Shown here: in pieces, positions 1 through 64,000 of the stretch
Layout of the letters: each line of letters opens with the position of its first letter
Position numbering within the stretch: position 1 is the stretch's first letter
Origin: an uncultured Verrucomicrobiae bacterium
GTDB lineage: Bacteria > Verrucomicrobiota > Verrucomicrobiia > Palsa-1439
Reading direction: 5' to 3'
NCBI GenBank assembly: GCA_963712025.1
Contig: CAVQGJ010000010.1
Coordinates: 262,886-326,885, forward strand
DNA length: 64,000 nucleotides
Position numbers and translations under genes: made by a program
The notes under the pieces: model-generated
The model's database searches: none
The model's input: only the letters and a program-made list of their open reading frames with translations
What the model was told of the DNA's origin: nothing

Positions 1-556
1 GGCTTCTTCCTTGAGATGGTCCATCACCTCGTCAAACGGCTCGTGGTCGTCCTTGCCGAGCTTCTGCACGCCCATGACGACGTCGCCGTACATCTGCACG
101 AACCGGCGATAGCAATCCCACGCCCAACGCGCGTTGCCTGATTTCTTGGCGAGCACTTCCACCGTCTCGTCGTTCAGACCGAGGTTCAAAATCGTGTCCA
201 TCATGCCGGGCATCGACTCCCGCGCGCCCGACCGCACCGACACCAGCAGCGGGTCCTGGCGGTCGCCGAACTTCTTGCCCGGTGACCGTTTCGAGCTTCG
301 CCAGCGCCGTGTTCACCTGCTCGGTCAACACTTTCGGGTACGACTTCTTGTTCGCGTAATAGTAGGTGCAGACTTCCGTGGTGATCGTGAATCCCGGGGG
401 CACCGGCAACCCGATCCGCGTCATCTCATGCAGGTTCGCGCCTTTGCCGCCGAGCAACGGCTTCTGTCCGCCATTGCCGTCGGCCTTGCCACCACCAAAG
501 AAATAGACGTACTTCGACGACTTCTTGACTGAACTTTTTGACTTCTTCGTAGCCAT
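1..556 (-). CDS. ppdK: Pyruvate, phosphate dikinase, N-terminal part; gene continues beyond the window edge. Reading frame is broken by one extra base near 277-282.
   Basis: N-terminus MATKKSKSS...[45 protein letters not shown] is canonical PPDK. After ...LAKLETVTG the frame is lost; shifting by one base restores [37 protein letters not shown]. Confidence 0.85.
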
Positions 557-620
557 GTTCGTGAGCTTCCTCTATGTGAGTTTGTACTGCCTGATCAGAG
601 GCAGGAGCCGATTTTCCAAA

Positions 621-1244
621 TCAACGGGGGTAACGCCACAGCCACTCTACCAAACCCGCCCCCCCTGTCAACGCACTTTCGGCATTGGCGGTGTAGCGTG
701 CGCTGTCCCCAGCGCATCCGGCTACCTCGTTAAGCGACTTCATCAATTCACGCACGCGCTTGCCGAGTTCGGTGATCTTTTCCCGGTACTCCATGCGTTC
801 GTCCCCGAGATGGCGTAACGGTTCCCAGTCGACGTATTGCCGCTCAAGGATAATGCGGACGATCTCGTCGGCCTTCTTGGCTTTCGGATCGTCAAGTTGA
901 TCCGGGCGCACGTAGATCAGCGGCAGGATTAGATCGGTGCGCTTGCGCTCCTTCTCGTAAGCGGCGAAATCAACGAACTCCTTGCGACAAGGCTCGCTAA
1001 ACAGGTAGCCCGGGGTTACGACGGGAATAAAAAAGGCGGCATCAACTAGTCCCTTGTCGATGGCCTCCTCCCATCGCTGTCCCCACTGGATCTGGTCTAT
1101 GTCCTGCCAAATGATGATTTTTTGTCCGGTCAGCGTTCCGATCTCATGCTCAAGATTGACACGCAATTTGCTGAGGTAGTCCCCATCGTTCTTGTTGTCG
1201 AGGTGCCGGTAGCTAAAGAAACCCATCATGGAAATTGATTTCAT
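621..1244 (-). CDS. Standalone TIR-domain protein, 207 aa: TIR core plus a charged tail of about 80 aa.
   Basis: MMGFFSYRHLDNKND...IIIWQDIDQIQWGQRWEEAIDKGLVDAAFFIPVVTPGYLFSEPCRKEFVDF..LILPLIYV matches bacterial TIR motifs: FxSY, W.D, the SxxC..E helix with a putative catalytic Glu, and a hydrophobic LIPI-like strand. GC is about 53%, lower than the flanks. Confidence 0.6.
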   Translation of the reverse strand: MKSISMMGFFSYRHLDNKNDGDYLSKLRVNLEHEIGTLTGQKIIIWQDIDQIQWGQRWEEAIDKGLVDAAFFIPVVTPGYLFSEPCRKEFVDFAAYEKERKRTDLILPLIYVRPDQLDDPKAKKADEIVRIILERQYVDWEPLRHLGDERMEYREKITELGKRVRELMKSLNEVAGCAGDSARYTANAESALTGGAGLVEWLWRYPR

Positions 1245-1368
1245 AGGGCGTGCTTAGTCCTCATTCCGAGATGATCGACAGGGCATCACAACGTAACGTC
1301 ATGCTGCCGATTGTAGTCAGTCCGAGGCCTTTCGGCAAGCTCGCTGCCGTTTCCGCGCGTCCCTTGTA

Positions 1369-1989
1369 CTATCTCCGCCACCGCCGCGAATTCTTGCCGC
1401 GATGAATGCGGACGGCGTAGCGCGCCTTCGCTTCCTTCACCTGAAACCCGATCTTGCGGCGTTTCGGTTCGGGCGGGGTGAGAAGTTGACGGATGGCTTC
1501 GAAGAGGTTGCGGATCGACTTGTCGTGGCCTTCAAATTTGCGCTCCAACTCGACCAGCTTCTGCGCGAGGTCCCGATTCGACGCCAGCATCTCGCGCAAC
1601 CGCACGAACGCGCGCACGACCCGAACGCTGGCTTGTACCGCCACCGGGCTGTTGAGCACACTGGCCAACATGATCGCGCCGTGCTCGGTGAAGACATACG
1701 GCAGTTTCCGCCGCCCTCCATGCTGAGGGGTGTCCACGGACGTCTTCCGTCTTCCTAAACTTGAAGTCGCAATTTGCGACTTCAAGTTTGCAACCTCTTG
1801 GCGCGTAAGCAGAAACGCAAAATCAGGCGGGAATCGATCAGCGTTGCGCCCGACCTGCTCGTTCAATCGCTTCGTTGTGACGCCATAGATCTCGGCGAGA
1901 TCAGAGTCGAGCATCACTTTCTGGCCGCGAATCAGATAGATCAGTCGTTCAATTCGTTCGACGGGCGCAACGGCCTTGTCGTCGCTCAT
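1369..1989 (-). CDS. ORF6N / KilA-N-like domain protein. The ORF is open up to 2121; the likely start is M at 1989.
   Basis: IERLIYLIRGQKVMLDSDLAEIYGVTTKRLNEQVGRNADRFPPDFAFLLTRQEV ... LPYVFTEHGAIMLASVLNSPVAVQASVRVVRAFVRLREML is the characteristic ORF6N domain signature. Confidence 0.7.
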   Translation of the reverse strand: MSDDKAVAPVERIERLIYLIRGQKVMLDSDLAEIYGVTTKRLNEQVGRNADRFPPDFAFLLTRQEVANLKSQIATSSLGRRKTSVDTPQHGGRRKLPYVFTEHGAIMLASVLNSPVAVQASVRVVRAFVRLREMLASNRDLAQKLVELERKFEGHDKSIRNLFEAIRQLLTPPEPKRRKIGFQVKEAKARYAVRIHRGKNSRRWRR

Positions 1990-2141
1990 TTGGCCGCCCA
2001 GTGTAGCGAGTTGCTTCCTCTTCGACAAGTACTCCCCACGGCGCCGTGCCGCGAGGTCACTGCCGGTCTGCTGCCTTGGCGCTCTCGCATTCCAGCCGAT
2101 CCTGTGAGAGATTTGTGCCATTCGGATAGGAGGACGAATCG

Positions 2142-3014
2142 ATGCGTTTGCAAAACAAGATCGCAGTGATCACCGGCGCCGGCACCGGCATCGGTGAAGC
2201 CATTGCTCACAAGTTCGCCCGCGAAGGCGCTCGCCTGCTCTTGAATGGCTTGCCGGGCGATCCGGTACAGGATGTCGCCCAGGCGATCATCAACGCCGGC
2301 GGTCAGGCGGAAGTCCAGCTCGGCGATGTCGCCGAAGAATCCGCGGCGCAAGCGTGCATCGATGCGGCCCTTCGTCGATATGGTGGCCTGGATGTGCTGG
2401 TGAACAACGCCGGCATCTTCATCGCCATCGTCGAAACGCAGGATTACCGCATCCAGGATTTCGACCGCACCCTGCGCAACAATCTCCGCACCGCCTTTCT
2501 CATGACCAAATTCGCCTTGCCTCATTTGCAGAAAAGCCGCGGGAACATCGTGTGCATGGGGTCCGAGGCGGGATTCAACGGCTCGCCGCGCTGCACGCCC
2601 TACGGCGGCACCAAGGGCTTCTTGCACGCGTTCGTCGCGGGCGTCGCCATCGAGCAGGCCAAATATGGCGTCCGCGCCAACTGCGTCTGTCCCGGCGCCA
2701 TCGACACCGCTTGGACCCGCGCCGGCAAAGGGCCGATGAGCGAGGCGATGGCCGATTCCATCAACAACGGAGTGCCCCTCGGCCGCCGCGGCACACCGGA
2801 GGAAATTGCCAACGTCGTCGCATTCCTCGCCTCCGACGAGGCGAGTTATGTCACCGGAGCGCGGTGGCTGGCCGATGGCGGCGTCACCCCGGCCAAGGGA
2901 AGTCCTGGACAATATGTGCCCGATCAATTGCGCCGCGCCCCGACGGGTGTGTTGTCATTGCGCCATTCGCACGACGGCGAGAATGGGAAGGAACTCTATC
3001 GCGCAGCCAAATAA
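2142..3014 (+). CDS. SDR-family short-chain dehydrogenase/reductase
   Basis: TGAGTGIGEAIA Rossmann motif, NNAG, catalytic YGGTK (YxxxK); 290 aa. Confidence 0.9.
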   Translation: MRLQNKIAVITGAGTGIGEAIAHKFAREGARLLLNGLPGDPVQDVAQAIINAGGQAEVQLGDVAEESAAQACIDAALRRYGGLDVLVNNAGIFIAIVETQDYRIQDFDRTLRNNLRTAFLMTKFALPHLQKSRGNIVCMGSEAGFNGSPRCTPYGGTKGFLHAFVAGVAIEQAKYGVRANCVCPGAIDTAWTRAGKGPMSEAMADSINNGVPLGRRGTPEEIANVVAFLASDEASYVTGARWLADGGVTPAKGSPGQYVPDQLRRAPTGVLSLRHSHDGENGKELYRAAK

Positions 3015-3049
3015 GACCGGAAGCCGGTAGGCCCGTCGCCCGCGAAAAG

Positions 3050-3123
3050 TGGAGCGGGCGATGGGAATCGAACCCACCTCACCAGCTTGGAAGGCTGGCG
3101 CATTACCACTATGCTACGCCCGC
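3050..3123 (-). tRNA. tRNA-Gly (anticodon TCC), 74 nt with encoded CCA
   Basis: The reverse complement reads GCGGGCGTAGCATAGTGGTAATGCGCCAGCCTTCCAAGCTGGTGAGGTGGGTTCGATTCCCATCGCCCGCTCCA: a 7-bp acceptor stem, anticodon loop CTTCCAA, and T-loop GGTTCGATTCC. Confidence 0.85.
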
Positions 3124-3201
3124 GCTCGCGCCGCCAACGTACACCAGCCGTCGCCAGAGCGTCAAGCGCAAGCCCCCCGACCGGGCAGTCGTCCGACCGC
3201 G

Positions 3202-4521
3202 TCACAACACACAGCACGGCGCCATCACGGCGTCGGGCATTCCGTGCAAAATCTTTTTGTTGGCCGGGCAAATCGTCGCCAGGATGCCGCCCAGTTTGGC
3301 GTCGTCGCCCACCACGAAGTAGTACGGACACAACCGCACGCGCGCGCTGAACGGGCGCACTTCATCGGTCTCGAAATCGACGTACTGCGCGTCGAACAAT
3401 TTCGAGTTCTCGAATCTCTGGAGGATGAATGGATGCGTGGCGAACCCGCTCAGCGCCTGCTCAATCGCTTCCGCCCACTCGCTCGCCGGCAGATCGTGGC
3501 CGACGTACACGCCGCGGCTGCCCCACGCCCGGTCGCTGAAGCCGGAGATTTTCAGGACCAGTTCGCGCTGCTTTTGGGAAAACTTCGCCATGTCGCGCCA
3601 GTCGTGGATGCCGAGTTCGGGAATCACCGCGTGCGGCGGCAATGGCGCGGGATCAAAAATCCATGTGTACGGCAGGACCTCCCGCAAGACCGCGAGCGTC
3701 TCGCCGCCGAGTTGCTCCCGCCAGAACGCGCGCAATTGCTCCATCCACAGGAAGGCGAAGAGCATTTTCTCCTCAAGCTGGGGCTTGAATGGCGGCGTCA
3801 CATGCGCCTCGCCGTGCGCCGCGGCATCCATCAACGCCTTCGCATTCGGCACGTTCGGCAAATCGAACAACTCAAAGAACCGGTAGACGACCGCGGTTTT
3901 GTCGAACCCTGTCAACTCCTCCGGGCGCACAACGCGGAACCCGACCTGCCGTCCGAGCCATTCCATTTCGGGGCGATACGTCGCGGCTTCATCCGACACC
4001 ACCACGACCGCCAGCGCCTCGCCGCTTTTCGCTTCCGCGCGCAAAACGGCGTCGAATCCCTCCATCATCCCGTGCGTACCGCCGACAATCGGGTCTCCCA
4101 ACTCGCCGTACGTCTTCCCGAGCCAGCCGGTCAGGCCGATGCCGCCCGGCACCGAATCGAGTTCGGCGAGGAAAAAATGGTCGTTGGTGAGGATCACGTC
4201 GGGACGAATCACGCGCGGAACATGACCCTTGAAGCGGCCGAGACGGGAAAACTCGATCAACTCCTTCGGCTTGCCCGCGTCGAGGTAGTCCGCGATCCAC
4301 GAGGGCAGCTTGCCCTCGACGCTGTGCCGGTACATCACGTTGGCGGCGCGGTAAAACGCCAGCAGATGCGGCCCGAGCGCTTCGAGTCGGGTGACGATGT
4401 CGCGGGAGAGCGGGAAAGCTTCCGGCGAAATTCGCCAGGTCGCGCCGGCAAACAAACCGCCCGCTGGCAGTTGATCGCGAACGTATTGCGCCCGCTGCGA
4501 CGGTTTGGCGTCGGTCATCAT
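3202..4521 (-). CDS. Uncharacterized 439-aa protein; tentatively ATP-grasp-like, glutathionylspermidine-synthase type.
   Basis: Single clean ORF ending 3 bp from proA. Internal ...[18 protein letters not shown]... weakly resembles the NKxxLxxLW motif of GSP-synthetase-like ATP-grasp enzymes; no strong signature recognised. Confidence 0.45.
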
Positions 4522-5763
4522 TCCCGCAATTGGCCGTCGCCAACGACAACGAACTTGTGGCTGGTCAATTCCTCCAGGCCCATCGGGCCTCGGGCGTGGA
4601 TTTTGTCCGTGGAAATCCCAATCTCCGCGCCAAACCCGTATTGTGCGCCGTCAGCCAGGCGCGTGCTGGCGTTCCAGAACACGCTCGAGCTGTCCACTTC
4701 GCGCAGGAATTTTTCGGCGGTCGCCTTGTTGCCCGTGACAATCGCATCGCTGTGGGCCGACCCGTATTTCGTGATGTGGTCGATGGCCTCGTCCACGCCG
4801 TTGACGACGCGCACGGCAAGAATCAGGTCAAGATACTCCGCGTACCAATCGGCTTCGGTCGCCGAACTTGCATTGGACACGAGCTTACGCGTCCGGTCGT
4901 CGCCGCGGAGTTCGACCTTGTTTTCCGCGAGTGCTTTCGCCACACGCGGCAGAAATTTGTCGGCGATCTTGTCGTCGATGAGCAGCGTCTCGATGGCGTT
5001 GCACACGCCGGGCCGCTGGCATTTGGCGTTGATGACGATCTTCTCCGCCATGTCGAAATCGGCGTCACGGTCGACGTACACGTGGCACACGCCCTTGTAG
5101 TGTTTGATGACGGGGATGCGTGATTTTTCCGCCACGGCGCGAATCAATCCCTCCCCGCCGCGCGGGATGCAAAGGTTGATCAGGTCATCGAGTTTCAGTA
5201 ACTCGTCGATAGCGGCGCGGTCCGTCGTCGGGACGACCGTGATGCTGTTCGGCGGCAGCCCGGGCACATTCATCGCCTCGGCGATGGCGAGGTTGCTGTG
5301 AGATCGCCTCCGAACCGCCGCGCAGGATCACCGCGTTGCCGGTCTTGAAACACAGGCACCCGGCGTCGGCGGTCACGTTCGGGCGCGACTCGTAAATGAT
5401 CAGGATCACGCCGATGGGCACGCGCACTTTCCGAATGCGAATCCCGTTCGGACGCGTCCATTCGTTGATGGTTGTCCCCACCGGGTCGGGCAAAGCCGCC
5501 ACTTCGCGGACGCCCTTCGCCATTTCCGCAATGCGTTTGTCGGTAAGCGTCAACCGATCGAGCATCGCCGATGAAAGCCCCGACTTCTTGCCCGCATCGA
5601 GATCCCTCGCGTTGGCCGACTTGATCGCGGCAGCGGATTTTTCGATCCCGTTGGCCATGGCCCGCAGCAGCGCGTTCTTTTTGTCCGCGTCAAACTTCGC
5701 GAGCGCGCGCGAGGCATCCCGCGACCGCTCGGCCAACAATCGTATCTGTTGTTTCAAATCCAT
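4518..5763 (-). CDS. proA: Gamma-glutamyl phosphate reductase; frameshifted by one extra base near 5298-5301.
   Basis: N-part (ORF 5185-5763): [53 protein letters not shown]-part (ORF 4518-5273): [45 protein letters not shown]. Removing one base joins GGSEAI(H)[16 protein letters not shown]. Confidence 0.9.
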
Positions 5764-6834
5764 TTAGAGGATCACCATGTCATCCCGATGAATCACCACA
5801 CCCGTGGCCGACTTGATTTGGATGCCGCCAACCTTCGTCAGGCCGCGCGCAAATTCAACCTGATTCTTGTCGCGGACGCTGACGAGGTCGCCTTCCTCGA
5901 ATTTCCCATCCGACGAAACTATCCCTTTGGCCAGCAAGCTTTTACCCTTGGCGCACAGGGCCTCTTTCGCGCCATCATCGACCACCACCACGCCGGCGGG
6001 ATGTTGGAAAAACGCAATCCAGCGCTTGCGGCTCGCCAATTTGTCCGCGTGCGGCAGGAAGATCGTCCCGACCTCGTCGCCGGCCAGGATGTCGCGGAGA
6101 ATGTTCGCGCGCTCGCCATTGGCGATGACGAGCGGGATGCCGGCGCGCGTCACGATCTTTGCCGCGTCGATCTTCGACTTCATCCCGCCAACGCTCGTCG
6201 TGCGGTCCGTGTCGCCCGCGAGCGATTCGATCTCGCGGGTGATTTCGGGCACGGCGGGAATGACGCGGCCTTCCCCTTCCAGCAATCCCTCGACATGCGA
6301 GAGGATGACCAGCAAATCCGCGTCGATGAGCGTCGCCGCCAGCGCGCCGAGCCGGTCGTTATCGCCGAACTTGATTTCCTCGACCGCGACCGTGTCGTTC
6401 TCGTTGATGATCGGCACCGCGCCGTGCCCGAGGAGCGTGGCCAGCGTGTTATGCGCGTTGAGGTGGCGCGTCCGGTCCTTCAAATCGTCATGGGTCAGTA
6501 AAATCTGCGCGACGGTAATGCCGAATTTCCCGAACAACTCGTCGTACACGGCCATCAATTTGCTCTGGCCGATGGCGGCGGCGGCCTGGAGTTCGTCGAG
6601 CCGTTTCGGGCGCTGTTTCAGGCCAAGCTCGGCCATGCCCGCGCCGATCGCGCCAGACGACACGATGATGATCTGCTTTTTCAGTTCGTGGAGCGTCGCG
6701 ATCTGCGCGACCAACCCCTCGATCTGCCGCGCCGAAAGATGGTTCTGCGCATCGGTGAGCAAACCCGTCCCGAGCTTGATGACGATGCGGTTCACCTTGG
6801 CGAGTATTTCGTGGCGGAGTTTCATAAGAGCCAT
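5764..6834 (-). CDS. proB: Glutamate 5-kinase with C-terminal PUA domain
   Basis: IVIKLGTGLLT...IIIVSSGAIGAG...VPIINENDTVAVEEIKFGDNDRLGALAATLIDADLLVILSHVEGL; it lies directly upstream of proA on the same strand. Confidence 0.92.
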   Translation of the reverse strand: MALMKLRHEILAKVNRIVIKLGTGLLTDAQNHLSARQIEGLVAQIATLHELKKQIIIVSSGAIGAGMAELGLKQRPKRLDELQAAAAIGQSKLMAVYDELFGKFGITVAQILLTHDDLKDRTRHLNAHNTLATLLGHGAVPIINENDTVAVEEIKFGDNDRLGALAATLIDADLLVILSHVEGLLEGEGRVIPAVPEITREIESLAGDTDRTTSVGGMKSKIDAAKIVTRAGIPLVIANGERANILRDILAGDEVGTIFLPHADKLASRKRWIAFFQHPAGVVVVDDGAKEALCAKGKSLLAKGIVSSDGKFEEGDLVSVRDKNQVEFARGLTKVGGIQIKSATGVVIHRDDMVIL

Positions 6835-6952
6835 AATTTCTTACCAGAATTCGGCAAACGTGTCGAGTGAATGGGCACGACAGCAGGCGCGATAAGGCTT
6901 CGCGCGCTTCGTCTGCTTCGTGGGCAGACGGCTGGATGGCGCGCCGGACTCA

Positions 6953-7705
6953 TCACTTCTCTATCATCAAGTGCACGGCCACGATCACGCCGAACACCAC
7001 GACCGCGCCTCGCAGGATGCGGGGTGACAACCGTTGCGCCGTCTTCGCGCCGATGAAACCGCCGGCGATGGCCGCCAACGCCATGGCCAGCGCGATGGTC
7101 AGGATCGCCATGCCCTTGACGATGAAATACAGCGCCGCGGTGCCGTTGATGAGCGTGGCAAAAAAGTTCTTCATGCCGTTGGCGGCCTGCAAATCTTCCG
7201 GCAGAAAAATCGCCATCGCCGCCAGCATCAGTATCCCGATTCCCGCGCCAAAATAGCCGCCATAGACCGCGATGGCGAATTGGGACAACCACAGAGCCGC
7301 CGCGTGCTTCTTCGGGTGTGCGTCGGCCCGTTTCGACATCCAGCGTCCGATGGGCTCGTTGAGCAGGAGCAACCCGCACGCAAGCAGGATCAGGTACGGC
7401 ACGATGTAACGAAAAACGGACTCGGGCGTGTTCAGCAACAGGATCGCGCCCGTCAGCCCGCCCAGCACCGACGGGACCGACAACACCCAGACGCGCGCGC
7501 GGTTCTCCCTCAATTGCCGCCGGTACGCCCACGAACTCGTCACCGAGCCGGGCCAGATGGCCGCCGTGCTCGTCGCGTTGGCGGTGATCGACGACATGCC
7601 GCTATACAGCAGCGCCGGGAACGTGAGCAGCGTGCCGCCGCCCGCCACGGCATTGACAAAGCCCGCGCCGAACGCCGCGAGCAGGCTGACCCAGTAGATT
7701 TGCAT
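6953..7705 (-). CDS. TauE/SafE (DUF81) family sulfite/anion exporter; likely start MQIYWVSLL at 7705.
   Basis: Polytopic membrane protein with GAGFVNAVAGGGTLLTFPALL and the repeated G-rich half YGGYFGAGIGILMLAAM typical of TauE/SafE. Confidence 0.8.
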   Translation of the reverse strand: MQIYWVSLLAAFGAGFVNAVAGGGTLLTFPALLYSGMSSITANATSTAAIWPGSVTSSWAYRRQLRENRARVWVLSVPSVLGGLTGAILLLNTPESVFRYIVPYLILLACGLLLLNEPIGRWMSKRADAHPKKHAAALWLSQFAIAVYGGYFGAGIGILMLAAMAIFLPEDLQAANGMKNFFATLINGTAALYFIVKGMAILTIALAMALAAIAGGFIGAKTAQRLSPRILRGAVVVFGVIVAVHLMIEK

Positions 7706-7750
7706 ACGATTGGTTGCGCAGCATAACAAAGTTCTGCTAGCGTCACAAAC

Positions 7751-8930
7751 ATGCCTTCTGTCATCTTAAAAAAGGGCCGGGAACATCGCCTCTACGCGGG
7801 CCATAGCTGGGTGTACTCGGGCGAGATTGCCGACATCACCAGCAACCCGAAAGACGGCGACGCCGTCGACATCCGCGACCACAAAGAGCGCTTCATGGGG
7901 CGCGGACTGCTCAACACCCGCTCGCAAATCACCGTCCGCCGGTTCACGACGCAGAAAGAGGAGATCGACAGATCATTCTTCGCCCGCCGCATCGAGGCGG
8001 CGCTGGAATACCGACGCGAAAACACGTCCATTGCCGATGCGGAAGCGTTTCGGCTGGTGTCCACGGAGAGCGACCAGGTGCCCGGACTCATCGTCGACCA
8101 GTACGGCGACCACGTCGTCTTGCAGGCGCTCACGCTCGGCATCGATCAGCGCAAGCAACAGATCATCGAGGTCCTCCGCGAGATCGTTCAGCCGAAGGCC
8201 ATCGTCGAACGGAGCGACGTTCCCAGCCGCAAGCTGGAAGGGTTGGAGGAAACGAAGGGCGTGCTCGTCGGCGAGACCGATGCGGTCGTCCGCGTGCAGT
8301 TCAACCAGTTCTCCATCGAGGTCAACCTGCTCGAGGACCAGAAGACGGGTTTCTTTCTCGACCAGCGCGACAACTACGCCGAGGTCGCGCGCCACTGCGC
8401 GGGCAAACGCGTGCTCGATTGTTTCACCTACCACGGCGGGTTTGCGCTGGCGGCGGCAGTCGGTGACGCCAAGAGCACCGAGGCCGTCGAGATTTCCGAT
8501 CAGGCCGTGGCCCGGGCGCGCAAGAACGCCGAACTCAACGGGCTGACCGGGCAAGATCGAGTTCGTGTGCGCCAACGCGTTCGACGTGTTGAAGAAATAC
8601 GATGTCGAGAAGCGCCAGTACGACGTGATCGTGCTCGATCCGCCGTCGTTCACGCGCACGAAACAGAACGTGGGCGACGCGCTGCGCGGGTACAAGGAAA
8701 TCAACCTGCGCGCGCTGAAGATGCTGCCGCCGGGCGGCCTGCTGGCGACGTTCACCTGCTCGCACCACATCGATGCCGAGCTGTTCAAGTCCGTCGTGCT
8801 CGATGCCGCCGCCGACGCCAAGAAGACGGTGCGTCTCGTGAAAGTGCTCACCCAATCGCCCGACCATCCGATCCTGCCGGCAATACCGGAGACGGAATAT
8901 TTGCGGGGGCTGTTGCTGGAGGTGATGTGA
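7751..8930 (+). CDS. rlmI: 23S rRNA (cytosine-C5) methyltransferase, RlmI-like (PUA + class I SAM MTase); frameshifted by one extra base at about 8547-8551.
   Basis: N-part: ...PGLIVDQYGDHVVLQ..LDCFTYHGGFALAAA..NAELNGLTG. The frame then switches, and ORF 8565-8930 gives (GK)IEFVCANAFDVLKKY..YDVIVLDPPSFTRTKQNVGDALRGYKEINLRALKMLPPGGLLATFTCSHHI. Confidence 0.85.
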
Positions 8931-10450
8931 TGACGCAGGCGGTCGAACCGAAGCTCCGTGAATTGAAGAATCGGTTGGTGGAGATCGACGATCTGCGGCG
9001 CGCCTCGGCGGTGCTGGGTTGGGACCAGGCGACGTATATGCCGCCCGGCGGGGCGGAGGCGCGGGGTCGGCAAACGGCGACGCTGGACCGGCTGGCGCAC
9101 GAGAAGTTCACCGATGCGGCGATTGGGCAACTGCTGGACGATCTGAAGCCATTCGAGGAATCACTGCCGTACGATTCCGATGAAGCGGCGTTGATTCGGG
9201 TGACCCGGCGCGAGTACGAGCGGGCGGTGAAAGTGCCGTCGGCGTTCGTCGCGAAATTCAGCGCGCACGTCGCGGCCACGTATGAAACCTGGGTGAAGGC
9301 GCGGCCGGCGAACGATTTTGCGTCGGTGCGGCCAATGTTGGAAAGGACGATCGAGTACAGCCGTGAGATGGCGAACTTTTTCCCCGGTTACGATCACATT
9401 GCCGATCCCCTGATTGATTTCGTCGATTACGGGATGAAAGCGGCGACCGTGAGCGCGTTGTTTGCGGAATTGCGGAAGGATCTCGTGCCGCTGGTGCAGG
9501 CGATCACGGCCCAGCCCGTGGCCGATGAGTCGTGTATCCGCCAGAGGTTTCCCGAGGCGGAACAGCTCGCGTTCGGGCGCGAGGTCGTGAAGCAGCTTGG
9601 CTACGACTTCAATCGGGGACGACAGGACAAGACGCGGCATCCGTTTCAAACGACATTTTCGCTGGGCGACGTGCGGATCACGACGCGGGTGAAGGACAAC
9701 GATCTCGGCGATGCGCTGTTCAGCACGATCCATGAGGCGGGTCACGCGATGTACGAACAGGGGATTCGGCCCGAACTGGAAGGCACGCCGCTGGCGCATG
9801 GGACGTCGTCGGGCGTCCACGAAAGCCAGTCGCGGCTGTGGGAGAACGTCGTGGGACGTGGTCGCGGCTTCTGGGAATATTTCTATCCGAAATTGCAGGC
9901 GGCGTTTTCGCTGCAACTCGACGACGAGCCGCTCGATACGTTCTATCGGGCGATCAACGAGGTCGAGCGCTCACTGATTCGCACTGATGCGGACGAGGTA
10001 ACGTACAATTTGCACGTGACGATCCGGTTCGACCTCGAATTGCAATTGCTTGAAGGCAAACTCGCCGTGCGCGATTTGCCGGAGGCATGGCGGGCGCGAT
10101 ACAAGAGCGATCTGGGAATCGCGTCGCCTGACGACCGCGATGGCGTGTTGCAGGACGTGCATTGGTACGGCGGACAGATCGGCGGGGTGTTTCAGGGGTA
10201 CACGCTCGGCAACATCCTCAGCGCGCAGTTTTACGGGGCGGCAACGAAAGCGTTGCCGGAAATTCCCAACCAGATTGCGCGCGGCGAATTCGCCACGCTT
10301 CACGGGTGGCTCCAGGAAAACATCTACCAGCACGGCAGCAAGTTCACCGCGAACGAGATTGTGAAGCGAGCGACGGGGCAAGATCTAACGATTGAGCCGT
10401 ACATTCGGTATTTGCGGACGAAGTACGGGGAGTTGTACAGACTCGGATAG
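8930..10450 (+). CDS. Carboxypeptidase Taq (M32) family metallopeptidase
   Basis: Start MTQAVEPK overlaps the rlmI stop (TGATG). HEAGHAMYEQG zinc motif, HESQSRLWEN and IRTDADEVTYNLH are typical of the M32 family. Confidence 0.9.
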   Translation: MTQAVEPKLRELKNRLVEIDDLRRASAVLGWDQATYMPPGGAEARGRQTATLDRLAHEKFTDAAIGQLLDDLKPFEESLPYDSDEAALIRVTRREYERAVKVPSAFVAKFSAHVAATYETWVKARPANDFASVRPMLERTIEYSREMANFFPGYDHIADPLIDFVDYGMKAATVSALFAELRKDLVPLVQAITAQPVADESCIRQRFPEAEQLAFGREVVKQLGYDFNRGRQDKTRHPFQTTFSLGDVRITTRVKDNDLGDALFSTIHEAGHAMYEQGIRPELEGTPLAHGTSSGVHESQSRLWENVVGRGRGFWEYFYPKLQAAFSLQLDDEPLDTFYRAINEVERSLIRTDADEVTYNLHVTIRFDLELQLLEGKLAVRDLPEAWRARYKSDLGIASPDDRDGVLQDVHWYGGQIGGVFQGYTLGNILSAQFYGAATKALPEIPNQIARGEFATLHGWLQENIYQHGSKFTANEIVKRATGQDLTIEPYIRYLRTKYGELYRLG

Positions 10451-10468
10451 TACTGCTGGGCGTTAAGA

Positions 10469-10948
10469 ATGAATGGCAAATACAATATCGATAGAGAACA
10501 TATTCGATCTCTGGCCATCATTTGCCATGCCCTAGACGGTCAGTTCGATTCTCTTTTCAATTCGCCTACCATCTGCGGTTTTCGTGAGTCGATACATACG
10601 ACATATACCCGAACGCTCGCATCGAATTTGTTACATTTGGCCGTTTCGATTCGGGTTGGCAGAGCACATTTGCCTTCTTACAATGAGAAGATTATAGGTC
10701 CTTGCGGATTTCTCGACTGCCAAGTCGATGGTGTAACATCTTCAGAACCGTTTTCAGTGAAAGATGTCTGCGACAAGATAATTCACGCAGATTCTATTGA
10801 GCGCCCGATCGAGGCCGGGGTCAAGAATGGTACTATTACACTTACAGGTAAAAACCATGAGCAACGGTGGACGTTGCATCTCTCACTAGCGATGTTCTGT
10901 GAGTACATCCTCGGATTTCTAGATACTGACGAGAAAATGGGCGCCTAG
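10469..10948 (+). CDS. Orphan hypothetical protein (159 aa) encoded by a conspicuously AT-rich segment
   Basis: Clean ORF; GC is about 40-45% by eye against about 63% flanking. It fills the convergent gap between the M32 gene and manA and overlaps the manA stop by 4 nt. No recognisable motif. Confidence 0.5.
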   Translation: MNGKYNIDREHIRSLAIICHALDGQFDSLFNSPTICGFRESIHTTYTRTLASNLLHLAVSIRVGRAHLPSYNEKIIGPCGFLDCQVDGVTSSEPFSVKDVCDKIIHADSIERPIEAGVKNGTITLTGKNHEQRWTLHLSLAMFCEYILGFLDTDEKMGA

Positions 10949-11940
10949 CCGCTCCGTGGCACGTAAGACTTCAACGCCCGCGTGTTCTCGGCGAGCGGGG
11001 TGAGGGTGTAGAAGCCGAGGGCGGCGGGCAACAACATGAATTCGCCAACGTTGAGGCGGTCTTCCTTGCCGTCGGGGGTGACGAGGCCGAGCGCGCCGGA
11101 GACGCAGGTGAGGATGTGGAACGTCGAGCCATCGCAACGGTCGGGCCAGGCGTTGGCCAGATCGAGGCGGTGCACGTGGAAGTAGTCGCACTCGACCAAC
11201 CGCCAGAGGCCGTTGACGCCTTTGCGCTCCACGGTTGGCCGTTGCTTTTTCGGTTCGTAATCCTTGAAGTCGATGCAGACGAGCGATTCGCGGGTGTGTA
11301 GTTGGCGCGGTTTGCCGTCGAGCCCGACCCGGCCCCAATCGTAGACGCGGTAGGTGGTATCGGAGTTCTGCTGGATTTCGACCAGCACGACGCCCGCGTC
11401 GATGGCGTGAAGCCGGCCGGACGGCACGAAAAACACGTCGCCGGGCAAAACCTGGAACCGGTAAACGTAGTCGATGATGGGCTTGGAATCTTTGACGCCT
11501 TCGAGCGAGCGCATGAAATCGGCGGCGCTGGCGCCCCGGCGCAGTCCGGCCATGAGATGCGCGTCCTGATCGGCCTCAAGCACGTACCACATTTCGGTTT
11601 TCGGTTCGCCTTTGAACTTCGCGGCGAGCGCGGGGGGCGGATGCACCTGCAACGAGAGCCGTTCGCGGGCATCGAGGAGCTTGACGAGGAGCGGGAAACG
11701 AGTGGCCTTCCCGGAATTGGTTCCCAACACCTGTGCGCCGTGGGCTTCGATCTGCTGGCGGAGGGTCTTGCCCTTGTCGGGGCCGTTGGAAACCACGGAT
11801 TGCACCTCATCGCGGTCGCTGATTTCCCACGATTCGCCGACACGTTTGCCCGGCGGCACGGATTTGCCGTAATGTTCGAGGGCATTTCCGCCCCAGACGC
11901 GTTCCTGTAAAACGGGTGTAAATTTGTACGGGTAAAGCAT
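10945..11940 (-). CDS. manA: Class I mannose-6-phosphate isomerase (cupin)
   Basis: MLYPYKFTPVLQERVWGG...ESWEISD...LSLQVHP...YVLEADQDAHL: the type I PMI signature. Confidence 0.85.
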   Translation of the reverse strand: MLYPYKFTPVLQERVWGGNALEHYGKSVPPGKRVGESWEISDRDEVQSVVSNGPDKGKTLRQQIEAHGAQVLGTNSGKATRFPLLVKLLDARERLSLQVHPPPALAAKFKGEPKTEMWYVLEADQDAHLMAGLRRGASAADFMRSLEGVKDSKPIIDYVYRFQVLPGDVFFVPSGRLHAIDAGVVLVEIQQNSDTTYRVYDWGRVGLDGKPRQLHTRESLVCIDFKDYEPKKQRPTVERKGVNGLWRLVECDYFHVHRLDLANAWPDRCDGSTFHILTCVSGALGLVTPDGKEDRLNVGEFMLLPAALGFYTLTPLAENTRALKSYVPRSG

Positions 11941-12060
11941 AGACCCGCTTAAGACCTTTCCTGAGCACGACGAGTTCCCCTCACCTTAATCCTCTCCCCC
12001 AAGGGGAGAGGAGATTCCCCTCTCCCTGTTGGAGGGGAGAGGGTCAGGGTGAGGGTCTCA
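11941..12060. repeat. GC-rich nested palindromic element in the divergent manA/ftsK intergenic region
   Basis: CCTCTCCCC-caa-GGGGAGAGG (perfect 9-bp stem) is followed by CCCTCTCCC...GGGAGAGGG; an outer CCCCTCACC...GGTGAGGG and AGACCC...GGGTCT pair make the whole ~110 bp an imperfect palindrome. Confidence 0.5.
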
Positions 12061-12162
12061 TTAAAATCTTTCAATTGTGCTCGGTCGTATGTTTTGTGCC
12101 TTGCAGTTGGCTACCGTTTTGCTACACTGCGCAACCGCAAGGAGGATTTGCAACATTTTTCT

Positions 12163-14718
12163 ATGGGGAAAGACTCGAAGCACTCGGGTGGCCGTGAGAT
12201 TTGGGCCGTTGTCCTGGTCGTCTTGTCTTTGCTGCTGTTGCTGAGCCTGATTTCGTACAATCCGTACAACGTTGGCCACATTTCCGCCAGCGACCATCGG
12301 CCCGCCGCGAACTTCATTGGACCCGTCGGCGCGTGGATCGCGTTTGTCACGTTCCAGGCGTTCGGCCTCGCCGCGTACGGATTGATGGCGGTGCTGGCGG
12401 TGATCGGGGCAACGCTCCTGCTGGGGAAAGAACTGCCGTGGCGCGGGAAAATCGGCGCGGGCGCGCTGCTGCTCGTTTCGTTGAGTTGCCTGTTGCACGT
12501 GGCGGGCCTGGCGCGCGCGCAGCATGCGTTGAATTTGCCGGACAGCGCCGGCGGTTTCCTCGGTTTGTTCGTCGGCGGTTTCTTCCAACGGGTCGTCGGC
12601 AAGCCCGGGACGATCATCATCTTCAGCGGCTGCTACGTGATCGGCCTCATTTTGCTCATCAACTTCCGCCCGAGCTATTGGGTCGCGTTGACCGTCGGGG
12701 CGGCAACGGATTTCTGGCAGCGAAAGCACAAAGGCAAATCCAAATCGAGCGTCGAGGACGAGCTTCGCGATCAGGAACGCGAACTGACGATCAAGGAATT
12801 CCAGACCGACCGCGAACTGGCGCGTAGCGAGAAGGAAGCCCGCAAGCTGGCGACGGAACGGTCGAATGGCGGCGACGAGCCGGGCCGGGAGCGTCGGCCC
12901 GAGCCGAAGTTCGAGGATTATACCGTGCCGCGTCCCCAGGGCGGCGCGGACAAGAAGAAAGCGGCGGAAGAAGGCGCGCCGTCGCTGGTCGAGAAAATTG
13001 TCGACAAGCTCAAGCCGAAGAAGGACGACGCCACAGGCCCAGCGGAGTCGGAAGCAGGCGCCGCTACGGCGTCACACAAGCCGAGACGCGACAAGCCCGC
13101 CGCGACAGCTGCGACGGTGCTCGGGAGCGTCACCGCCGCCTCCGGCGAGGAATATCGGCTGCCAACGCTCGACTTGCTCGAGCAGCCGCCATTGCCGGGC
13201 AAGCGGGACGTGATGGAGGACTTGAAAGCGAGTGCGCGCGTATTGCGCGAGACGCTACAGGAATTCGGCATCGAGGTGGAGTCCGGCGACGTGACCAAAG
13301 GCCCGACCGTGACGCTGTTCGAGTTGTACCCGGCGGCGGGCGTGCGCGTGGAAAAGATTTCGTCGCTGTCGAACAACGTCGCGATGACGATGCGTGCGGA
13401 GAAGGTGCGCATTCTCGCGCCCGTGCCGGGCAAGGGCACGGTGGGCATCGAAGTGCCGAACTCCTCGCGCACGACGGTGTACCTGCGCGACATGCTGGAC
13501 TCCGACGAGTGGCGCAACTCGGCTTACACGATCCCGATTGCGCTGGGCCGCGACGTGAAAGGTAACCCGATCCTTGGCGATCTCGCGAACATGCCGCATT
13601 TGCTGATCGCGGGCGCGACTGGTTCGGGCAAGACGGTATGCGTCAACGCGATTCTGGCGTCGTTGCTCTATCGATTCACCGCGGAAGACCTGCGCCTCGT
13701 CTTGATCGATCCGAAGATGGTCGAGATGCAGCATTTCAACGCCCTGCCGCATCTGATCGTGCCCGTGGTGACCGAGGCGAAGAAGGTGCCGCTGGCATTG
13801 GGGTGGGTGATCCGCGAAATGGAGAAGCGGTTCCAGATTTTTGCCAAGAGCGGCGTGCGCAATATCGGCGCATTCAACACGCGCCCGAAGAAATCCGCGG
13901 CGCCCGAAGTGGAAACGCCGGTGGAGACGGACGACGAGGAACCAGCTAGGGAGAAACCCGAGTACACGACGAACTCGAAGCCGACCCCCAAAGCGGAGCA
14001 GGAGCTGTTGAAGATCGAAGTGCCGCGGGACTTTGAATTGATCATTCCCGACAAGCTTCCCTACATCGTCGTGGTCTGTGATGAGTTGGCGGATTTGATG
14101 ACGACGGTCGGCAAAGACGTGGAAATGGCGATCTCGCGGCTCACGGCGTTGGGTCGCGCGGCCGGGATTCATTTGGTGATCGCGACGCAACGCCCCAGCG
14201 TCAACGTGGTGACGGGCGTCATCAAGGCCAATATTCCCGCCCGCATCGCGTTTCAGGTGGCGTCGATGCAGGATTCGCGGGTCATCCTCGACAGCCAGGG
14301 CGCGGAGAAATTGCTCGGCAAAGGCGACATGCTCTACGAGCCGGGGTCGGGCAAGGCGGTGCGCGCGCAGGGCGTGCTCGTGCTCGACAAGGAGGTCACG
14401 CGCATCGTGGACTTCATCGGCGCGCATGCCAAACCACGGTTCGAAAAGGAGCTGGAGCAGAAGTTGAAGCGGAACGTCAATTTGCCCGATGGCGAGCCGA
14501 GCGAAGAGGACGAAGAATTGGTCGAGCAATGCATCGAGGTGATCCGCCAGACCAACCGCGCCAGCGTCTCGGTCTTGCAACGCCGGTTGCGCATCGGCTA
14601 CACGCGGGCGGCTCGGATTATGGATCTATTGGAAGAACGCGGGGTCGTCGGCCCGAACAAGGGCGCCGAGCCCCGCGAAATTCTGATGGACCTGGACGAC
14701 AAGATTCCGGCAGAATAG
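12163..14718 (+). CDS. ftsK: DNA translocase FtsK/SpoIIIE. The ORF is open from 12049; the likely start is ATG 12163, preceded by GGAGGA.
   Basis: N-terminal TM helices, Pro/Ala/Glu-rich linker, Walker A LLIAGATGSGKTV, VVVCDELADLM, and the C-terminal gamma winged helix VSVLQRRLRIGYTRAARIMDLLEERGVV. Confidence 0.92.
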   Translation: MGKDSKHSGGREIWAVVLVVLSLLLLLSLISYNPYNVGHISASDHRPAANFIGPVGAWIAFVTFQAFGLAAYGLMAVLAVIGATLLLGKELPWRGKIGAGALLLVSLSCLLHVAGLARAQHALNLPDSAGGFLGLFVGGFFQRVVGKPGTIIIFSGCYVIGLILLINFRPSYWVALTVGAATDFWQRKHKGKSKSSVEDELRDQERELTIKEFQTDRELARSEKEARKLATERSNGGDEPGRERRPEPKFEDYTVPRPQGGADKKKAAEEGAPSLVEKIVDKLKPKKDDATGPAESEAGAATASHKPRRDKPAATAATVLGSVTAASGEEYRLPTLDLLEQPPLPGKRDVMEDLKASARVLRETLQEFGIEVESGDVTKGPTVTLFELYPAAGVRVEKISSLSNNVAMTMRAEKVRILAPVPGKGTVGIEVPNSSRTTVYLRDMLDSDEWRNSAYTIPIALGRDVKGNPILGDLANMPHLLIAGATGSGKTVCVNAILASLLYRFTAEDLRLVLIDPKMVEMQHFNALPHLIVPVVTEAKKVPLALGWVIREMEKRFQIFAKSGVRNIGAFNTRPKKSAAPEVETPVETDDEEPAREKPEYTTNSKPTPKAEQELLKIEVPRDFELIIPDKLPYIVVVCDELADLMTTVGKDVEMAISRLTALGRAAGIHLVIATQRPSVNVVTGVIKANIPARIAFQVASMQDSRVILDSQGAEKLLGKGDMLYEPGSGKAVRAQGVLVLDKEVTRIVDFIGAHAKPRFEKELEQKLKRNVNLPDGEPSEEDEELVEQCIEVIRQTNRASVSVLQRRLRIGYTRAARIMDLLEERGVVGPNKGAEPREILMDLDDKIPAE

Positions 14719-14827
14719 TTAAGGCAATTTGGCCGCCCTGTCGGATATCGAGATCCGACCCAATTACCCAGAATAGATAGACGGACGTTTCTAGAGAAAT
14801 GAACGAACCAATTCGCCTTTAGCTGCG

Positions 14828-15124
14828 TCATCTTTCCTCAGGCCTGAGCCAAACAGGATTCTCCTCTTTCCACGCTTCGATCTCGGACATGACTTGTGCA
14901 GCGGCAGCGCATGCGTCGCCGTCTTTCATGCGGAGCATGACTTTTGCAGAATCATCAATCAGATCGGTAAGCTGTTCCTCCACGCCCCACTGCCTCAACT
15001 CCTGTAGTTTCGCCTTTATCTTCGGATAGACAACCGAGGGGTCGTGCTCCGAGAAGACGAGAGGACCCAAAAGCTCCTGGAGCGCATCGAAGATTGGAAT
15101 AGGATTATTCAGTTCGCACCTCAC
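14828..15124 (-). CDS. Hypothetical small protein (98 aa) in a lower-GC islet
   Basis: ORF only. The segment 14720-15480 is about 50% GC; no motif recognised. Confidence 0.35.
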   Translation of the reverse strand: MRCELNNPIPIFDALQELLGPLVFSEHDPSVVYPKIKAKLQELRQWGVEEQLTDLIDDSAKVMLRMKDGDACAAAAQVMSEIEAWKEENPVWLRPEER

Positions 15125-15261
15125 AGAAATCCCACGGTCCCACCGTCATCTCACGAACAAAATGGGGTCGTGTCTATTTACTGTGCAATTGACAGGTGTT
15201 AGATGGGGGTTGGTTCTGTTAAGTTTGTACGGATTTAACGTCACAATACCATAAGGCAGAG

Positions 15262-15477
15262 ATGAAAGCCAATTCCTTTAAGAAGAAGCGCCGTGAACCA
15301 GAAGCATTGAGGGAGCTTCACAAAATCCGCGAACAGATACACAAGGAGGCGGTGGCTGTAGGCATTGCCCGCTATTACGAGGGACTGAATGAGAAATCGG
15401 ACTTGCTGTTGGGCAAGGGCAAGAAAACGCGTCGTGCGGTAGTCCGGGAACGTGGCAGCAGGTACAGGGGTCGTTAG
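15262..15477 (+). CDS. Hypothetical small basic protein (71 aa), divergent from the 14828-15124 ORF
   Basis: Preceded by TAAGGCAGAG as a ribosome-binding site. K/R-rich N- and C-termini (MKANSFKKKRREPEALRELHKIREQIHKE...KGKKTRRAVVRERGSRYRGR) suggest nucleic-acid binding. Confidence 0.4.
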   Translation: MKANSFKKKRREPEALRELHKIREQIHKEAVAVGIARYYEGLNEKSDLLLGKGKKTRRAVVRERGSRYRGR

Positions 15478-16138
15478 CGCCGGAGTCGAGACATGATTCT
15501 TGATGTTTTCACACGCGGAAAAGCTCGTTGCGCTTCCACTCTCCCTCACGCCCACCGCGATACATTTCACTGAAATGTATCCTTCGCAAAAGGGCCAGCA
15601 AAGCGGGAGTCGATTTCATGGAAGGAAAAAAGGGGCGGGAGATTGCGCCTCCGGCGAGCATTCGGCGCGTCTCGTCCGACTCGGCTTTCGGTCGTGGTTG
15701 CGTGCGCGGTCAGGAGACCGGCGCACAACAGGGATTCGCAAGCAGGGACGCTTGCGCCACCAACAACCGGGAGGACGCAGCGACGGAGCCACGCCTGAGG
15801 CGGGCAAGCGCCGCGGCTACAACGGCAAGCGCCAGACCCTTCAGGTTTTTCAAACCAAGCTGGTATGTGGTTGGGGAATATGGTAGGATTGCGCGCGTGA
15901 GAATAGGAGTCAGAGCGCCGGAAGTGGTGGCGTGGCATGGGCCGGGTCGTCGAGATGCCGCTGAGGGGGAGGTTGTCCTCGACGGATTCCCCAAAAAAAT
16001 GCTTTTTCGGAAAACGAACCCAAGTTTGTTCAAGCCGGCGTGGAAAAGTTACCGGAGCAAAGCCAAAAACGAACCCAAGTTGGCGGGGTCGGGAAGTCGA
16101 AAATGGGCTCGACCGGCCGTAATAGACCACCATTACAA

Positions 16139-16192
16139 CCGCGAATGAGATTCGCGGCTACAATGTGAGAGATTTCGTGGATACAATGTGAG
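16139..16192 (+). promoter_or_regulatory. Hairpin (CCGCGAAT-gag-ATTCGCGG, 16139-16157) followed by two TACAATGTGAG boxes (16159-16169 and 16182-16192) directly upstream of the rodZ-like gene
   Basis: Perfect 8-bp inverted repeat, then a tandem 11-bp direct repeat containing the -10-like TACAAT. The second box ends 5 nt before ATG 16197, implying a short or leaderless 5' UTR. Confidence 0.35.
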
Positions 16193-16745
16193 CGATATGG
16201 AATCCATTGGCGAGAACCTGCGCGAGGCGCGGCACAACAAGAAGGTTTCCCTCGAAGACGCGTCGCGTGCGACGAAAATCAAGATCGAGATCCTCGAACA
16301 ACTCGAATCGGACGAATTCGACCGTCTGGCCGCGCCGACGTATACCAAGGGTTTTTTGAGGTTGTATGCGGAGTATCTCGGGCTCGACAGCCAGTCGGTT
16401 GTGGACGCTTATTTGCGGAGCCAGGGCGGACTGCGGCGGCAGGGGTTGCATATGGAGACGGAGAAAGCCATCCGCGCCCGCAAACCGCGCGAACTGCAGT
16501 TGCCGCTGCGGAGCGTGGGGCTGGTCGTGTTCGGTTTGACCGTCGCGGTTTTGATTGTCGTGGTGGGCAGGAGCGTCTTCTCGCGTCACGCCTCACCGAC
16601 CGCGCAAGCGTCGACAACGCCGCAGACGATAACGGCGGCGGCAGCAACAACGCAGCCGGACGTGCCGAAAGCCGATTTCGACGCCTATTACCAACCCAAA
16701 CCGAAGCCCGCGCTGGAGCTTGTGGAGTCTGCTGGAACCAAGTAG
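16188..16745 (+). CDS. RodZ-like HTH (XRE-type) membrane protein; start is GTG 16188 or ATG 16197
   Basis: IGENLREARHNKKVSLEDASRATKIKIEILEQLESDEFDRLAAPTYTKGFLRLYAEYLGLD is the RodZ N-terminal HTH signature. It is followed by a TM helix (VGLVVFGLTVAVLIVVV) and a T/A/Q-rich tail. Confidence 0.6.
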   Translation: MSDMESIGENLREARHNKKVSLEDASRATKIKIEILEQLESDEFDRLAAPTYTKGFLRLYAEYLGLDSQSVVDAYLRSQGGLRRQGLHMETEKAIRARKPRELQLPLRSVGLVVFGLTVAVLIVVVGRSVFSRHASPTAQASTTPQTITAAAATTQPDVPKADFDAYYQPKPKPALELVESAGTK

Positions 16746-16751
16746 TTTGTT

Positions 16752-18149
16752 GTGCCCATGAGTTCCCCGCAAGCTATCAAAGTCGGGTTCGTGAGTCTCG
16801 GCTGCGCGAAAAACCTCGTCGATAGCGAAGTCATGCTCGGCTCGCTATTGCGCGACGGGATGGAGGTGACCCGCGACGCGCAGGAGGCCGACGTTGTCAT
16901 TGTCAACACGTGCGGTTTCATCGAAGGCTCGAAGAAAGAATCCATCGACGCGATTCTCAAGGCGAACGAACTGCGCGAGACGGGGAACTGCAAGGCGTTG
17001 ATCATGGCGGGCTGCCTGACGCAGCGGTACCCGAAAGATTTGCGGAAGGAATTGCCCGAGGTCGATGCGATTGTGGGGCTGAATGAAGTCCCGCGCATCG
17101 GCGAGATTGTGCGGGAGGTGCTCTCCCGGAACGGCCACACCGCGCCCCGGTTGTACTGGTCGGGCCCGGCGAAGTATGTGCCCGATTATTCCGCGCCGCG
17201 ATTCCGGCTGACGCCGAAACACTACGCGTACGTGAAGATCGCCGAGGGCTGCAATCATCCTTGCACGTTCTGCAGCATCCCTCGGATCCGTGGCAAGCAT
17301 CGGAGCCGGGCGGTGACCAACGTTTTAACCGAGATTCGCGACCTCGTCGACTCCGGTACGCGGGAGATTAACCTGATTTCGCAAGACACGACGTTTTACG
17401 GCAAAGACCTCGACCCGCACGCGCCGGGGCCGCGCGATGGCAAGGGGCTGCTGGGCGAATTGCTGCGCGAAATTCAACAGGTGGACGGCGACTTTTGGGT
17501 GCGATTGCTCTACACGCATCCGTACCACTGGACTGATGAGTTGATCGAGACGATTGCCGCCTGCGACAAGGTCTGTCGTTACGTCGACATGCCGCTGCAG
17601 CATATCAACGACGAAATGTTGAAGCGGATGCGGCGGGAGACGAGCGGCGAGTACATTCGCGATCTCGTGTCGCGGATTCGCGCGGGCATACCCGGCATCG
17701 CGTTGCGCACCACCTTCATCGTCGGCTTCCCGGGCGAGACCGAAGAACAGTTCGCGGAACTTCTGGCTTTCGTCCAAGCCGCGAAATTCGAGCGTCTGGG
17801 CGTGTTCCAGTATTCGCAGGAAGATCACACGCCGGCCGGCGATATGTCGGGACAGGTTGCCACTCGGGTGAAGAAGCAGCGATACCGTCGGGCGATGGCC
17901 GCGCAGCAACGGGTGTCTCGCGAGGTGCAGGCCGCGTTTGTGGGAAAGACCTTGCGCGTGCTCGTCGAAGAGCGGAACGAGGACGGTTGGCGGGGGCGTT
18001 CCCATGCCGACGCGCCGGAGATTGACGGCAGCGTGCAGGTGAGGGGAACGCCGCGTGTTGGCGAATTTGCGCGCGTGCGGATTACGGGCGCGAGCGAGTA
18101 CGATCTTACCGGCGAGACATCGCGCGATGCCAGCGCTGGAGATGCTTGA
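16752..18149 (+). CDS. rimO: Ribosomal protein S12 methylthiotransferase
   Basis: MTTase N-domain KVGFVSLGCAKNLVDSE, radical-SAM IAEGCNHPCTFCSIPRIRG, C-terminal TRAM domain (GEFARVRITGASEYDLTGE). Confidence 0.9.
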   Translation: MPMSSPQAIKVGFVSLGCAKNLVDSEVMLGSLLRDGMEVTRDAQEADVVIVNTCGFIEGSKKESIDAILKANELRETGNCKALIMAGCLTQRYPKDLRKELPEVDAIVGLNEVPRIGEIVREVLSRNGHTAPRLYWSGPAKYVPDYSAPRFRLTPKHYAYVKIAEGCNHPCTFCSIPRIRGKHRSRAVTNVLTEIRDLVDSGTREINLISQDTTFYGKDLDPHAPGPRDGKGLLGELLREIQQVDGDFWVRLLYTHPYHWTDELIETIAACDKVCRYVDMPLQHINDEMLKRMRRETSGEYIRDLVSRIRAGIPGIALRTTFIVGFPGETEEQFAELLAFVQAAKFERLGVFQYSQEDHTPAGDMSGQVATRVKKQRYRRAMAAQQRVSREVQAAFVGKTLRVLVEERNEDGWRGRSHADAPEIDGSVQVRGTPRVGEFARVRITGASEYDLTGETSRDASAGDA

Positions 18150-18164
18150 GATTGGGGAGTGTGA

Positions 18165-18647
18165 TCATGGTTGGTGACTCGTTGGATTTCCTTGCAGGAG
18201 TTCAACGGCATGGGGAATGGCGGCGGCGACGAATTCGAGGCATTCGACGGCACCCTTGAGGCTGCCCGGGAGGCAGATGACGAGCGATTTGCCGACGACT
18301 GCGGCCAGGTTGCGCGACAGGATGGCGTGCGGGAAACTCTCGAAACTTTTCAGGCGCATGACCTCGCCGAAGCCGGGCAATTCCTTGGAGGCAATGGCGT
18401 GGACGGCTTCGGGCGTGACATCGCGCTCCGTGACGCCGGTGCCGCCGGTCAGGAGAACCAGCGAACACGAACGGGCCAGTTCCTGCGTTTTATCGCCGAT
18501 GAGAGCTTCTTCGTCGGGAACGACGACTTGTGCTGCGATCTGCCAGCCGCGCTTCTCGCAAAATTGCCTGAGCGCCGGACCGCCTTTGTCCTCGTACTCA
18601 CCGCGGAACACGCGGTCGCTCACCGTGATGATGCCGACGGTAATCAT
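18165..18647 (-). CDS. Molybdopterin adenylyltransferase / MoaB-MogA family; likely start MITVGIITVSDR
   Basis: ITVSDR..GEYEDKGGPAL......LVLLTGGTGVTERDVTPEA...GFGEVMR: the MogA/MoaB fold signature. Confidence 0.8.
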   Translation of the reverse strand: MITVGIITVSDRVFRGEYEDKGGPALRQFCEKRGWQIAAQVVVPDEEALIGDKTQELARSCSLVLLTGGTGVTERDVTPEAVHAIASKELPGFGEVMRLKSFESFPHAILSRNLAAVVGKSLVICLPGSLKGAVECLEFVAAAIPHAVELLQGNPTSHQP

Positions 18648-19105
18648 TTTTTTGTCTTGCTCACGAGTTTGATGTCGCCGATGACCATGGATTTGTCGAC
18701 GGCTTTGCACATGTCGTAGATCGTCAGGGCGGCGACGGTGACGGCGGTGAGGGCTTCCATTTCGACGCCCGTTTGCGCCGCGATCTTGGCGGTGGCGGTG
18801 ATCTCAATCCTGCCCGGCTTTACCAGAAGATCGACGTCCACGTGCGTGAGATTCAAGGGATGACAGAGCGGGATCAGGTCGCTGGTGCGTTTGGCGGCCT
18901 GGATGCCGGCGATGCGGGCAGTCTGGAGGACATCGCCTTTGGCGATCTGGTTTTTGGCGATGAGAGCGAGTGTCTCGCGCTTCAAATAGATCCCGCCGCG
19001 CGCCACGGCTTCGCGAAGCTGGACGGGTTTGGCGGAGACATCGACCATCCGCACCTTGCCGCGTTTATCGATGTGAGTAAGGGATTTCATTTTAAGTTTC
19101 ACCAC
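18644..19105 (-). CDS. moaC: Cyclic pyranopterin monophosphate synthase
   Basis: MVDVSAKPVQLREAVARG..TARIAGIQAAKRTSDLIPLCHPLNLTHVDVDL...EALTAVTVAALTIYDMCKAVDK. Confidence 0.88.
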   Translation of the reverse strand: MVKLKMKSLTHIDKRGKVRMVDVSAKPVQLREAVARGGIYLKRETLALIAKNQIAKGDVLQTARIAGIQAAKRTSDLIPLCHPLNLTHVDVDLLVKPGRIEITATAKIAAQTGVEMEALTAVTVAALTIYDMCKAVDKSMVIGDIKLVSKTKK

Positions 19106-19133
19106 AGAGACACAGAGAGCACAGAGAGAGTAT

Positions 19134-20132
19134 TCATCCGCCGATGGCGACCATTTTGCGGCCGGGCATGTAATTGTTGCGGAACTCGTGTTCCTCGGGC
19201 TTGTTACGGATCGTCTGGACGAACACGTCGCGCAGTTGCGCGTCGGTGCTGTCCGCCGCCCGCAACACGGGTTTGATATCGTATTCGAGGTGCGCGCCGA
19301 GACAGGGGCGCAACTTGCCGTCGGCGGTGAGGCGGACTTTGTTGCACGTGTCGCAGAAATGAAGGTTGGTCATCGCGCCAATGAACCCGAGGCGCACCGG
19401 CTGACCGGACCGGTTCCGCAGGCCGCTGACCTCGTAATACAAGGCCGGGCCGTTTCCCCTGACGTCACGGGGCGGCTCGGGAAGCGGAACGAGTTTGTAA
19501 CGCTTCTCGATCCGTCGGCGGATGTGCCCGATGGAAATGAAATTGTCGTCCGTGAGCACTTCGCTGGTGCTGACGGGCATCAACTCGATGAACCGGAGCG
19601 TGACGGATTTCTCGCGGGCGAACTCGATGAGGTCGAAGATTTCCTGGTCGTTCTTGCCCTTCATCAGGACCATGTTGAGTTTGACCTGCGGGAACTTCGC
19701 CTCGATGGCGGCGTCGAGACCGGCCAGCGCGTCGGCGAGACTGCCGTTGCCGCTCAGCTCGCGATACCTGTCCGCATCGAGCGTATCGAGGGAGATATTG
19801 ACCTTGTTGACGCCGTTGGCGCGCAACGGGCGGGCGAGGGGCGCGAGCAGCGTGGCATTGGTGCTCAGGCCAATATCGGTGACGCCGGGAAGCTTGTTCA
19901 ACCGGCCGATGAACTCGACGACGTTTTTGCGGACGAGCGGTTCGCCGCCCGTCACGCGGAATTTCGTTACCCCGAGCGAGGTGGCGACGCGGGCCACGCG
20001 CAGGATTTCCTCGTAGGAGAGGATCTGGCCTTTCGGGAGCCACTCGATGGCGGTGTCGTGAGGCAGGCAATACGCGCACCGCTCGTTGCAGCGATCCGTC
20101 ACCGAGATGCGCATGTAGGTTACGATGTGCAC
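19134..20132 (-). CDS. moaA: GTP 3',8-cyclase. The ORF is open to 20246; the likely start is GTG 20132 or ATG 20114.
   Basis: YMRISVTDRCNERCAYCLP radical-SAM motif, ...FRVTGGEPLVRK..., and a C-terminal GTP-binding region. Confidence 0.88.
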   Translation of the reverse strand: MHIVTYMRISVTDRCNERCAYCLPHDTAIEWLPKGQILSYEEILRVARVATSLGVTKFRVTGGEPLVRKNVVEFIGRLNKLPGVTDIGLSTNATLLAPLARPLRANGVNKVNISLDTLDADRYRELSGNGSLADALAGLDAAIEAKFPQVKLNMVLMKGKNDQEIFDLIEFAREKSVTLRFIELMPVSTSEVLTDDNFISIGHIRRRIEKRYKLVPLPEPPRDVRGNGPALYYEVSGLRNRSGQPVRLGFIGAMTNLHFCDTCNKVRLTADGKLRPCLGAHLEYDIKPVLRAADSTDAQLRDVFVQTIRNKPEEHEFRNNYMPGRKMVAIGG

Positions 20133-20239
20133 GCCTGCACCCCACAATACGAGTTGGGGGAACCTATCGCAAGCCCAGACGGGCAAACCTGCTTGCAACG
20201 AGCAAGATCGGGGAGACCTTCGCACAACAAGCAGGCGGG

Positions 20240-20265
20240 TTGACATTGGTCGGCGGGCTTATATC
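20240..20265 (+). promoter_or_regulatory. Possible sigma70-type promoter (TTGACA ... TATATC) for the downstream lipoprotein gene
   Basis: TTGACA at 20240-20245 and TATATC at 20260-20265. The 14-nt spacer is short, and the ATG follows at 20275. Weak. Confidence 0.25.
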
Positions 20266-20274
20266 CTGACGCGT

Positions 20275-21357
20275 ATGCGGCGAGTTTTTCTGACAGCACT
20301 GATGACGGTATTGGCGGCCGGTTGCGTGACCGACCCGTACGCGCAACTCGAGAAAGCCACGCCGGTGTTATCGCCCGTACAGGTAGCGGAACTCCAGAAG
20401 AGCGCCAAGACGTCCGAGGAACTCGGCATCCGCATGCAACTCGCGAGGGGGATGGCGGGGTTTGGGGACGTCAATGTGATCGAGGCGCACGAGAACGTGG
20501 CCGCGCCGATGGTGGAGATACCGACGGATCAGCCGAGACAACCCGGGGGCCGCTATCGGGCGCCGGTGGTTCTTGCCTCCGTCAATGGAAACCCCGATGT
20601 GCCGGTGGCGTTGGACAGCGGCAGCAACCTGAATCTCTTCGGGTACACGCTCGCGCGCAGCCTCGGCATCCCGTTGATCACCGGCGTCAAACCGATCACC
20701 AGCCACGGCATCGGCGGGTCGGTGGACAACTACGCGGCGATTCTGCCCGAGATGCAGATCGGGTCGATTCAGTTTCGCCGGATGATGACGCTGGTCGGTC
20801 CCGACGAGCAGGTATTGGGCATGACGCACAGTTTCTGGGGCGACAAGCAGGTGATGCTTCTCGGCGTTGGCGCGCTGCGCGAGCTCTCGTATCTGACAAT
20901 CGACAATCTCCGCGGGAACGTCATTTTCGGGGCGCGCGACGGGTATTTGCCGGACGACACGCTGACGTTCATGACGGCGGTACCGCTGCACTGGATCGGC
21001 CGGTTGCCGGCGGTGGACATTTCCGTCGATGGCCGCGAGGCGGTCACTTGCATCCTCGACACGGGCGGCGATTACGGAATGCTGTTGCCGCGCACCCGCG
21101 CGAACGAATGGGGTTACTGGAGCCCCGGCAAAGGTCCGCTGACGATTCCCGGCGGCGTGGGCGGCGCGTCCCTGGCGACGACGTATCAGGTCAAAGTGGT
21201 GAAGGTTGGCGGAGCGACCTTCACCCGCGTTCCCGCGCGGACGGGCCTGATCGGGCCCGAAGTCGGTGGCGGCAACGTCTTCCTTGGCGATGTTGTCTTG
21301 CGCCGGTACCGCGTGACGTTTGATTTCAAGCGCGACACGCTGTGGCTGGAGAGATAG
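20275..21357 (+). CDS. Lipoprotein with two retropepsin-like aspartic protease motifs
   Basis: Signal peptide plus lipobox MRRVFLTALMTVLAAGC. Two D-S/T-G motifs (PVALDSGSNLNLFG and TCILDTGGDYGMLLP) with hydrophobic-hydrophobic-D-T/S-G context resemble bacterial retropepsin-like domains. Confidence 0.6.
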   Translation: MRRVFLTALMTVLAAGCVTDPYAQLEKATPVLSPVQVAELQKSAKTSEELGIRMQLARGMAGFGDVNVIEAHENVAAPMVEIPTDQPRQPGGRYRAPVVLASVNGNPDVPVALDSGSNLNLFGYTLARSLGIPLITGVKPITSHGIGGSVDNYAAILPEMQIGSIQFRRMMTLVGPDEQVLGMTHSFWGDKQVMLLGVGALRELSYLTIDNLRGNVIFGARDGYLPDDTLTFMTAVPLHWIGRLPAVDISVDGREAVTCILDTGGDYGMLLPRTRANEWGYWSPGKGPLTIPGGVGGASLATTYQVKVVKVGGATFTRVPARTGLIGPEVGGGNVFLGDVVLRRYRVTFDFKRDTLWLER

Positions 21358-21437
21358 GGGAGTCTAACCGTTCGCGGTTTCGGGTTCACGGTTGAACGGG
21401 CGGGTGTGAGGCACTATATTCGGCGTCGCCGCAACCC

Positions 21438-22577
21438 ATGAAGCGAGAACCGACAACCGAAAATCTTGGCACCCGCGTCTGCGTCGGCATGAGCGGGGGC
21501 GTGGACTCCAGCGTGGCGGCCTACCTGTTGAAACAGCAGGGGTACGACGTGATCGGGTTGACCTTCCGCGGCTGGCCGCAGGATTGCCGGTCGATCGAAG
21601 AGGACAAGTGCTGCGGCCCGCAGGCGGTGGCGGACGCGCGGATGGTGGCGCACTCGTTGGACATCCCGTACTACGTGATCGACGAGATCGACACGTTCCA
21701 GCGGGAGGTGATGGATTATTTTTCGGCGGAATACAGGCGGGGCCGCACGCCGAACCCGTGCGTGATCTGCAACGAGAAGGTGAAGTTTGGGTCGTTGTTG
21801 CGGAAGGCGCGGGCGTTGGGAGCGGAATTTATTGCGACGGGTCATTATGCGCGGATCACGGGGCCGGACTCGAACCATCGAGAACACAAGGAGAATGGAG
21901 ACAGGAACGGCAACGGCCGTCGGCATGAACTGCGAAAGAGCCGCGATCCGAAGAAGGACCAGACGTACTTTTTGTTTTCGCTCAACCAGGAGCAACTGGC
22001 GCGGTCGATATTCCCGCTGGGTGATCTGACCAAGGAAGAGACCCGCGCCATCGCCAAGGATATCGGGCTCAAGACATACGGCAAGGAGGAGAGCCAGGAA
22101 GTTTGCTTCGTGCCGGAGAACGATTACCGGCGGTTCCTGCGGGAAAGCGCCCAGGTGGCAGATGTTCGCGGCGACATCGTGACCCGCGACGGACGCGTGC
22201 TCGGGCAGCACAATGGCATTCACAATTTCACCATCGGGCAGCGTGAGGGTCTGAATCTCGGGGGCCAGCCGCGGCCGTTGTACGTTGTCGAACTCGATCC
22301 TGGGGCCAACCGCGTGATTGTCGGCCCGGCGGAGGATTTACTCCGCAGCGAATTCGAGGTCGGCAATTGTGTGTGGCACATGTCCGAACCAATGGAGCGG
22401 ATGGAGGTGACGGTCAAACCCCGCCATCAGCATCCCGGCTGCCAGGCGGTCGTGGAGCGTCGGATCGGGAAGCGTGCCACCGTGAGGTTGTCCGAGCCGC
22501 AGCGGGCGATCACGCCGGGCCAGGCCGCCGTCTTTTATCAGGGCGATCTTGTGGTCGGTGGCGGATGGATTTGTTGA
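21438..22577 (+). CDS. mnmA: tRNA 2-thiouridine(34) synthase
   Basis: PP-loop VCVGMSGGVDSSVAA, CCG..., NPCVICN, KDQTYFL and the C-terminal barrel. It carries a ~13-aa low-complexity insert (DSNHREHKENGDRNGN). Confidence 0.9.
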   Translation: MKREPTTENLGTRVCVGMSGGVDSSVAAYLLKQQGYDVIGLTFRGWPQDCRSIEEDKCCGPQAVADARMVAHSLDIPYYVIDEIDTFQREVMDYFSAEYRRGRTPNPCVICNEKVKFGSLLRKARALGAEFIATGHYARITGPDSNHREHKENGDRNGNGRRHELRKSRDPKKDQTYFLFSLNQEQLARSIFPLGDLTKEETRAIAKDIGLKTYGKEESQEVCFVPENDYRRFLRESAQVADVRGDIVTRDGRVLGQHNGIHNFTIGQREGLNLGGQPRPLYVVELDPGANRVIVGPAEDLLRSEFEVGNCVWHMSEPMERMEVTVKPRHQHPGCQAVVERRIGKRATVRLSEPQRAITPGQAAVFYQGDLVVGGGWIC

Positions 22578-22697
22578 ATGACGGGACGCCGACATCACCG
22601 GCAACTTCGCCGCGGTGGACGCGATGTACCTGTGGCTTCTCAACATAGATTGGTTTCGGGTTTGACGAGGGCTGATTCGTAGGGCAGGATACTGCAA

Positions 22698-24035
22698 TTG
22701 AGACCCTGCATGTTCTCCAGAACTACACAAATATTGGCGTGTGCGGCCATCGGCGCCTGTGGATTGGTGCTGTTGGCCGGGCCGGCGCGAGCGGTGACAC
22801 TGACCTTGTGGACGAACAACATTGTCATACCGGCTGGCCGGACGTTTCAGATGCCCATCACAGCATCGGATCCTGACGGAAACCCTCTGAAGTTTGAGGT
22901 GAAGGTCAGCAACAAGAAATTGCAGGCGGAGTTCGCGCCCAATTCGAACCGCAGCTTGTTGATCAGCGTCAGCGGCGTAGACTCGAACAACAACCCGTTC
23001 ACCGGCAGCATGGTTGCTCAACTTTTCGAAGACCTCACCCCACTAACCACTGCCCGGATCATCGATCTCGTGGACAGTAACTTCTACAACGGGCTTCTCT
23101 TTCAGAGAGTGATCAAAGGGTTCGTGGCCCAATGTGGGGGCGCGACAACCAATCTCAATCTGGAATCGGGGGTGCCCCTGAATGATGATTACCAAGCCTC
23201 TCTTATTTACGACGGGTTCGGCCAACTGGGTATGGCCAACCGGGCATCGGCAACAACGTCTCCCAGCATTCATGACTCCAACGACTCACAGTTCTTTATT
23301 ACTGATATGGATGCTTCCATGGCAGACGCGAATAATCAGTTGCCGGGACTCAATTTCGAGCAACCCATCTTTGGGCAACTGACGAGCGGTCTCGACGTGT
23401 TTGCGCAAATCATGTCGACACCCGTGGGGACGAATCCAGATACCGGTGAGATCAGCGCACCGCTGTCGAATGTCGTGATGACTTCCATCAGCGTGATTAC
23501 AAACTCGCAAAATACCGTGTTGCGGTTGACGGCGATTGGGACGAATTTTCTCGGGAAGACTGTCGAAACAAATTCGCTCCCACCAGCAGCCATATCGAAT
23601 TTTCTCGGAACTGTGACGGTCACTGTCAGCGCAGCCAATGCGGCAAAACAGGTGGCGACGCAAACATTGGTGGTCAACGTTGTTACGGACACCGGCTCGT
23701 ATCCGCCGTTTTGGGGGCCACTGCCCAGCAGTGTGACCGTGTCACAGAGTGTGGCGACCGCGTTCATTGTCACGGTGACGAACGTTGATCGAACCTCTAC
23801 AAGTGCCAGCCTCCATGATGCCGCCACCCAGGCAAATCCCACAAACATGATCATCGACCAGACTCCGCACACGAGCTTGCTTACATTCAGTCCCGACGCG
23901 ACCCTCACGGGTATCGTCCATCTGGTCTTCACGGTGACCGACAATCTACATCAGCCCGATATCCATGACCTCGCCTTTCATGTGCTTCCCAGAAGCCCGA
24001 CGCCGACGATGACGATTGTGCCGCTGAATGGATAA
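22698..24035 (+). CDS. Secreted cyclophilin-type peptidyl-prolyl isomerase domain protein with a C-terminal beta-rich extension. It ends at a TAA that is in frame with the next ORF.
   Basis: Signal peptide (ILACAAIGACGLVLLAGPARA). Cyclophilin motifs FQRVIKGFVAQCGG, GQLGMANRA, DSNDSQFFIT and IFGQLTSGLDVFAQI. GC is visibly lower than the flanks. Confidence 0.75.
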   Translation: MRPCMFSRTTQILACAAIGACGLVLLAGPARAVTLTLWTNNIVIPAGRTFQMPITASDPDGNPLKFEVKVSNKKLQAEFAPNSNRSLLISVSGVDSNNNPFTGSMVAQLFEDLTPLTTARIIDLVDSNFYNGLLFQRVIKGFVAQCGGATTNLNLESGVPLNDDYQASLIYDGFGQLGMANRASATTSPSIHDSNDSQFFITDMDASMADANNQLPGLNFEQPIFGQLTSGLDVFAQIMSTPVGTNPDTGEISAPLSNVVMTSISVITNSQNTVLRLTAIGTNFLGKTVETNSLPPAAISNFLGTVTVTVSAANAAKQVATQTLVVNVVTDTGSYPPFWGPLPSSVTVSQSVATAFIVTVTNVDRTSTSASLHDAATQANPTNMIIDQTPHTSLLTFSPDATLTGIVHLVFTVTDNLHQPDIHDLAFHVLPRSPTPTMTIVPLNG

Positions 24036-24038
24036 TTC

Positions 24039-24476
24039 GTGGATGCGGGTACAACGATGCCCAACCGCAGCCGCATCAGCGTGACCGGCACGTTTGCGTT
24101 CAACAGCCAATCCGACCAGACCTTTAGCAGCAACGATGTGATGGAGTTGAACCTGGGAGATCCGTCGAATCCGCTTTCCGTGACCATCACACCAAATCTT
24201 AACTTGAAAGTACGGAATGGCTCGATCAGCGGGAAGGCGCGCCTGTCGACGTCGACATCAAGCAAAGTGAACGCCTCGGCACAGTTCGATATTGTGAAGA
24301 ACACGTTTGCCATATCGGTCCAGGGGTTTGATTTTCCGCAGCCTGGACTTACCAACAACGAGATTCAGGTCGGGGTGTCGATCGGGATCAATTACGGGTC
24401 AGACCTGAGGCCATGGGTGGAGATACGACATGGGGTTTTTGTGCCGCCCGCGCCCCTGGTGACCGGCAATCAGTGA
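24039..24476 (+). CDS. Beta-rich hypothetical protein; same frame as 22698-24035, separated only by TAA + TTC
   Basis: GTG 24039 lies 3 nt after the TAA at 24033-24035 in the identical frame. The sequence (SVTGTFAFNSQSD..VTITPNLNLKV..) continues the S/T/N-rich beta-strand character of the upstream C-terminus. Confidence 0.45.
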   Translation: MDAGTTMPNRSRISVTGTFAFNSQSDQTFSSNDVMELNLGDPSNPLSVTITPNLNLKVRNGSISGKARLSTSTSSKVNASAQFDIVKNTFAISVQGFDFPQPGLTNNEIQVGVSIGINYGSDLRPWVEIRHGVFVPPAPLVTGNQ

Positions 24477-24497
24477 CGCGCAGCCGGGGGCGCCAGC

Positions 24498-24983
24498 CTA
24501 GCTGACGGAGATCACCTGGAATTCCTGAGACGGGCCGCGGGTTTGCAGTTTGAGGCGATCGCCGGTTTTCCTTCCGACGAGTTGCTGTCCGAGGGGAGAT
24601 TCGGTCGTAATGACCAGGATTTCCGATCCGCGGTGATGGATTTCCATGCCGCCGGCTTTCGGGCCGAGGAAGTAGAGCGTGTGCGCCCCGTTGGCCTCCA
24701 ATTCCACCAGCGCGGTAACATCGATCGGGGCGCCCGTCCCAAACCTTCGCAGTTCGAGGTTCTGATAAACGGTGCGGGCCTGCTCGGTTTCCGTTGCCAG
24801 CCGGGCTTGTGAACTGGCGAGGTAAGCGGTCTCCAGACCGCGCGTGTCGTATTGGTCCTCGGCCTTGTTCTGTTCGTCAGAGGCATCGGCGTGCATGGCG
24901 CGCGAGGCTTGCGCCAGCGTGGCGAGCTGTTCGGTAAGCTGCTCGACGATCCGCTGCACGATGATGCGTTTGGAAATCGCCAT
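24498..24983 (-). CDS. GreA/GreB-family transcription elongation factor-like protein
   Basis: C-terminal FKBP-like domain: EILVITTESPLGQQLVGRKTGDRLKL..QEFQVISV. Confidence 0.65.
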   Translation of the reverse strand: MAISKRIIVQRIVEQLTEQLATLAQASRAMHADASDEQNKAEDQYDTRGLETAYLASSQARLATETEQARTVYQNLELRRFGTGAPIDVTALVELEANGAHTLYFLGPKAGGMEIHHRGSEILVITTESPLGQQLVGRKTGDRLKLQTRGPSQEFQVISVS

Positions 24984-25087
24984 GGGTGAGGCGGCAGTCT
25001 GCCACGTTGCGCAGGCAATGCAAGGCGTGAAATCACGGATTCTTCGCGGTTGTCAGAATCTGTCGATCCGGTTATCGTGCGGGAGGA

Positions 25088-25402
25088 ATGTTTTTGCCCG
25101 GGCAAAAAGTGGTGTGCGTCAACGATGTGTTCCCCGATGCCATCAAGAAATTCTATTGGAAATTACCCGTCAGAGGCGTGACGTACACAATCCGCGACCT
25201 GGTGCCGGGCATCGATCCCGTCGGCGAAGCCGGGGAGATGTGCGTATACCTTGTGGAACTGATCAATCCATGCAGCGACATGCCACCATATCCGGAACGC
25301 GGCTTCAAGGCCGAGCGGTTCCGTCCGCTCGAAACGGACACCGAAACGGAGCAGGAGACGGACGACGTACCGCATGAAGTGCCGGAGCAAGTGGTGATGT
25401 GA
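25088..25402 (+). CDS. Hypothetical small protein (104 aa)
   Basis: ORF with an acidic C-terminus; no motif recognised. Confidence 0.35.
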   Translation: MFLPGQKVVCVNDVFPDAIKKFYWKLPVRGVTYTIRDLVPGIDPVGEAGEMCVYLVELINPCSDMPPYPERGFKAERFRPLETDTETEQETDDVPHEVPEQVVM

Positions 25403-25550
25403 GGCGCGGGACTGACGGTTTTCGGCCGGTCGATGAGGGTCATCCGGCGGTTTGGAGCCGGACGAGTGCTTTTGACCGTGCGTGTATTTTTCACGACGGG
25501 GCGCGGTTCTTGTGCTACAATAGTGACCACGTAGCAAACAGAATCGAGAC

Positions 25551-25946
25551 ATGATGCACCAGCAGAAGTACGGCCCTCGGGCGGAATATCGGCAGGAGGA
25601 AGGCCAGCGAGTCAAGGAGTCGGCCACCTTGGGCGAGGTATTTCAGAAACTGAAACGGTTGACGGTCAATTTGGAGTATTCCGACCCTCAGGGTGTCGCG
25701 AAGAGCAAGCAGGTCAGGTACGAGGTCAATCTGGCCAACGCGAAATCCGTGTTCCGGTTCAACTGCTTGAACGACGAGTGCATCCGCGGAGATTTTGATT
25801 TGAGTGACGAACTCGCCAAAGCCGTTTGTGAGCGGCGCAGTTCCGTGAGCGGGGAGGTGGTCTGCCAAGGTTGGCGCAGCCGTACCACCATCGATTCGGT
25901 CCATTGCCACAATATCCTGCGTTACACCCTCAGTCTCGGCTATTGA
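25551..25946 (+). CDS. Hypothetical Cys-containing protein (131 aa)
   Basis: ORF with pattern C..C...C...C..HC in the C-terminal half; unknown family. Confidence 0.4.
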   Translation: MMHQQKYGPRAEYRQEEGQRVKESATLGEVFQKLKRLTVNLEYSDPQGVAKSKQVRYEVNLANAKSVFRFNCLNDECIRGDFDLSDELAKAVCERRSSVSGEVVCQGWRSRTTIDSVHCHNILRYTLSLGY

Positions 25947-26196
25947 CACGACACTGCGGTGAATTATCAGGTTTCTGCCCAACGAACCCAAATGGCTCAC
26001 CCGGCGGAAAATGCCTACCCGATTGATTTACAGACACTTAGCACGCACCCTTGCGTCTCGCCCAGAATATGAGTCTTGGTGCTACGTCGTGGAGGAGTCG
26101 CAGACGATTTTTTCTCTTTTCAATGGCCTGGAGGTTTTGTAGGTTCTCTGTGACCCACCCCGTAGCTAGAATCGTATTAGGGAGAACTATAGTCTT

Positions 26197-28773
26197 ATGA
26201 CGGCATCAATGAATCGCGCTATGCAACGGATTACCAAGGGGAATCCACGGCGCAAGTTGTTCATCACCATCGCGCTTTGCGCCGTGACGCTGCTGGCGGC
26301 GAATTGGGCGCGGGCCCGGGACGCAGCCGAGGAGGTCGCGACGGGAGCTCAGGAGCAGTTTCAATTCTTCTCGTTCATGACCAGCTCGCATTACGCCACG
26401 TATGAACGGGTGGCGCTGTGGTGCGTGCTCGGGGTGGCCTTTTTGGGTCTCGCGTACGCGATGATGTTGATCGACGAGGTCAAGAGCGCCGACACAGGCA
26501 CGCCGAAAATGCAGGCGGTAGCCGACGCGGTGCGAGCAGGCGCCAATGCCTACTTGGCGCAACAGTTCAAGAAGATCGTGGTGCTCATTGTGATCCTGAC
26601 GCTCGCGCTGTACTTCACGGCGGTGAACTCGCCAATGCCTGTTGCGCTGGGTCGCGCGGGCGCGTTTCTGATGGGGTCACTGTTCAGCTTCTGTGTGGGG
26701 TTTGTCGGTATGCGGTTCGCGACGCTCGGCAACCTCCGCGTGGCGGCGGCGGCCCGGACATCATTTGCCAACGCATTGCAGGTCGGGTACCGCACGGGCA
26801 CGATCACGGGGATGTTGACAGACGGGTTGGGGTTGCTCGGCGGCACGCTGATTTTCATGGCCTACGGCGATAAGGCGTATGAAGTGTTACTCGGATTTGG
26901 ATTTGGCGGCACGCTGATCGCCCTGTTCATGCGCGTGGGTGGCGGCATCTACACGAAGGCGGCGGATGTCGGCGCCGATCTGGTCGGCAAGGTCGAGAAA
27001 GACATACCGGAAGACGACCCGCGGAACGCGGCGACCATCGCGGACAATGTCGGCGACAACGTCGGGGACTGCGCGGGTATGGCGGCGGATATTTTCGAGT
27101 CGTATGAGGTCACCATCGTCGCCGCAATGATCCTCGGCTACGCCTCGTTTGGACACAAGGGCGTCATCTTCCCGTTGCTGGTGCGTGCCATTGGCGTTAT
27201 CGGTTCGATCATCAGCACGTATAGTGTGCGCGCCAAGGAAGGCGATTCGGGAGATGCGGCGCTGGCCTCGGTGCATCGTGGTTTCTTGATCGGCTCCATG
27301 ATCAGTGTGGTGGGCTTTTTCCTGGTCGGATGGTTTTATCTGCGGTTCGATCAAAGCTACTTGAACATGTACCAACAATCGCGGGCTGGTTACCCCGGCG
27401 GTGTCGATGCGTTGCCGTCGTGGATCAACCTGGGGCAGGCGGGCTTGGATTTGCGTCCGGCGTGGACGTGCCTGATCGGTGTGTTTCTGGCGGTGGCGTT
27501 GAACAAGTGCACCAGCTACTTCACTCACACGACGCATGCCCCGGTCAAGTCGATGGTCAAGGCGTGCCAAACCGGTCATGCGACCAACATTATCCAGGGA
27601 CTCGCGGTGGGTTATGAATCCACGGTGTGGGCGGTGATCATCATTGCGATTGCCATTGGCGCGTCCGTCGGCATTTACTCCGGCACGTCGCCAATCTTCG
27701 TGGCGTACGGCGTGGCCATGTGCGGCATCGGCATGCTGACGCTGACCGGCAACACGATCTCGATGGACGTATTCGGCCCCGTGGCGGATAACGCGAACGG
27801 GATTGGTGAAATGGGCTACGACAAGGCCGAAATGGGCGAACAGAAATACAAGCAAGCCCGGCAGATCCTGGCCGACCTCGACTCGGTTGGCAACACCACC
27901 AAGGCGGAAACCAAGGGGATTGCCATTGGCTCGGCGGTCATTGCCGCCGTCTCGCTGTTTGCGAGTTTCATCGCGGTCATGGCGATGGGCAGCGAGGAGA
28001 AGATCAGCGAGATGACTACCACCCAGTATCACAATGTGGCTGGTATGCTCACAGTTGCCAATCCCGTGTTGTTTATCGGGTTGCTCATCGGCGGCGCAGT
28101 GCCGTTCCTGTTCAGCTCGATGACGATCCGCGCGGTCGGTCGCGCGGCATTCCTGATCGTCAAAGAATGCCGCCTCCAGTTCCGTGACAAGGAAATCTGG
28201 GCTGGAACGAAGAAGCCTGACTATGCCCGTGTCGTTGGAATTTGCACGAGTGCGGCGCAGAAGGAACTGATCGGTCCCGGTCTATTGGCGATCATGGCCC
28301 CGCTGGCGGTTGGCTTCCTGCTCGGGCCACTGGCGCTGGCGGGATTTCTCGCCGGCATGATTCTCGTCGGACAGTTGTTGGCCGTGTTCATGGCCAATGC
28401 CGGCGGTGCATGGGACAATGCGAAAAAGTTGATTGAAGATGAGCCGCGTAACATCGAGAAGAACACCGGCAAGGGTTCCGAACGTCACAAGGCGGCGGTG
28501 ACCGGCGATACCGTTGGTGACCCGTTGAAGGACACGGCGGGCCCAGCCATCAACCCCCTCATCAAAGTCATGAACATGGTGAGCTTGTTGTTGTTGCCGC
28601 TTGTGCTCAAGTTCCACGCCGTCGAAGGCGTCGCGGATAGTGGCAAGTCTCCCTATGCCATTGCCGTTGTTGTTGCCTTCCTGGCCTTGGCGGCGATCGT
28701 GTGGGCCGTCAACCAATCGAAGGCGGACTCGCCGGAAATGGCGCAGATGGAACAGGAATTCGAGAAAGCCTAG
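26197..28773 (+). CDS. hppA: Membrane-bound proton-translocating pyrophosphatase (V-type H+-PPase) with a long N-terminal extension
   Basis: GGGIYTKAADVGADLVGKVE..DDPRNAATIADNVGDNVGDCAGMAADIFESY, DNAKK and GDTVGDPLKD signatures; 858 aa. Confidence 0.93.
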   Translation: MTASMNRAMQRITKGNPRRKLFITIALCAVTLLAANWARARDAAEEVATGAQEQFQFFSFMTSSHYATYERVALWCVLGVAFLGLAYAMMLIDEVKSADTGTPKMQAVADAVRAGANAYLAQQFKKIVVLIVILTLALYFTAVNSPMPVALGRAGAFLMGSLFSFCVGFVGMRFATLGNLRVAAAARTSFANALQVGYRTGTITGMLTDGLGLLGGTLIFMAYGDKAYEVLLGFGFGGTLIALFMRVGGGIYTKAADVGADLVGKVEKDIPEDDPRNAATIADNVGDNVGDCAGMAADIFESYEVTIVAAMILGYASFGHKGVIFPLLVRAIGVIGSIISTYSVRAKEGDSGDAALASVHRGFLIGSMISVVGFFLVGWFYLRFDQSYLNMYQQSRAGYPGGVDALPSWINLGQAGLDLRPAWTCLIGVFLAVALNKCTSYFTHTTHAPVKSMVKACQTGHATNIIQGLAVGYESTVWAVIIIAIAIGASVGIYSGTSPIFVAYGVAMCGIGMLTLTGNTISMDVFGPVADNANGIGEMGYDKAEMGEQKYKQARQILADLDSVGNTTKAETKGIAIGSAVIAAVSLFASFIAVMAMGSEEKISEMTTTQYHNVAGMLTVANPVLFIGLLIGGAVPFLFSSMTIRAVGRAAFLIVKECRLQFRDKEIWAGTKKPDYARVVGICTSAAQKELIGPGLLAIMAPLAVGFLLGPLALAGFLAGMILVGQLLAVFMANAGGAWDNAKKLIEDEPRNIEKNTGKGSERHKAAVTGDTVGDPLKDTAGPAINPLIKVMNMVSLLLLPLVLKFHAVEGVADSGKSPYAIAVVVAFLALAAIVWAVNQSKADSPEMAQMEQEFEKA

Positions 28774-28794
28774 GGCTTCTCATCGTTGTTTGCA

Positions 28795-28833
28795 CCGGGG
28801 CGCAGCGAACCTGCGCCCCGGTTTCTTCTTTCC
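28795..28833 (+). terminator. Rho-independent terminator after hppA
   Basis: CCGGGGCGCAG-cgaac-CTGCGCCCCGG, a perfect 11-bp stem, followed by TTTCTTCTTTCC. Confidence 0.65.
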
Positions 28834-28866
28834 GGCGTTGCATGAAGGCGCGCGATCCGCTAACTT

Positions 28867-29439
28867 GTGCAGATGCGTCTGCCGCTCATTGTCGGATTGC
28901 TCGCCATGGCTGGCTGTACTACGGTCCCCGGTCCGCGCACCATGGAATGGAATACCATTCTGGCTCACTCGTATGGCGCTTCGGCAGTTGTCACAAACGG
29001 AGAACTCGTGCTCTCCGGGCGTGCCATACGGTCGCGCGCGACGTACGCGGCGCCGGTAATGGTGGAATGCGAACTTCAATCCGGTCTGGTTTCCACGAAC
29101 GGCAGTTTCTACATCAACTTTGTTCCCGAGGGTGCTTCGGTGGAGGCATTGGCGCAGGAATATGTCGGCATCAAGCTGTGCAACGACAACACGTTGGAGG
29201 CATGGGCATCCCGTAGTAATCAGCCGCCGCGTCTAATTGGGAAGTCGGCGGCAATTCCAGTCGACACACCGGGGCGGTACAAGCTCACCGTGGAAGTGCA
29301 GCATGGCGGCTTCACCGCGTATGCCAACGGCGTGCCAATGGCGATTGACCTACCGGTGCCGTACGACAGATTCCAAATCGAGTTGCGATCGTCTCTGCCG
29401 CCCAGCCAATGGGTCGTTCGTGATTTCGCAATCCGCTAA
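28867..29439 (+). CDS. Hypothetical lipoprotein (possibly a jelly-roll/DUF1080-like fold)
   Basis: Lipobox LLAMAGC; no catalytic motif. Confidence 0.5.
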   Translation: MQMRLPLIVGLLAMAGCTTVPGPRTMEWNTILAHSYGASAVVTNGELVLSGRAIRSRATYAAPVMVECELQSGLVSTNGSFYINFVPEGASVEALAQEYVGIKLCNDNTLEAWASRSNQPPRLIGKSAAIPVDTPGRYKLTVEVQHGGFTAYANGVPMAIDLPVPYDRFQIELRSSLPPSQWVVRDFAIR

Positions 29440-29484
29440 GCAGGCGGACTTGACCGCACCGCATGGCTCACCGATGATGGACGC

Positions 29485-30279
29485 ATGCGCGTCACGTTTT
29501 TGGGCACCGGCACCAGTCACGGAATCCCGATGATCGGGTGCGACTGCCCGGTGTGCCGCTCGGAGAATCCGCGCAACAAACGGCTACGGCCTTCGGTTTA
29601 CGTCGAGAATGGCGACCAGCGCCTCCTCATCGATGCCACCCCGGATTTCCGCACCCAGGCGCTCCGGGCCAACATCCGGCGCGTGGACGCCGTGCTCATG
29701 ACGCATACCCACGCCGACCACATGCTCGGGCTGGACGATTTGCGCGTGTTCTGCCAGCGCACCGGCCGGAAGATGCCGGTTTACGGTTCTTCGCATTCGG
29801 TCGAAACCATTCGACGAATGTTTCCCTATGCTTGCCTGGACAAACCGGAATGGCCGGGCGTGCCGAGACTCGAACTTCACACCGTAGAGGCATATGAATC
29901 GTTTGAAGTTCCGCCGACGCCCGTTCGCGCCCTGCCGGTGGCGCATGGACGGATGACCGTGTTCGGGTTTCTGTTGGCGCGGGATGTGGCCTACATTACG
30001 GATTGTAAGACCGTGCCAACCGACGTTGTGGAGGCGATTCGCGGTGTCCCGGTCCTTGTGCTCGATGCGCTACGGGATCGTGAACACCCGACGCACCTGA
30101 CGATTGACGAGGCGCGCGGCGTGGCGGAACAAGTGGGCGCGAAATTGACGCTCTTGACGCATCTGTGCCACGAGGCCGAGCACGAAGCCGTCGAGACCAG
30201 GCTACCGCCGCACGTGCGTGTGGCGTACGACGAAATGCAGGTTGAGGTGATCCATGGCGATGTGCGCGTTCTGGCGTGA
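29485..30279 (+). CDS. MBL-fold metallo-hydrolase (PhnP/GPMA-like)
   Basis: THTHADHMLGLDDL (HxHxDH) near the N-terminus; later H/D ligands. Confidence 0.8.
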   Translation: MRVTFLGTGTSHGIPMIGCDCPVCRSENPRNKRLRPSVYVENGDQRLLIDATPDFRTQALRANIRRVDAVLMTHTHADHMLGLDDLRVFCQRTGRKMPVYGSSHSVETIRRMFPYACLDKPEWPGVPRLELHTVEAYESFEVPPTPVRALPVAHGRMTVFGFLLARDVAYITDCKTVPTDVVEAIRGVPVLVLDALRDREHPTHLTIDEARGVAEQVGAKLTLLTHLCHEAEHEAVETRLPPHVRVAYDEMQVEVIHGDVRVLA

Positions 30280-31954
30280 AGCGACAATCGGATCGCTTGT
30301 AGCGGCGGCGCTTCTGGCGCCCATCCACGCTGTACGGGCCGACGACCTGGCGAAGGCGGTGGTGATCGTCTACAACGTCGAAGACCCCGACAGCCGGCCG
30401 CTGGCTGATTATTACGCGCTGAAGCGGGGTGTGCCCGGCAACCAAATCTGTGAAATCGACGTCCGCCCGTCCGAAACCATCACGCGCGCCGAATACAACC
30501 AGAAGATCCGCGACCCGATCGGGGACTTCCTGGTCCGCCAAGGCCTGATTCATCAGGAACCCAGGACGATTTTCGATTCGATCCTCGGAAAAATCCCGGG
30601 ACTGGGAACGGTCAGCACAAAAGTGTCTTGCATCGTGTTGATGTACGGCGTGCCGCTACGGATCGACAACGATCCGAACTTGTCGGAACTGGTGCCCGAG
30701 ACGGCAAAGAAGGAATTTCGCCGCAACGACGCCTCCGTCGAAAGCGAACTGGCGACATTGCCCAACCCCGGCGCGCCCATTGCAGGGTTCTTGAAGAATC
30801 CATTCTTCGGAAGCGCCTCGACGCATTTCGAAGCGCCTCTCAACAGGACGATGTTGCTGGTCGGCCGCTTGGATGGTCCCGATCCGGCGACGGTACGTCG
30901 AATGATCGATGACGCGTTGACCGCCGAGCGATACGGCCTGCACGGTCGCGCCTACTTCGATTGGCGAGACACGCACGACAGCGGGTACGTGCAAGGGGAC
31001 GATTGGATTCGCGGGGCGTATCGCGCCTGTCGCGATGCCGGGTACGAATGTGATTATGACGATCGACCCGAGACATTCGATGAGGATTATCCCATGACCG
31101 ACGTCGCGATTTATGCGGGCTGGTACGCGCCCAACATTTGCGGTCCGTTTGTCCGTCCGGATTTTCATTTCCGCACCGGGGCGCTCGCGTACCACATCCA
31201 CTCGTCCAGCGGCGCGAGTGTGCGGACGCGGACGGCATACTGGGTCGGGCCGCTCCTGGCCAAGGGCGCGGCGGCCACCATGGGCAACGTCTTCGAGCCG
31301 TATCTTACACTCACGCCGCACATCGATATGTTTTTCCAGCGGTTGCTGGACGGCGCGACGTTCCTGGAAGCCGGCTATTACAGCGAACCCGTGCTGAGTT
31401 GGCAGACGACGTTTGTGGGAGATCCTCTCTATCGTCCGTTTGCTGCGTCATTGGACGAGCAGGTCCAGCGTCTCGAGGCCGACCACCAGCCAGACGTTGA
31501 ATGGGCGTACCTGCGCAAGGTGAACCTGCTGGTGATCGAGGGCCAGTCCCCGGCGGCCGAGGAGCTCTGCCGGTCCAAAGCGGGGACATTGCACAGCCAG
31601 GTCCTCTTTGAAAAACTGGGTGACCTGCTGCAGGCCGCGCACCGGGAAACTGGCGCCATCGAGGCGTATGCCAAAGCCGACGAGAAAATGGGCAACCCCT
31701 ACCACCACATTCGAGTGGCCACCAAGACGGCGGCAGCCTATGAAGCGGACCGTCAGACCCTCCGCGCGTTGGCCGTGTACGAAAACCTCGTTTCCTCCTA
31801 TCCGTCGAACCACAACGTGGTCGCATTCTGCACCCATGCTCGCGATCTGGCGGGCGCGCTTGGTGACGATGCGAAAGTGAAAGCCTTCCAGTCGAAGATC
31901 GACGAGCTGACCGCGCCGCCGCCGAAGGAAACCGGCCAACCGGAAAAGAAGTGA
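30254..31954 (+). CDS. Secreted hypothetical protein (566 aa) with a C-terminal TPR-like helical region
   Basis: Signal peptide (SLVAAALLAPIHAVRA); no recognised catalytic motif. Confidence 0.55.
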   Translation: MAMCAFWREATIGSLVAAALLAPIHAVRADDLAKAVVIVYNVEDPDSRPLADYYALKRGVPGNQICEIDVRPSETITRAEYNQKIRDPIGDFLVRQGLIHQEPRTIFDSILGKIPGLGTVSTKVSCIVLMYGVPLRIDNDPNLSELVPETAKKEFRRNDASVESELATLPNPGAPIAGFLKNPFFGSASTHFEAPLNRTMLLVGRLDGPDPATVRRMIDDALTAERYGLHGRAYFDWRDTHDSGYVQGDDWIRGAYRACRDAGYECDYDDRPETFDEDYPMTDVAIYAGWYAPNICGPFVRPDFHFRTGALAYHIHSSSGASVRTRTAYWVGPLLAKGAAATMGNVFEPYLTLTPHIDMFFQRLLDGATFLEAGYYSEPVLSWQTTFVGDPLYRPFAASLDEQVQRLEADHQPDVEWAYLRKVNLLVIEGQSPAAEELCRSKAGTLHSQVLFEKLGDLLQAAHRETGAIEAYAKADEKMGNPYHHIRVATKTAAAYEADRQTLRALAVYENLVSSYPSNHNVVAFCTHARDLAGALGDDAKVKAFQSKIDELTAPPPKETGQPEKK

Positions 31955-31969
31955 CAAGCCCCCGCGCCT

Positions 31970-32566
31970 TTGTTATCAGGTCGCGCGGACGGGAAAACTC
32001 TGGTGAGCGTGATAGTGCCATTGTTAATTCTTGCGGTGATCCTGCTCGGCGTGCCCTTGTGGGCGGTAAGCGTCTACAACCGCTTGGTGTCGACCCGCAA
32101 TCTGGTTGATAACGCCTGGGCCCAAACCGATACCCAACTCAAGCGCCGCAGCGATTTGATTCCCAACCTCGTCGAGACCGTAAAGGGGTACGCGACCCAC
32201 GAGCGACAGACGTTCGAAAACACAATCAAGGCGCGCAATGCCGCCATGAATGCGGTTGGACCGCAAGCCCGGGCGCAAGCCGAGAACGCGCTCACCGGCG
32301 CGATCAAGTCCGTATTCGCCATCGCCGAGGCCTACCCCGAACTCAAGGCCAATCAGGGCTTCCTGTCGCTCCAGTCCGAGTTGGCCACCACCGAGGGCTA
32401 CATTGCCCAGTGCCGCTCGCAATACAACGACGCGGTGCTGAACCTCAACAACGCCTTGCAAGTGTTTCCCGCCAACACCGTCGCGGGCCTGTTCAAGTTC
32501 CAGTCGCGCGAATTCTTCGGCGTGCCGCCCGGCGCCGAGCGCGAAGCGCCGAAAGTGCAGTTCTAG
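31970..32566 (+). CDS. LemA family protein
   Basis: N-terminal TM helix, then YNRLVSTRNLVDNAWAQTDTQLKRRSDLIPNLVETVKGYATHE: the LemA signature. Confidence 0.85.
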   Translation: MLSGRADGKTLVSVIVPLLILAVILLGVPLWAVSVYNRLVSTRNLVDNAWAQTDTQLKRRSDLIPNLVETVKGYATHERQTFENTIKARNAAMNAVGPQARAQAENALTGAIKSVFAIAEAYPELKANQGFLSLQSELATTEGYIAQCRSQYNDAVLNLNNALQVFPANTVAGLFKFQSREFFGVPPGAEREAPKVQF

Positions 32567-32654
32567 CCGACCGCAATTCCTATTCCTGGTGCAATTCGCG
32601 TTGGACTCGCTGTCACGCGGGTGATAAACAAGCAGCGGAGCCGCTTTAAGCATC

Positions 32655-33449
32655 ATGTTCATCGATACGCACGCGCATCTGTGTTATCCCGACTTCGGTG
32701 AAGAACTCCCGCAGGTGATCGAGCGCGCGCAGGCCGCGCGGGTCACGCAGATCGTCAGCATCGCGACGGATCTGGAATCGGCGCGGAAGACCCTGGAGAT
32801 CGCCCGTCGATTCGACGCGGTCCGCGCCGCTGTCGGGTTGCATCCCGGCGAAGTGCCCAAAGTCACACTCTGCGACATGAAAGAACTGGCCCTGCTGGCG
32901 GCCGAGCCCAAGGTCGTGGCCATCGGCGAGACGGGCCTGGATTATTTTCGGGAGGCGCAGACCGACCTGGCGCTACGTCAGCAGCAAGCCGACCTCTTTT
33001 GGGCGCAGCTGGAATTGGCCAAGCAGCGGCAGTTGCCCGTGGTCATCCACAACCGTTCCGCCGAGCAGGACATTCTCGAGATCCTGCGGGCACACGCGGA
33101 AGGCCTGCCTAAGGACCGTCGTCCGTGGGGCGTGATGCATTGCTTCTCCGGCGGCGAGAAGTTCGCGTTCGACTGCATCGAGATCGGGCTGCTAATCAGT
33201 TACACAGGCATCCTGACCTTCAAGAACGCCACTGCGCTGCGCGAGGTGGCGGAGAAGGTGTCTCTCGACCACGTGATGCTGGAAACGGATGCGCCGTACC
33301 TCGCGCCGGTGCCGAACCGCGGGAAACGCAACGAACCGGCCTACGTGCCGCTCATTGCCCAGGTGCTGGCGGAAGTGAAAGGTGTGACTGTCGACGAAGT
33401 CGCGCGGGCGACAACAGACAACGCCCGCCGATTGTTTCATCTACCCTGA
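32655..33449 (+). CDS. TatD-family metal-dependent hydrolase (DNase)
   Basis: MFIDTHAHL...GETGLDY...VVIHNRSAEQD...HCFSGG...MLETDAPYL. Confidence 0.9.
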   Translation: MFIDTHAHLCYPDFGEELPQVIERAQAARVTQIVSIATDLESARKTLEIARRFDAVRAAVGLHPGEVPKVTLCDMKELALLAAEPKVVAIGETGLDYFREAQTDLALRQQQADLFWAQLELAKQRQLPVVIHNRSAEQDILEILRAHAEGLPKDRRPWGVMHCFSGGEKFAFDCIEIGLLISYTGILTFKNATALREVAEKVSLDHVMLETDAPYLAPVPNRGKRNEPAYVPLIAQVLAEVKGVTVDEVARATTDNARRLFHLP

Positions 33450-33462
33450 GAGAAGGCCGCCA

Positions 33463-34153
33463 ATGGAACTCAAACGATGGGTCAGCGTGGCGATTCGGAT
33501 AGCGGTCGCGCTTATCGTGGGCTTTTTTCTGTTGAGATTCGCTTTTCCGGGCGGGGGCCAAGGGTTTTCTGCGTTGGACAGGTTCTTTCAGATGGCAGTC
33601 GTGATATTCTACGTCCTCATCCTGTTTGGTCTGTTTGGCTGGCCGCTTCTGGGGAGCATCGGCGAGCGGATCGGAAATTCCATTTTCATGCCGAGCGACG
33701 CAAACTTTCAAATCGCGCCCGAATACAGCGTTGCCGAGGCGCAAGCCAAGAAAGGCCGATATCAAGAGGCCATCGACGAATATCGCAAGGTGATCCTCGA
33801 ATCATCCCGACGACATTTATCCGCATTTGCGCATCGCCGAGTTTGCCGCGAAGCAATTGAACGACTTGAAGCTGGCCGAACTCGAACTGCTCTCGGCGCT
33901 TGGAAAAGCCAAGGGGGAAGATTCCACCGCCTTGGCCGCCGGTCGTCTGGCCGATTTCTACCAGATCACGTTGCAGGACCCGGCACGGGCGCTGGATGTG
34001 ATGAAACAATTACGTGAAAAAATTCCGGGCACGAAACAGGCAACGCTGGCGGAACAACGCATCACGGTGCTCGAAACCATCGCGCGCGACGGCGTGCCGT
34101 TGCCAAGAGCGCACGACAAGATCGCCAACCGTCCATCGCGCTTCAAGATGTAG
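33463..34153 (+). CDS. Membrane-anchored TPR-like protein; frameshifted by one extra base near 33806-33808
   Basis: ORF 33463-34017 (TM helices, ...AQAKKGRYQEAIDEYRKVILES) continues in the +1 frame as PDDIYPHLRIAEFAAKQLNDLKLAELELLSALGKAKGED... (ORF 33827-34153). Confidence 0.6.
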
Positions 34154-34165
34154 GAGTAGCCTGTG

Positions 34166-34939
34166 TCAGTGAAGATGTCCGAAGTACATCGTCGTGACGT
34201 AATCCACGGTGACCTTGCCCCCCGCTTGATGCCGGTCGAAAACCGCGCGCAGCGACTTTAACATCGGTTGGTGATTCGGGTGCCCCGGCGCGGGCGCGTA
34301 AGACGAGGACAGCAGCCGGCCCGTCAGTCCTTCCAAGTCAAAGACCTGCTGATTTCTGAATTCTCGCTGCGTGAATGACTGCGGGGCGAAGAATGCGGTG
34401 ATCGCCGCGATGTCGATGTTTCGGTGGTTCACCTGCTTGTAGTCGGTGCCGTACTTCTGGAGCAATTCCTCGTACTCACGCAGGAACGGGGACACGTCCG
34501 TCTGTCGGTCGTTCCAGATCAACACGACCCAGCCGTCCGTCCTCACAATGCGCGCGAACTCGTTGCGCGCCCGCCCGCGGTCGAACCAATGAAACGCCTG
34601 GCCCGCTGTGATGAAATCCACTGAACGATTCGCCAGCGTCGTGGCCTCCGCAGTGCCGTTGACGCTTGTGAAGTTGGGATACGGTTTCAGCAATCGTTCG
34701 CCCGCCTCGCGCATCTCGCGGTTCGGCTCGACCCCGAACACCGGATTCCCGTGTTTCAGGAACAACTCACTCAAGATGCCCGTTCCGGATCCGACGTCGG
34801 CGATCACGGATGTCTCCGTCAGCCCGCATTCGCCCGCCAACGTGTCAATCACCGCGCCCGGATAGCCCGGACGGTACTTGACGTAATTCTCCACGCGATT
34901 GGAAAAGCGTCGGGTGGGATTGGTGGCCGTTTCGCCCAT
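34166..34939 (-). CDS. Class I SAM-dependent methyltransferase
   Basis: Motif I IADVGSGTGILSELF, post-I GVEPNREMRE, motif II ANRSVDFITAGQAFHWFD. Confidence 0.85.
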   Translation of the reverse strand: MGETATNPTRRFSNRVENYVKYRPGYPGAVIDTLAGECGLTETSVIADVGSGTGILSELFLKHGNPVFGVEPNREMREAGERLLKPYPNFTSVNGTAEATTLANRSVDFITAGQAFHWFDRGRARNEFARIVRTDGWVVLIWNDRQTDVSPFLREYEELLQKYGTDYKQVNHRNIDIAAITAFFAPQSFTQREFRNQQVFDLEGLTGRLLSSSYAPAPGHPNHQPMLKSLRAVFDRHQAGGKVTVDYVTTMYFGHLH

Positions 34940-34984
34940 ACGAGACGATTTTAGCAGAAGACAAACGGAGTTGCGAACTGCGCC

Positions 34985-36298
34985 TTACAAACTCCGGTAA
35001 TAAAACCCGGCGCTCTCGGCGGCTTTGCGGTCGAAGAGGTTCTTGATGTCGATCAGGACGGGCGGGGACATCTTGGCCTTGAGCTGGTCGATCGTCAGTG
35101 AGCGAAAGGCGCTGTGCTTGTTCGCCACGAGAACGCAGTCACACTTCGGCACCTTGTCGAACTCGACGTTTTCGATGCCGAAATACTTGCGGACGATGTC
35201 GGCGGAGAGCAACGGGTCGCAACCGAGCACTTTGATGCCGAACCCCTGAAGGTACGTGATGGTGTCGTGGACCTTGCTGTTGCGAATGTCGGGCACGTTC
35301 TCCTTGAATGTCAGCCCGAGGATCACCACCGTTGCGCCCTTGATCGGTTTGCCGACGTGGCTGATGCCTTTGATGACCATCTCGCCGACGTGAATCGGCA
35401 TGGAATCGTTGATCTGCCGGCCCGCAAGGATGACCTGCGGATGATAGCCAAATTGCTGGGCGCGATAAGTAAGATAGTACGGGTCGACGCCGATGCAGTG
35501 CCCGCCCACGAGGCCGGGATGATACTTGTGGAAATTCCACTTGGTGCCCGCCGCGGCGAGGACCTCGTCGGTGTTAAGGCCGAGACGCGAGAAGATCAAG
35601 GACAGCTCGTTCATGAGCGCGATGTTCAGGTCGCGCTGGATGTTTTCAATGACCTTGGCGGCCTCGGCTGTGGCGATGCTGGACGCGTGAAACACGCTCT
35701 TGGCGACGAGCGAATACAGCGCGCTGACTTCTTCCAATGTCTCGGCGTCGCAGCCGCTGACGATTTTCACGACCTTGTCGACGGTGTGTTCGTGGTCGCC
35801 GGGATTGATCCGTTCGGGCGAGTAACCGATCTTGAAATCGCCGAGCTTGAGACCGGACTTTTCTTCGAGAATGGGCAGGCAGACTTCCTCAGTGACGCCG
35901 GGGTAGACCGTGCTTTCAAAAATGACGATGGAACCTTTGCCCAGGTTTTCGCCCACGATCCGCGTGGCGCTGATGACCGGTTCGAGGTCGGGGACGTTTG
36001 CGCGGTCCACGGGCGTCGGAACGGCGACGACGATGTACTTGCACCCGCGCAGTTGTTTCGCGTCCGTCGTGAAGCGGATACTTGGCGACTTGAGGTCGCC
36101 TCCGAGGGTCTCGCCGGTGCGGTCGATTCCCTTCTGAAGTTCCTCGACACGGCGCGTGTTGATGTCAAACCCGACCACGGGGATGTGGCGGGCGAGCGAC
36201 ACGGCCAACGGCAGGCCGACATAGCCGAGGCCGACAACCGCAGCAGTACCCTCAATTTTCTTCATAGCGTTCGCGGACAACCCCGTAACAAATAGCAA
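34985..36298 (-). CDS. Nucleotide-sugar dehydrogenase (UDP-N-acetyl-D-hexosamine / UDP-glucose 6-dehydrogenase family)
   Basis: AVVGLGYVGLPLAV Rossmann motif, VIFESTVYPG, catalytic HCIGVDPYY, GLTFKENVPDIRNS. Confidence 0.88.
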   Translation of the reverse strand: MLFVTGLSANAMKKIEGTAAVVGLGYVGLPLAVSLARHIPVVGFDINTRRVEELQKGIDRTGETLGGDLKSPSIRFTTDAKQLRGCKYIVVAVPTPVDRANVPDLEPVISATRIVGENLGKGSIVIFESTVYPGVTEEVCLPILEEKSGLKLGDFKIGYSPERINPGDHEHTVDKVVKIVSGCDAETLEEVSALYSLVAKSVFHASSIATAEAAKVIENIQRDLNIALMNELSLIFSRLGLNTDEVLAAAGTKWNFHKYHPGLVGGHCIGVDPYYLTYRAQQFGYHPQVILAGRQINDSMPIHVGEMVIKGISHVGKPIKGATVVILGLTFKENVPDIRNSKVHDTITYLQGFGIKVLGCDPLLSADIVRKYFGIENVEFDKVPKCDCVLVANKHSAFRSLTIDQLKAKMSPPVLIDIKNLFDRKAAESAGFYYRSL

Positions 36299-36325
36299 GT
36301 CCCATGCTCGAAATCCAGCCGTTGT

Positions 36326-38326
36326 TCATAAGTGCGCGGCGTTGATGGGATGGACCCGGCTCGGATTCAGCATGCCGGCCAGCAAAATACGCAGTGTATG
36401 GTAGTTCTTGACGTCGATCCGGTGGGTCACAACGTCGGCCGCCAGCGGTTTCACCTCCACAATTTTGTGGGTACCCGGGTCAAAACTCACCTCCAACACC
36501 CCGTCGTTGTAGACGGCCCGGCCATGGTTTTCGTCAACGGCCAGGGAGTAGACCTTGCCCTCCATCCGACCGACAATCTGGGAGAGTCCGTCAGCCTTGG
36601 TGACATAAAACCCGTCGCGCCTCGCGTTGTCGAGCCATATGGCGCGGTCGATGAAGAAGTTCGGCTTCTGGATGAACGGCCCGCCATACTCGGGGCAGAA
36701 CGTATCGCAGTTGCCACACTCATTGCACCAGTCAGCGAAATTAGCGATCTGGTGTTTCTGCTGGATCTTCAACGTGCCGCCGTCGTCGGGCGTCAAGCCA
36801 CTCGCGGTCCAGATGTAGTTGGTGAACTCGATGGTGGTCGGCTCGACTTCGTAATAGAAATTCGCGTCGTTCGGGCACACGGGGATGCACTTGTCGCAAC
36901 TGATGCAGTCGTACAACCACAAGTGCGAGTCGATCCGCTTGGGGACCGCCCGGTTCTTGTCGAAGGTGTAGCGCTCGTCGGCAACCGTGCGGCTCCAAAT
37001 CGGGCTGGTGTTGAGAAAGCCAGCGTAGGTGACGGCGGCGTGGCGGTTGCCCTTCGCATGCGCCAACGCGGTCCGCTCGTTCCCTTCACGTTTCAGGATG
37101 AAATCGCCGATATTGGCGACCCCGAGCGTTTTCATCTCTTGTTCGAGATTCTTCAGGTACTCAAAGAGCCGTCCGTAACCTCCGACCTTCAGAAGGTCCG
37201 AGCAGGTCGTGATGGGAACGAACCCACAAGCGACGCAATTGGCGAAATTATGTTTGTCGACGCCCGCCGAGAAACTGATGGGACAATCGGCCCCGAAGTG
37301 TTGCCGCCAGTGCTCGACGAGCCGCAGGGTGATCACGTGCAGCGGCGCGCCGCTGAGATACATGATCTGGTCCTTCGGGAAAAACGTCTTGTGATTGACG
37401 ACTTCGAGCGTGTTGCTGAACTTCACGCCGACGCCCAGACTGAGCTTGCGTCCCGTCTCCTGCAGCCGGCACATCATCTCCATGCCTTCGTCAAATTTCA
37501 GGCCGGCGTCGATGGCTTTCTTGTTGACCTGTATGTCTTGGAACCCGAGCCGGTCGTGCAACAGGTGATTCAATTCATCAAGACCGAGCATTGTGGGGTT
37601 CATCTTCACCACCACGTCCATCCCGATTTCGGTCAGCAGGAAGTTACAGATCTTTTCGATTTCGGTCGACGGGCAATTGTGGAAGGTGGAAAGCGTGACG
37701 GTCCGGGAAATCTCTTCGGGGTAGGGCAGGTCGCGGTACTGTTTCCAGCGGTCGGGGATTTCCATGCGCAACTGGTCGATATGCTTTTTGGCGTTGCGCA
37801 GGCTGGCGATGAACGCGCGGATCGCCTTGCTGGAAATCCCGGCCAGATCGTAGCCGAGGCTGAAATCATAGATCGTGGATGTTTTGTCGAACCGGCTCGG
37901 GGCAAACTCCAACAGGTTGCTCGCCTTGAGCATTTCGATGAGCATCATCCCGGCGACGTACTCGTGGATGGACTCGTGCAACCGCAGTTCCTGCGAGAAT
38001 TCGATGTTGTAGCCCACATTGGTCATGTCGATGCACGGGCGATTGATGACTAGGTGATCATCGATCTGGACGGTCTTCAGTTCGAGGATGCGCGACCCGC
38101 CGAGCCAACTGAGGACGATGTTTTGCGCCATCTGCGTTTGCGGGCCGGCGGCGGGACCAACCGGCGTGGCCGCGACTCTTCCGTGAAACTTGACGCTCGT
38201 ATCCAGTGACGGATCGGGTCGGTAACACTTCTTCAAGGGCAGATCGAAGATTGTCTCCTGCCGTTCCGGTTCGAGGAACATGCGTTTGACAAGGTCGGAA
38301 AACGGCGCTGGATGCAAATCCGCCAT
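36326..38326 (-). CDS. Dihydroorotate/dihydropyrimidine dehydrogenase-like flavoprotein fused to a 2x[4Fe-4S] ferredoxin domain. The ORF is open to 38830; the likely start is MADLHPAPF at 38326.
   Basis: N-terminal DHOD-like TIM-barrel features (...GPAAGP.., HNCPST..). Two ferredoxin motifs: CISCDKCIPVCP and CNECGNCDTFCP. Confidence 0.65.
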   Translation of the reverse strand: MADLHPAPFSDLVKRMFLEPERQETIFDLPLKKCYRPDPSLDTSVKFHGRVAATPVGPAAGPQTQMAQNIVLSWLGGSRILELKTVQIDDHLVINRPCIDMTNVGYNIEFSQELRLHESIHEYVAGMMLIEMLKASNLLEFAPSRFDKTSTIYDFSLGYDLAGISSKAIRAFIASLRNAKKHIDQLRMEIPDRWKQYRDLPYPEEISRTVTLSTFHNCPSTEIEKICNFLLTEIGMDVVVKMNPTMLGLDELNHLLHDRLGFQDIQVNKKAIDAGLKFDEGMEMMCRLQETGRKLSLGVGVKFSNTLEVVNHKTFFPKDQIMYLSGAPLHVITLRLVEHWRQHFGADCPISFSAGVDKHNFANCVACGFVPITTCSDLLKVGGYGRLFEYLKNLEQEMKTLGVANIGDFILKREGNERTALAHAKGNRHAAVTYAGFLNTSPIWSRTVADERYTFDKNRAVPKRIDSHLWLYDCISCDKCIPVCPNDANFYYEVEPTTIEFTNYIWTASGLTPDDGGTLKIQQKHQIANFADWCNECGNCDTFCPEYGGPFIQKPNFFIDRAIWLDNARRDGFYVTKADGLSQIVGRMEGKVYSLAVDENHGRAVYNDGVLEVSFDPGTHKIVEVKPLAADVVTHRIDVKNYHTLRILLAGMLNPSRVHPINAAHL

Positions 38327-38582
38327 GAACTTGGGGATTACTCTCCGAATTTGACCCCAGAAAGTCAATGTTTCTGACGCTGAGGGCTTGAGCGCGCGGC
38401 GAATGTGCGGCAGATAAGTGCGTATCACGACGAGCTTGCTCCTGCGGTCGGCGTACTGTAAACTACCACCATGACTGGGACAGCAATTGTGCGTGGGAGA
38501 GTGGTCAAGTTTCGGGTGTCGCCAGGACTGGCCCGCGCCCAAGATAGGAACCGTGGCAAGACGATGACCGAACGGCAAGCGA

Positions 38583-39047
38583 TTGAGCTTGTCGAAGTCA
38601 AGCGTCGGCGCCGGTCCTTGCGCGCTGCTCGACCTTATCTTGAAGGCCGTACTTGATACCTGCATTCTGAAACTGGCCACGTTTCCCCGGCCAGATAATC
38701 CCGCCGCGCTCACCGTGGAGCTTGGGCTGCGACGGTTGTTCGAGTGGTGGGTTTCACCAGCGATCCTCGAAGAATACGCCAACGTCCTATCCGAAGAACC
38801 GGAGTTTCTCGGCGAGGTCTCCCAGAACATCGAGCTATGCTATCCGTTGACCCGCCTGAGAATCGTTCGACACGAGCCGGACAATCGTTTCATCGAATGC
38901 GCCCTGGCTGTGAAGGCTGATTACTTGGTGACGGTGAACACGGCGTGCGGTCATTTTGATCGCAAAAGTTATGACGGAGTGCGCGTGATGACTCCCGGAG
39001 CATTTGTGAATTTGGACGCCGTGCAGCCTCTAATCCGCCGGCTGTAA
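38583..39047 (+). CDS. PIN-domain putative toxin (TIGR00305-like). The start is uncertain: TTG at 38583 or 38640.
   Basis: AVLDTCILKLATFPRPDNPAALTVELGLRRLFEWWVSPAILEEYANVL...RHEPDNRFIECALAVKADYLVTVN matches the PIN-family toxin pattern, including the conserved D..D..DN and a KADYLVT C-terminus. Confidence 0.65.
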   Translation: MSLSKSSVGAGPCALLDLILKAVLDTCILKLATFPRPDNPAALTVELGLRRLFEWWVSPAILEEYANVLSEEPEFLGEVSQNIELCYPLTRLRIVRHEPDNRFIECALAVKADYLVTVNTACGHFDRKSYDGVRVMTPGAFVNLDAVQPLIRRL

Positions 39048-39134
39048 TCCAACGCCCACGTTTTGCCTGCGCCAAAAACCGCTCGCCAACAAACGGGCTG
39101 GAGATGTAGGCTTGGCGTCGCGAGGGGAGGCTGA

Positions 39135-39450
39135 ATGACTCACGAACTTCAACTGCGTGTGACATTGGGAAAAGCCGTACGGTCGGTGATAGAACTCGCA
39201 AAGTCTCGTGGAATCGGCCAAACGCTTCCTCGATCTAACTATTCAGTAAGTTGGTGGCAGCCCGGTGGGGACGGTGGTGCCGTTGGGCACACGACTCACG
39301 ACAGAAAATTACCTTAAAGACTGTGAAGTCAGAAGCCCGCGCACCTTCACGAACGCGCACGCGACAAACACACTCAAACGCTCAGAGGCATTGACACTCT
39401 GGAGTCAACTTAGGACACTGGGCGCACCGACACTGGGAAAATGTTTATGA
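39135..39450 (+). CDS. Hypothetical small protein with a possible RHH-like N-terminus; frameshifted at 39261-39265
   Basis: Strong SD (GAGGGGAGG) before ATG 39135. MTHELQLRVTLGKAVRSVIELAKSRG has a beta-strand-plus-helix pattern. Removing one base from GCAGCCCGGTG fuses it to ORF 39265-39450. Confidence 0.35.
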
Positions 39451-40811
39451 GAACCGACTTCGTTTATGGGCCGACGTTTGCCGAGATGCGTGATCCGTCA
39501 CGGATCAAGGCGGATGTGCGCAAGCAGGCGCTGGAAAAAAAGCGGAAGGACCCGCTGCATCCGGTCAATCTGTTCAACATCACCTGGAAACAGGATGACC
39601 TGGGCATCCCGCATCTGGTGTTGCCGCGCGAGTTGACCGGTGTGGACGCCAATATCGTGGTGATGGTCGCACGGCATTTCCCGACGGGCGCGCACAAGGT
39701 TGGTCCGGCGTACAGTTGCCTCATCGAAAAACAGCTCGCGGGCGAATTGCAGCCCGGACGCGACCGGCTCGTGTTCCCGTCGACGGGCAATTACGGCATC
39801 GGCGGCGCGTGGGTCGGGCCGCGGATGAACTACGAGTCGCTGGTGGTGCTTCCCGCCGAGATGAGCGCGGAGCGGTTCGAGAAGATCGAGTCGTACGGGG
39901 CGCAAGTCGTCAAGACGCCGGGCAGCGAGAGCAACGTCAAAGAAATTTACGACAAGGTCAACGAACTCCGGCGCGATGCGAAGAACAAGATCCTCAACCA
40001 GTTCGCCGAGTTCGGCAATTATCGGTTCCATTACGACGTGACCGGCCACGCGGCGCAGGAAGTGGTGAAGGGCGTCGGCAACGGCAAGGTCGCGGCGTTC
40101 GTGTCGGCGATGGGATCGGCGGGGACGATTGCCGCCGGCGATTTCCTGAAGCAACAGTTCGCCGAGTGCCGGATCGTCGGTTTGGAGCCGATCCAATGTC
40201 CGACGCTGTACAACGCAGGGTTTGGCGCGCACGCCATCGAAGGCATCGGCGATAAGCACGTCACGTGGATTCATAACGTGTTGAACATGGACTGGCTGAT
40301 TTGCATCGACGACCAGCAATGTTTGAAGGGCCTGCAACTCCTGCAGGAGGGCGCGGACACGCTCATCGGCGAAGGCGTGAAGGCTGATGTGGCGAAGGGC
40401 TTCGTGGACACGTTTGGCATCAGCTCGGTGTGCAACATCCTCGGCGCGATCAAGACCGCGAAGGTCATCCAGGCGGGCAAGGGACAGAATATCGTCACCA
40501 TTGCGACCGATGGCTTCGACCGGTATCCGTCGGTGATCCAGCGGCTCAACAAGACCGTGGGCAAGATGACGAAGGACGAAGCGAAACGGCGCGTGGACAT
40601 TTTCCGTAAAACCGATGGGAGCGATTGGGTGCAGGAAGGCACGAAGTTCCATCGGACGCGTTGGCACAACCAGAAGTACTACACGTGGGTCGAGCAGCAA
40701 GGGAAGGGGATCGATGAACTCCGCGCGCTGGCGAATCCCGATTTCTGGCTGAAGGAACAGGCCAAGACCGCGGGCATCGACAAGGAACTTGCGAGAGCGA
40801 GGGGCTTTTAG
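39441..40811 (+). CDS. PLP-dependent enzyme of the tryptophan-synthase-beta / cysteine-synthase fold, with a ~120-aa C-terminal extension
   Basis: PALP-domain pattern: putative PLP-lysine in FPTGAHKVGPAY, then STGNYGIGGAW and the Gly-rich loop GSAGTIAAG. Confidence 0.7.
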   Translation: MFMRTDFVYGPTFAEMRDPSRIKADVRKQALEKKRKDPLHPVNLFNITWKQDDLGIPHLVLPRELTGVDANIVVMVARHFPTGAHKVGPAYSCLIEKQLAGELQPGRDRLVFPSTGNYGIGGAWVGPRMNYESLVVLPAEMSAERFEKIESYGAQVVKTPGSESNVKEIYDKVNELRRDAKNKILNQFAEFGNYRFHYDVTGHAAQEVVKGVGNGKVAAFVSAMGSAGTIAAGDFLKQQFAECRIVGLEPIQCPTLYNAGFGAHAIEGIGDKHVTWIHNVLNMDWLICIDDQQCLKGLQLLQEGADTLIGEGVKADVAKGFVDTFGISSVCNILGAIKTAKVIQAGKGQNIVTIATDGFDRYPSVIQRLNKTVGKMTKDEAKRRVDIFRKTDGSDWVQEGTKFHRTRWHNQKYYTWVEQQGKGIDELRALANPDFWLKEQAKTAGIDKELARARGF

Positions 40812-40889
40812 TTTCGCCGCGAAGGAGCACGGCGAGGCGAGCGCTTGACTTGGAGGCGCGGGGGAATCAAGCTGTGGGCGAGGGTGACG

Positions 40890-41543
40890 ATGAAAACACG
40901 ATTGATCTTTTGCTTGTTTGTTGTTACGGCCCTGGTCGGGGCCGGCTGTAATCGGTCTGAAGACGTTTCGCAACCAACGCCGCCGCCGACTCAAGCGACT
41001 GCGCCGGTTTCGTCGTCGGCTCCCGCCACGCAAACGGCTGCATTGCCGCCCGGACATCCGGATATCAGCAGCATGAGCGGGCAAAGTCTGCCGCCCGGCT
41101 CGGCGTCGGATGCGCCGAACCCGCAATGGTCGGTTCCCGCGGACTGGAAGCCGGGCAATCCTTCGTCGATGCGCCGGGCAACATTTCTGGTGGCGGGCGC
41201 GGATGGACAAACTGCCGAGATCGCGGTCTCGGTGTTTCCGGGAGACGTGGGCGGGTTGATGGCGAACATCAATCGCTGGCGCGGTCAAATCGGTCTTGGG
41301 CCGGTTGCGCCCGATGAGATCGCCGGAATCACGTCGGACCTGGACGTCAACGGGACGAAGGCCACCGTCGTGGATTTCAAAGCGGACACCGCGCCCCCGG
41401 GGAAGACGCAACCGCCGCGCATGATCGTGGTCACGGTGCCGAACGCGGGCAATTCGTGGTTCTTCAAGATGACCGGTGACGCGGCTCTGGTTGGAGCCCA
41501 GAAGGATGCTTTCCTGCAATTCGTGAAGTCGGCGAAATTCTAG
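40890..41543 (+). CDS. Hypothetical lipoprotein with a Pro/Ser/Thr-rich linker
   Basis: MKTRLIFCLFVVTALVGAGC lipobox. The ORF is open from 40845. Confidence 0.5.
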   Translation: MKTRLIFCLFVVTALVGAGCNRSEDVSQPTPPPTQATAPVSSSAPATQTAALPPGHPDISSMSGQSLPPGSASDAPNPQWSVPADWKPGNPSSMRRATFLVAGADGQTAEIAVSVFPGDVGGLMANINRWRGQIGLGPVAPDEIAGITSDLDVNGTKATVVDFKADTAPPGKTQPPRMIVVTVPNAGNSWFFKMTGDAALVGAQKDAFLQFVKSAKF

Positions 41544-41559
41544 GCGGTACGCCCCGGCG

Positions 41560-42246
41560 TTACGGTGATGGACACTGCTGGCGGTCGCGGGCGACGGCGA
41601 GATGGATCGCGGACACGATGTAGATGAGGGTGCCGATGATCGACAACCCGACGAGCGTTCCGACAGGGAATACGCGGGCCAATGTTTCCACGTTGCCACT
41701 CTCTAGGATGTCGCCGTTGGTGGCGAGGTGCAGGTACTGGGAATAGGCTCGCACGAACAGGACGAGCATCGCCACCAGACACGCGGAGAACCCGCCCGCG
41801 TAGAGAAGGCCGGAGATACGTTGGCCGAGATAGAATTGGCCTGCGCCCGGCACGAACAGATTCAGGGTCATCGCAAACCGCAGTGTCCGGGGACGCGGAG
41901 TCGGTGTTGGCGGGGCAGCAGCGGCTGCAGGGACACTCACAATTACCGGGGGAACACTCGATCTTGGAGAGAGCCCCCACGCATTGCCAACTTGCTCCCG
42001 CACTGACTCGGGAGTGGATGCCAAATCGTACAACGCGGTCCGCCCGTCTTCGGTGACACAGATCTGGACGGCATCACGAGGAGCTATGGCTGGCGCTGGC
42101 GCGAGGGTGGTTGGCGGCTGAACCGAGGCCGTGGACGGCTTCGGCTTGTCCTCTGCCAGGATCGCCAGCATTTGGGCTTCAAATGCCGCTTCGCGCGTTT
42201 TCTCCTCGCGATCCGATAGTTTGGCGATGTCATTCCATTTGGGCAT
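41560..42246 (-). CDS. Hypothetical membrane protein (Pro-rich N-terminal region, two C-terminal TM helices)
   Basis: ORF only; C-terminal hydrophobic helices (LLYAGGFSACLVAMLVLFV, LVGLSIIGTLIYIVSAI). Confidence 0.45.
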   Translation of the reverse strand: MPKWNDIAKLSDREEKTREAAFEAQMLAILAEDKPKPSTASVQPPTTLAPAPAIAPRDAVQICVTEDGRTALYDLASTPESVREQVGNAWGLSPRSSVPPVIVSVPAAAAAPPTPTPRPRTLRFAMTLNLFVPGAGQFYLGQRISGLLYAGGFSACLVAMLVLFVRAYSQYLHLATNGDILESGNVETLARVFPVGTLVGLSIIGTLIYIVSAIHLAVARDRQQCPSP

Positions 42247-42362
42247 GGCTTATTCCAGCATGTCAACGAGGCAGGATTTGTGCCTGAGACAGAGTTGTCG
42301 GGACAAAAAACACGAACGTCCCACTACCTACGCACGGGAGGAATGTAACACGAGACCGACGA

Positions 42363-43181
42363 TTATTCCATGGTCTGGACGATATAACCGCCGGACTTCT
42401 TGTCAGGCTCGATTTTCAGGAGGCTGCGGTTCTGCATTTCCAGCAGCAGATCATTGAAGGAGCGGAACCCATGGGCGCGTTCATTGAATCCAGGATGGCG
42501 GCGCTTGATCGCCTGCTTGATCATGGAGCCGTAGGTCGGATCATTCGCGCCACGTTCCGAAGAAATTGCCTCCAACGTTTTCAGCACCAGATCGAACGCA
42601 TCGGTCATCGTGGGGCCCTTGCCTTTGGCCTCACCCTCGGCGCTCTTCGCCGCCGCGACCGGCGCGGGCTGGGCCGTGCCACGGTGCCGGCCCTTGGATG
42701 GCGCCGCGCGGACGAGGTCATCGTAGTAGATGAATTCATCGCAATTATTGATGAACAAATCGGCGGTCGAGTTCTTCACGCCGACGCCAATGACGGTCTT
42801 GGCGTTCTCGCGGAGCTTGCTCACCAAGGGCGAGAAATCGGAGTCGCCGCTGACAATCACAAAGGTATCGACGTGGCTCTTGGTGTAGCAGAGATCGAGG
42901 GCGTCGACGACCATGCGAATGTCGGCGGAGTTTTTCCCCGACTGGCGCACGTGCGGGATCTCGATCAATTCGAACGCCGCCTCGTGCAGGTCGCGCTTGA
43001 ACGCCTTGCCGCGGTCGAAGTCACAGTACGCCTTCTTGACCACGATGTGTCCCTTGAGCAGGAGACGTTCGAGCACTTTCTGGATATCGAACTGGGGGTA
43101 GTTGGCATCCATGGCCCCGAGCGCGATGTTCTCCAAATCGAGGAATACCGCCATGGTCGCGTTGGAATCCTGGGTGGTCAT
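42363..43181 (-). CDS. NYN-domain (LabA-like) protein with a C-terminal OST-HTH/LOTUS domain
   Basis: MAVFLDLENI...HIVVKKAYCDFD...DIRMVVDALDLCYTKSHVDTFVIVSGDSDFSPLVSKLRENAKTVIGVG is the NYN signature; the C-terminus ...FNDLLLEMQNRSLLKIE is LOTUS-like. Confidence 0.8.
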   Translation of the reverse strand: MTTQDSNATMAVFLDLENIALGAMDANYPQFDIQKVLERLLLKGHIVVKKAYCDFDRGKAFKRDLHEAAFELIEIPHVRQSGKNSADIRMVVDALDLCYTKSHVDTFVIVSGDSDFSPLVSKLRENAKTVIGVGVKNSTADLFINNCDEFIYYDDLVRAAPSKGRHRGTAQPAPVAAAKSAEGEAKGKGPTMTDAFDLVLKTLEAISSERGANDPTYGSMIKQAIKRRHPGFNERAHGFRSFNDLLLEMQNRSLLKIEPDKKSGGYIVQTME

Positions 43182-44776
43182 TGAGTGCCTCCGTGCAGCG
43201 CCTCGGCTTGTGCGTTGATCTTGGTCATGGCCTGTGTCAATTCAGTGTACACCTCGTCCTGTATATTGACGACACCATAATTGGAATTCTCGCCGTCGAA
43301 CCGGCCTTCCTTCGGTTCGTCGCAGTGCTCGAACCAATGATAGCCCACCAGGTTCGGATTCTGCAACGCCTGGGTAACGTAGTTCCGGAACGCCGCGGCG
43401 CGGTCGGCCTGTGTCTTGACTTTCGGGGCAGCCCCACGTGAGTTGGGCAGGCCACTGTCTTCGGAGCAGAACGAGAATTCACCGATGATCAGGGGTTTGC
43501 CGAACGCGGCGTAACGGTTGATCGTCTCGCGCGGGTCAGGCCGGTAACAGTTGAACGAGACAACATCCACATATTTCGCGGCGGCAGCCACGACAGGATG
43601 GGGCGGCACGTAGGCGAACCGGCAGCCGAGATTCATGTGGTTGGGATCGGCGGCCTTGATGGCCTCGCTGGTGATGCGGAAATAACGTTCCGCCAGTCGC
43701 GCGAGAAACGTCTCGCAATCGGCGGCGAACGCGGCGCGTTTCGGGTCGGATTCATTGGTCTGGCGCTCGGCTTCCTCGTTTTGCTTGTAAATCGTCTGAC
43801 GCACGACGGGCGGAGGAGTCGACGTGGCATTGGCGAGGTCATCCCACGACGCAAACTTCGTGTTCCAAGCGGTGTTGAACTTGGTCACGTCTCCATAGCG
43901 TTCCCGCATGAGATCGACGGCGGCCTTCTTGCCGGGCACGTTCTCGGGCAAGTCGAGGAACATCGTCAGCAACTTATCGAAGCTACTCACGGGCGGGGTA
44001 ATCGACGTGGCATGGGCGAGGTCATCCCACGACGCAAACTTCGTGTTCCAAACGGTGTTGAACTTGGTCACGTCTCCATAGCGTTCCCGCATGAGATCGA
44101 CGGCGGCCTTCTTGCCGGGCACGTTCGCGGGCAAATCGAGGAACATCGTGAGTAGTTCGTCTGGCCCGCGCCAATCGGGACCCCAGCGGAGTTCGTTGTC
44201 GGTGAACCATCCGAGGACCCGAACGTCGCCGGCGAGAGGAGTGCACACCTCACGGGCGCGCTGGCGGGCGGAGGTTTCGAAATCGGGATCGAAAACATCG
44301 GGGAAGATTCCGTGCAACCACGCGTCGCCCTTTTGTTTTTGACCGACGAATTGCGCCCCGAGGTCGACGATGGGGGCATAGGCCAGATGACGGTTGCCGA
44401 CGGTGATTTCGGCAACGGCGTTGTCCGACCACGCGCCGAGCGTGTTGAATCCCCAGCCGATCAATCGTTGCGCGACCGCCTTCCGCCACGCCTGGGGATT
44501 GCCGTACTTCGCTTTGTTGGTCTCGAGGTACGGGGAGACGTTGGTGCCGTAGATGGTGTCTTGGGCAAACTGCACGGTGGTCACGCCTTTGGAGATGAAA
44601 TGGTGACCGTCGGGATCGATCAGCCACCAGCGGCCGTCCACCTGTACGGCGTGAAAGAAGGGGTTCGTTTGGGCCGGCGGGGCGGCACCGGCTCGGGTTT
44701 GATTAGCGGCGAGAGTCAGCGCCGCAACGAAATACACCAGTGGGGAAATACCACGCATGATGCAGCATCGTGCCAA
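43178..44776 (-). CDS. Secreted TIM-barrel glycoside-hydrolase-like protein (family uncertain) containing a 183-bp in-frame tandem duplication
   Basis: Signal peptide; ...LIIGEFSF... resembles GH clan-A catalytic nucleophile context. Residues LLTMFLDLP(A/E)NVPGKKAAVDLMRERYGDVTKFNT(V/A)WNTKFASWDDLA(H/N)ATS occur twice back to back. Confidence 0.6.
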   Translation of the reverse strand: MARCCIMRGISPLVYFVAALTLAANQTRAGAAPPAQTNPFFHAVQVDGRWWLIDPDGHHFISKGVTTVQFAQDTIYGTNVSPYLETNKAKYGNPQAWRKAVAQRLIGWGFNTLGAWSDNAVAEITVGNRHLAYAPIVDLGAQFVGQKQKGDAWLHGIFPDVFDPDFETSARQRAREVCTPLAGDVRVLGWFTDNELRWGPDWRGPDELLTMFLDLPANVPGKKAAVDLMRERYGDVTKFNTVWNTKFASWDDLAHATSITPPVSSFDKLLTMFLDLPENVPGKKAAVDLMRERYGDVTKFNTAWNTKFASWDDLANATSTPPPVVRQTIYKQNEEAERQTNESDPKRAAFAADCETFLARLAERYFRITSEAIKAADPNHMNLGCRFAYVPPHPVVAAAAKYVDVVSFNCYRPDPRETINRYAAFGKPLIIGEFSFCSEDSGLPNSRGAAPKVKTQADRAAAFRNYVTQALQNPNLVGYHWFEHCDEPKEGRFDGENSNYGVVNIQDEVYTELTQAMTKINAQAEALHGGTQ

Positions 44777-44933
44777 TCATGCACCGCGCACACAAGGAGA
44801 ATGTCCGCCGGCCATGGGAAAGGACAGGGATACCGTGACCCCCCCGAAGTTGACGGTAATGAGCAGGGAAACGATGTGAGGCTGGCGCCTGAGAATCGCT
44901 GGCATGAAAGAGACGTTGGAGCCGGGGAAGTAA

Positions 44934-46322
44934 TCAGGTTCGGGTCGAGGTTGGCGTGGGACTGGCAGCCGCCGGTTGTCGCGACCGCGTCAGGCGCATG
45001 ACGACGAGGCCGGCGATCAGGCAAACGACCGCGCCGAGCGAGACGGCGAATGAGGCGCTGGTGATTTTGGCGATGGCGCCCGCGAGGAGGCTGCCAAAGG
45101 GGGTCAGGCCAAGGAACGCGAGGGCGTAGATTCCCATGACGCGCCCGCGGAGTTCGTCGGGCACGCGGGTCTGGACGGCGGTGTTGGCCGTGGCGAAGAA
45201 GATGATCATGAAGAAGCCCGAGCCGGCCAGGGCCATGGCGGAGAGCCAGTAGACGCGCGAGAGGGCGAATACGGCGAGCATGATGCAGAAGCCAAAGAGT
45301 CCGCCATAGAACAATTTTCGCCGGGCCACGGAGTCGCCCAGTGAGGCGAGGGTCAACGCCCCGAACAGCGCTCCCATACCGTTCGCCGCCATGAGATAAC
45401 CGTAACCGCTGACCTGGACATGCAGCACATCGCGGGCGAACACGGGCATCAGGACGCTGTACGGCCAGCCGAACAGGCTCACAATGGTGACCAGCGAAAT
45501 GACGGCGCGGATCGTTCGGTGACTGCGGACGTAGCGCAATGCCTCGACCGTTTCATGCCACACCGGTTGCCGTTCCGCGCGCGGGGCCGCGGCGGGCAGG
45601 CGCATGGCGAAGTAGGCGACCACGATGGCGAGGTAGGAAAGGCCGTTCACGAAGAAACAACCCGTCAGGCCGATGATGCCGATCAACACGCCCGCCAGCG
45701 CGGGGCCGAACACGCGGGCGCCGTTGAACAGGGATGAATTCAGCGCGATGGCGTTCATGAGATCGTCCTTGCCGACCATTTCGATAACGAAACTCTGGCG
45801 GGTGGGGATATCGAATGCGTCGGTCATTCCATCCAGAAAACCGACCAGGGCGATCTGCCAGATTTTGATCACCCCGAAGTAGACGAGGGCCGCGAGGGCG
45901 AAGGCGAGCACCATGGCGCTGCTTTCGGTCAGGATGACAATGCGGCGCTTCTCGAACCGGTCGGCCATCGCGCCGCCGACGAGGGTGAAAAGCGTGACCG
46001 GGATCGCCGACAGGAAGCGCACCGCGCCGAGCGTGAAGGCGGAGTTGCTCAGCGAGTACACAAGCCAGCCGAGGGCGACCTGTTGCATCCACGTGCCGAT
46101 GACGGAGATGAGTTGACCCGAGAAGAACAGGCGGTAGTTGCGGTGACGAAAGGCGGAAAATGTTTTTCGCCAACTGATTCGGCCAGCGATGACAGACCGC
46201 GGCTGCGGCACCGTGTCGGCCGGCACGGTAGCGATTGTCGGCTCGGTGTGTTCCGGCGCTGGAATTGGATCGTTCGCGGGCAAAGTAAGAGGGAATAAAC
46301 TGGAAACTGCGGCAGAAATCAA
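44934..46322 (-). CDS. MFS transporter
   Basis: 12 predicted TM segments; MFS-type loop motifs (GAMADRFEKRRI). Confidence 0.85.
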   Translation of the reverse strand: MISAAVSSLFPLTLPANDPIPAPEHTEPTIATVPADTVPQPRSVIAGRISWRKTFSAFRHRNYRLFFSGQLISVIGTWMQQVALGWLVYSLSNSAFTLGAVRFLSAIPVTLFTLVGGAMADRFEKRRIVILTESSAMVLAFALAALVYFGVIKIWQIALVGFLDGMTDAFDIPTRQSFVIEMVGKDDLMNAIALNSSLFNGARVFGPALAGVLIGIIGLTGCFFVNGLSYLAIVVAYFAMRLPAAAPRAERQPVWHETVEALRYVRSHRTIRAVISLVTIVSLFGWPYSVLMPVFARDVLHVQVSGYGYLMAANGMGALFGALTLASLGDSVARRKLFYGGLFGFCIMLAVFALSRVYWLSAMALAGSGFFMIIFFATANTAVQTRVPDELRGRVMGIYALAFLGLTPFGSLLAGAIAKITSASFAVSLGAVVCLIAGLVVMRLTRSRQPAAASPTPTSTRT

Positions 46323-46441
46323 CGGGAGATTCGGCCGGAGCGCCGAATGCTCCCCGTTAAAGCCACGACCCCCCGTTGAGTGGAGACGGGTCAGCCGCCA
46401 ACACCGAGCTGCGACGGCTGGTTACCGCCCTGGCTATCCGA

Positions 46442-46621
46442 TCAGGCGCCGGCTCGGGAGCGTCCCAGCAGGAAGTAGAGGATCATGCCGAGCAGCGGCA
46501 GCACCAGGATCAGCACAATCCATAGAATCTTCTTGCCGATATCACCACTGCCCTTGGCGACATCCACTATCGCGATGATGTCCAACGCCAACACGATCAA
46601 CCCAAACAGTCCATACATTGG
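46442..46621 (-). CDS. Small membrane protein, PLD-nuclease-N-terminal-domain (PLDc_N/YxlE-like) family. 59 aa; not in the supplied ORF track.
   Basis: ATG at 46621 (minus strand) is preceded by GAGGAGG. It translates to MYGLFGLIVLALDIIAIVDVAKGSGDIGKKILWIVLILVLPLLGMILYFLLGRSRAGA and ends in TGA. Confidence 0.6.
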   Translation of the reverse strand, partial: PMYGLFGLIVLALDIIAIVDVAKGSGDIGKKILWIVLILVLPLLGMILYFLLGRSRAGA

Positions 46622-46734
46622 CGACCTCCTCTATGCAGACAGAATAGCCGGAGGCTTCCGGCATGGCAAGGAGGGAAACATTCTTGTTGACAGCGCGCCG
46701 GATTCAAATATAGTCACACACAATAAAGTTAGGT

Positions 46735-48147
46735 ATGGCTAATATTCCAAAGGACACGACAACGGATCCGGGTGTGGCCCCGCGCGGGGGCCACCTGTCC
46801 CTGGAGGGCATGCACGGCACGGTGGACGTGCCGCACCATCAGGCCGGGTTCTGGCGGCAGTGGCGGGCGTTTGTCGGGCCGGCGATTCTCATCAGCGTCG
46901 GCTACATGGACCCGGGCAATTGGGGCACGGACTTGCAGGGCGGCGCGCAGTTCAAGTACGGGTTGTTGTGGGTGGTCGGCCTCGCCAGCCTGATGGCCGT
47001 CTTTCTGCAGGTCATTGCCGCCCGCCTCGGCGTGGCTACCGGCAAGGACCTGGCCCAGGCCTGCCGCGACTGGTACCCCGCGTGGACGCGATGGCCCAAT
47101 TGGCTGACGATGGAAATTGCCATCGGCATGACCGACCTGGCCGAAGCGCTGGGCAGCGCGGTCGCGTTGAACCTCTTGTTTCACATCCCGATTCAGTGGG
47201 CGATCGTCATCACGGCGTTCGACGTGCTGCTGCTGCTGGCGTTGCAGGGGTTTGGCATGAGACTGATCGAGGCGGTGGTTGCGGTGTTCGTGCTGACCAT
47301 TGGTGTCTGCTACGGGATCGAGATCTTCGGATTCGCGCCGACCCGGCCTGATTTCCTGGAAATGGGGCAGGCGATGGTGCGGCCCGACTTCGCGCAGGCC
47401 GGTATGCTCGTGGTGGCGATTGGCATTATCGGGGCGACCGTTATGCCCCACAACCTGTACCTCCACACGGCGTTGGTACAAACCCGCAAGTTGCAGCAGG
47501 ATGAACCGTCCATTCGCCGCGCCATCCGATTTAACACGATCGACACGACCGTGGCGTTGACGATCGCCTTCTTCGTCAACGCGGCCATCCTGGTGCTGGC
47601 GGCGATCGTGTTCTACGGGAAGACCAGCGTGACCGTGGCGGGCGGCCAGACGGTCGCGTTCAGTCCGGACAGCGATTGGATCCGCGTCGCCTATCTGACG
47701 CTGGCGCCGCTGCTGGGGAAGACGCTGGCCAGCACGCTGTTCGCCGTGGCGCTGCTGGCGAGCGGCCAAAGCAGCACGATCACCGGCACGATTGCCGGGC
47801 AGGTGGTGATGGAAGGGTTCATGCACTGGCGCATCCGCCCGTGGTTGCGGCGGCTGATCACCCGGACGCTCGCGGTATTGCCGGCGATCCTGATCATCAG
47901 CGTTCGCGGCAACGGCAGCGTGACCGACCTGGTCAACCTCAGCCAGGTCGTCCTTTGTTTGGAGTTGCCGCTGGCCATGTTCCCGCTGTTGCATTTTACC
48001 AGCTCGAAGAAACGCATGGGTAAGTGGCGCAATGGCTGGTTCTTGTTGATCACCGGCTGGGGAACTGCCATTCTGATCACGGCCATGGACATCTACAGCC
48101 TGCCCGACGCGTTGAAGGACGCGTGGGCTGTTATCGTCGGCCATTGA
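46735..48147 (+). CDS. mntH: Nramp-family divalent metal (Mn2+/Fe2+) transporter
   Basis: GPAILISVGYMDPGNWGTDLQGGAQF, plus MPHNLYLHTAL motifs. Confidence 0.9.
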   Translation: MANIPKDTTTDPGVAPRGGHLSLEGMHGTVDVPHHQAGFWRQWRAFVGPAILISVGYMDPGNWGTDLQGGAQFKYGLLWVVGLASLMAVFLQVIAARLGVATGKDLAQACRDWYPAWTRWPNWLTMEIAIGMTDLAEALGSAVALNLLFHIPIQWAIVITAFDVLLLLALQGFGMRLIEAVVAVFVLTIGVCYGIEIFGFAPTRPDFLEMGQAMVRPDFAQAGMLVVAIGIIGATVMPHNLYLHTALVQTRKLQQDEPSIRRAIRFNTIDTTVALTIAFFVNAAILVLAAIVFYGKTSVTVAGGQTVAFSPDSDWIRVAYLTLAPLLGKTLASTLFAVALLASGQSSTITGTIAGQVVMEGFMHWRIRPWLRRLITRTLAVLPAILIISVRGNGSVTDLVNLSQVVLCLELPLAMFPLLHFTSSKKRMGKWRNGWFLLITGWGTAILITAMDIYSLPDALKDAWAVIVGH

Positions 48148-48166
48148 AGAGAGGGAAGCGATTGCC

Positions 48167-48583
48167 ATGTACAACAAGATCCTGGTGACGCTGGACGCCA
48201 CGCCGACAGATCGGGCCATCATTGAGCACGTGAAGGCTTTGGCGAAAGTGATGCATAGCCGCGTCGCGCTCCTGCACGTGGCCGATGGTTGGGCCGCCAG
48301 AACCTACGGCGCCGACGCCGTAAGCCCCGAAGTCGCGGAAGATAAGGCGTACCTGGCGGAGGTCCAGTCGGAATTCCAGGCAGCGGGCATCCACGCCGAC
48401 GCCGAGTTGGCGTTTGGCGAGCCCGCCGACGAAATCATCAAGTGGGTGGAAGAAAAGGGTTGCGATCTGGTGGCGATGAGCACGCACGGACACCGATTCA
48501 TCGCCGACCTGTTTTTGGGATCCACGTCCCGTCGCGTGCGCCATAGCATCAGCGTGCCGGTCCTGCTCCTTCGGGCCAAATGA
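48167..48583 (+). CDS. Universal stress protein (UspA family)
   Basis: MYNKILVTLDAT...LLHV...GCDLVAMSTHGHRFIADLFLGSTSRRVRHSISVPVLLL. Confidence 0.85.
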   Translation: MYNKILVTLDATPTDRAIIEHVKALAKVMHSRVALLHVADGWAARTYGADAVSPEVAEDKAYLAEVQSEFQAAGIHADAELAFGEPADEIIKWVEEKGCDLVAMSTHGHRFIADLFLGSTSRRVRHSISVPVLLLRAK

Positions 48584-49452
48584 GACACGCCCGAATGCGT
48601 TTCGCTGCCTTGGTACTCGCCTCGTGCTGGCTGGCGGGAGCGACACGAGCCTCGGACGATGCTTCAGACAAAACACTGCCGGATAAGAGCGGTTACAATC
48701 TTCTGAATCCGACACCGGACGAAGCGATGCGCGAGCTGTCGCCAGACCGACCGGACAAGACGGAGAGTCCGTACACGCTGGATGCCGGGCATTTCATGGT
48801 GGAAATGGATTTCGCGACTTTCACGCACGACGATACGGCCGGGGTGCGGACCGAGACTTGGAACGTCGCACCCGTGAATCTGAAAGTCGGGTTGCTCAAC
48901 AACGTCGATTTGCAGTTCATTTACGACAACTACGTCCACGTGCGCACGGAAGACAGGCTCGGGACCATGACGCAGTCGGGGTTTGGCGATCTGACACCGA
49001 GGCTGAAGATCAATCTGTGGGGAAACGACGGGGGTAACACCGCGTTCGCGTTACTGCCGTTCGTCAAGGTTCCCGTGAATACGGATCGACTCGGCAATGA
49101 TGCCGTCGAGGGCGGAATGATTCTCCCGTTATCCGTGAAACTGCCGGCGGAGTGGGCGATGGGGTTGGAGGCAGCAACGAGTTGCTCTCGAAACAGGACC
49201 GGCTCGGGCTACCACGCGGAATTCATCCACACGGTCACGTTTGACCACGCCATCGTCGGCAAGTTGAGCGGCTATGGCGAGTTCTTCAGCGATCTCAGCA
49301 CGGAGGGCGGACCGGGTTGGGTTGGCACGGTGGACGTCGGACTCGAATATCTGGTGACGGAAAACGTGCAACTCGATTGCGGCTGCAACGTCGGTGTCAC
49401 GCCTGCCGCCGATGATGTGAATGCCTTTACGGGCATCACGGCGAGGTTCTAG
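48580..49452 (+). CDS. Outer-membrane beta-barrel channel of the MetA-pathway-of-phenol-degradation / 'transporter' family
   Basis: Signal peptide, alternating beta-strand pattern, a C-terminal aromatic residue (ITARF), and conserved D/N-rich loops. Confidence 0.65.
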   Translation: MRHARMRFAALVLASCWLAGATRASDDASDKTLPDKSGYNLLNPTPDEAMRELSPDRPDKTESPYTLDAGHFMVEMDFATFTHDDTAGVRTETWNVAPVNLKVGLLNNVDLQFIYDNYVHVRTEDRLGTMTQSGFGDLTPRLKINLWGNDGGNTAFALLPFVKVPVNTDRLGNDAVEGGMILPLSVKLPAEWAMGLEAATSCSRNRTGSGYHAEFIHTVTFDHAIVGKLSGYGEFFSDLSTEGGPGWVGTVDVGLEYLVTENVQLDCGCNVGVTPAADDVNAFTGITARF

Positions 49453-49471
49453 TCCTGTCAGTGAAACCGTC

Positions 49472-51508
49472 TTATTGATTGCCTTGCGATAATCGCGCCA
49501 GCGCAGAACGCGCCGACGCGAGATCTGGCCGGAGCTTCAACGCCTGCTGGTAGTGCTGGATTGCCTCCGGCACTCGACCCGCTTTCTCCAAGGCGGTCCC
49601 CAGAGTGTAGTGCGCCTCGGGGTAATCGGGCTTGATCCGCAGCGCCTGCTCGCACTGGGCAATCGCCTCCGGCGCACGGCCCACATAGACCAAAGCCGTC
49701 GCGAGATTGACGTGTGCCTCGGCGAGATCAGGCCTGAAGCGCAGGACCTGCTCGAACTGGGCGATGGCTTCTTCGAGCCGGCCCGTCTGCGCCAGGGCCA
49801 TCGCGAGATTGTTGTGCGCCTCGACGTAATCGGGTTTGATTCGCACCGCCTGTTCATACTGCCCGATGGCCTCGCTGACTTTCCCCTCCCGCATCAAGGC
49901 ATTTCCCAGATTGCAGTGCCCATCGGCGAAGTCCGGCGTCATCCGCAGGATGTCCTCGTCGCGGGTGACGGTTTGCCCGGTCTTGGAATACAGCCGCCAA
50001 TGGGACACGGGATATTCCCGCGCGAGCACTGTATCGTGCGGAAACCAGGTCGGCGGATCGTCGTCGCCCGAGAGGAACAGATGCGTGGTCGTGGCGGTGA
50101 ACAGCCGGCCCGCTTCGGCCGGTAGTCCACAGTGCGTCTCGTAGACATACAGCCAGCCAATCCGGGCGAAACATCCGAACTCTTGCACCCGCTCGTTCTC
50201 CGGTACTTTGGCCGCCAGTTCCCCGTAGTACCACACCTGCCATTTCGTGCCGTCGCTCATGCACAACTCGACTGGGTGACCGGTTTTTTTATGGGCGCGC
50301 GCCAAATCCTGAATCATCGCGGGGATGTCGGCCATGGTTTTGCTGATGGACATGTGCGTCAGGTTCAAACTCCACGCCGCGGTCACGGTATACGCCACCA
50401 ACAAGCCCGACGACCCCAACCGCAGCCAGCGGAGAGGAGTCCCATCGGCGACATAAGCAATTTGAAGCACGAACAGCGGGATGAAATACATCGCCGCGCG
50501 TTCCACCGGAAACTGGACGTGCGCCAGATAATGCCCGGCGTAAATCTGCCCGACAACAATCAGCGTACAGAACGCCACGATTAAACCAGCCCGACGCCGC
50601 TGCCAAATCAGCCAGATGATTGCCGCCAGAGCCAGGGCGGTGACAATCGGAGCCAGGACGAGCTCCGTCGGGGTTGATGGCCACGGATAGAAGGGGCTGC
50701 CGTGGTACAGAACGCATTTGACCAGCGAGAGGACCGTGTCGCCCACGAAATGTGTGCCGCCCCACCAGAACACCGCGCCGTTTGATTGGCCCATGATGAT
50801 GACTTTCGGCAGATAGCTGGCGCCGACGACCAGCGCGCTCGACGCGAGCGCGAACAGGTACGCCAGTGATTGCCGCCGCAACAGGAACAGCACAATCAGG
50901 AGCACCGCATTGTAGTAGTACAACAGGGAGAGGTTCGACAGCGCCGCCAATGCGCCCGACCACACGGCAACGCAACCCCAACCGGGTCTGTCATCCGAGG
51001 TTTGCAGGGCGGCAGCGGTCGCCAAGAGTGCAAATGCCGTCGCCATGCCGTACCCGCGCCCGATACTGAAATAATCCAGCACATAGGCGTTGACGAGCAG
51101 GGCGGCAAACGCCAGCCGGCCAATCCATCGGTTCGTGAACGATCCCCGGAGTTGCCAGAGTGCTGCGAGGTACACACCGAACGCCGCCAGGCTCGGAACC
51201 CGTATCCGCTGGATCTCGCCAAGCCAGGGCAGCCGGTAGCACCCGCTGGCCGCAAGGATGAACAGGTAATGCTGGAGCGCGTTGAAATCATGCCCGTTTG
51301 CGGCGGTGATACAATCCGCCAAACTGCCGTGCCGGAGGCGATAGAGCACGCCCCACTCGTCCGGCCCCAGCGGCAGGTTGAAAAACCGATAGGCGACGTA
51401 GAACAACCCGAGCAATGTCAGAACAACTTCCACCCGGTATTCCGCGAAAGCGAATCCGCCAAACCACCGGCGTTCACGGCTGTCCAAACTCTTGGACTCC
51501 TGCTTCAT
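49472..51508 (-). CDS. Membrane glycosyltransferase family 39 (PMT/ArnT-like) protein with C-terminal TPR repeats
   Basis: About 11 N-terminal TM helices with GT-C-like loops. The C-terminus has 5-6 TPR units (AIGQYEQAVRIKPDYVEAHNNLAMALAQTGRLEEAIAQFEQVLRFRPD...). Confidence 0.8.
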   Translation of the reverse strand: MKQESKSLDSRERRWFGGFAFAEYRVEVVLTLLGLFYVAYRFFNLPLGPDEWGVLYRLRHGSLADCITAANGHDFNALQHYLFILAASGCYRLPWLGEIQRIRVPSLAAFGVYLAALWQLRGSFTNRWIGRLAFAALLVNAYVLDYFSIGRGYGMATAFALLATAAALQTSDDRPGWGCVAVWSGALAALSNLSLLYYYNAVLLIVLFLLRRQSLAYLFALASSALVVGASYLPKVIIMGQSNGAVFWWGGTHFVGDTVLSLVKCVLYHGSPFYPWPSTPTELVLAPIVTALALAAIIWLIWQRRRAGLIVAFCTLIVVGQIYAGHYLAHVQFPVERAAMYFIPLFVLQIAYVADGTPLRWLRLGSSGLLVAYTVTAAWSLNLTHMSISKTMADIPAMIQDLARAHKKTGHPVELCMSDGTKWQVWYYGELAAKVPENERVQEFGCFARIGWLYVYETHCGLPAEAGRLFTATTTHLFLSGDDDPPTWFPHDTVLAREYPVSHWRLYSKTGQTVTRDEDILRMTPDFADGHCNLGNALMREGKVSEAIGQYEQAVRIKPDYVEAHNNLAMALAQTGRLEEAIAQFEQVLRFRPDLAEAHVNLATALVYVGRAPEAIAQCEQALRIKPDYPEAHYTLGTALEKAGRVPEAIQHYQQALKLRPDLASARSALARLSQGNQ

Positions 51509-51709
51509 CTAGTGCACCTTGCGCGCTTTCATGATAGCCAAAACTTGGACGGACATTTCCCACATGGTTTTATCGACGAATGTGCGTGCAGCATACTGAC
51601 AAACGCGGACAGCGGGAAGCACAAAGCCGGTGGACTCTGGAGAAGGTCTCGCAAACTCAAAACTGCGCCCTCGTATCTTTTGGGATTTCGTTACGGCACC
51701 AGCAATGCA

Positions 51710-52744
51710 TTAAACCTTCCGCTGCACCAGCACCTTGAACGTCCGGCCCATCATTTCGGGGTGCATAAGTCCGTGGATGGCGGCGCGCTCTTTGCTGGGT
51801 TGGCCGGCCGTGCGTTCGACAATCTCCGCAATCTCGGATTCCCCAATCTGCAATAAATAATGGCTCTGGTCGGTGAAGAAGACAGGTTCGAGTCCGAGCT
51901 TCCTTCCGCGTTCGATCAGCGACGTGAACTCGATGTGTGCGGTAATATCCTGCTCGCCAATGTTCCCATACGGGTTCGCGCTTCTGGTGTGTTGGTGATA
52001 ACAGAGCAGCGTGCCATCGCGATGGTGCGGCGCGAAATATTCATGACGCTCGTAACCGTAGTCGATGGTGACGATCCAGCCGCGTTTCAATCGTTTTCCC
52101 ACGTTCGACAGCCAATCCAACGCGCGCAAGTTCACCTCGGTGCGGTAGCCTTCCATGTGTTGGACGGGCAGATCGCTGAGAAACTCGGCAAGACGCGGCG
52201 TCGAGAGCGGCCCGAGCGATTCTTTGAAATCGGCATTCACGTAGACTTCCTGCCACGTTCCATCTTTCACTTGAACGACGTGAACCGGCAACGCATCGAG
52301 AAATTCGTTGGAGAAAACGCACCCGACGATCGAATCGGGAATGGAATCACCCGCCTCGATGATGCGATACCGCAGGTCCGGGGCCGCCGCGAGCACATCG
52401 GCGCGCAATTGGCCGCGGTGTCCGCCAAACTCGACAACCTCAAACTCGGCCGGGTTGCCCAATTCCTTCCGAAAATTCAGAAACTGTTTCGCGAGCAGTC
52501 TTCCGAAGAGCGGCCCAACGCTCACGCTGGTGAAGAAATCGCCGCGCTTCCCAATCTTTTCGCGTCGGCTGGCGTAATAGCCGAATCGCGGGTGATACAG
52601 CGCCAGTTCCATGAACCGCGCGAACGTGATCCGCCCGCCCGCGTCGATGTCGCGCCGGATTTCACGGACCAAATCGGGGTTGCCGTCCACGCGGTTACGA
52701 TAGCCGAGCCGCGCGCGTGGATGAAGGCGAAAGAACACTTGCAA
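51710..52744 (-). CDS. MidA / NDUFAF7-like (DUF185) class I SAM-dependent methyltransferase
   Basis: ITFARFMELALYHPRFGYYAS...GDFFTSVSVGPLFG...EVVEFGGHRGQLRAD...FSNEFLDALPVH: the MidA family signature. It is divergent from nuoA with only ~33 bp between the two start codons. Confidence 0.75.
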   Translation of the reverse strand: MQVFFRLHPRARLGYRNRVDGNPDLVREIRRDIDAGGRITFARFMELALYHPRFGYYASRREKIGKRGDFFTSVSVGPLFGRLLAKQFLNFRKELGNPAEFEVVEFGGHRGQLRADVLAAAPDLRYRIIEAGDSIPDSIVGCVFSNEFLDALPVHVVQVKDGTWQEVYVNADFKESLGPLSTPRLAEFLSDLPVQHMEGYRTEVNLRALDWLSNVGKRLKRGWIVTIDYGYERHEYFAPHHRDGTLLCYHQHTRSANPYGNIGEQDITAHIEFTSLIERGRKLGLEPVFFTDQSHYLLQIGESEIAEIVERTAGQPSKERAAIHGLMHPEMMGRTFKVLVQRKV

Positions 52745-52777
52745 GCGGCACGAGTTTTGGTAGGTTCCTTGTGAAAT

Positions 52778-53299
52778 GTGTCACAAAGTCCGCCCGCAGG
52801 CGTGACGGGCGTACCGAGTGGGGTTTTCATGGCTGAGCAACTACAACAATACGTGCCGGTCGGGCTCTTATTGCTGGTCGCAATCGGGTTTGCCACCGCG
52901 ACCATGCTGTCGCCCCTGATTCTCGGCAAGCCGCGCGTCCACGACCCGATCAAGGACAGCGCCTACGAGTGCGGTCTGCCGCCGATGGCCGACGCGCATA
53001 CGCGTTTCAGCGTCAAATTCTACCTCATCGCCATGTTGTTCATCGTGTTCGACATCGAAGTGGTGTTCATGCTCGGGTGGGGCGCGGTGTTCCGCGACAT
53101 GATCAAACCCGTCGCCGAAGGCGGTATCGGCATCAAAATGCTCTTGGGTGCGGTGCTGTTCCTGGGGATTCTTGAAGTCGGCCACATTTACGCCTGGAAA
53201 AAGGGTGCCCTCGACTGGGCCCCGCGCAAGGAACACTTGCCCGAGCCGAAACCTGCCGTGACGAAGGTGGAAAAGAAACCGGAGTTGGTGGCGTCATGA
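52778..53299 (+). CDS. nuoA: NADH-quinone oxidoreductase subunit A
   Basis: [22 protein letters not shown] is the NuoA signature. An alternative start is MAEQL at 52829. Confidence 0.85.
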
Positions 53300-53881
53300 G
53301 CCAACGCCTCGAAACAGGATTCGACCCGAAGGTGGAAGGTCGCGACGTGATCGTCACGAGCGTGGATGCCGCGATTGACTGGGTCCGCAAGAATTCCTGC
53401 TGGCCGATGCCGATGGGACTCGCTTGTTGCGCGATCGAATTGATGGCCGCGGGCGCCAGCCGCTTCGACATCGCGCGGTTCGGCGCGGAAGTGATGCGGT
53501 TCTCGCCGCGTCAGTCCGACCTGATGATCGTGGCCGGCACCTGCGTGTACAAGATGGCCGGCGTGGTCAAGCGCGTGTGGGACCAGATGCCCAATCCGAA
53601 GTGGTGTATTGCGATGGGCGCGTGCGCCAGTTCGGGCGGCATGTATCGCAGTTACGCCGTCGTGCAAGGCGTGGATCATTTTCTGCCCGGTGGATGTCTA
53701 TATCTCCGGCTGCCCGCCGCGACCCGAGGCGCTCCTGGAAGGGTTGATGGCCATCCAGCGCAAGATCGCCCACGAGAAGGCCGTCGTGAATATGAAAACG
53801 GGCAACGGCCCCGGGATTTCCTCGCCCATCAGCGGACCGATCATCGTCCGCGGCGAATACGCGCCGAAGCTCAAGGGTTGA
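53296..53881 (+). CDS. nuoB: NADH-quinone oxidoreductase subunit B; frameshifted at 53686-53690
   Basis: [13 protein letters not shown]...[42 protein letters not shown], then in the +1 frame [26 protein letters not shown]. Confidence 0.88.
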
Positions 53882-53887
53882 CACGCG

Positions 53888-54520
53888 ATGAACCTGCAAG
53901 CGGCCATCGACAGATTGAAGGTGCGGTTCGGGGAAGCGGTTTCCGGTCCCGTCGAATTTCGCGGCGAGACCACGCTCACGGTATCGCGCGACAAGATCGT
54001 CGCCGCCTGCGCGTTCCTCAAGAAGGAAGGCGGCTTCGACATGCTGACGGATCTCTCGGGCGTGGACAATTACGGCGAGGACCCGCGGTACGAGGTCGAC
54101 TACCTGTTGTACTCGCTGGCGCAACATTGCTATTTGCGGTTGAAGGTGCGCGTGTCTGAGGACGACATGGTGGTGGACAGCGTTACCGGCGTGTGGCGGG
54201 GAGCGGACTGGCACGAGCGCGAGGCGTTCGACATGTTCGGCATCCGCTTTCGCGGACACCCGAACCTGAAGCGCATCCTGATGTGGGAAGGCTATCCGCA
54301 TCACCCGTTGCGCAAGGATTTCCCGCTCGCCGGTATCCCGGCCGAACTGCCCGGAAACAGCGGTCAATGCCGACACGGTGCGCACCGCGCCGATGTTGGG
54401 CGGGCCGTTCGTGGCTTCCAGTGGCACGCGCAGTTCGATCCGCCGCGAGCCGCGTCAGTTCGACACGCTCGCGGAGCAACAGGAGAAACTGACGCACCCG
54501 ACGAAGAAGGAATCCGTGTA
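53888..54520 (+). CDS. nuoC: NADH-quinone oxidoreductase subunit C; frameshifted at 54350-54354
   Basis: ...[55 protein letters not shown], then the +1 frame [11 protein letters not shown]... runs to TAG 54518, just before the nuoD ATG at 54525. Confidence 0.85.
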
Positions 54521-54524
54521 GTTC

Positions 54525-55764
54525 ATGACCACGAAGCACGAAATGGAGTTGATCGATTCCGCCGCCCGCGCGCAGCAGGTGATGGAAGAAGAGCTGGCCG
54601 GCGAGAAGATGGTCCTCAACATGGGGCCGCAGCACCCGAGCACGCACGGGGTGTTGCGCATCGTGCTCGAACTCGACGGCGAAGAGATCGTCAACGCCTG
54701 GCCGGATGTCGGTTACCTGCATCGCGGCGACGAGAAGATCGCCGAGAACATGACGTACACGCAGTTCATTCCCGTACACCGACCGCCTCGATTATCTCGC
54801 GCCGCTGGCCAACAACGTCACCTACGCCTACGCCGTCGAGAAACTGCTGGGGATGGATGTGCCGCCGCGCTGCAAATACATTCGCGTCATCTGCGCCGAA
54901 CTCGCCCGCATCAGTTCGCACCTGCTCGGCTTGGGCAGCTTCGGCATGGACGTCGGGGCGATGACCGTGTTCCTCTACACGTTTCGCGAGCGCGAAAAGA
55001 TTTACGACATGGCCGAATGCATCAGCGGCGCGCGGTTCACGACCAGCTACACCCGCATCGGCGGACTGGCGAAGGATATGCCGCCCGAGTTCGTGCCGAT
55101 GCTGCGCAGTTTTCTGAAGGAATTTCCCGCGACCATCGATGAAGTCGACAAACTGCTCACCCGCAACCGGATTTTCTGCGAACGCGCCCGCGGCATCGGT
55201 GTGCTCCCGAAGGAAATCGCGATCGATCTCGGCGTCACGGGCCCGTGCCTGCGCGGATCGGGTGTGGATTGGGACATCCGCAAGGCGCATCCCTACAGCA
55301 GTTATGAGGATTTCGAATTCGAGGTGCCGGTCGGCACGGTCGGGGACAGTTACGACCGCTATCTCGTGCGCATGGAGGAGATGCGGCAGAGCGTGCGCAT
55401 TCTCCAGCAGGCCATCGACAATCTGCCCGATGGCCCGGTGAATTCGCCCGATGCCAAGATTTTGTTGCCGGACAAGGAAGCCGTGCTGACGAAGATGGAG
55501 GAATTGATCCATCACTTCATCAACGTCACCGAAGGCATCAACGCGCCGCCGGGCGAGGTTTATTTCTCCGCGGAGAATCCGAAGGGCGAACTCGGGTTCT
55601 ACATCGTCAGCAAAGGGGGCGGCACGCCGCACCGCTTGAAGATTCGCGCGCCGTCGTTCGTGAACCTGCAGGCGCTGCCCATCATGGCCAAAGGCCACAT
55701 GATGAGCGACATGGTCACCATCCTCGCCAGCCTCGATTTCGTGATGGGAGAGTGTGACCGCTAG
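54525..55764 (+). CDS. nuoD: NADH-quinone oxidoreductase subunit D; frameshifted at 54771-54774
   Basis: [49 protein letters not shown], then +1: [64 protein letters not shown]...[14 protein letters not shown]. Confidence 0.9.
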
Positions 55765-55779
55765 ATTCCCGATTTTTCA

Positions 55780-56283
55780 ATGGCACTGAACGTTCCAACA
55801 GAACTCGAGAAGCACATCGACGAGATCGTCACGCATTACCCGCCGCAGCACAAACGGGCGGCGGTGCTGTGGCTGTTGCATCTCTTGCAGGAACAGTTCG
55901 GCCAACTCGGCAAGGAACAGGTCGAGTGGACGGCGACCAAGCTCGGCCTGCAGCCGATCAACGTGTGGGAGTTGATCACGTTCTACCCGATGTTCACGGC
56001 CAAACCGCGCGGCAAGTTCCACATCAAGGTCTGCCGCACGCTCTCATGCGAACTCTGCGGCTGCGGCGGCATCCTCGAACGATTGCAGAAGAAACTCGGC
56101 GTCAAGCTGGACGAGAACACGAGCGATGGTCTGTTCACGATTTCCACGGTCGAATGTCTGGCGGCCTGCGGCACCGGCCCGGTGATGATGGTCAACGACG
56201 AGTTGTTCGAGAACCTCACGCCCGACAAGGCCGAGGCGATCGTCAACCGGATCAAGACCACGGGCAAACTCGAGCCGCAACCA
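55780..56283 (+). CDS. nuoE: NADH-quinone oxidoreductase subunit E. There is no in-frame stop before nuoF, so the E/F boundary is approximate.
   Basis: Thioredoxin-like [2Fe-2S] motifs: [10 protein letters not shown] and [19 protein letters not shown]. The frame runs straight on through ...[33 protein letters not shown] into NuoF. Confidence 0.8.
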
Positions 56284-57583
56284 TTGCCGCCGGTATTGCC
56301 CGCGCATCCGCTGGAGAAGCGCGTCCTGATGGCCAACATGAGCAAGCCCGGCTACAAGGGCGCGATCGAGGACTACGTTCGCGAGGGCGGCTACAAGGCG
56401 TTGCCGAAAGCGCTCGGCATGAAGCCCGAGGAAATCGTCGCCGAGGTCAAAAACAGCGAGGTTCGCGGACGCGGCGGCGCGGGTTTTCCCTGCGGCATGA
56501 AATGGAGCTTTCTCGCCAAGGGCACCGGCAAGCCGATTTATCTGGTCTGTAACGCCGACGAGTCCGAGCCCGGCACGTTCAAGGACCGTCAGCTTCTCCA
56601 TTACGATCCGCACCAGCTTGATCGAGGGCATCCTCGTCTCGTGCTACGCCGTCGGCGCGCACGCGGCCTACATTTATATTCGTGGCGAGATGCCTTACGG
56701 CGCGAAGATTCTCATCAACGCCATCGAGGAGGCGCGCGCGAAGAAGTTCCTCGGCAAAAATATCCTCGGCAAGGGGTTCGACTGCGAGATTTACGTTCAT
56801 CGCGGCGCGGGCGCGTATATCTGCGGCGAAGAAACGGGTCTCATCGAATCGCTCGAAGGCAAACGCGCCTATCCGCGCATCAAACCGCCGTTCCCGGCGG
56901 TGGTCGGCCTGTTCGGTTGTCCGACCGTGGTGAACAACGTCGAGACGCTGTCGAACATCCCGCATATCATCAACAATGGCGCGGCGTGGTTCAAGGGAAT
57001 GGGCGTGCCCGGCTCGACCGGCACGCGCTTGGTCTGCGTCAGCGGCCCGGTGAAACGGCCCGGCTACTACGAATTCGAGATGGGCAAACTGACGATGCGC
57101 CAACTCATCTATGATTTGTGCGGCGGGCTTCAGGAGGGCCGCCAATTGAAAGGCGTGGTGCCCGGTGGCAGCTCGATGCCCGTGCTCAAAGCCGACCAGA
57201 TTGATGTGGCGCTGGATTTCGAATCGTTGCGCAAAGCCGGCACGATGGCCGGTTCGGGTGGCGTAATCGTGCTCGATGATACGGTCGACATCGTGCAGAG
57301 CACGCTCAATGTCGCGCAGTTTTACGCGCACGAGTCGTGCGGCCAGTGCACGCCGTGCCGCGAAGGCACGCTGTGGATGGAGAAAATGCTCCACCGCATC
57401 AAACACGGCCATGGCCGGCCCGAGGACGTGGATCTGCTCTGGGATGTCGCCGACAACATCGACGGCAAGACGATCTGCCCGCTCGGTGAAGCCGCCGCCT
57501 GGCCCGTGAAAGCCTTCGTCACGAAATACCGCGGCGAGTTCGAGAAGGCGTGCAAGAATGGCAACGGAACGAAGAAGCATTAA
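56284..57583 (+). CDS. nuoF: NADH-quinone oxidoreductase subunit F; frameshifted near 56617-56620. The start is uncertain: TTG 56284/56296 or ATG 56329.
   Basis: [35 protein letters not shown]..., then +1: [23 protein letters not shown]...[26 protein letters not shown]...[12 protein letters not shown]. Confidence 0.88.
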
Positions 57584-59291
57584 GATGCCTGACAACACGA
57601 TTAAACTAACGATCGACGGCAAAGAGGTCGCGGCCCCGAAGGGGATGAACCTGATCGAGGCGGCGAAGCTTGCCGGCATCGAGGTGCCGCACTATTGCTA
57701 TCATCCGAAGTTGGCGGTGGTGGGCAACTGCCGCATGTGCCTCGTCGATGTCGGTATGCCGAAGATGGGCCCGGACAGGAAGCCGGAGATGGGACCCGAC
57801 GGCAAACCCGTGATCATGTTTGGCCCGAAGCTGACCATCGGCTGCAATACGTCCGTGGGCGAGGGCATGGTGGTCCATACGCGTTCGCCGAAAGTGATCA
57901 AGGCGCGCGAGGGCGTGATGGAATTCCTGCTCATCAATCATCCGCTCGATTGCCCGATCTGCGACCAGGCCGGCGAATGCCGCTTGCAGGAGTTCAGCGT
58001 CGACTACGGCAAAGGCCAGAGCCGCTTCGTGGAAGAGAAGGTCCACAAACCGAAGAAGACGGAAATCGGCCCGAAGATCATGCTCGACGACGAACGCTGC
58101 ATCCTTTGCTCGCGGTGCGTCCGCTTCATGAAGGACGTGGCGGGCCAGGATTGCCTCGGGTTCGTGAATCGCGGCAGTTATTCCACGCTGACATGTTACC
58201 CCGGCATGGAACCGAACACGAATTACGATCTCAACATCACCGATATCTGCCCCGTCGGCGCGCTCACGTCGAATGATTTCCGGTTCAAGCAGCGCGTGTG
58301 GTTCCTGAAAGAGACGAAGAGCGTGTGCCCGAATTGCGCCACGGGTTGCAACACCGTCTTGTGGTCGCGGGAAGGCGTCGTGCACCGACAGACGCCGCGC
58401 GACAACGACGCAGTCAATCAATGCTGGATGTGCGACTCGGGCCGGCTGCACTACAAGTTTATCAACGATCCCCGATCGCATTACTCGCGCCCACCGTGAA
58501 GTCGTCGGCGATGGGCGAACGACTCACCTTGACATGGCCTGAGGCGACGCGGCAGATCGCGGAGAGACTCGGGCCGCTGAAGGGCGATGGTTCGGCCATC
58601 GCCGCGATTGGGACCGCGCGCGCGACGACCGAGGAGTTGTTCCTGTTCAACAAACTCGTGCGCGAAGTTCTGGGCGCGGAGTTGGTGGATTGCGTGCCGC
58701 ACACCGGCGAAGGCGATAAATTCCTGCTGAATGCCGACCGCAATCCAAACACGAATGGCGCGAGGCTGACGGGCGTTGCGGGCGAGGCGATGGGCAGCCG
58801 GATTCCGGCCATTGCCGAGGCAATCAAGTCGGGCAAGATCAAGGCGCTGCTCGTTCACGGTGAGAACGTGTCGAAATACGGAATCGCCGAGGACGCGCTC
58901 GCGAAGCTGGATTTGCTGGTGGTCATCGATACCCTGCCGAACAAGGCGACGGAACTGGCGCACTACGTCCTGCCCGGCGCGACCTTCGCCGAAAAGCGCG
59001 GCACGTTCATCAATGCCAAGAACCGCCTGCAACGGTTGAACACGGCGAGTCCCATCACCCGGCATCGCGCGGCCGGAATGGCAGACATTTGCGGCGCTGC
59101 TGAACGAATTGGGCGGCGACGGCGGTTATCTGGCGATTGAAGATGTGTTTGCCGACATGGCGCGGTCGCTTACGCCGCTGGCGGGACTGAATCTTTCCAA
59201 GATTGGCGATCTCGGCGTCGAACTGAAGCCCGCGGCGGAACCAAAAGGTGAGGCGAAGACCGAGGCCGCCGCCGCAGGAGCGAAGGCATGA
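57558..59291 (+). CDS. nuoG: NADH-quinone oxidoreductase subunit G; two frameshifts (58471-58475 and near 59057-59062). Likely start MPDNTIKL at 57585.
   Basis: CYHPKLAVVGNCRMCLVDV, HPLDCPICDQAGECRLQ, CILCSRCVRF, CPVGALTS. Then a -1 shift gives ...IALLAPTVKSSAMGERLTLTWPEATRQIAERL, and a +1 shift gives ...GIARPEWQTFAALLNELGGDGGYLAIEDVF... ending in a TGA that overlaps the nuoH ATG. Confidence 0.88.
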
Positions 59292-60325
59292 TTCCATTGC
59301 TTCTCATTCATCTCATCAAGATTGCCTGTGTCATCGGCGTAATGCTGGGCATTGTGGCGTACACGGTGCTGGCGGAACGCAAGATTTGCGCGTGGATGCA
59401 GGATCGCATCGGGCCAAACCGCGTCGGGCCGTTCGGTCTGTTGCAGCCGCTGGCCGATGGCTTGAAATTCGTTTTCAAGGAGGACGTGCTGCCGCATCAC
59501 GTCAACAAGGTCTATTTCACCTTGGCGCCCATGATTGCCATGATCCCCGCTCTGATCACGATTGCGGTCGTGCCGTGGGGCAGCCAGTTGGTGATTCCCC
59601 GCATTTCGCCCGAGCCGATCCCGTGCGTGATTGCCAACCTGAATGTCGGCATCCTGTTCGTGTTCGCGATTGCCTCGCTGGGGGTGTACGGCATCGTGCT
59701 GGCGGGGTGGTCGAGCAACTCGAAGTATCCGTTCCTCGGCGGCATCCGCTCCAGCGCGCAGATGATTTCCTACGAAGTCTGCCTCGGATTGAGCGTGGTG
59801 CCGGTGTTCATGCAGGTCGGCTCGCTCAATCTCCCGAAGGTGGTCGAATACCAGACGCAGCACACGTGGCTGGGGTTCACCCAGCCGCTGTCGTTTTTCA
59901 TTTTCCTCGTAAGCGCGTTTGCCGAGACCAACCGCCTGCCGTTCGATTTACCCGAGGCGGAACAGGAGCTGGTCGGTGGGTACCACACCGAGTACAGCTC
60001 CATGAAGTTCGCGATGTTCTTCATGGGTGAATACGCCGCGATGTTCGTGGCCTCGGCGCTGATGGCAACGCTGTTTTTCGGCGGTTGGTCGCTGCCGTTC
60101 GCGCCGTTCAACGCGCCCGCGCTAACGCTCGGCGTGGGCCTGGCGCATATCGGCATCTTCCTGGCGAAAGTGTGCTGTTTCCTGTTCTTCTTCATTTGGG
60201 TGCGGTGGACGATCCCGCGATTCCGCTATGACCAACTGATGACGTTGGGATGGAAGATCTTCATCCCGCTGACGCTGTTGAACATTCTGATTTCCGGAGT
60301 CGTGCTGGCGGCGATGACGAAATGA
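59288..60325 (+). CDS. nuoH: NADH-quinone oxidoreductase subunit H
   Basis: LAERKICAWMQDRIGPNRVGPFGLLQPLADGLKF ... GWSSNSKYPFLGGIRSSAQMISYEV ... ETNRLPFDLPEAEQELVGGYHTEYS. Confidence 0.93.
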   Translation: MIPLLLIHLIKIACVIGVMLGIVAYTVLAERKICAWMQDRIGPNRVGPFGLLQPLADGLKFVFKEDVLPHHVNKVYFTLAPMIAMIPALITIAVVPWGSQLVIPRISPEPIPCVIANLNVGILFVFAIASLGVYGIVLAGWSSNSKYPFLGGIRSSAQMISYEVCLGLSVVPVFMQVGSLNLPKVVEYQTQHTWLGFTQPLSFFIFLVSAFAETNRLPFDLPEAEQELVGGYHTEYSSMKFAMFFMGEYAAMFVASALMATLFFGGWSLPFAPFNAPALTLGVGLAHIGIFLAKVCCFLFFFIWVRWTIPRFRYDQLMTLGWKIFIPLTLLNILISGVVLAAMTK

Positions 60326-60897
60326 CCATGCAAGTCAAACGGCCAAAACTGACGATTTGGGAGCGGACGTATCTTCCGCAGATTTTGCACGGGATGTGGC
60401 TGACCCTGTGCCACATCCCGCGGCGGAAGTTCACGCGTCATTATCCGGAGGAGAAACCGCCGCTCTATGGCGCGTATCGCGGCGCGCCGACGCTGGTGAA
60501 GGACCCCGAGGGACGAGTCAAATGCGTTTCGTGCCAATTGTGCGAGTTCGTTTGTCCACCGAAGGCGATCCGCATCACGCCGGGCGCGCGGCCGGATGAC
60601 GTTCCCGACGCCAATGTCGAAAAGGAACCCGAGGATTTCGTCATCGACATGTTGCGCTGCATTTATTGCGGGTACTGCGAGGAAGTGTGTCCCGAAGAGG
60701 CGATCTTCCTGAAGCAGGATTTTGCGATCGCCGGGTACACGCGCGAAGAACTACAGTTTCACAAGGAGAAGTTGCTGGAATTGGGAGGCGTGCAACCGGA
60801 CTCGATTTGGAAATGGAAATTCAAGGGGGCGCCGCCGCTGGATGCGCCGGGTGCAAGTGTGAGAAATCCACAGACGGACGCAGATAAACACCGATGA
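60322..60897 (+). CDS. nuoI: NADH-quinone oxidoreductase subunit I (2x[4Fe-4S])
   Basis: The ATG overlaps the nuoH stop (ATGA). Cluster motifs CVSCQLCEFVCP and CIYCGYCEEVCP. Confidence 0.9.
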   Translation: MTMQVKRPKLTIWERTYLPQILHGMWLTLCHIPRRKFTRHYPEEKPPLYGAYRGAPTLVKDPEGRVKCVSCQLCEFVCPPKAIRITPGARPDDVPDANVEKEPEDFVIDMLRCIYCGYCEEVCPEEAIFLKQDFAIAGYTREELQFHKEKLLELGGVQPDSIWKWKFKGAPPLDAPGASVRNPQTDADKHR

Positions 60898-60929
60898 GTG
60901 TCCGTGTGAATCTGTGGCGTAACTGACCG

Positions 60930-61432
60930 ATGATTGTTCACGACATACTATTCTGGTTTTTCAGCATCGCAATGCTGGTATGCGGGCTGTTGGTGATCGG
61001 CAGTTCGCAATCCCGTCGCCAGCGCGTTGTTTCTGGTGATGCTGTTTGTGTTCCTGGCCGGCCTGTTTGTCCTGCTCGGAGCGTTCTTCATCGCGGCGAT
61101 CCAGGTGCTGGTATATGCGGGCGCGATCATGGTGTTGTTCCTCTTTGTCATCATGCTGCTGGATATCAAGGCCAGCGAGCGCCGCAAGTTCCGGGCGCTC
61201 GGCGTCGTTGGCGGAATCGCGGTGGCCGCGATGTTCGTGTGGGAACTGGAAATCATCCTCTCCCGGCCGCTGACCGCCCGTGGCCGCCGGCGGCGCCGAA
61301 CTGAGCGGCGGTCTGGAGCAGGTCGTCAAACCGCTGTTTGCCAACTACATGTTGCCCTTCGAGGTGACGGCGTTGTTGCTGTTGGTGGCGATGATCGGCG
61401 TGGTTTTGCTTTCCAAGAAGGAACTCAAATGA
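60930..61432 (+). CDS. nuoJ: NADH-quinone oxidoreductase subunit J; two frameshifts (near 61002-61008 and at 61276-61280)
   Basis: MIVHDILFWFFSIAMLVCGLLVIGS, then +1: RNPVASALFLVMLFVFLAGLFVLLGAFFIAAIQVLVYAGAIMVLFLFVIMLL...ILSRPLTA, then +1: VAAGGAELSGGLEQVVKPLFANYMLPFEVTALLLLVAMIGVVLLSKKELK, with a TGA overlapping the nuoK ATG. Confidence 0.85.
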
Positions 61433-61740
61433 CCGGCGGGATCACCCTCAACGATTATCTGCTCGTCAGCGGGTTGCTGTTCGCGCTCGGGATCGCCGGC
61501 GTGATCATCCGTCGCAACGCGCTGGTCATCTACATGGCGCTGGAGATGAACCTCAATGCCGCGAATCTCGCGCTCGTCGCCTTTTCCAAATTCAACAAGC
61601 TGGTCGAGGGCCAGATTCTGGTGTTCTTCATCATCGCCATCGCGGCGGCGGAGGTCGCGGTTGGCTTGGCCATCATCGTGGCGTTGTACCGCCGAAAACA
61701 AACCATCAGCGTGGACCAACTGACAACGATGCGGCTATGA
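61429..61740 (+). CDS. nuoK: NADH-quinone oxidoreductase subunit K
   Basis: MTGGITLNDYLLVSGLLFALGIAGVIIRRNALVIYMALEMNLNAANLALVAFS...AAAEVAVGLAIIVALYR. Confidence 0.92.
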   Translation: MTGGITLNDYLLVSGLLFALGIAGVIIRRNALVIYMALEMNLNAANLALVAFSKFNKLVEGQILVFFIIAIAAAEVAVGLAIIVALYRRKQTISVDQLTTMRL

Positions 61741-63680
61741 ATCACGTGGCCTACATGTACGGCACCGACTGGGGCATGGGCCGTTTTCCCCTCTGCTCGG
61801 TGTGGATCCTTCTGTTCAGCCCGCTGGTCGCCGCCGCGCTGATTACGTTGTTCACGAAAGAGTGGAAGGGATTGAGCGCCGCTTTGTCCATCGGCGCCAT
61901 CTTGATTTCCTTCGCATTATCGCTGCGGTTGTTCCTGTTGTTTGCCCTCAAAGGTATCCAGCACCATCCGCATCCGTTCGAGTGGCTCGTCATCGGCAAT
62001 ACCGTGCGCATCGAGTTCGGGATGACGACCGATGCGCTGGCGCTGTTGATGTTGCTGGTCGTCACCGGCGTGGGGCTGGCGATTCACATCTATTCGCTCG
62101 GCTACATGAAAGGCGACCCCGGCTTCTCGCGGTTCTTCGCGTGCATGTCGTTGTTCACGTTTTCCATGCTCGGGATCGTGATTTCGAGCAACTTCATCCA
62201 GATCTTCATTTTCTGGGAACTGGTCGGCGTGAGCAGTTATCTCCTGATCGGGTTCTGGTTCGAAAAACCCAGCGCCGCCGAGGCGGGCAACAAAGCGTTT
62301 CTCACCACGCGCATCGGCGACGTCGGAATGATGCTGGGGATTCTGTTGCTCTGGTCGCACGCGCACACGTTCGAGTTCTCCGAATTGCAGGCGAAACTGC
62401 CGTCGCTCGATTTATCGATTGGCACGCTGGCGCTGATCGGCGTGTTGATCTTTACCGGCGCGATGGGCAAGAGCGCGCAGGTGCCGTTGCACGTGTGGTT
62501 GCCCGACGCGATGGAAGGCCCGACGCCCGTGAGCGCGCTGATTCATGCCGCGACGATGGTGGCGGCGGGCGTCTACATGCTCTGCCGCGTCTCGTGGCTG
62601 ATTCTGCCGAGCGAAACGGCGTTGTGGTTCATCGCCTGGATCGGCGGAATCACGGCGCTCATGGCGGCGACGATCGCCATCGCCCAGAACGACATCAAAC
62701 GCATCCTCGCCTACTCGACGCTATCGCAACTTGGCTACATGGTGATGGCCGTCGGCCTCGGCGGACCAACGCAGGCGATGTTTCATCTCACGACGCACGC
62801 CTTTTTCAAGGCGCTGTTGTTCCTCGGCGCGGGCAGCGTGATCATCGCGTTGCACCACGAACAGGACATCTGGAAAATGGGCGGGCTGTGGAAGAAGACG
62901 CCGATCACATTTTGGACGTTCCTCATCGGCACGCTGGCGTTGGCGGGTGTGCCGCCGTTGAGCGGGTTTTACAGCAAGGACGAGATCCTGCTGCTGGCGT
63001 TCGAGCGCAATTCGTTTCTCTTTATCATGGCCGTCGTGACGGCGTTTCTGACCGCCTACTACATGGGGCGGGAGGTGTTCGTGGTGTTCTTCGGCAAACC
63101 GCGCTGGGAGCATTCGGTGGCGCAAGCCTCTGTGCTTGCGGGGCATGAACGACCGCAGGCAGGGACGCCTGCGCCACAAATACACGAGTCGCCGTGGGTG
63201 ATGACGCTGCCGCTGGTGTTCCTGGCGGCGTTCTCGATCATCGCCGGTTGGTACAGCAAAGTCCCTAATTTCCTCGGACCGCCGCATGAAGCCGAGCGCC
63301 ATTCCGTGTTGCTGACGGGCGGCCTGATTCTCATGCCGTTGTTCGGGTTCCTGGTCGCGGCGAAGATCTATTGGAAGGCTGAACCCAGCGACGCGCCCGT
63401 GAAAGCTGCGCTCGGCAAGCTGTGGACGCTGGTCGAGAACAAATACTATTTCGACGAGTTGTATCAGTGGGTCATTAAGTACGTGCAGGGAACGATTGCG
63501 ACGGTGTGTGATGTGTTCGACCGCTGGATACTCCAGCGGCTCGGTATCGGCGGCCTGTCGGTCAGCACGGGCCTGCTCGGGCGCACCGTGCGCCTCCTGC
63601 AAACCGGTAGCATCTCCGGCTACGCCTTCCTCATCGGCCTTGGCGTGACGGTGATCATTTATTACGCGGCGGTGAGATGA
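61737..63680 (+). CDS. nuoL: NADH-quinone oxidoreductase subunit L
   Basis: The ATG overlaps the nuoK stop. Antiporter-like motifs WLPDAMEGPTPVSALIHAATMVAAGVY, and a long C-terminal helix region. Confidence 0.92.
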   Translation: MNHVAYMYGTDWGMGRFPLCSVWILLFSPLVAAALITLFTKEWKGLSAALSIGAILISFALSLRLFLLFALKGIQHHPHPFEWLVIGNTVRIEFGMTTDALALLMLLVVTGVGLAIHIYSLGYMKGDPGFSRFFACMSLFTFSMLGIVISSNFIQIFIFWELVGVSSYLLIGFWFEKPSAAEAGNKAFLTTRIGDVGMMLGILLLWSHAHTFEFSELQAKLPSLDLSIGTLALIGVLIFTGAMGKSAQVPLHVWLPDAMEGPTPVSALIHAATMVAAGVYMLCRVSWLILPSETALWFIAWIGGITALMAATIAIAQNDIKRILAYSTLSQLGYMVMAVGLGGPTQAMFHLTTHAFFKALLFLGAGSVIIALHHEQDIWKMGGLWKKTPITFWTFLIGTLALAGVPPLSGFYSKDEILLLAFERNSFLFIMAVVTAFLTAYYMGREVFVVFFGKPRWEHSVAQASVLAGHERPQAGTPAPQIHESPWVMTLPLVFLAAFSIIAGWYSKVPNFLGPPHEAERHSVLLTGGLILMPLFGFLVAAKIYWKAEPSDAPVKAALGKLWTLVENKYYFDELYQWVIKYVQGTIATVCDVFDRWILQRLGIGGLSVSTGLLGRTVRLLQTGSISGYAFLIGLGVTVIIYYAAVR

Positions 63681-63710
63681 AGATGAAATTAGCGAGAGAA
63701 GAGGTCAAAA

Positions 63711-63739
63711 ACTTGAGGTGCCAATTTGGCACCTCAAGT
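63711..63739. repeat. Perfect 29-bp palindrome immediately downstream of nuoL
   Basis: ACTTGAGGTGCCAA-t-TTGGCACCTCAAGT: 14-bp arms around a single central T. No U-tract follows. Confidence 0.6.
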
Positions 63740-63856
63740 GTGAGGTCGCGATTTATGAGATCAAAGCATCATCCATCGGCTCGCCTCTTCGTCTGTCATT
63801 CTGAGCGCAGCGAAGAATCTCTGTCGTTAAGGCGAGCAGAAGGGGGTCACGCGCTA

Positions 63857-64000
63857 TGAAGGCTTATAGATGTCCGCTTTGCGGAAGCAAACTGCCAAAG
63901 AATCAGTTTGAGCGCGTGATGCACATCGAGGAGGAGAAAGAAAAGGCACGGAAGCAGGAGGTGGCCAAGACGGAGAAACTACTTCGTCAGGCGCGGGATG
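63857..64000 (+). CDS. N-terminal fragment of a zinc-ribbon + coiled-coil protein (DUF2130-like); runs off the window end
   Basis: MKAYRCPLCGSKLPKNQFERVMHIEEEKEKARKQEVAKTEKLLRQARD: CPxCG zinc ribbon followed by a charged coiled-coil. The local GC is lower than nuoL. Confidence 0.4.

Follow-up and report, generated by a model that had tools for sequence, protein, structure and literature searches.

Single extra bases in conserved genes

The 64,000 nt of DNA analysed here (the window) come from an uncultured Verrucomicrobium of peat or bog and belong to a publicly deposited MAG-type contig of 0.8 Mb; the window sequence carries frame breaks in complex I (nuo) genes, ppdK, proA, rlmI and a TPR-repeat gene. 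The initial annotation had described these conserved genes as frame-broken, with single-base repairs that yield recognizable peptides, and several long ORFs (ftsK, hppA, rimO and mntH among them) as uninterrupted; all of this is so. The public protein collection (NCBI+ENA) contains the identical out-of-frame 184-aa TPR product, P0208, from one 808,842-bp contig, and for this site the presence of the frame break in the deposited record is demonstrated. We infer the sequencing technology only from the contig size (0.8 Mb is typical of long-read metagenome assemblies) and from the contig names of relatives, two of which (L162 and L163) have Flye-style "contig_N" names; L162 has frameshifts of its own in other genes.

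Each insertion was compared with one to seven relatives, which are 88–95% identical to the window (L001 and L002, ~90%; L081, 95%; L082–L085, L101 and L162–L168), except that the ppdK comparator, L085, is 78% identical. Several such 88–95% relatives co-occur in peat metagenomes. The closest, L081, is a MEGAHIT-style (k141_), short-read-style contig from another sample, and its 95% identity over 757 bp was the nearest approach to an independent assembly of the same strain, of which none was found. The coding lesions and one further site are as follows (inserted base in brackets):

277–279, reverse strand, ppdK: extra C, G[C]CCGG; the coding strand ACC GG[G] CAA becomes ACC GGC AAG on repair, and L085 reads TTG-CCGGT
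5302, reverse strand, proA: extra G, GTGA[G]ATCG (coding strand AT[C]T CAC); relatives have ATT or ATC, and the extra base is missing in five (L082–L085, L101)
8547, forward strand, rlmI: extra C, CTGA[C]CGGGCAAG; six relatives (L162, L163, L165–L168) all have ACG GGC
33802, forward strand, TPR-repeat membrane protein: extra T, CTCGAA[T]CATCCC; L164 lacks it, and twelve homologues read ...VI(L/I)E(H/Y)PDDIYPHL
39261–39265, forward strand, CCCGG site in a "small ORF": within a window-specific segment (38334–39400, a 1-kb island) absent from L164
53689, forward strand, nuoB: extra G (or C), CTGCCC[G]GTGG; relatives have CCC GTG or CCG GTG
54350, forward strand, nuoC: extra C, CTG[C]CCGGAA; five of five relatives have (C/T)TGCCGG
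54771, forward strand, nuoD: extra base, ATT[C]CCG; relatives have ATT CCG or ATC CCG
56620, forward strand, nuoF part of a fused nuoEF: extra base, CTT[G]ATCG; L001 has CTT ATC and L002 CTG ATC
58474, forward strand, nuoG, upstream member of a pair of extra bases separated by 11 nt: CCCC[G]ATCG; absent from L001 and L002
58485, forward strand, nuoG, downstream member of this pair: ATTAC[T]CGCG, where relatives read ACC or GCT
59049, forward strand, nuoG: extra G inside GATC, GCGA[G]TCCC; seven relatives lack it
61004, forward strand, nuoJ, first: extra T, GGCAG[T]TCGC; seven relatives lack it
61273, forward strand, nuoJ, second: extra A, GCTG[A]CCGCC; L081 reads CTG-CCG

All 13 coding lesions are +1 insertions specific to the window. 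Comparison with orthologues from the nearest relatives, which the initial annotation had proposed as a check, showed that none of them carries any of the insertions, and there is no coding deletion in the window relative to the aligned relatives. Alignment also moved some lesions, four of the originally proposed sites being off by 3–9 nt: the TPR lesion had been put at the CCC of 33806–33808 and not at 33802, the last nuoG lesion at 59057–59062 and not at 59049, and the second nuoJ lesion at 61276–61280 and not at 61273. The proA break is real, although alignment to relatives places it at 5302 and not at 5298–5301, and the base thought to be missing from nuoG at 58471–58475 proved instead to be two extra bases, 58474 and 58485; with both removed the protein reads DPHRITAPTVK, compared with DPHRITTPTVK in L001.

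When the inserted bases are removed, ProA (414 aa), RlmI (392 aa), the TPR protein, NuoB (194 aa), NuoC (210 aa), NuoD (412 aa), the NuoE-NuoF fusion (600 aa), NuoG (576 aa; the repair at 59049 gives NTAIPSPGIARPEWQ) and NuoJ (166 aa) are full length with no stop codons. The NCBIfam matches of the repaired ORFs run end to end in one stretch (ProA, NF001221 3–418 of 418; NuoB, NF011390 7–170 of 183; NuoD, TIGR01962 1–386 of 386; NuoEF, TIGR01958 and TIGR01959), and the repaired N-terminus of PpdK matches TIGR01828 positions 2–161 in a single stretch. Repaired RlmI is 93–95% identical to many intact 392-aa orthologues, about 100 orthologues having exactly this length. The NuoE-NuoF fusion is conserved in five relatives.

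The site at 39261–39265, which had been counted among the broken genes, is probably not one, judging from the sequence of the region: it has no homologue, its candidate ORFs have no Pfam matches, and Rfam and ARAGORN returned a tRNA-Gly only and no RNA that would account for it. Wherever a relative could be aligned, the coding sequence showed no additional indels, and GC3 frame plots and ORF inspection revealed no further broken genes in the gene-poor parts at 14.7–16.2, 18.1–19.2, 24–26.2 and 28.75–29.5 kb.

Evidence on whether the lesions are real

If the extra bases were truly genomic, the organism would have an inactivated complex I, PpdK and ProA, or else widespread +1 or quadruplet decoding at CCC-G and GGG-C; we regard this as extremely improbable. 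Genuine loss of complex I, PpdK, ProA, RlmI and the TPR protein by frameshift mutation would fit the occurrence of lesions in the public record, demonstrated at the TPR site, and the finding of nine lesions in one operon, as expected once that operon was already dead. However, each of the 13 lesions is a +1 insertion although indels in bacteria are biased towards deletion, their sites recur in specific sequence contexts (below), and core functions (proA, ppdK) are among those broken. The mixed lesion spectrum of real pseudogenes is absent from the window: there are no coding deletions and, after repair, no nonsense mutations, larger deletions or lost starts. Nine independent indels should moreover have been accompanied by about 100 unconstrained substitutions. 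On the window branch N/S in nuo is 59/273 = 0.22, compared with 0.38 for L001 and 0.21 for L002, and it is 29/162 = 0.18 when only the broken nuo genes are counted, so that relaxed purifying selection on the window lineage is not seen (0.18–0.22 versus 0.21–0.38 in relatives). Because these values are no higher than in intact relatives, true pseudogenisation is very unlikely. The initial annotation had favoured consensus error over simultaneous pseudogenisation of these genes, and the window-specific +1 insertions, the full-length repairs, the unrelaxed selection and the source in a deposited 0.8-Mb MAG-type contig all support this well.

Real insertions might instead be bypassed by programmed +1 ribosomal frameshifting or quadruplet decoding at sites of the CCC-G or GGG-C type. 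The tRNAs for proline and glycine are the classic +1 shifters, and six sites (ppdK, rlmI, nuoB, nuoC, nuoD and the first in nuoG) can be parsed as CCC-N or GGG-N with the correct frame resuming behind it. The remaining seven lie in unrelated contexts, and at the two nuoG insertions the ribosome would have to shift twice in succession within 11 nt. None of the sites is followed by a 0-frame stop or rare codon. All of the insertions are missing from every relative, even at up to 95% identity, so there is no conserved recoding site. The features of prfB-type +1 frameshifting (a conserved slippery P-site, a slow or stop 0-frame codon and sharing with orthologues) are thus absent from these sites, and we find recoding scarcely credible.

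Sequence context of the inserted bases

Ten sites had initially been assigned to CCCG/CGGG runs. Strictly, five of the 13 inserted bases are inside CCCG/CGGG (six if rlmI is counted), against a background of 5.9% (P = 6e-4); CCCG ranks top of the 136 strand-collapsed 4-mers, with a significance that is only borderline after correction. The larger CCCGG/CCGGG contain four of the 13 insertions (P = 3e-5), yet these are only four of the 195 such sites in the window, and the "motif-locked" pattern that had been proposed is better described as a context preference. Three insertions are the G of GATC, and GATC, CCGG and CCCG lead an unbiased 4-mer scan. Identical contexts recur: TGCC[C]GG at four sites and [G]ATCG at three, three of the eight occurrences of TGCCCGGT in the window are frameshift sites, and the 11-mer ACCGGGCAAGA, noted earlier as common to ppdK and rlmI, occurs exactly twice in the window, at those two sites. 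Twelve of the 13 insertions have a GATC or CCGG no more than 11 nt away, versus 31% of background positions (P = 6e-6, uncorrected), and the same proximity test with five control palindrome pairs gave no significant result. These motif statistics are partly post hoc, and single motifs are borderline after correction for 136 4-mers. The errors nonetheless depend on sequence context. A single rule, GCCGG to GCCCGG, is refuted by rlmI and nuoB, whose relatives read CCCGT. A run-length (homopolymer-compressed) consensus could cover TGCC[C/G]G but not proA and nuoF, whose output is no mixture of run lengths.

Homopolymer-length miscalls by flow-based or early nanopore chemistry, which had been offered as one source of the breaks, fit the six insertions that lengthen a C, G or T run of 1–3 nt. 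However, seven of the 13 are not homopolymer extensions, the affected runs are all ≤4 nt, no deletions were found, and the 21 homopolymers of 6–7 nt in the window (the full set of at least 6 nt) all lie in intact frames or intergenic DNA, with no excess of errors at long runs. This explanation is therefore quite improbable.

GATC and CCGG are two classic methylation palindromes, and base modification by itself could be the cause if methyltransferases specific for them perturbed the nanopore signal, so that basecaller or polisher inserted a base nearby. The proximity to GATC/CCGG with flat controls, the lead of GATC, CCGG and CCCG in the 4-mer scan and the recurrence of identical contexts all agree with such a cause, as do several offsets of 7–9 nt, since the pore senses roughly a 9-mer. 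Modification at CCGG-type sites had been suggested initially, and its fit to the context holds if it is extended to GATC. On the other hand, errors touch only ~1% of the 873 GATC/CCGG sites, no methyltransferase gene came to light in the window, and nuo has the same motif density as elsewhere yet eight-fold more errors. Methylation-induced nanopore errors have moreover been published as A/G or C/T (R/Y) substitutions (PMC11610573), whereas all errors here are insertions; the motif enrichment that marks such errors is present. We hold modification as the sole cause only tentatively, and it is somewhat unlikely that the error pattern reflects the activity of two methyltransferases (GATC and CCGG) in this uncultured lineage.

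Clustering in nuo and likeness to known assembly errors

Nine of the 13 insertions fall inside the 10.4 kb of nuo (P = 3e-5), and since the density of GATC and CCGG there equals that elsewhere, motif density cannot explain this eight-fold clustering. At seven of the nine nuo sites the inserted base is a relative's allele at the flanking column (null 0.37, P = 0.016), and at four of nine when only close relatives are used (null 0.10, P = 0.008); the test was permutation-calibrated and run on the repaired alignment, and its P values are best read as about 0.01–0.03. That the inserted base is so often an allele of the relatives suggests strain-mixed pile-ups as a co-factor.

A mixture of strains could in principle suffice, if SNP alleles of two co-assembled strains were kept side by side ("allele stacking") to give a +1 insertion. 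Both bases do occur as relatives' alleles at proA (A/G), nuoB (C/G), nuoD (T/C), nuoF (T/G), nuoG 58485 (T/C), nuoJ 61273 (A/C) and the TPR gene (His CAT/Tyr TAT), in line with the calibrated probabilities above, and mixture accounts for the clustering in one region and for Pro CC[C/G] and Gly GG[G/C] third positions that yield "CCCG/CGGG"; several 88–95% relatives are indeed found together in peat metagenomes. However, the coincidence fails at rlmI, where six relatives show no second allele, and at nuoC and the first nuoJ site; the identical 11-mer and the triple [G]ATCG are left unexplained; and matching −1 errors, in which neither allele is kept, would be expected, yet there are none in coding sequence. 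Codon position does not discriminate, because a third position adjoins two of the three slots: eight of 13 insertions can be read as third-position synonymous alleles, and we estimate that ~45% would be by chance. Strain mixture as the whole cause is accordingly doubtful.

We conclude, with a probability of about 0.9, that the 13 frame breaks are single-base over-calls made during consensus building of a metagenome assembly, probably a long-read one, and not mutations in the organism. Against this, an insertion-only bias departs from the textbook nanopore error profile. Such over-calls would arise at ambiguous columns of the read pile-up. The ambiguity may be partly driven by context, at or within ~10 nt of GATC or CCGG, and partly local, if reads over the nuo stretch were sparse or came from different strains, in which case the consensus could have recorded both variants at a polymorphic position. 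The pattern points to ambiguous pile-ups caused by base modification, strain mixture or both.

There is no new biology in the extra bases unless accurate reads confirm them. The finding is mainly a warning about data quality, as annotation would render six of 11 complex I genes, together with ppdK, proA, rlmI and the TPR-repeat gene, as pseudogenes or split proteins, and metabolic reconstructions would wrongly score the organism as having neither NADH dehydrogenase nor a route to proline. For frameshift-aware polishing, the combination of insertions only, recurrent contexts and regional clustering offers a useful signature, and it might also indicate GATC and CCGG modification in the lineage.

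Among known systems, pseudogenes of reductive evolution likewise have several frameshifts in one operon; the window differs in its unrelaxed selection, its lack of deletions or stops and its insertion-only, context-recurrent lesions. Collapsed-strain consensus (Strainberry, PMC8302730; PMC13087279) similarly merges close strains, and here the error sites are positions polymorphic among relatives and are clustered regionally, although the tandem writing of both alleles is our own suggestion, for which we found no paper. Methylation-induced nanopore errors (Lohde et al. 2024, PMC11610573; strand-specific mismatch, PMC11610603) also occur at short methyltransferase-type motifs, with only a fraction of the copies wrong in the assembly, and are described at ambiguous positions. 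Those are substitutions, whereas the window has +1 insertions, and its methylation and platform are putative. The proovframe preprint is reportedly also concerned with frameshift (indel) errors in long-read-only MAGs. Such errors are a known property of these genomes, visible as IDEEL-type truncations and commoner in soil-type, strain-rich, low-coverage samples (Sereika et al. 2022, PMC9262707; nanoMDBG 2026, PMC13087279), and there as here single-base indels split conserved genes in a very long MAG contig while relatives are intact and one-base edits restore the genes. In their textbook form they are mostly deletions in long homopolymers, whereas those in the window are insertions only, lie outside all runs of at least 6 nt, and repeatedly hit the contexts TGCC[C]GG and [G]ATCG.

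Thirteen single-base insertions in coding sequence

The window (GC ~60%) was aligned to its relatives and all gaps were listed. The nearest relatives, as judged by NuoH, are 'Verrucomicrobia bacterium bog_1451' (L001) and 'Verrucomicrobiia SPRUCE_370' (L002), both MAGs with ~90% DNA identity to the window over 51.7–63.7 kb; other relatives of 78–95% identity were taken from JGI, ENA and NCBI metagenomes (L081–L085, L101, L162, L163, L164 and L165–L168). In coding sequence the window displays exactly 13 single-base length differences, all of which are insertions and none of which is present in any available relative; the nuoJ insertion at 61273, for example, is missing from the 95%-identical, MEGAHIT-style contig L081.

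Insertions located by alignment to relatives (gene, position, extra base in square brackets in its context; length of the repaired protein; alleles that relatives show at that position)
ppdK, ~279, extra C, G[C]CCGG
proA, 5302, extra G, GTGA[G]ATCG; 414 aa; A/G
rlmI, 8547, extra C, TGA[C]CGGGC; 392 aa
TPR-repeat membrane protein gene (TPR), 33802, extra T, CGAA[T]CATCC; 229 aa; His/Tyr
nuoB, 53689, extra G, CTGCCC[G]GTGG; 194 aa; Pro CCC/CCG
nuoC, 54350, extra C, CTG[C]CCGG; 210 aa
nuoD, 54771, extra C, ATT[C]CCG; 412 aa; Ile ATT/ATC
nuoF, 56620, extra G, CTT[G]ATCG; 600 aa as NuoE-NuoF fusion; Leu CTT in L001, CTG in L002
nuoG, 58474, extra G, CCCC[G]ATCG; 576 aa
nuoG, 58485, extra T, TAC[T]CGCG; ACC/GCT
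nuoG, 59049, extra G, CGA[G]TCC
nuoJ, 61004, extra T, CAG[T]TCG; 166 aa
nuoJ, 61273, extra A, CTG[A]CCG; A/C

The initial annotation had also counted 13 frame breaks; that many exist, but several had been misplaced. Four (TPR, nuoG 59049, nuoJ 61273 and, marginally, proA) had been set 3–9 nt too deep into the adjoining C/G run, and a base thought to be missing from nuoG is really two insertions 11 nt apart, removal of which gives DPHRITAPTVK (DPHRITTPTVK in L001). A "small ORF" listed as broken is uncountable, its site lying within a 1-kb island (38334–39400) that is missing in L164 and whose candidate ORFs have no family match. Indels of 1–2 nt in both directions between the window and its relatives are confined to intergenic DNA, as expected of 90%-identical genomes; at 12122, 53882, 26180, 29442 and 42311 such intergenic single-base differences run in both directions, and error and real divergence are indistinguishable there.

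Deletion of the 13 bases gives uninterrupted ORFs, each repaired protein matches its NCBIfam model as a single end-to-end stretch, and dozens of intact 392-aa orthologues are 93–95% identical to the repaired RlmI. After repair nuoE and nuoF form one continuous ORF (55780–57583), a fusion that five relatives (L001, L002, L005, L006 and L007) likewise have as their usual arrangement. Lineage-specific codon changes counted in a three-way alignment of nuoA-L from the window, L001 and L002 gave 59 nonsynonymous and 273 synonymous changes on the window branch, an N/S of 0.22 (0.38 for L001 and 0.21 for L002), and the corresponding counts for the six broken nuo genes alone are 29/162. A truly dead operon with nine independent frameshifts should have gathered numerous substitutions free of constraint, along with occasional stops and deletions, and nothing of the sort is seen; this lack of decay, together with the 13:0 bias toward insertion, makes genuine pseudogenisation very unlikely. 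The frame breaks are almost certainly a consensus artefact and no biological feature, and the initial annotation's preference for such an artefact over gene loss holds, given that insertion bias, the healthy repaired genes and an N/S that is not raised.

The out-of-frame TPR product is present verbatim in a public protein collection (P0208, 184 aa, nonsense tail included), so that frameshift belongs to a deposited assembly. P0208 is seen on one contig only (NCBI and ENA), whose size of 808,842 bp suggests that long reads lie behind that assembly.

Sequence context and possible strain mixture

Ten of the sites had been assigned to CCCG/CGGG runs; we find 5–6. By strict count 5/13 inserted bases fall inside CCCG/CGGG, against a background of 5.9% of positions (P=6e-4); for CCCGG/CCGGG the count is four (background 1.4%, P=3e-5), and three insertions are the G of GATC (background 2.6%, P=4e-3). 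Since just 4 of the 195 CCCGG/CCGGG sites in the window are disrupted, nothing about the pattern is motif-"locked", as had been proposed. Recurrent contexts are nonetheless evident: TGCCCGG is found at four insertion sites and [G]ATCG at three, TGCCCGGT has eight copies in the window of which three are frameshift sites, and both window copies of the 11-mer ACCGGGCAAGA, which had been noted as shared, are frameshift sites. A GATC or CCGG lies within 11 nt of 12 of the 13 insertions, compared with 31% of all positions (P=6e-6), and for five pairs of other palindromic 4-mers used as controls no enrichment near the insertions was seen. An unbiased scan of 136 strand-collapsed 4-mers ranked CCCG, GATC and CCGG as the top three, with single motifs only borderline after multiple-test correction.

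These contexts are too heterogeneous for programmed +1 frameshifting, which would also need two shifts 11 nt apart and a site shared with relatives, none of which has the insertions; it is excluded for practical purposes. Of the mechanisms put forward in the initial annotation, the part that stands is that context matters. Classic homopolymer miscalling does not fit, since 7/13 insertions extend no homopolymer and all 21 runs of 6–7 nt in the window are clean. Base modification, extended here to GATC, is plausible, but the documented methylation-induced nanopore errors are A/G or C/T substitutions and not insertions (PMC11610573).

The 10.4 kb from nuoB to nuoJ hold 9/13 errors (P=3e-5), and GATC, CCGG and CCCG are as dense there as elsewhere in the window. 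Many of the insertions set side by side two bases that occur among relatives as alternative alleles of one position. In the realigned, repaired alignment a column flanking the insertion has the inserted base among its alleles at 7/9 sites in nuo (null 0.37 by simulation, P=0.016), or at 4/9 when close relatives only are considered (null 0.10, P=0.008). This coincidence suggests a pile-up of reads from more than one strain, in which both alleles would have entered the consensus. Such mixture would also account for CCCG/CGGG arising where Pro and Gly codons end in C or G; it fails, however, at rlmI (a single allele in six relatives), at nuoC and at the first nuoJ site, and leaves the recurrent contexts unexplained. 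It is best regarded as an unproven local co-factor in the consensus artefact.

Other features of the window

Features observed in the course of this analysis
621–2121: lower-GC stretch adjoining ppdK, with a TIR_2-domain protein (621–1244, -) and an ORF6N-domain protein (1369–2121, -); a candidate defence or mobile island
~7.7 kb: switch from minus- to plus-strand genes, coinciding with GC skew that is negative to ~8 kb and positive beyond
24033–24035: one in-frame stop between a 445-aa cyclophilin-like secreted protein (22698–24035) and a 146-codon ORF (24036–24476) that keeps the frame and has coding-like GC3; the two may just be separate genes, or the stop may reflect read-through or a nonsense error
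26197–28773 (858 aa, +) and 49472–51508 (678 aa, -): two membrane H+-pyrophosphatase genes, both intact
~38640–39047: PIN_3-domain (toxin-like) gene in the 1-kb island, overlapping a spurious 5' extension of an opposite-strand 834-aa ORF (L164 orthologue, 666 aa)
57558–57583: nuoF/nuoG overlap; extra DNA separates them in L001 (~0.4 kb, ~7914–8316) and L002 (~1.1 kb, ~7154–8287), the latter encoding a peptide like, by eye, the window's ORF6N-domain protein
63113–63185: in-frame 31+23 nt insertion in nuoL, window-specific (missing in L001 and L002), adding ~18 residues in a loop; the inserted DNA has short inverted repeats

Relation to known assembly errors

The relative L162 (ERZ25039454 contig_13463, a long-contig assembly with Flye-style contig names) has frameshifts of its own: the M32 carboxypeptidase gene carries a 2-nt insertion at ~11650 and ftsK one of 1 nt at ~14685, while neither place is broken in the window or in L163. 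Such errors seem common across this family of assemblies. The value of these observations lies in a warning on this public MAG and in a recognisable error signature. Long-read-only MAGs, and soil-derived ones in particular, are known to be prone to frameshift errors (PMC9262707, PMC13087279).

Follow-up and report, generated by a model that had tools for sequence, protein, structure and literature searches.

Does a TIR-domain gene that lies beside an ORF6N gene and close to a tRNA gene belong with it in a defence system, or are the two neighbours by accident? The window analysed here, a 64,000-nucleotide stretch of DNA from an uncultured Verrucomicrobiae bacterium, presents this question near one of its ends (Table 1). 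A sequence-only reading had proposed a candidate NADase-based defence pair or a mobile islet, and the arrangement, in which a TIR gene adjoins a gene for a phage-type DNA-binding protein close to a tRNA, does mimic a new defence pair. Comparison with relatives instead indicates that the TIR gene is probably truncated and its position beside ORF6N accidental, and it cautions against taking adjacency in one genome for a system.

Table 1. Features of the locus between the PPDK gene and tRNA-Gly (window coordinates)
Feature	Position	Strand	Description
PPDK gene, 5' part	32..556	-	Pfam PPDK_N; conserved right-hand anchor of the slot
TIR ORF	621..1244	-	207 aa; ORF list and Pfam TIR_2; probable chimera of TIR domain and read-through tail
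TIR ORF tail, aa 174-207 and stop	621..724	-	PPDK-upstream DNA conserved in TIR-less relatives
Sigma-70-like PPDK promoter, TTGACA-16-TAGAGT	644..671	-	Inside the TIR ORF tail; promoter scan 10/12
TIR-domain coding part, aa 1-173	725..1244	-	Genome-specific DNA
Window-specific segment	725..1299		About 575 bp, 53.2% GC; variable slot between ORF6N and PPDK
Glu89 codon (catalytic-type)	about 978-980	-	Within the TIR-domain part
ORF6N-downstream spacer	1300..1368	-	Common to L005/L006; blastn
Promoter-like site, TTGCCG-17-TACAAT	1338..1310	-	Faces the cargo; promoter scan 9/12
ORF6N (KilA-N-type) gene	1369..1989	-	206 aa, C-terminal helical region; Pfam ORF6N 113.7 bits
Perfect 33-nt palindrome, AAACTTGAAGTCGCAA A TTGCGACTTCAAGTTT	1757..1789		Inverted repeat I13; encodes NLKSQIATSSL
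Second window-specific insertion	2038..3039		No homology in relatives at the same place
SDR gene	2142..3014	+	Within the second insertion; Pfam adh_short_C2 194 bits
tRNA-Gly(TCC)	3050..3123	-	ARAGORN; Rfam tRNA 71.8 bits

The TIR protein itself is real, as the sequence-only reading had held. The ORF matches Pfam TIR_2 at 41.3 bits (cut-off 28), contains the motifs FFSYRHLD, WQDID and SEPCRKEF, and gives a flavodoxin-like TIR fold in an alignment-based AF2 model (pLDDT 87.9, pTM 0.84), which was used in place of a model computed without an alignment (pLDDT 44.6). All of the top Foldseek matches of this model in the PDB were TIR domains, with TM scores of 0.5-0.6, and the family profile retrieved L6, AtTIR, Cat1, TcpB and AbTIR from the PDB at E = 4e-9 to 3e-4, with RUN1 also among the matches. 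The glutamate singled out earlier as conserved, Glu89 in CRKEF, was indeed invariant (150/150 family representatives) and aligned with the CLMEL glutamate of the TIR domains in flax L6/L7; we take its equivalent to be the catalytic Glu of TIR NADases, where the alpha-C helix begins. All other invariant family residues are likewise kept in the comparison with these representatives, and by this conservation the ORF would retain every residue needed for NAD+ cleavage. It shares its fold and the Glu of a C-x-x-E motif with TIR effectors that consume NAD+ (TIR-STAND and TIR-repeat proteins, and SPARTA TIR-APAZ, ThsB and AbTir, for which structures have been solved). Matches to models of specific defence systems were weak: PADLOC ThsB1 (17 bits, E = 6e-4), NCBIfam Thoeris type III ThcB4 (E = 0.055), and the Aga-TIR and retron-TIR models.

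The homology does not extend over the whole ORF. Similarity to the TIR family stops at about residue 173-176, and conservation within the family at about residue 170. The DNA common to TIR-less relatives starts at window position 724, the point at which TIR homology ends; blastn breakpoints in six relatives fall at 680-683 or 723-724, and in tblastn searches of the TIR ORF against the relatives only residues from 159, 175 or 188 up to 207 were matched. The stop codon lies inside CGTTGATTTGG, which is invariant across the seven genomes of alignment A2, and the PPDK promoter inside the tail is conserved in 7/7 aligned genomes. Semi-conserved non-coding blocks upstream of this promoter are common to the relatives and have been lost in the window. 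The conserved PPDK promoter region supplies both the 34 tail codons and the stop of the TIR ORF, which is therefore probably a 3'-truncated gene fragment rather than the intact TIR gene that had been described: residues 1 to about 173 of the proposed 207-aa protein stand, whereas residues 174-207 are read from conserved PPDK-upstream DNA.

Consistent with truncation, the nearest TIR relative (P0002; 62% identity) is a 581-aa protein with a TIR domain and a beta-helix, and tblastn homology to it stops at nt 723. All 149 other family representatives listed exceed 207 aa (232-933 aa). Ten were scanned, and in each an N-terminal TIR domain is followed by further sequence: five carry a C-terminal beta-helix, STAND NTPase, HEAT or unassigned tail, and five are tandem TIRs. 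Compared with these effectors, the window ORF is without the C-terminal part, has 34 codons of promoter DNA in its place and stands without partner genes. We consider it likely that it is a fragment of a TIR-plus-sensor gene that came to lie beside ORF6N by chance in a variable locus.

Some observations run counter to the remnant reading: 173 codons of TIR domain are uninterrupted and encode every invariant residue, the break falls cleanly past the last TIR helix in the AF2 model, and a promoter-like site lies upstream. The same observations would suit a rival in which the truncated ORF works as a stand-alone TIR NADase, expressed from that conserved site and acting as a defence effector or as the producer of a signal for a partner elsewhere. 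TIR-only family members of 190-209 aa are encoded by solitary genes in other genomes, and expression and activity of the 207-aa ORF are therefore possible; in addition, another occupant of the slot is a defence candidate. Against this, the TIR protein retrieved only itself in a word-index search, and metagenomes scanned for its close relatives yielded a single weak match of 36 residues and no donor or full-length version, leaving no close homologue on which purifying selection could be shown. Promoter DNA is the source of the tail and the stop codon, and the other family representatives are longer, with an extra C-terminal domain or more TIRs in those scanned. Nor is there a partner gene nearby. 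The neighbours are PPDK, ORF6N, SDR, the tRNA and a 439-aa protein without a family; none except ORF6N gave a PADLOC match, no ThsA (SIR2, Macro or SLOG effector) was found adjacent to the TIR ORF, in agreement with the earlier reading, and no nucleotide cyclase or other signal generator of CBASS type was found among the neighbouring ORFs. We regard a working stand-alone enzyme as unlikely. Alternatively, positions 621-724 as they occur in the relatives could be what remains of a 207-aa TIR gene present in an ancestor and not native PPDK-upstream DNA.

These data allow us to propose how a 3'-truncated fragment may have arisen. Foreign DNA of lower GC content, ~575 bp long, would have filled the slot, bringing the 5' part of a gene whose TIR domain is normally followed by a fused sensor or scaffold domain at the C-terminus. 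A deletion or recombination event would have joined this fragment, just past the last helix, to the PPDK promoter region, and the reading frame would then continue for 34 codons of unrelated sequence until a stop happened to occur. The resulting 207-aa protein would be an orphan TIR domain without its signal-sensing and assembly part. We infer that it is most likely inert or decaying, its regulation having been lost.

The junction at 724/725 might instead be an artefact, a chimeric join or a collapsed region in a long-read metagenome assembly. PPDK appears frameshifted past about residue 95 when compared with the intact N-terminus in L004/L006, and apparent frameshifts also affect proA and an RlmI/M32 fusion; those in PPDK and proA indicate that assembly quality is imperfect, which fits indel-prone sequencing. 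However, indel errors do not produce a foreign insert of 575 bp that is bordered on either side by clean homology; six relatives are colinear with the window in the flanks, and the TIR frame is open and fully conserved over 173 codons. An artefact is scarcely credible.

We evaluated the setting of the junction in six close Verrucomicrobiia relatives (L002, L005/6, L007, L010, L011 and L012), all of which carry an ORF6N homologue upstream of PPDK. Core proteins of L002, L005 and L007 are 89-98% identical to those of the window, and the same-place ORF6N homologues are 79-87% identical in five relatives and 73% in the sixth. The DNA between ORF6N and PPDK differs among these genomes and encodes a TIR protein in none of them (0/6). 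Segment 725..1299 has no homology to L002, L005, L007, L010, L011 or L012, and DNA homology breaks at window positions 680-724 on the PPDK side and 1300-1381 on the ORF6N side. The cargo found in the slot of the relatives comprises small ORFs without a known family, a PDDEXK_4/PDC-S26 gene (90 bits) and a DUF6869 gene; across genomes it measures 0.6-2.3 kb, with a GC content of 54-58%. The low GC content attributed to the TIR gene was borne out, at 55.1% for the ORF and 53.2% for the window-specific segment against 61.9% for neighbouring core genes. The SDR gene had been suggested as cargo, and it does lie in a lineage-specific insertion within the variable region; with 63.6% GC, however, this insertion is not low in GC. 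Of two traits of genomic islands, absence from close relatives holds for the TIR and SDR segments but not for ORF6N, and atypical composition for the TIR segment only.

The proposed integration hotspot at tRNA-Gly fared similarly. The variable region does start about 10 nt past the 3' end of the tRNA, homology to L005 ending at 3040, and an integrase lies 77 nt from the same tRNA in relative L002 only. On the other hand, no integrase ORF was found between positions 1 and 3123, and the tRNA 3' end was not found repeated anywhere in the 64 kb at up to 3 mismatches; an Rfam scan of 400-3300 returned nothing besides the tRNA, which in most relatives is not adjacent to ORF6N. The locus resembles variable hotspots and tRNA-linked islands in its conserved flanks, its differing cargo of lower GC content, the one defence candidate among that cargo and its start at a tRNA 3' end; it departs from them in the tiny size of the cargo, the lack of an integrase or att repeats in the window and the conserved ORF6N gene in its middle. 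The stretch from tRNA-Gly to PPDK would be a recombination-prone variable locus of one genus-level Verrucomicrobiia group, in which the ORF6N gene and the PPDK promoter are fixed and the DNA between them may be swapped from genome to genome.

Given the proposal that ORF6N acts as sensor or regulator and the TIR protein as effector of a two-gene NADase defence mobilised at tRNA-Gly, we looked for the pair elsewhere. The two genes share a strand across a 124-bp gap with no terminator predicted between them, the TIR ORF has its catalytic-type Glu, and the ORF6N protein matches defence candidate PDC-S05; the low GC content of the TIR segment and the integrase beside the same tRNA in L002 also speak for such a unit. 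Yet a TIR domain was encoded in none of 87 ORF6N loci and by none of 70 genes directly downstream of ORF6N homologues, and an ORF6N gene lay beside none of four loci with TIR homologues (0/4). ORF6N keeps the same chromosomal place in the TIR-less relatives, which contradicts a mobile ORF6N+TIR unit; in most relatives the tRNA does not adjoin ORF6N, no integrase was found between positions 1 and 3123 and no repeated tRNA end in the window, and the TIR ORF is without its native 3' end. The pairing was not upheld, and the two-gene reading, which we now hold to be very improbable, is largely refuted by these comparisons. With the TIR ORF taken as the cut-off front half of a gene that adjoins ORF6N by chance, there would be no defence pair.

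What, then, is the ORF6N gene? It lies upstream of TIR on the same strand, as reported, and its 206-aa product matches the public record exactly. A longer 250-aa ORF runs to 2121, and the real gene is probably the 206-aa one of Table 1. Its domain belongs to the KilA-N group. Among PADLOC candidates the protein matches PDC-S05 models (PDLC04869, 181 bits; PDLC04856, 168 bits; PDLC04849, 111 bits), and one PDC-S05 representative is reported to lower T7 and T5 plating about 1000-fold (bioRxiv 10.1101/2024.09.26.614923). The protein tested there is described with a Virulence_RhuM domain, whereas the window protein consists of ORF6N and a helical tail only. The family is very common, with at least 8000 close relatives in many phyla, and a comparison with 50,697 phage records gave only 4 weak matches. 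Although a defence candidate by listing, it is found mostly among housekeeping genes and not in defence islands, often inside atp or nuo (ATP-synthase and NADH-dehydrogenase) operons. We anticipate that ORF6N is a separate single-gene unit, encoding a DNA-binding protein of candidate defence family PDC-S05, and not a partner of TIR.

The ORF6N gene contains a perfect palindrome in its coding sequence. As DNA it folds at -16.7 kcal/mol (z = -7.8), and a palindrome of 25-35 bp was present in 81/81 ORF6N homologues examined, across many bacterial phyla. Its arms show compensatory changes, with strict Watson-Crick covariation, seen in 12/15 pairs over the 81 homologues, and its upkeep costs amino-acid changes in the encoded peptide; five homologues read it in a second frame. 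Being present in all 81 homologues examined and read in two frames, it would be a cis-acting element invisible to annotation pipelines. An RNA hairpin is less likely because one-sided changes (G-U type) are few, at 16 against 182 two-sided changes in 1170 cells, and because the spacer is 1 nt long; a terminator role was rejected because no T-run follows the palindrome. The constraint on the element seems to lie at the DNA level and not in the peptide or the transcript, and the element is probably a protein-binding site.

In about ten loci, extra copies of the palindrome occur 31-239 nt upstream of the gene. These copies match the intragenic copy of their own locus no better than those of other loci (8.6 vs 8.5 of 12 positions), and cognate specificity is therefore not claimed. 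When viral contigs were scanned with the 17-nt palindrome core, 87 stretches emerged, of which 44 matches were examined; 2 lay inside ORF6N genes and 42 outside, many of the latter being terminator-like hairpins in AT-rich phages, and the scan was uninformative. Rfam gave no family for the palindrome, and literature searches on ORF6N, on KilA-N with a palindrome and on the palindrome sequence yielded nothing on such an element.

No known element explains the ORF6N palindrome, and the closest analogue is BstA-aba. BstA is a prophage Abi protein with a KilA-N-like domain, whose cognate DNA element overlaps its own gene (Owen et al., bioRxiv 10.1101/2020.07.13.199331). The ORF6N case is similar in that a KilA-N-type protein of a defence-linked family has a short DNA element within its own gene. 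The aba element comprises 63 bp at the start of the gene with terminal direct repeats (bioRxiv 10.1101/2020.07.13.199331), whereas the ORF6N gene has a perfect palindrome of 25-35 bp that falls midway through the ORF6N domain, with no cognate matching seen. BstA also possesses a further domain at its C-terminus and is located in prophages (bioRxiv 10.1101/2020.07.13.199331); by comparison with this description, ORF6N is a 206-aa protein with a helical tail only, in chromosomal housekeeping contexts.

By this analogy we tentatively suggest, as a possibility short of an even chance, that the palindrome is the ORF6N protein's own recognition site, serving self-recognition or autoregulation as in BstA-aba and possibly acting as a recombination point at which ORF6N alleles and adjacent cargo, the TIR fragment included, are exchanged. 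Were it such a site, the BstA-aba idea of a defence protein that carries its own DNA self-mark would apply to a large and so far unstudied family, and the site would offer a simple, testable handle on the function of the ORF6N gene. Intragenic operators are also found in lacZ (lac O2) and galE (gal OI), and parS sites lie inside parB/spo0J. The ORF6N palindrome is like these in being a palindromic, here putative, binding site within coding sequence, with the further upstream copies noted above; unlike lac O2 and gal OI, it is placed in the gene for the very protein that presumably binds it, whose sequence it constrains.

The sequence-only reading had placed a TIR protein, an ORF6N protein, an SDR gene and a tRNA-Gly(TCC) side by side, and ORF calls, Pfam and a tRNA scan recovered all four. 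The 207-aa TIR ORF scores 41.3 bits against TIR_2 (cut-off 28), and an alignment-based AlphaFold model (pLDDT 87.9, pTM 0.84) has no PDB matches other than TIR domains, confirming the proposed fold. An exhaustive HMMER search returned 3723 relatives, 2383 of them below 1e-10. Across 150 aligned representatives Glu89 (in CRKEF), Cys86 and Gly55 are invariant, and the window protein retains all invariant and near-invariant residues. A 30-domain profile matched the solved TIR domains of L6/L7, AtTIR, Cat1, TcpB, AbTIR, RUN1 and Roq1, with CLMEL of L6 aligning to the family motif C-R-x-E-L; the conserved glutamate predicted in the SEPCRKEF helix thus stands. PADLOC gave weak matches only (candidate defence family PDC-S66, 30 bits; ThsB, 17 bits), and no close homologue was found by a word-index protein search or a metagenome scan.

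Features of the window and of the comparison loci (L numbers)
Feature	Location	Strand	Remarks
PPDK (pyruvate phosphate dikinase)	32-556		apparently frameshifted
TIR ORF, 207 aa	621..1244	-	Pfam TIR_2
Hairpin GCGCTG-GGGA-CAGCGC	696-722		within TAGC...GCTA
Promoter-like site	1338..1310		in spacer common to window and L005
ORF6N gene, 206 aa	1369..1989	-	public gene call; longer ORF 1369..2121
Perfect 16+1+16-nt palindrome	1757-1789		in ORF6N domain coding sequence; repeat scan
Genome-specific SDR segment, 1 kb	2038-3039
SDR gene	2142..3014	+
tRNA-Gly(TCC)	3050..3123	-
439-aa protein	3202-4521	-
proA	4518-5763		two ORFs
RlmI-like + M32 carboxypeptidase-like fusion	7751-10450
Palindromes beyond window	L002:7917; L005:7812, 7891; L011:5821/5894/5934; L039:5763
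Slot content	L002		190-aa ORF + 144-aa ORF
Slot content	L004-L006		PDDEXK_4 nuclease (PADLOC PDC-S26, 90 bits) + 206-aa ORF
Slot content	L007		257-aa ORF
Slot content	L011/L012		DUF6869 + small ORFs
ORF6N in F-ATPase operon	L015-L017, L019, L020, L022, L024, L025, L027, L028, L032, L035, L046, L065		~6001-6560 in most
Tandem ORF6N copies	L013:1343-3379		three
Tandem ORF6N copies	L058, L071, L078, L084, L069		two each
Further ORF6N copies or fragments	L005:7735-7834; L011:7051-7245

By sequence comparison the TIR ORF is evidently a truncated fragment. Compared with the DNA of six relatives, the genome-specific segment has its left edge at 1300-1381 and its right edge at 680-683 (L005, L007, L010, L011) or 723-724 (L002, L012); in multiple alignment, the former four carry the same sequence at 681-724 in diverged form. 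The promoter TTGACA-16-TAGAGT and the string CGTTGATTTGG are common to all seven aligned genomes, and the TIR ORF stops at the TGA within CGTTGATTTGG, so its last 34 codons are PPDK promoter DNA. Conservation in the 150-representative alignment ends at about residue 170, and a tblastn alignment with the nearest relative, P0002, ends at window nt 723; the agreement of these independent lines supports truncation. P0002 (62% identical; gene L092:1720-3465) is a 581-aa protein combining TIR with a right-handed beta-helix, and all 149 other listed representatives exceed the window ORF in length (232-933 aa). Five of ten representatives scanned with Pfam carry tandem TIRs; in the other five the TIR is followed by a beta-helix, STAND NTPase or HEAT domain at the C terminus, or by an unassigned tail. 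Semi-conserved non-coding blocks upstream of the PPDK promoter are kept in relatives and lost from the window. On the simplest reading, a TIR-X gene would formerly have occupied the slot between ORF6N and PPDK, and a deletion would then have taken its 3' part with adjoining non-coding DNA. The TIR domain is intact and the cut falls at its boundary; we consider it unlikely that the truncated ORF works as a stand-alone TIR. The stable hairpin at 696-722 (-11.9 kcal/mol as DNA, z = -3.1) sits exactly on the junction of cargo and PPDK-upstream DNA and is common to L002 and L012. Three of the four TIR-homologue loci examined hold solitary TIR-only genes of 190-209 aa, the fourth being that of P0002. 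One solitary 197-aa TIR-only homologue (L088:5001-6105) overlaps an aldo-keto-reductase gene at its end, that gene being shortened to 187 aa; other TIR-only genes of this family may likewise be insertion remnants.

The proposal that ORF6N and TIR form a non-canonical defence system found no support. No TIR domain was detected in 87 ORF6N loci by tblastn with the TIR protein, nor by Pfam in 70 genes that immediately follow an ORF6N homologue, and ORF6N is absent from 4 of 4 TIR loci; the pair is not conserved. Those 70 genes come from many phyla; Pfam identified 15 as ATP-synthase gamma subunits and others as various housekeeping genes, and PADLOC matched little apart from one Cas3. Contigs with the closest ORF6N relatives belong to Verrucomicrobiia MAGs. 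ORF6N lies upstream of PPDK, as in the window, in L002, L004-L007 and L010-L012, and in L002, L005 and L007 the 439-aa protein and ProB share 89-98% identity with their window counterparts. The window thus holds an ordinary variable slot, with contents differing between relatives, that contains a truncated TIR gene. The lower GC content attributed to the TIR gene is real relative to neighbouring core genes (61.9%), the figure of about 53% belonging to the genome-specific segment (53.2%) and the whole ORF reaching 55.1%. The 439-aa protein adjoins proA in all relatives (89-92% identity) and has no match among Pfam, NCBIfam or PADLOC families. PPDK, proA and RlmI/M32 look frameshifted or fused, with a similar split in L001/L002; these are probably indel errors of long-read metagenome assembly rather than pseudogenes.

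A mobile islet at the tRNA had also been suggested. The tRNA-Gly is a plausible integration site in the relatives' group; ORF6N and TIR, by contrast, did not arrive as a single island, no integrase was found in the ORF6N/TIR/tRNA region, and the window contains no repeat of the tRNA 3' end. Homology to L005 resumes 10 nt past that end. The suggestion that SDR is cargo is reasonable, since its segment is missing from the same place in relatives. Relative to ORF6N-PPDK, L002, L010 and L011 have the proB-proA-439aa-tRNA block in inverted orientation, so that their tRNA does not adjoin ORF6N. Within L002, where the proB-to-tRNA block is inverted, a 407-aa tyrosine-integrase-like gene (L002:2720-4093) lies 77 nt from the tRNA-Gly(TCC) 3' end, which indicates that an element integrated there.

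The ORF6N protein (Pfam, 113.7 bits) was assigned by PADLOC to PDC-S05 at 181 bits, a family of which one representative, with a RhuM domain, is reported to have reduced T7 and T5 plating about 1000-fold (bioRxiv 10.1101/2024.09.26.614923). It has at least 8000 relatives, up to 87% identical, and scanning a single genome per species gave more than 500 at 48-87% identity, from Verrucomicrobiota, Nitrospirota, Bacteroidota, Planctomycetota, Acidobacteriota, Zixibacteria, delta-proteobacteria and others; among phage records, only four unannotated ones from the gut contain a relative. In at least 15 Verrucomicrobiota loci ORF6N lies 0-7 nt upstream of atpG-atpD-atpC, directly preceded by atpA in L017, L022, L028 and L059, where the upstream gene was scanned; in three others (L042, L054, L086) two Proton_antipo_M (nuo/mrp-type) genes flank it. 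Such surroundings are unexpected for a defence candidate. Diverged tandem copies and fragments are common beside intact genes, and L011 carries, upstream, a relic palindrome belonging to the L012-type allele; together these suggest allele replacement at the locus.

The palindrome within ORF6N lies outside the original claim and is the item worth following, on comparative sequence evidence. As DNA it folds at -16.7 kcal/mol (z = -7.8). At the homologous place, at least 10 of 15 complementary pairs surround one centre in 81 of 81 ORF6N genes, and at least 12 in 74, the best pairing elsewhere in these genes being mostly 8-10; three gut-phage homologues (43-50% identity) also have it. When 78 sequences are aligned without gaps, 90% of cells are paired; shuffles give 75.8 +/- 0.7% and slid registers 27-42%. 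Changes on both sides occur at 12 of 15 pairs, with 182 two-sided cells (66.8 +/- 6.4 in shuffles) and only 16 one-sided. Because G-U-type intermediates are nearly absent and the spacer is 1 nt, these data point to symmetry acting at the DNA level. The peptide sequence tracks that of the DNA. Where the left arm changes synonymously from TCG to TCA, the right arm changes from GCG to GTG and replaces Ala by Val, so the peptide reads SQIATS or SQIVTS; other arm variants encode RFQFGTS, KCQFGIS and IFQIGIS. Five homologues translate the core GGTCGCAAATTGCGACC in a different frame (EVVANCDHL), even though the proteins are colinear on either side. Watson-Crick-only changes would also arise if the palindrome were purely mutational, with template switching keeping a quasi-palindrome perfect, but this does not readily account for its persistence across phyla and reading frames.

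Our best guess for this DNA-level symmetry is that a dimeric KilA-N-type protein would bind the palindrome. Intragenic operators such as lac O2 offer a looser parallel. Among documented systems BstA comes closest: this KilA-N-like protein of abortive infection is switched off by aba, a cognate DNA element overlapping the bstA gene (bioRxiv 10.1101/2020.07.13.199331). Rfam has no family for the palindrome, and we found no description of it in the literature. Outside ORFs there are 23 copies in 774 kb, compared with 0-1 in shuffles; 13 precede an ORF6N start by 31-239 nt, and most of the others fall in further ORF6N copies. Upstream and intragenic copies from the same locus are no more alike than those from different loci. 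The 17-nt core GGTCGCAAATTGCGACC also recurs, unrelated to ORF6N genes, in AT-rich viral contigs (L093, L109, L110, L117 and others), where it forms the stems of terminator-like hairpins followed by T-runs.

Follow-up and report, generated by a model that had tools for sequence, protein, structure and literature searches.

Diaphorases of the HoxF and FdsB type carry a NuoE-like domain (thioredoxin-like, 2Fe-2S) followed by a NuoF-like one (51 kDa, FMN/NADH). The canonical 14-subunit complex I (nuoA-N or nqo1-14) comprises an N-module (NuoE, NuoF, and NuoG), a Q-module (NuoB, NuoC, NuoD, and NuoI), and membrane subunits that include NuoA, NuoH, NuoJ, NuoK, and NuoL. Fusions of its subunits, NuoCD and NuoBCD, have been mapped onto complex I clades (Spero et al. 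2015, PMC4453560). Frameshift-causing indels have been documented in Nanopore consensus sequences, especially in bins below ~40x coverage (PMC9262707).

Here, we analyzed a window of 64,000 nucleotides from an uncultured Verrucomicrobiae bacterium, in which a nuo cluster has the gene order and the ATGA-coupled junctions of the canonical operon and all of the subunits listed above. As given, the sequence breaks the frames of nuoB, nuoC, nuoD, nuoEF, nuoG, and nuoJ. Comparison with related sequences indicates that long-read metagenome assembly most likely introduced the nine breaks, each of them a single extra base (we put the probability of this reading at about 0.88). The locus is very probably an ordinary operon that encodes a functional proton-pumping NADH:quinone oxidoreductase in a peat or soil member of the Verrucomicrobiia, and its breaks would not be biological.

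Organization of the nuo operon

The cluster is contiguous on the plus strand from 52829 to 63680, with the order A-B-C-D-EF-G-H-I-J-K-L (Table 1), and a preliminary description of the sequence had given the order from nuoA to nuoL correctly. The tight couplings that it reported for G/H (59288), H/I (60322), J/K (61429), and K/L (61737) are all ATGA overlaps of start and stop codons, and a further overlap of this kind is present at A/B (53296). The frame of nuoA stays open upstream of its ATG as far as a GTG (52778), and relatives show the same extension. After correction, the products of nuoB, C, D, E, F, H, I, K, and L scored above the cutoffs of their NCBIfam models (for example, NuoB with 300.7 bits against a cutoff of 281 for NF011390, and NuoD with 571.9 bits for TIGR01962); NuoG, with 447 bits for TIGR01973 (cutoff, 470), and NuoJ, with 125 against an equivalog cutoff of 154, were slightly below. 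The presence of the N-module sets the locus apart from the 11-subunit complex I-like enzymes. Unlike canonical complex I, it has a single polypeptide for NuoE and NuoF and a short NuoG (567 amino acids); nuoM and nuoN lie outside the window.

Table 1. Features of the nuo operon and of the other frameshifted genes in the window
Feature	Position	Strand	Remarks
Pyruvate phosphate dikinase (PPDK), +1 frameshift	273..296	-	Pfam PPDK_N split: 2-52 in one frame, 94-139 in the next
proA (gamma-glutamyl phosphate reductase), +1 frameshift	5300..5317	-	Pfam Aldedh split: 29-161 / 167-304
rlmI-like methyltransferase, +1 frameshift	8542..8559	+	Pfam PF10672 split: 75-170 / 177-248
TPR membrane protein, probable +1 frameshift	33794..33810	+	Evidence limited to coding potential and continuity of the sequence
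nuoA	52829..53299	+	Intact; ATG at 52829
nuoB	53296..53881	+	1 extra base, ~53689 (CTGCCC[G]GTGG); corrected, 194 aa
nuoC	53888..54521	+	1 extra base, ~54350 (CTG[C]CCGGAA); corrected, 210 aa
nuoD	54525..55764	+	1 extra base, ~54771-54774 (ATTCCCGTAC); corrected, 412 aa
nuoEF	55780..57583	+	1 extra base in F part, ~56618-56620 (CAGCTTGATC); corrected, 600 aa
nuoG	57585..59291	+	3 extra bases, ~58471-58474, 58484, and 59049; corrected, 567 aa; short-type NuoG
nuoH	59288..60325	+	Intact, 345 aa
nuoI	60322..60897	+	Intact, 191 aa
nuoJ	60930..61432	+	2 extra bases, ~61004 (GGCAG[T]TCGC) and ~61274 (CTGA[C]CGCCC); corrected, 166 aa
nuoK	61429..61740	+	Intact, 103 aa
nuoL	61737..63680	+	Intact, 647 aa
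Post-nuoL region	63681..64000	+	Perfect hairpin, ~63704-63733; palindromic repeat arm, 63792-63830; small ORF start, 63857

All frameshifts are single-base insertions

Eight frameshifts had been counted in the operon, but when they were called by alignment with 18 to 19 related assemblies, nine were found: one each in nuoB, nuoC, nuoD, and nuoEF, three in nuoG, and two in nuoJ. The six genes previously named as broken are indeed those affected, and the number given for nuoJ was right, but nuoG has three breaks instead of two; nuoA, the E part of nuoEF, nuoH, nuoI, nuoK, and nuoL are free of breaks, as had been stated. Relative to the 18 to 19 assemblies, every frameshift in the operon is the insertion of a single base, and no frameshifting deletion was found in the operon in this alignment. 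Deletion of the nine bases yielded full-length genes without internal stops, and the corrected nuo frames contain no nonsense codons. In nuoG, the frame runs 2 -> 0 -> 1 -> 2, and the three insertions add up to three bases, by which the original frame is regained. The sequence contexts of the insertions are heterogeneous (CCCGG, CGAGTC, ATTACTCG, and others), many are outside long homopolymers, and several do not extend a homopolymer at all.

The window contains further breaks in the genes for PPDK, ProA, an rlmI-like methyltransferase, and, probably, a TPR membrane protein, for which Pfam gave no confirmation. The PPDK frameshift is of the same error class as the breaks in the operon. All 13 frameshifts of the window (one of them only probable) are +1, for which the chance would be 2^-13 under equal rates of insertion and deletion, and the operon, with 17% of the length of the window, contains 9 of the 13 (binomial P = 4.4e-5). 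The claim that the density of frameshifts exceeds that of the flanks is thus confirmed. Two conserved genes of the same window, those for the H+-pyrophosphatase and FtsK, have no breaks.

Selection on the operon is not relaxed

On the branch leading to the window, we counted 132 synonymous and 28 nonsynonymous private changes, corresponding to a pN/pS of 0.066. Downstream of the breaks, there were 39 synonymous and 7 nonsynonymous changes (pN/pS, 0.058); the ratio was 0.028 upstream of the breaks and 0.092 in the intact genes. In two relatives with intact operons, L003 and L004, pN/pS was 0.079 and 0.055, respectively. Relaxed selection downstream of the breaks was therefore not seen (0.058 versus 0.055 to 0.079 in relatives).

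Comparison with related assemblies

Most of the related assemblies, among them those clearly derived from short reads, were without any private frameshifting indel in these alignments, and the few indels that they do show are read as spacer differences common to relatives. L012 has 5 private frameshifting indels. In the error-rich Nanopore MAG L069, we counted 36 (20 of them +1, 5 of them -1), all limited to nuoA-L, whereas the flanks of its operon are clean. The extra base in nuoD is present in L069 in identical form and in the same alignment column. Clean operons are, however, found in L004, L009, and L048, which are likewise long-read MAGs from this lineage, and long reads alone thus do not account for the breaks. 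No sequence of the same strain was found in genome and metagenome contig collections, in which the closest sequences are ~92 to 94% identical in the operon; exact copies of the window proteins are all on one NCBI/ENA contig of 808,842 bp without protein accessions.

Eight of the nine insertions can be read as two bases that represent both alleles of the site in relatives (expected fraction if random, 0.32; P = 7.6e-4), and the same tandem-allele pattern was found for 13 of the 20 +1 indels of L069 (P = 0.005), in a test that was made post hoc. The most likely origin of the extra bases, we infer, is a mixing of haplotypes: reads of co-occurring close relatives, with an identity of ~90% or more in the operon, would have been mixed during consensus building or polishing, and where the haplotypes differ at a site, the two alleles would have been entered one after the other in tandem, with the gain of one base. 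Such mixing would also account for the local hot spot in the operon. The errors resemble the indels usual in Nanopore MAGs in that they affect single bases and fragment gene calls, but differ from them in being insertions only, in their clustering in a single conserved operon, and in their position at sites that vary among relatives. The proposed mixing is weakened by the post hoc nature of the pattern test and by its failure to explain the clean H+-pyrophosphatase and ftsK genes. Extension of homopolymers is the textbook error of Nanopore sequencing, and the several insertions that are not of this type weaken the reading as an artifact in general.

Other explanations for the extra bases

The extra bases might also be an artifact of another cause, namely, low local depth or a basecaller that errs systematically in particular contexts or where bases are modified, which we consider possible but rather unlikely. 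Two of the insertion sites are within CCCGG and two adjoin GATC, the same base was added to the context ATTCCCGTAC in each of two independent assemblies, and the persistence of indels in Nanopore bins of low coverage is documented (PMC9262707). However, errors caused by context or methylation would be expected at all copies of a motif across the 64 kb and not within ~8 kb, and low depth should also add substitutions and deletions, but there is neither an excess of nonsynonymous changes nor any deletion. Furthermore, neither of the two predicts an enrichment of insertions at sites polymorphic among relatives.

The preliminary description had left open whether the locus is an error hot spot or a decaying redundant copy of complex I, and the data favor the former. 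A genuine and very recent pseudogenization, in which complex I has just been inactivated, perhaps as redundant to a second nuo, ndh-2, or nqr, would be in line with the concentration of the frameshifts in the operon, and no same-strain sequence that contradicts it was found. Nevertheless, it is highly improbable. Selection is unrelaxed (pN/pS after the breaks is as in intact relatives) and nonsense codons are absent; each of nine separate inactivating events would need to postdate practically all neutral substitutions. Bacterial gene decay is deletion biased, but instead of a mixed spectrum of lesions, only +1 insertions and no deletions are present. Moreover, the same class of +1 insertion hit the genes for PPDK, ProA, and the rRNA methyltransferase, the identical extra base occurs in L069, and the insertion sites are polymorphic among relatives. 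We likewise give little room to the view that all thirteen +1 insertions are real, either as an insertion-biased burst of mutations that has just disabled complex I and several housekeeping genes or as insertions tolerated by recoding; its probability is very small. Programmed recoding, in which +1 ribosomal frameshifting or slippage during transcription compensates for real extra bases so that full-length subunits are still made, would need the perfectly preserved downstream frames that are observed, but it can practically be dismissed, as the sites have neither a slippery motif nor a poly-A/T run in common and no zero-frame stop close by, the frames as given continue for tens to hundreds of codons, the shift sites are not conserved among the 18 to 19 relatives (the nuoD base of L069 is the one match), and we know of no precedent in free-living bacteria for nine recoding sites in one operon plus four elsewhere.

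If the sequence were taken at face value, complex I would be miscalled as a cluster of pseudogenes, with a wrong metabolic inference as the result, and annotation would yield mis-annotated fragments and chimeric ORFs. An example of the latter is the apparent ORF of 899 amino acids at 7751-10450, which conceals the frameshift of the rlmI-like gene and reads through into the gene for an M32 carboxypeptidase. The signature found in two independent MAGs, that is, +1 insertions only, which cluster in a conserved operon and fall on sites variable among relatives, may aid in flagging and repairing errors in long-read MAGs from communities rich in close relatives.

The NuoE-NuoF fusion

The reading frame of nuoE had been described as continuing into nuoF without a stop, and this proved correct. 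NuoE corresponds to residues ~1 to 165 of the nuoEF product and is followed by a linker of 24 residues and then by NuoF. The fused protein passes the curated models for both subunits, TIGR01958 for NuoE (residues 12 to 158) and TIGR01959 for NuoF (residues 193 to 589). The domains PF01257 (NuoE) and PF01512 (NuoF) are found together in at least 120 homologues, nearly all of which have 555 to 611 amino acids, mostly with 95 to 100% query coverage. In the orthologous operons, with which a comparison had been suggested, nuoE and nuoF are fused as well: the linker is conserved and the frame is continuous in 17 of 19 related DNA loci, and the two exceptions are the frameshifted L069 and L007, which has an extraction offset. 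Of the two possibilities raised before, a genuine NuoEF fusion or a lost stop, the homologues, the conserved linker, and the match to both models speak for the fusion and against the lost stop. On this sequence evidence, the fusion is genuine and normal for the lineage.

Like NuoCD and NuoBCD, it joins adjacent genes of the operon in one ORF as a lineage trait, but the fused pair is E-F. This fusion is not mentioned in the complex I survey (PMC4453560), and a search of open-access full texts found an E-F fusion reported only for a ciliate hydrogenase. It is, however, already abundant in sequence databases, where it is labeled simply NuoF, and it is structurally unsurprising. The architecture of NuoEF would be that of the HoxF/FdsB-type diaphorases, and the models for HoxE and the formate dehydrogenase gamma subunit match the E part weakly. 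In contrast to those diaphorases, nuoEF lies between nuoD and nuoG in a full nuo operon, and it is the NuoF and NuoE equivalogs, rather than the Hox or Fds models, that match its product best.

The region downstream of nuoL

The operon had been called complete, which holds as far as nuoL; nuoM and nuoN are absent from the last 320 bases and lie beyond the window. In relatives, they come after nuoL. In the 320 bases 3' of nuoL, no nuoM was found, and the small ORF present there is unrelated to it. The palindromic repeat in this region recurs in relatives, and the segment resembles the intergenic cassettes that separate nuoL from nuoM in these genomes. Within nuoL, 54 nt (18 amino acids; ~63105-63176) that are private to the window are inserted in frame, in a loop whose length is also variable among relatives. 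In the related genomes, several nuo spacers harbor small unrelated genes.

An ordinary nuo operon with nine extra bases

The window carries the complex I genes in the order nuoA, B, C, D, E/F, G, H, I, J, K and L at 52778-63680 (+), as the preliminary description had it, and ATGA overlaps are indeed present at A/B, G/H, H/I, J/K and K/L, in keeping with the tight start/stop couplings it reported. It had also called the operon complete, which holds through nuoL but not beyond: the 320 bases past the nuoL stop codon are not nuoM and comprise a perfect hairpin, one repeat arm and the start of a small ORF. Since nuoM and nuoN follow nuoL in relatives, sometimes after a small inserted gene, the operon is cut by the window end.

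Related loci were sought in species-representative genomes and metagenome contigs with NuoEF, rebuilt across its frame break, as the query. The nearest ones were ~92-94% identical to the window within the operon; the same strain was not found with this query among 185,579 species-representative genomes and the JGI metagenome contigs. Frameshifts were mapped in MAFFT alignments, first with 4 and then with 18-19 relatives, and each nuo frame break turned out to be one base unique to the window. The frameshifts described before were present, but by this alignment they number nine and not eight; two of the three in nuoG are 10-13 bases apart. When the nine bases were taken out, nuo genes of normal length with unbroken frames were obtained, whose products scored above the cut-offs of the curated models for NuoB, C, D, E, F, H, I, K and L and just under those for NuoG and NuoJ. 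Compared with relatives, the window also has an 11-nt deletion in the nuoI-J spacer and a private 54-nt (18-aa) in-frame insertion in a variable NuoL loop, 63105-63176 (+) (...GKPRWEHSVAQASVLAGHERPQAGTPAPQIHESP...), both of which are harmless. Different insertions of 42 and 23 nt are found in two related loci (L012 and L084) in the same piece of the alignment, probably in the same NuoL loop.

Frameshifts elsewhere in the window were searched for with a codon-usage Viterbi scan followed by reading of the translations, a census that gave three confirmed and one probable case and from which breaks in genes of atypical codon usage may escape. Boundaries flagged by the scan at moaA/moaC/mog, mntH/uspA and a phnP-like gene proved on reading to be ordinary gene junctions. 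An apparent 899-aa ORF at 7751-10450 (+) is an artefactual read-through: after a frameshift at ~8550 in the gene of an rlmI-like PUA/SAM methyltransferase, the wrong frame runs on without a stop codon into the neighboring M32 carboxypeptidase gene.

Positions of frameshifts, palindromic elements and spacer genes in the window and in related loci (L-numbers)
Feature	Sequence	Position	Strand	Evidence
nuoB extra base	window	~53689	+	MAFFT alignment
nuoC extra base	window	~54350	+	MAFFT alignment
nuoD extra base	window	~54771-54774	+	MAFFT alignment
nuoEF extra base	window	~56618-56620	+	MAFFT alignment
nuoG extra bases (n = 3)	window	~58471-58474, 58484, 59049	+	MAFFT alignment
nuoJ extra bases (n = 2)	window	~61004, 61274	+	MAFFT alignment
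PPDK frameshift, +1	window	~273-296		Pfam profile split over two frames
proA frameshift, +1	window	~5300-5317		Pfam profile split over two frames
rlmI-like methyltransferase frameshift, +1	window	~8542-8559		Pfam profile split over two frames
TPR protein frameshift (probable), +1	window	~33800		scan and translation reading
Hairpin	window	63704-63733
Repeat arm, directly 3' of nuoL	window	63792-63830
Palindromic element	L005	12045-12140
Palindromic element arms	L002	19008/20048	+/-
Palindromic element arms	L010	17951/18901	+/-
Palindromic element arms	L012	19256/20113	+/-
Palindromic element arms	L025	12039/12998	+/-
Spacer genes	L003	9623-9952 and 11724-12341
Spacer genes	L004	11801-12505 and 18407-19069

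The frameshift cluster is most probably an artefact

In most of the related assemblies, clearly short-read ones included, the same alignments revealed no private frameshifting indel, and the few indels that they do show are read as spacer differences common to relatives. A total of 36 private frameshifting indels, 20 of them +1 and 5 of them -1, were counted in the Nanopore-derived MAG MFD01689.bin.2.73 (L069) and five in another, L012; three other MAGs of the MFD series (L004, L009 and L048), apparently long-read, have a clean operon. The extra base in nuoD stands in the identical alignment column in L069 and in the window (ATTCCCGTAC), although the two genomes are only ~78% identical, and it is very unlikely that it arose from independent real mutations. 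Moreover, in 8 of the 9 window insertions the added base and its neighbor make up a pair, each member of which occurs in relatives as an allele at that one position, such as CC[C][G] in the window versus CCC or CCG in relatives. For a random insertion the chance of this is 32% (P = 7.6e-4 for the window); in L069, 13 of 20 insertions have this form (P = 0.005). The closest loci all belong to Verrucomicrobiia; they stem from MAGs or contigs of peat, bog and soil origin. Seven of 10 intact window proteins were matched exactly, each on one 808,842-bp NCBI/ENA contig that has no protein accession, and this length suggests a long-read assembly for such a habitat. Frameshift-causing indels have been reported in such assemblies, notably in bins below ~40x coverage (PMC9262707).

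The local excess of indels noted earlier was confirmed: the operon makes up 17% of the window but has 9 of the 13 frameshifts (P = 4.4e-5), and a uniform error rate is thereby rejected. In L069, frame changes are dense over nuoA-L (6618-18591) and absent from nuoM and nuoN (18636-21605) and from the upstream genes, so errors crowd into this operon in another, independent assembly too. Homopolymer slippage is rejected as the sole cause, since several insertions do not lengthen a homopolymer (CGA[G]TCC, ATTA[C]TCG). Our best guess is that the operon would be conserved enough among co-occurring relatives for their reads to be recruited during consensus building, and that both alleles may then be written in tandem at sites where the haplotypes differ, a mechanism supported by the tandem-allele pattern. 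Frameshifts per gene were not related to per-gene conservation (pS values), and conserved genes outside the operon, such as those for the H+-pyrophosphatase and ftsK, are clean, which this tentative mechanism does not explain. A technical artefact of another origin, in read depth or base modification, is a less likely alternative.

The preliminary description had weighed a decaying copy of the operon against an error hot spot. All 13 frameshifts in the window (9 nuo, 4 elsewhere) are +1, with a chance of 2^-13 if both directions are equiprobable; natural gene decay in bacteria is deletion-biased. Codon changes private to the window branch comprise 132 synonymous and 28 nonsynonymous ones (pN/pS 0.066), and 3' of the frame breaks, in the corrected frame, 39 and 7 (pN/pS 0.058), compared with pN/pS values of 0.079 and 0.055 in two intact relatives (L003 and L004). 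By this measure there is no relaxed selection in the window operon, and no nonsense codons were found in it. A real, very recent pseudogenisation would need nine hits in one operon plus those in PPDK, proA and the rRNA methyltransferase, every one of them +1 and too recent for relaxed selection to be detectable, and we consider it highly improbable. Programmed recoding was dismissed, for no motif is common to the sites and none of them occurs in a relative. Direction, selection, comparison across assemblies, recurrence, placement and provenance thus argue for an artefact and not for decay: with a probability of about 0.88, the locus is an ordinary complex I operon whose NuoEF fusion is typical of the lineage and whose sequence contains insertion errors, and the frameshift cluster is most probably non-biological.

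NuoE and NuoF are fused

That NuoE runs into NuoF had been put down to either a genuine fusion or a lost stop codon; homologues and related DNA loci both bear out the former. The repaired NuoEF has 600 aa, for which a mass of ~66 kDa is estimated, and at least 120 homologues are listed, nearly all of 555-611 aa, most of which span 95-100% of the query with PF01257 (NuoE) and PF01512 (NuoF). Besides those from Verrucomicrobiota, there are homologues in Latescibacteria and Handelsmanbacteria MAGs. The check proposed earlier, whether orthologous operons share the fusion, gave a conserved linker and a continuous frame in 17 of 19 related loci; of the other two, L069 is frameshifted and the segment extracted from L007 is offset. 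Judged from these sequences, the fusion is real. A survey of complex I (PMC4453560) gives NuoCD and NuoBCD fusions and none of E with F, and a full-text literature search for "NuoE-NuoF fusion" matched only a ciliate hydrogenase. Rare in the literature and frequent among homologues, the fusion is little discussed yet plainly common, labeled NuoF in databases.

Palindromic element, spacer genes and other observations

A conserved palindromic element of ~90 nt, with arms TGTCATTCTGAGCG[A/C]AGCGAAGAATCTC[A/T]GTCGTT ... AACGACAGAGACCCTTCGCTGCGCTCAGGGTGACA, was found in 26 of 159 related loci. Where it stands alone, the element folds into a long hairpin (DNA fold, -28 kcal/mol; z = -4.5). A comparison with Rfam gave no family, only sub-threshold microRNA-hairpin look-alikes. 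Several loci have two inverted arms 0.9-1.1 kb apart that enclose a small unrelated gene. Small unrelated genes also lie inside the nuo spacers D|EF, EF|G, I|J and L|M of relatives, among them GxxExxY-like, ORF6N-domain and prepilin-type genes, and likewise on the contig of the best protein match (P0001). The window spacers nuoD|EF, nuoEF|G and nuoI|J have no inserted genes; one spacer gene is probably present 3' of nuoL, as an ORF that starts at 63857 and is cut by the window end. Together, the spacer genes look like a mobile cassette system aimed at operon spacers.

Two same-frame ORFs at 22698-24035 and 24039-24476 (+), with one stop codon between them, code for a secreted protein, part of which is cyclophilin-like; the interruption could be an in-frame stop codon, a substitution error or simply the border of two neighboring genes. 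Beside the PPDK gene, 621-1244 (-) encodes a protein whose N terminus is TIR-like by eye (...FFSYRHLDNKNDGDYL...).
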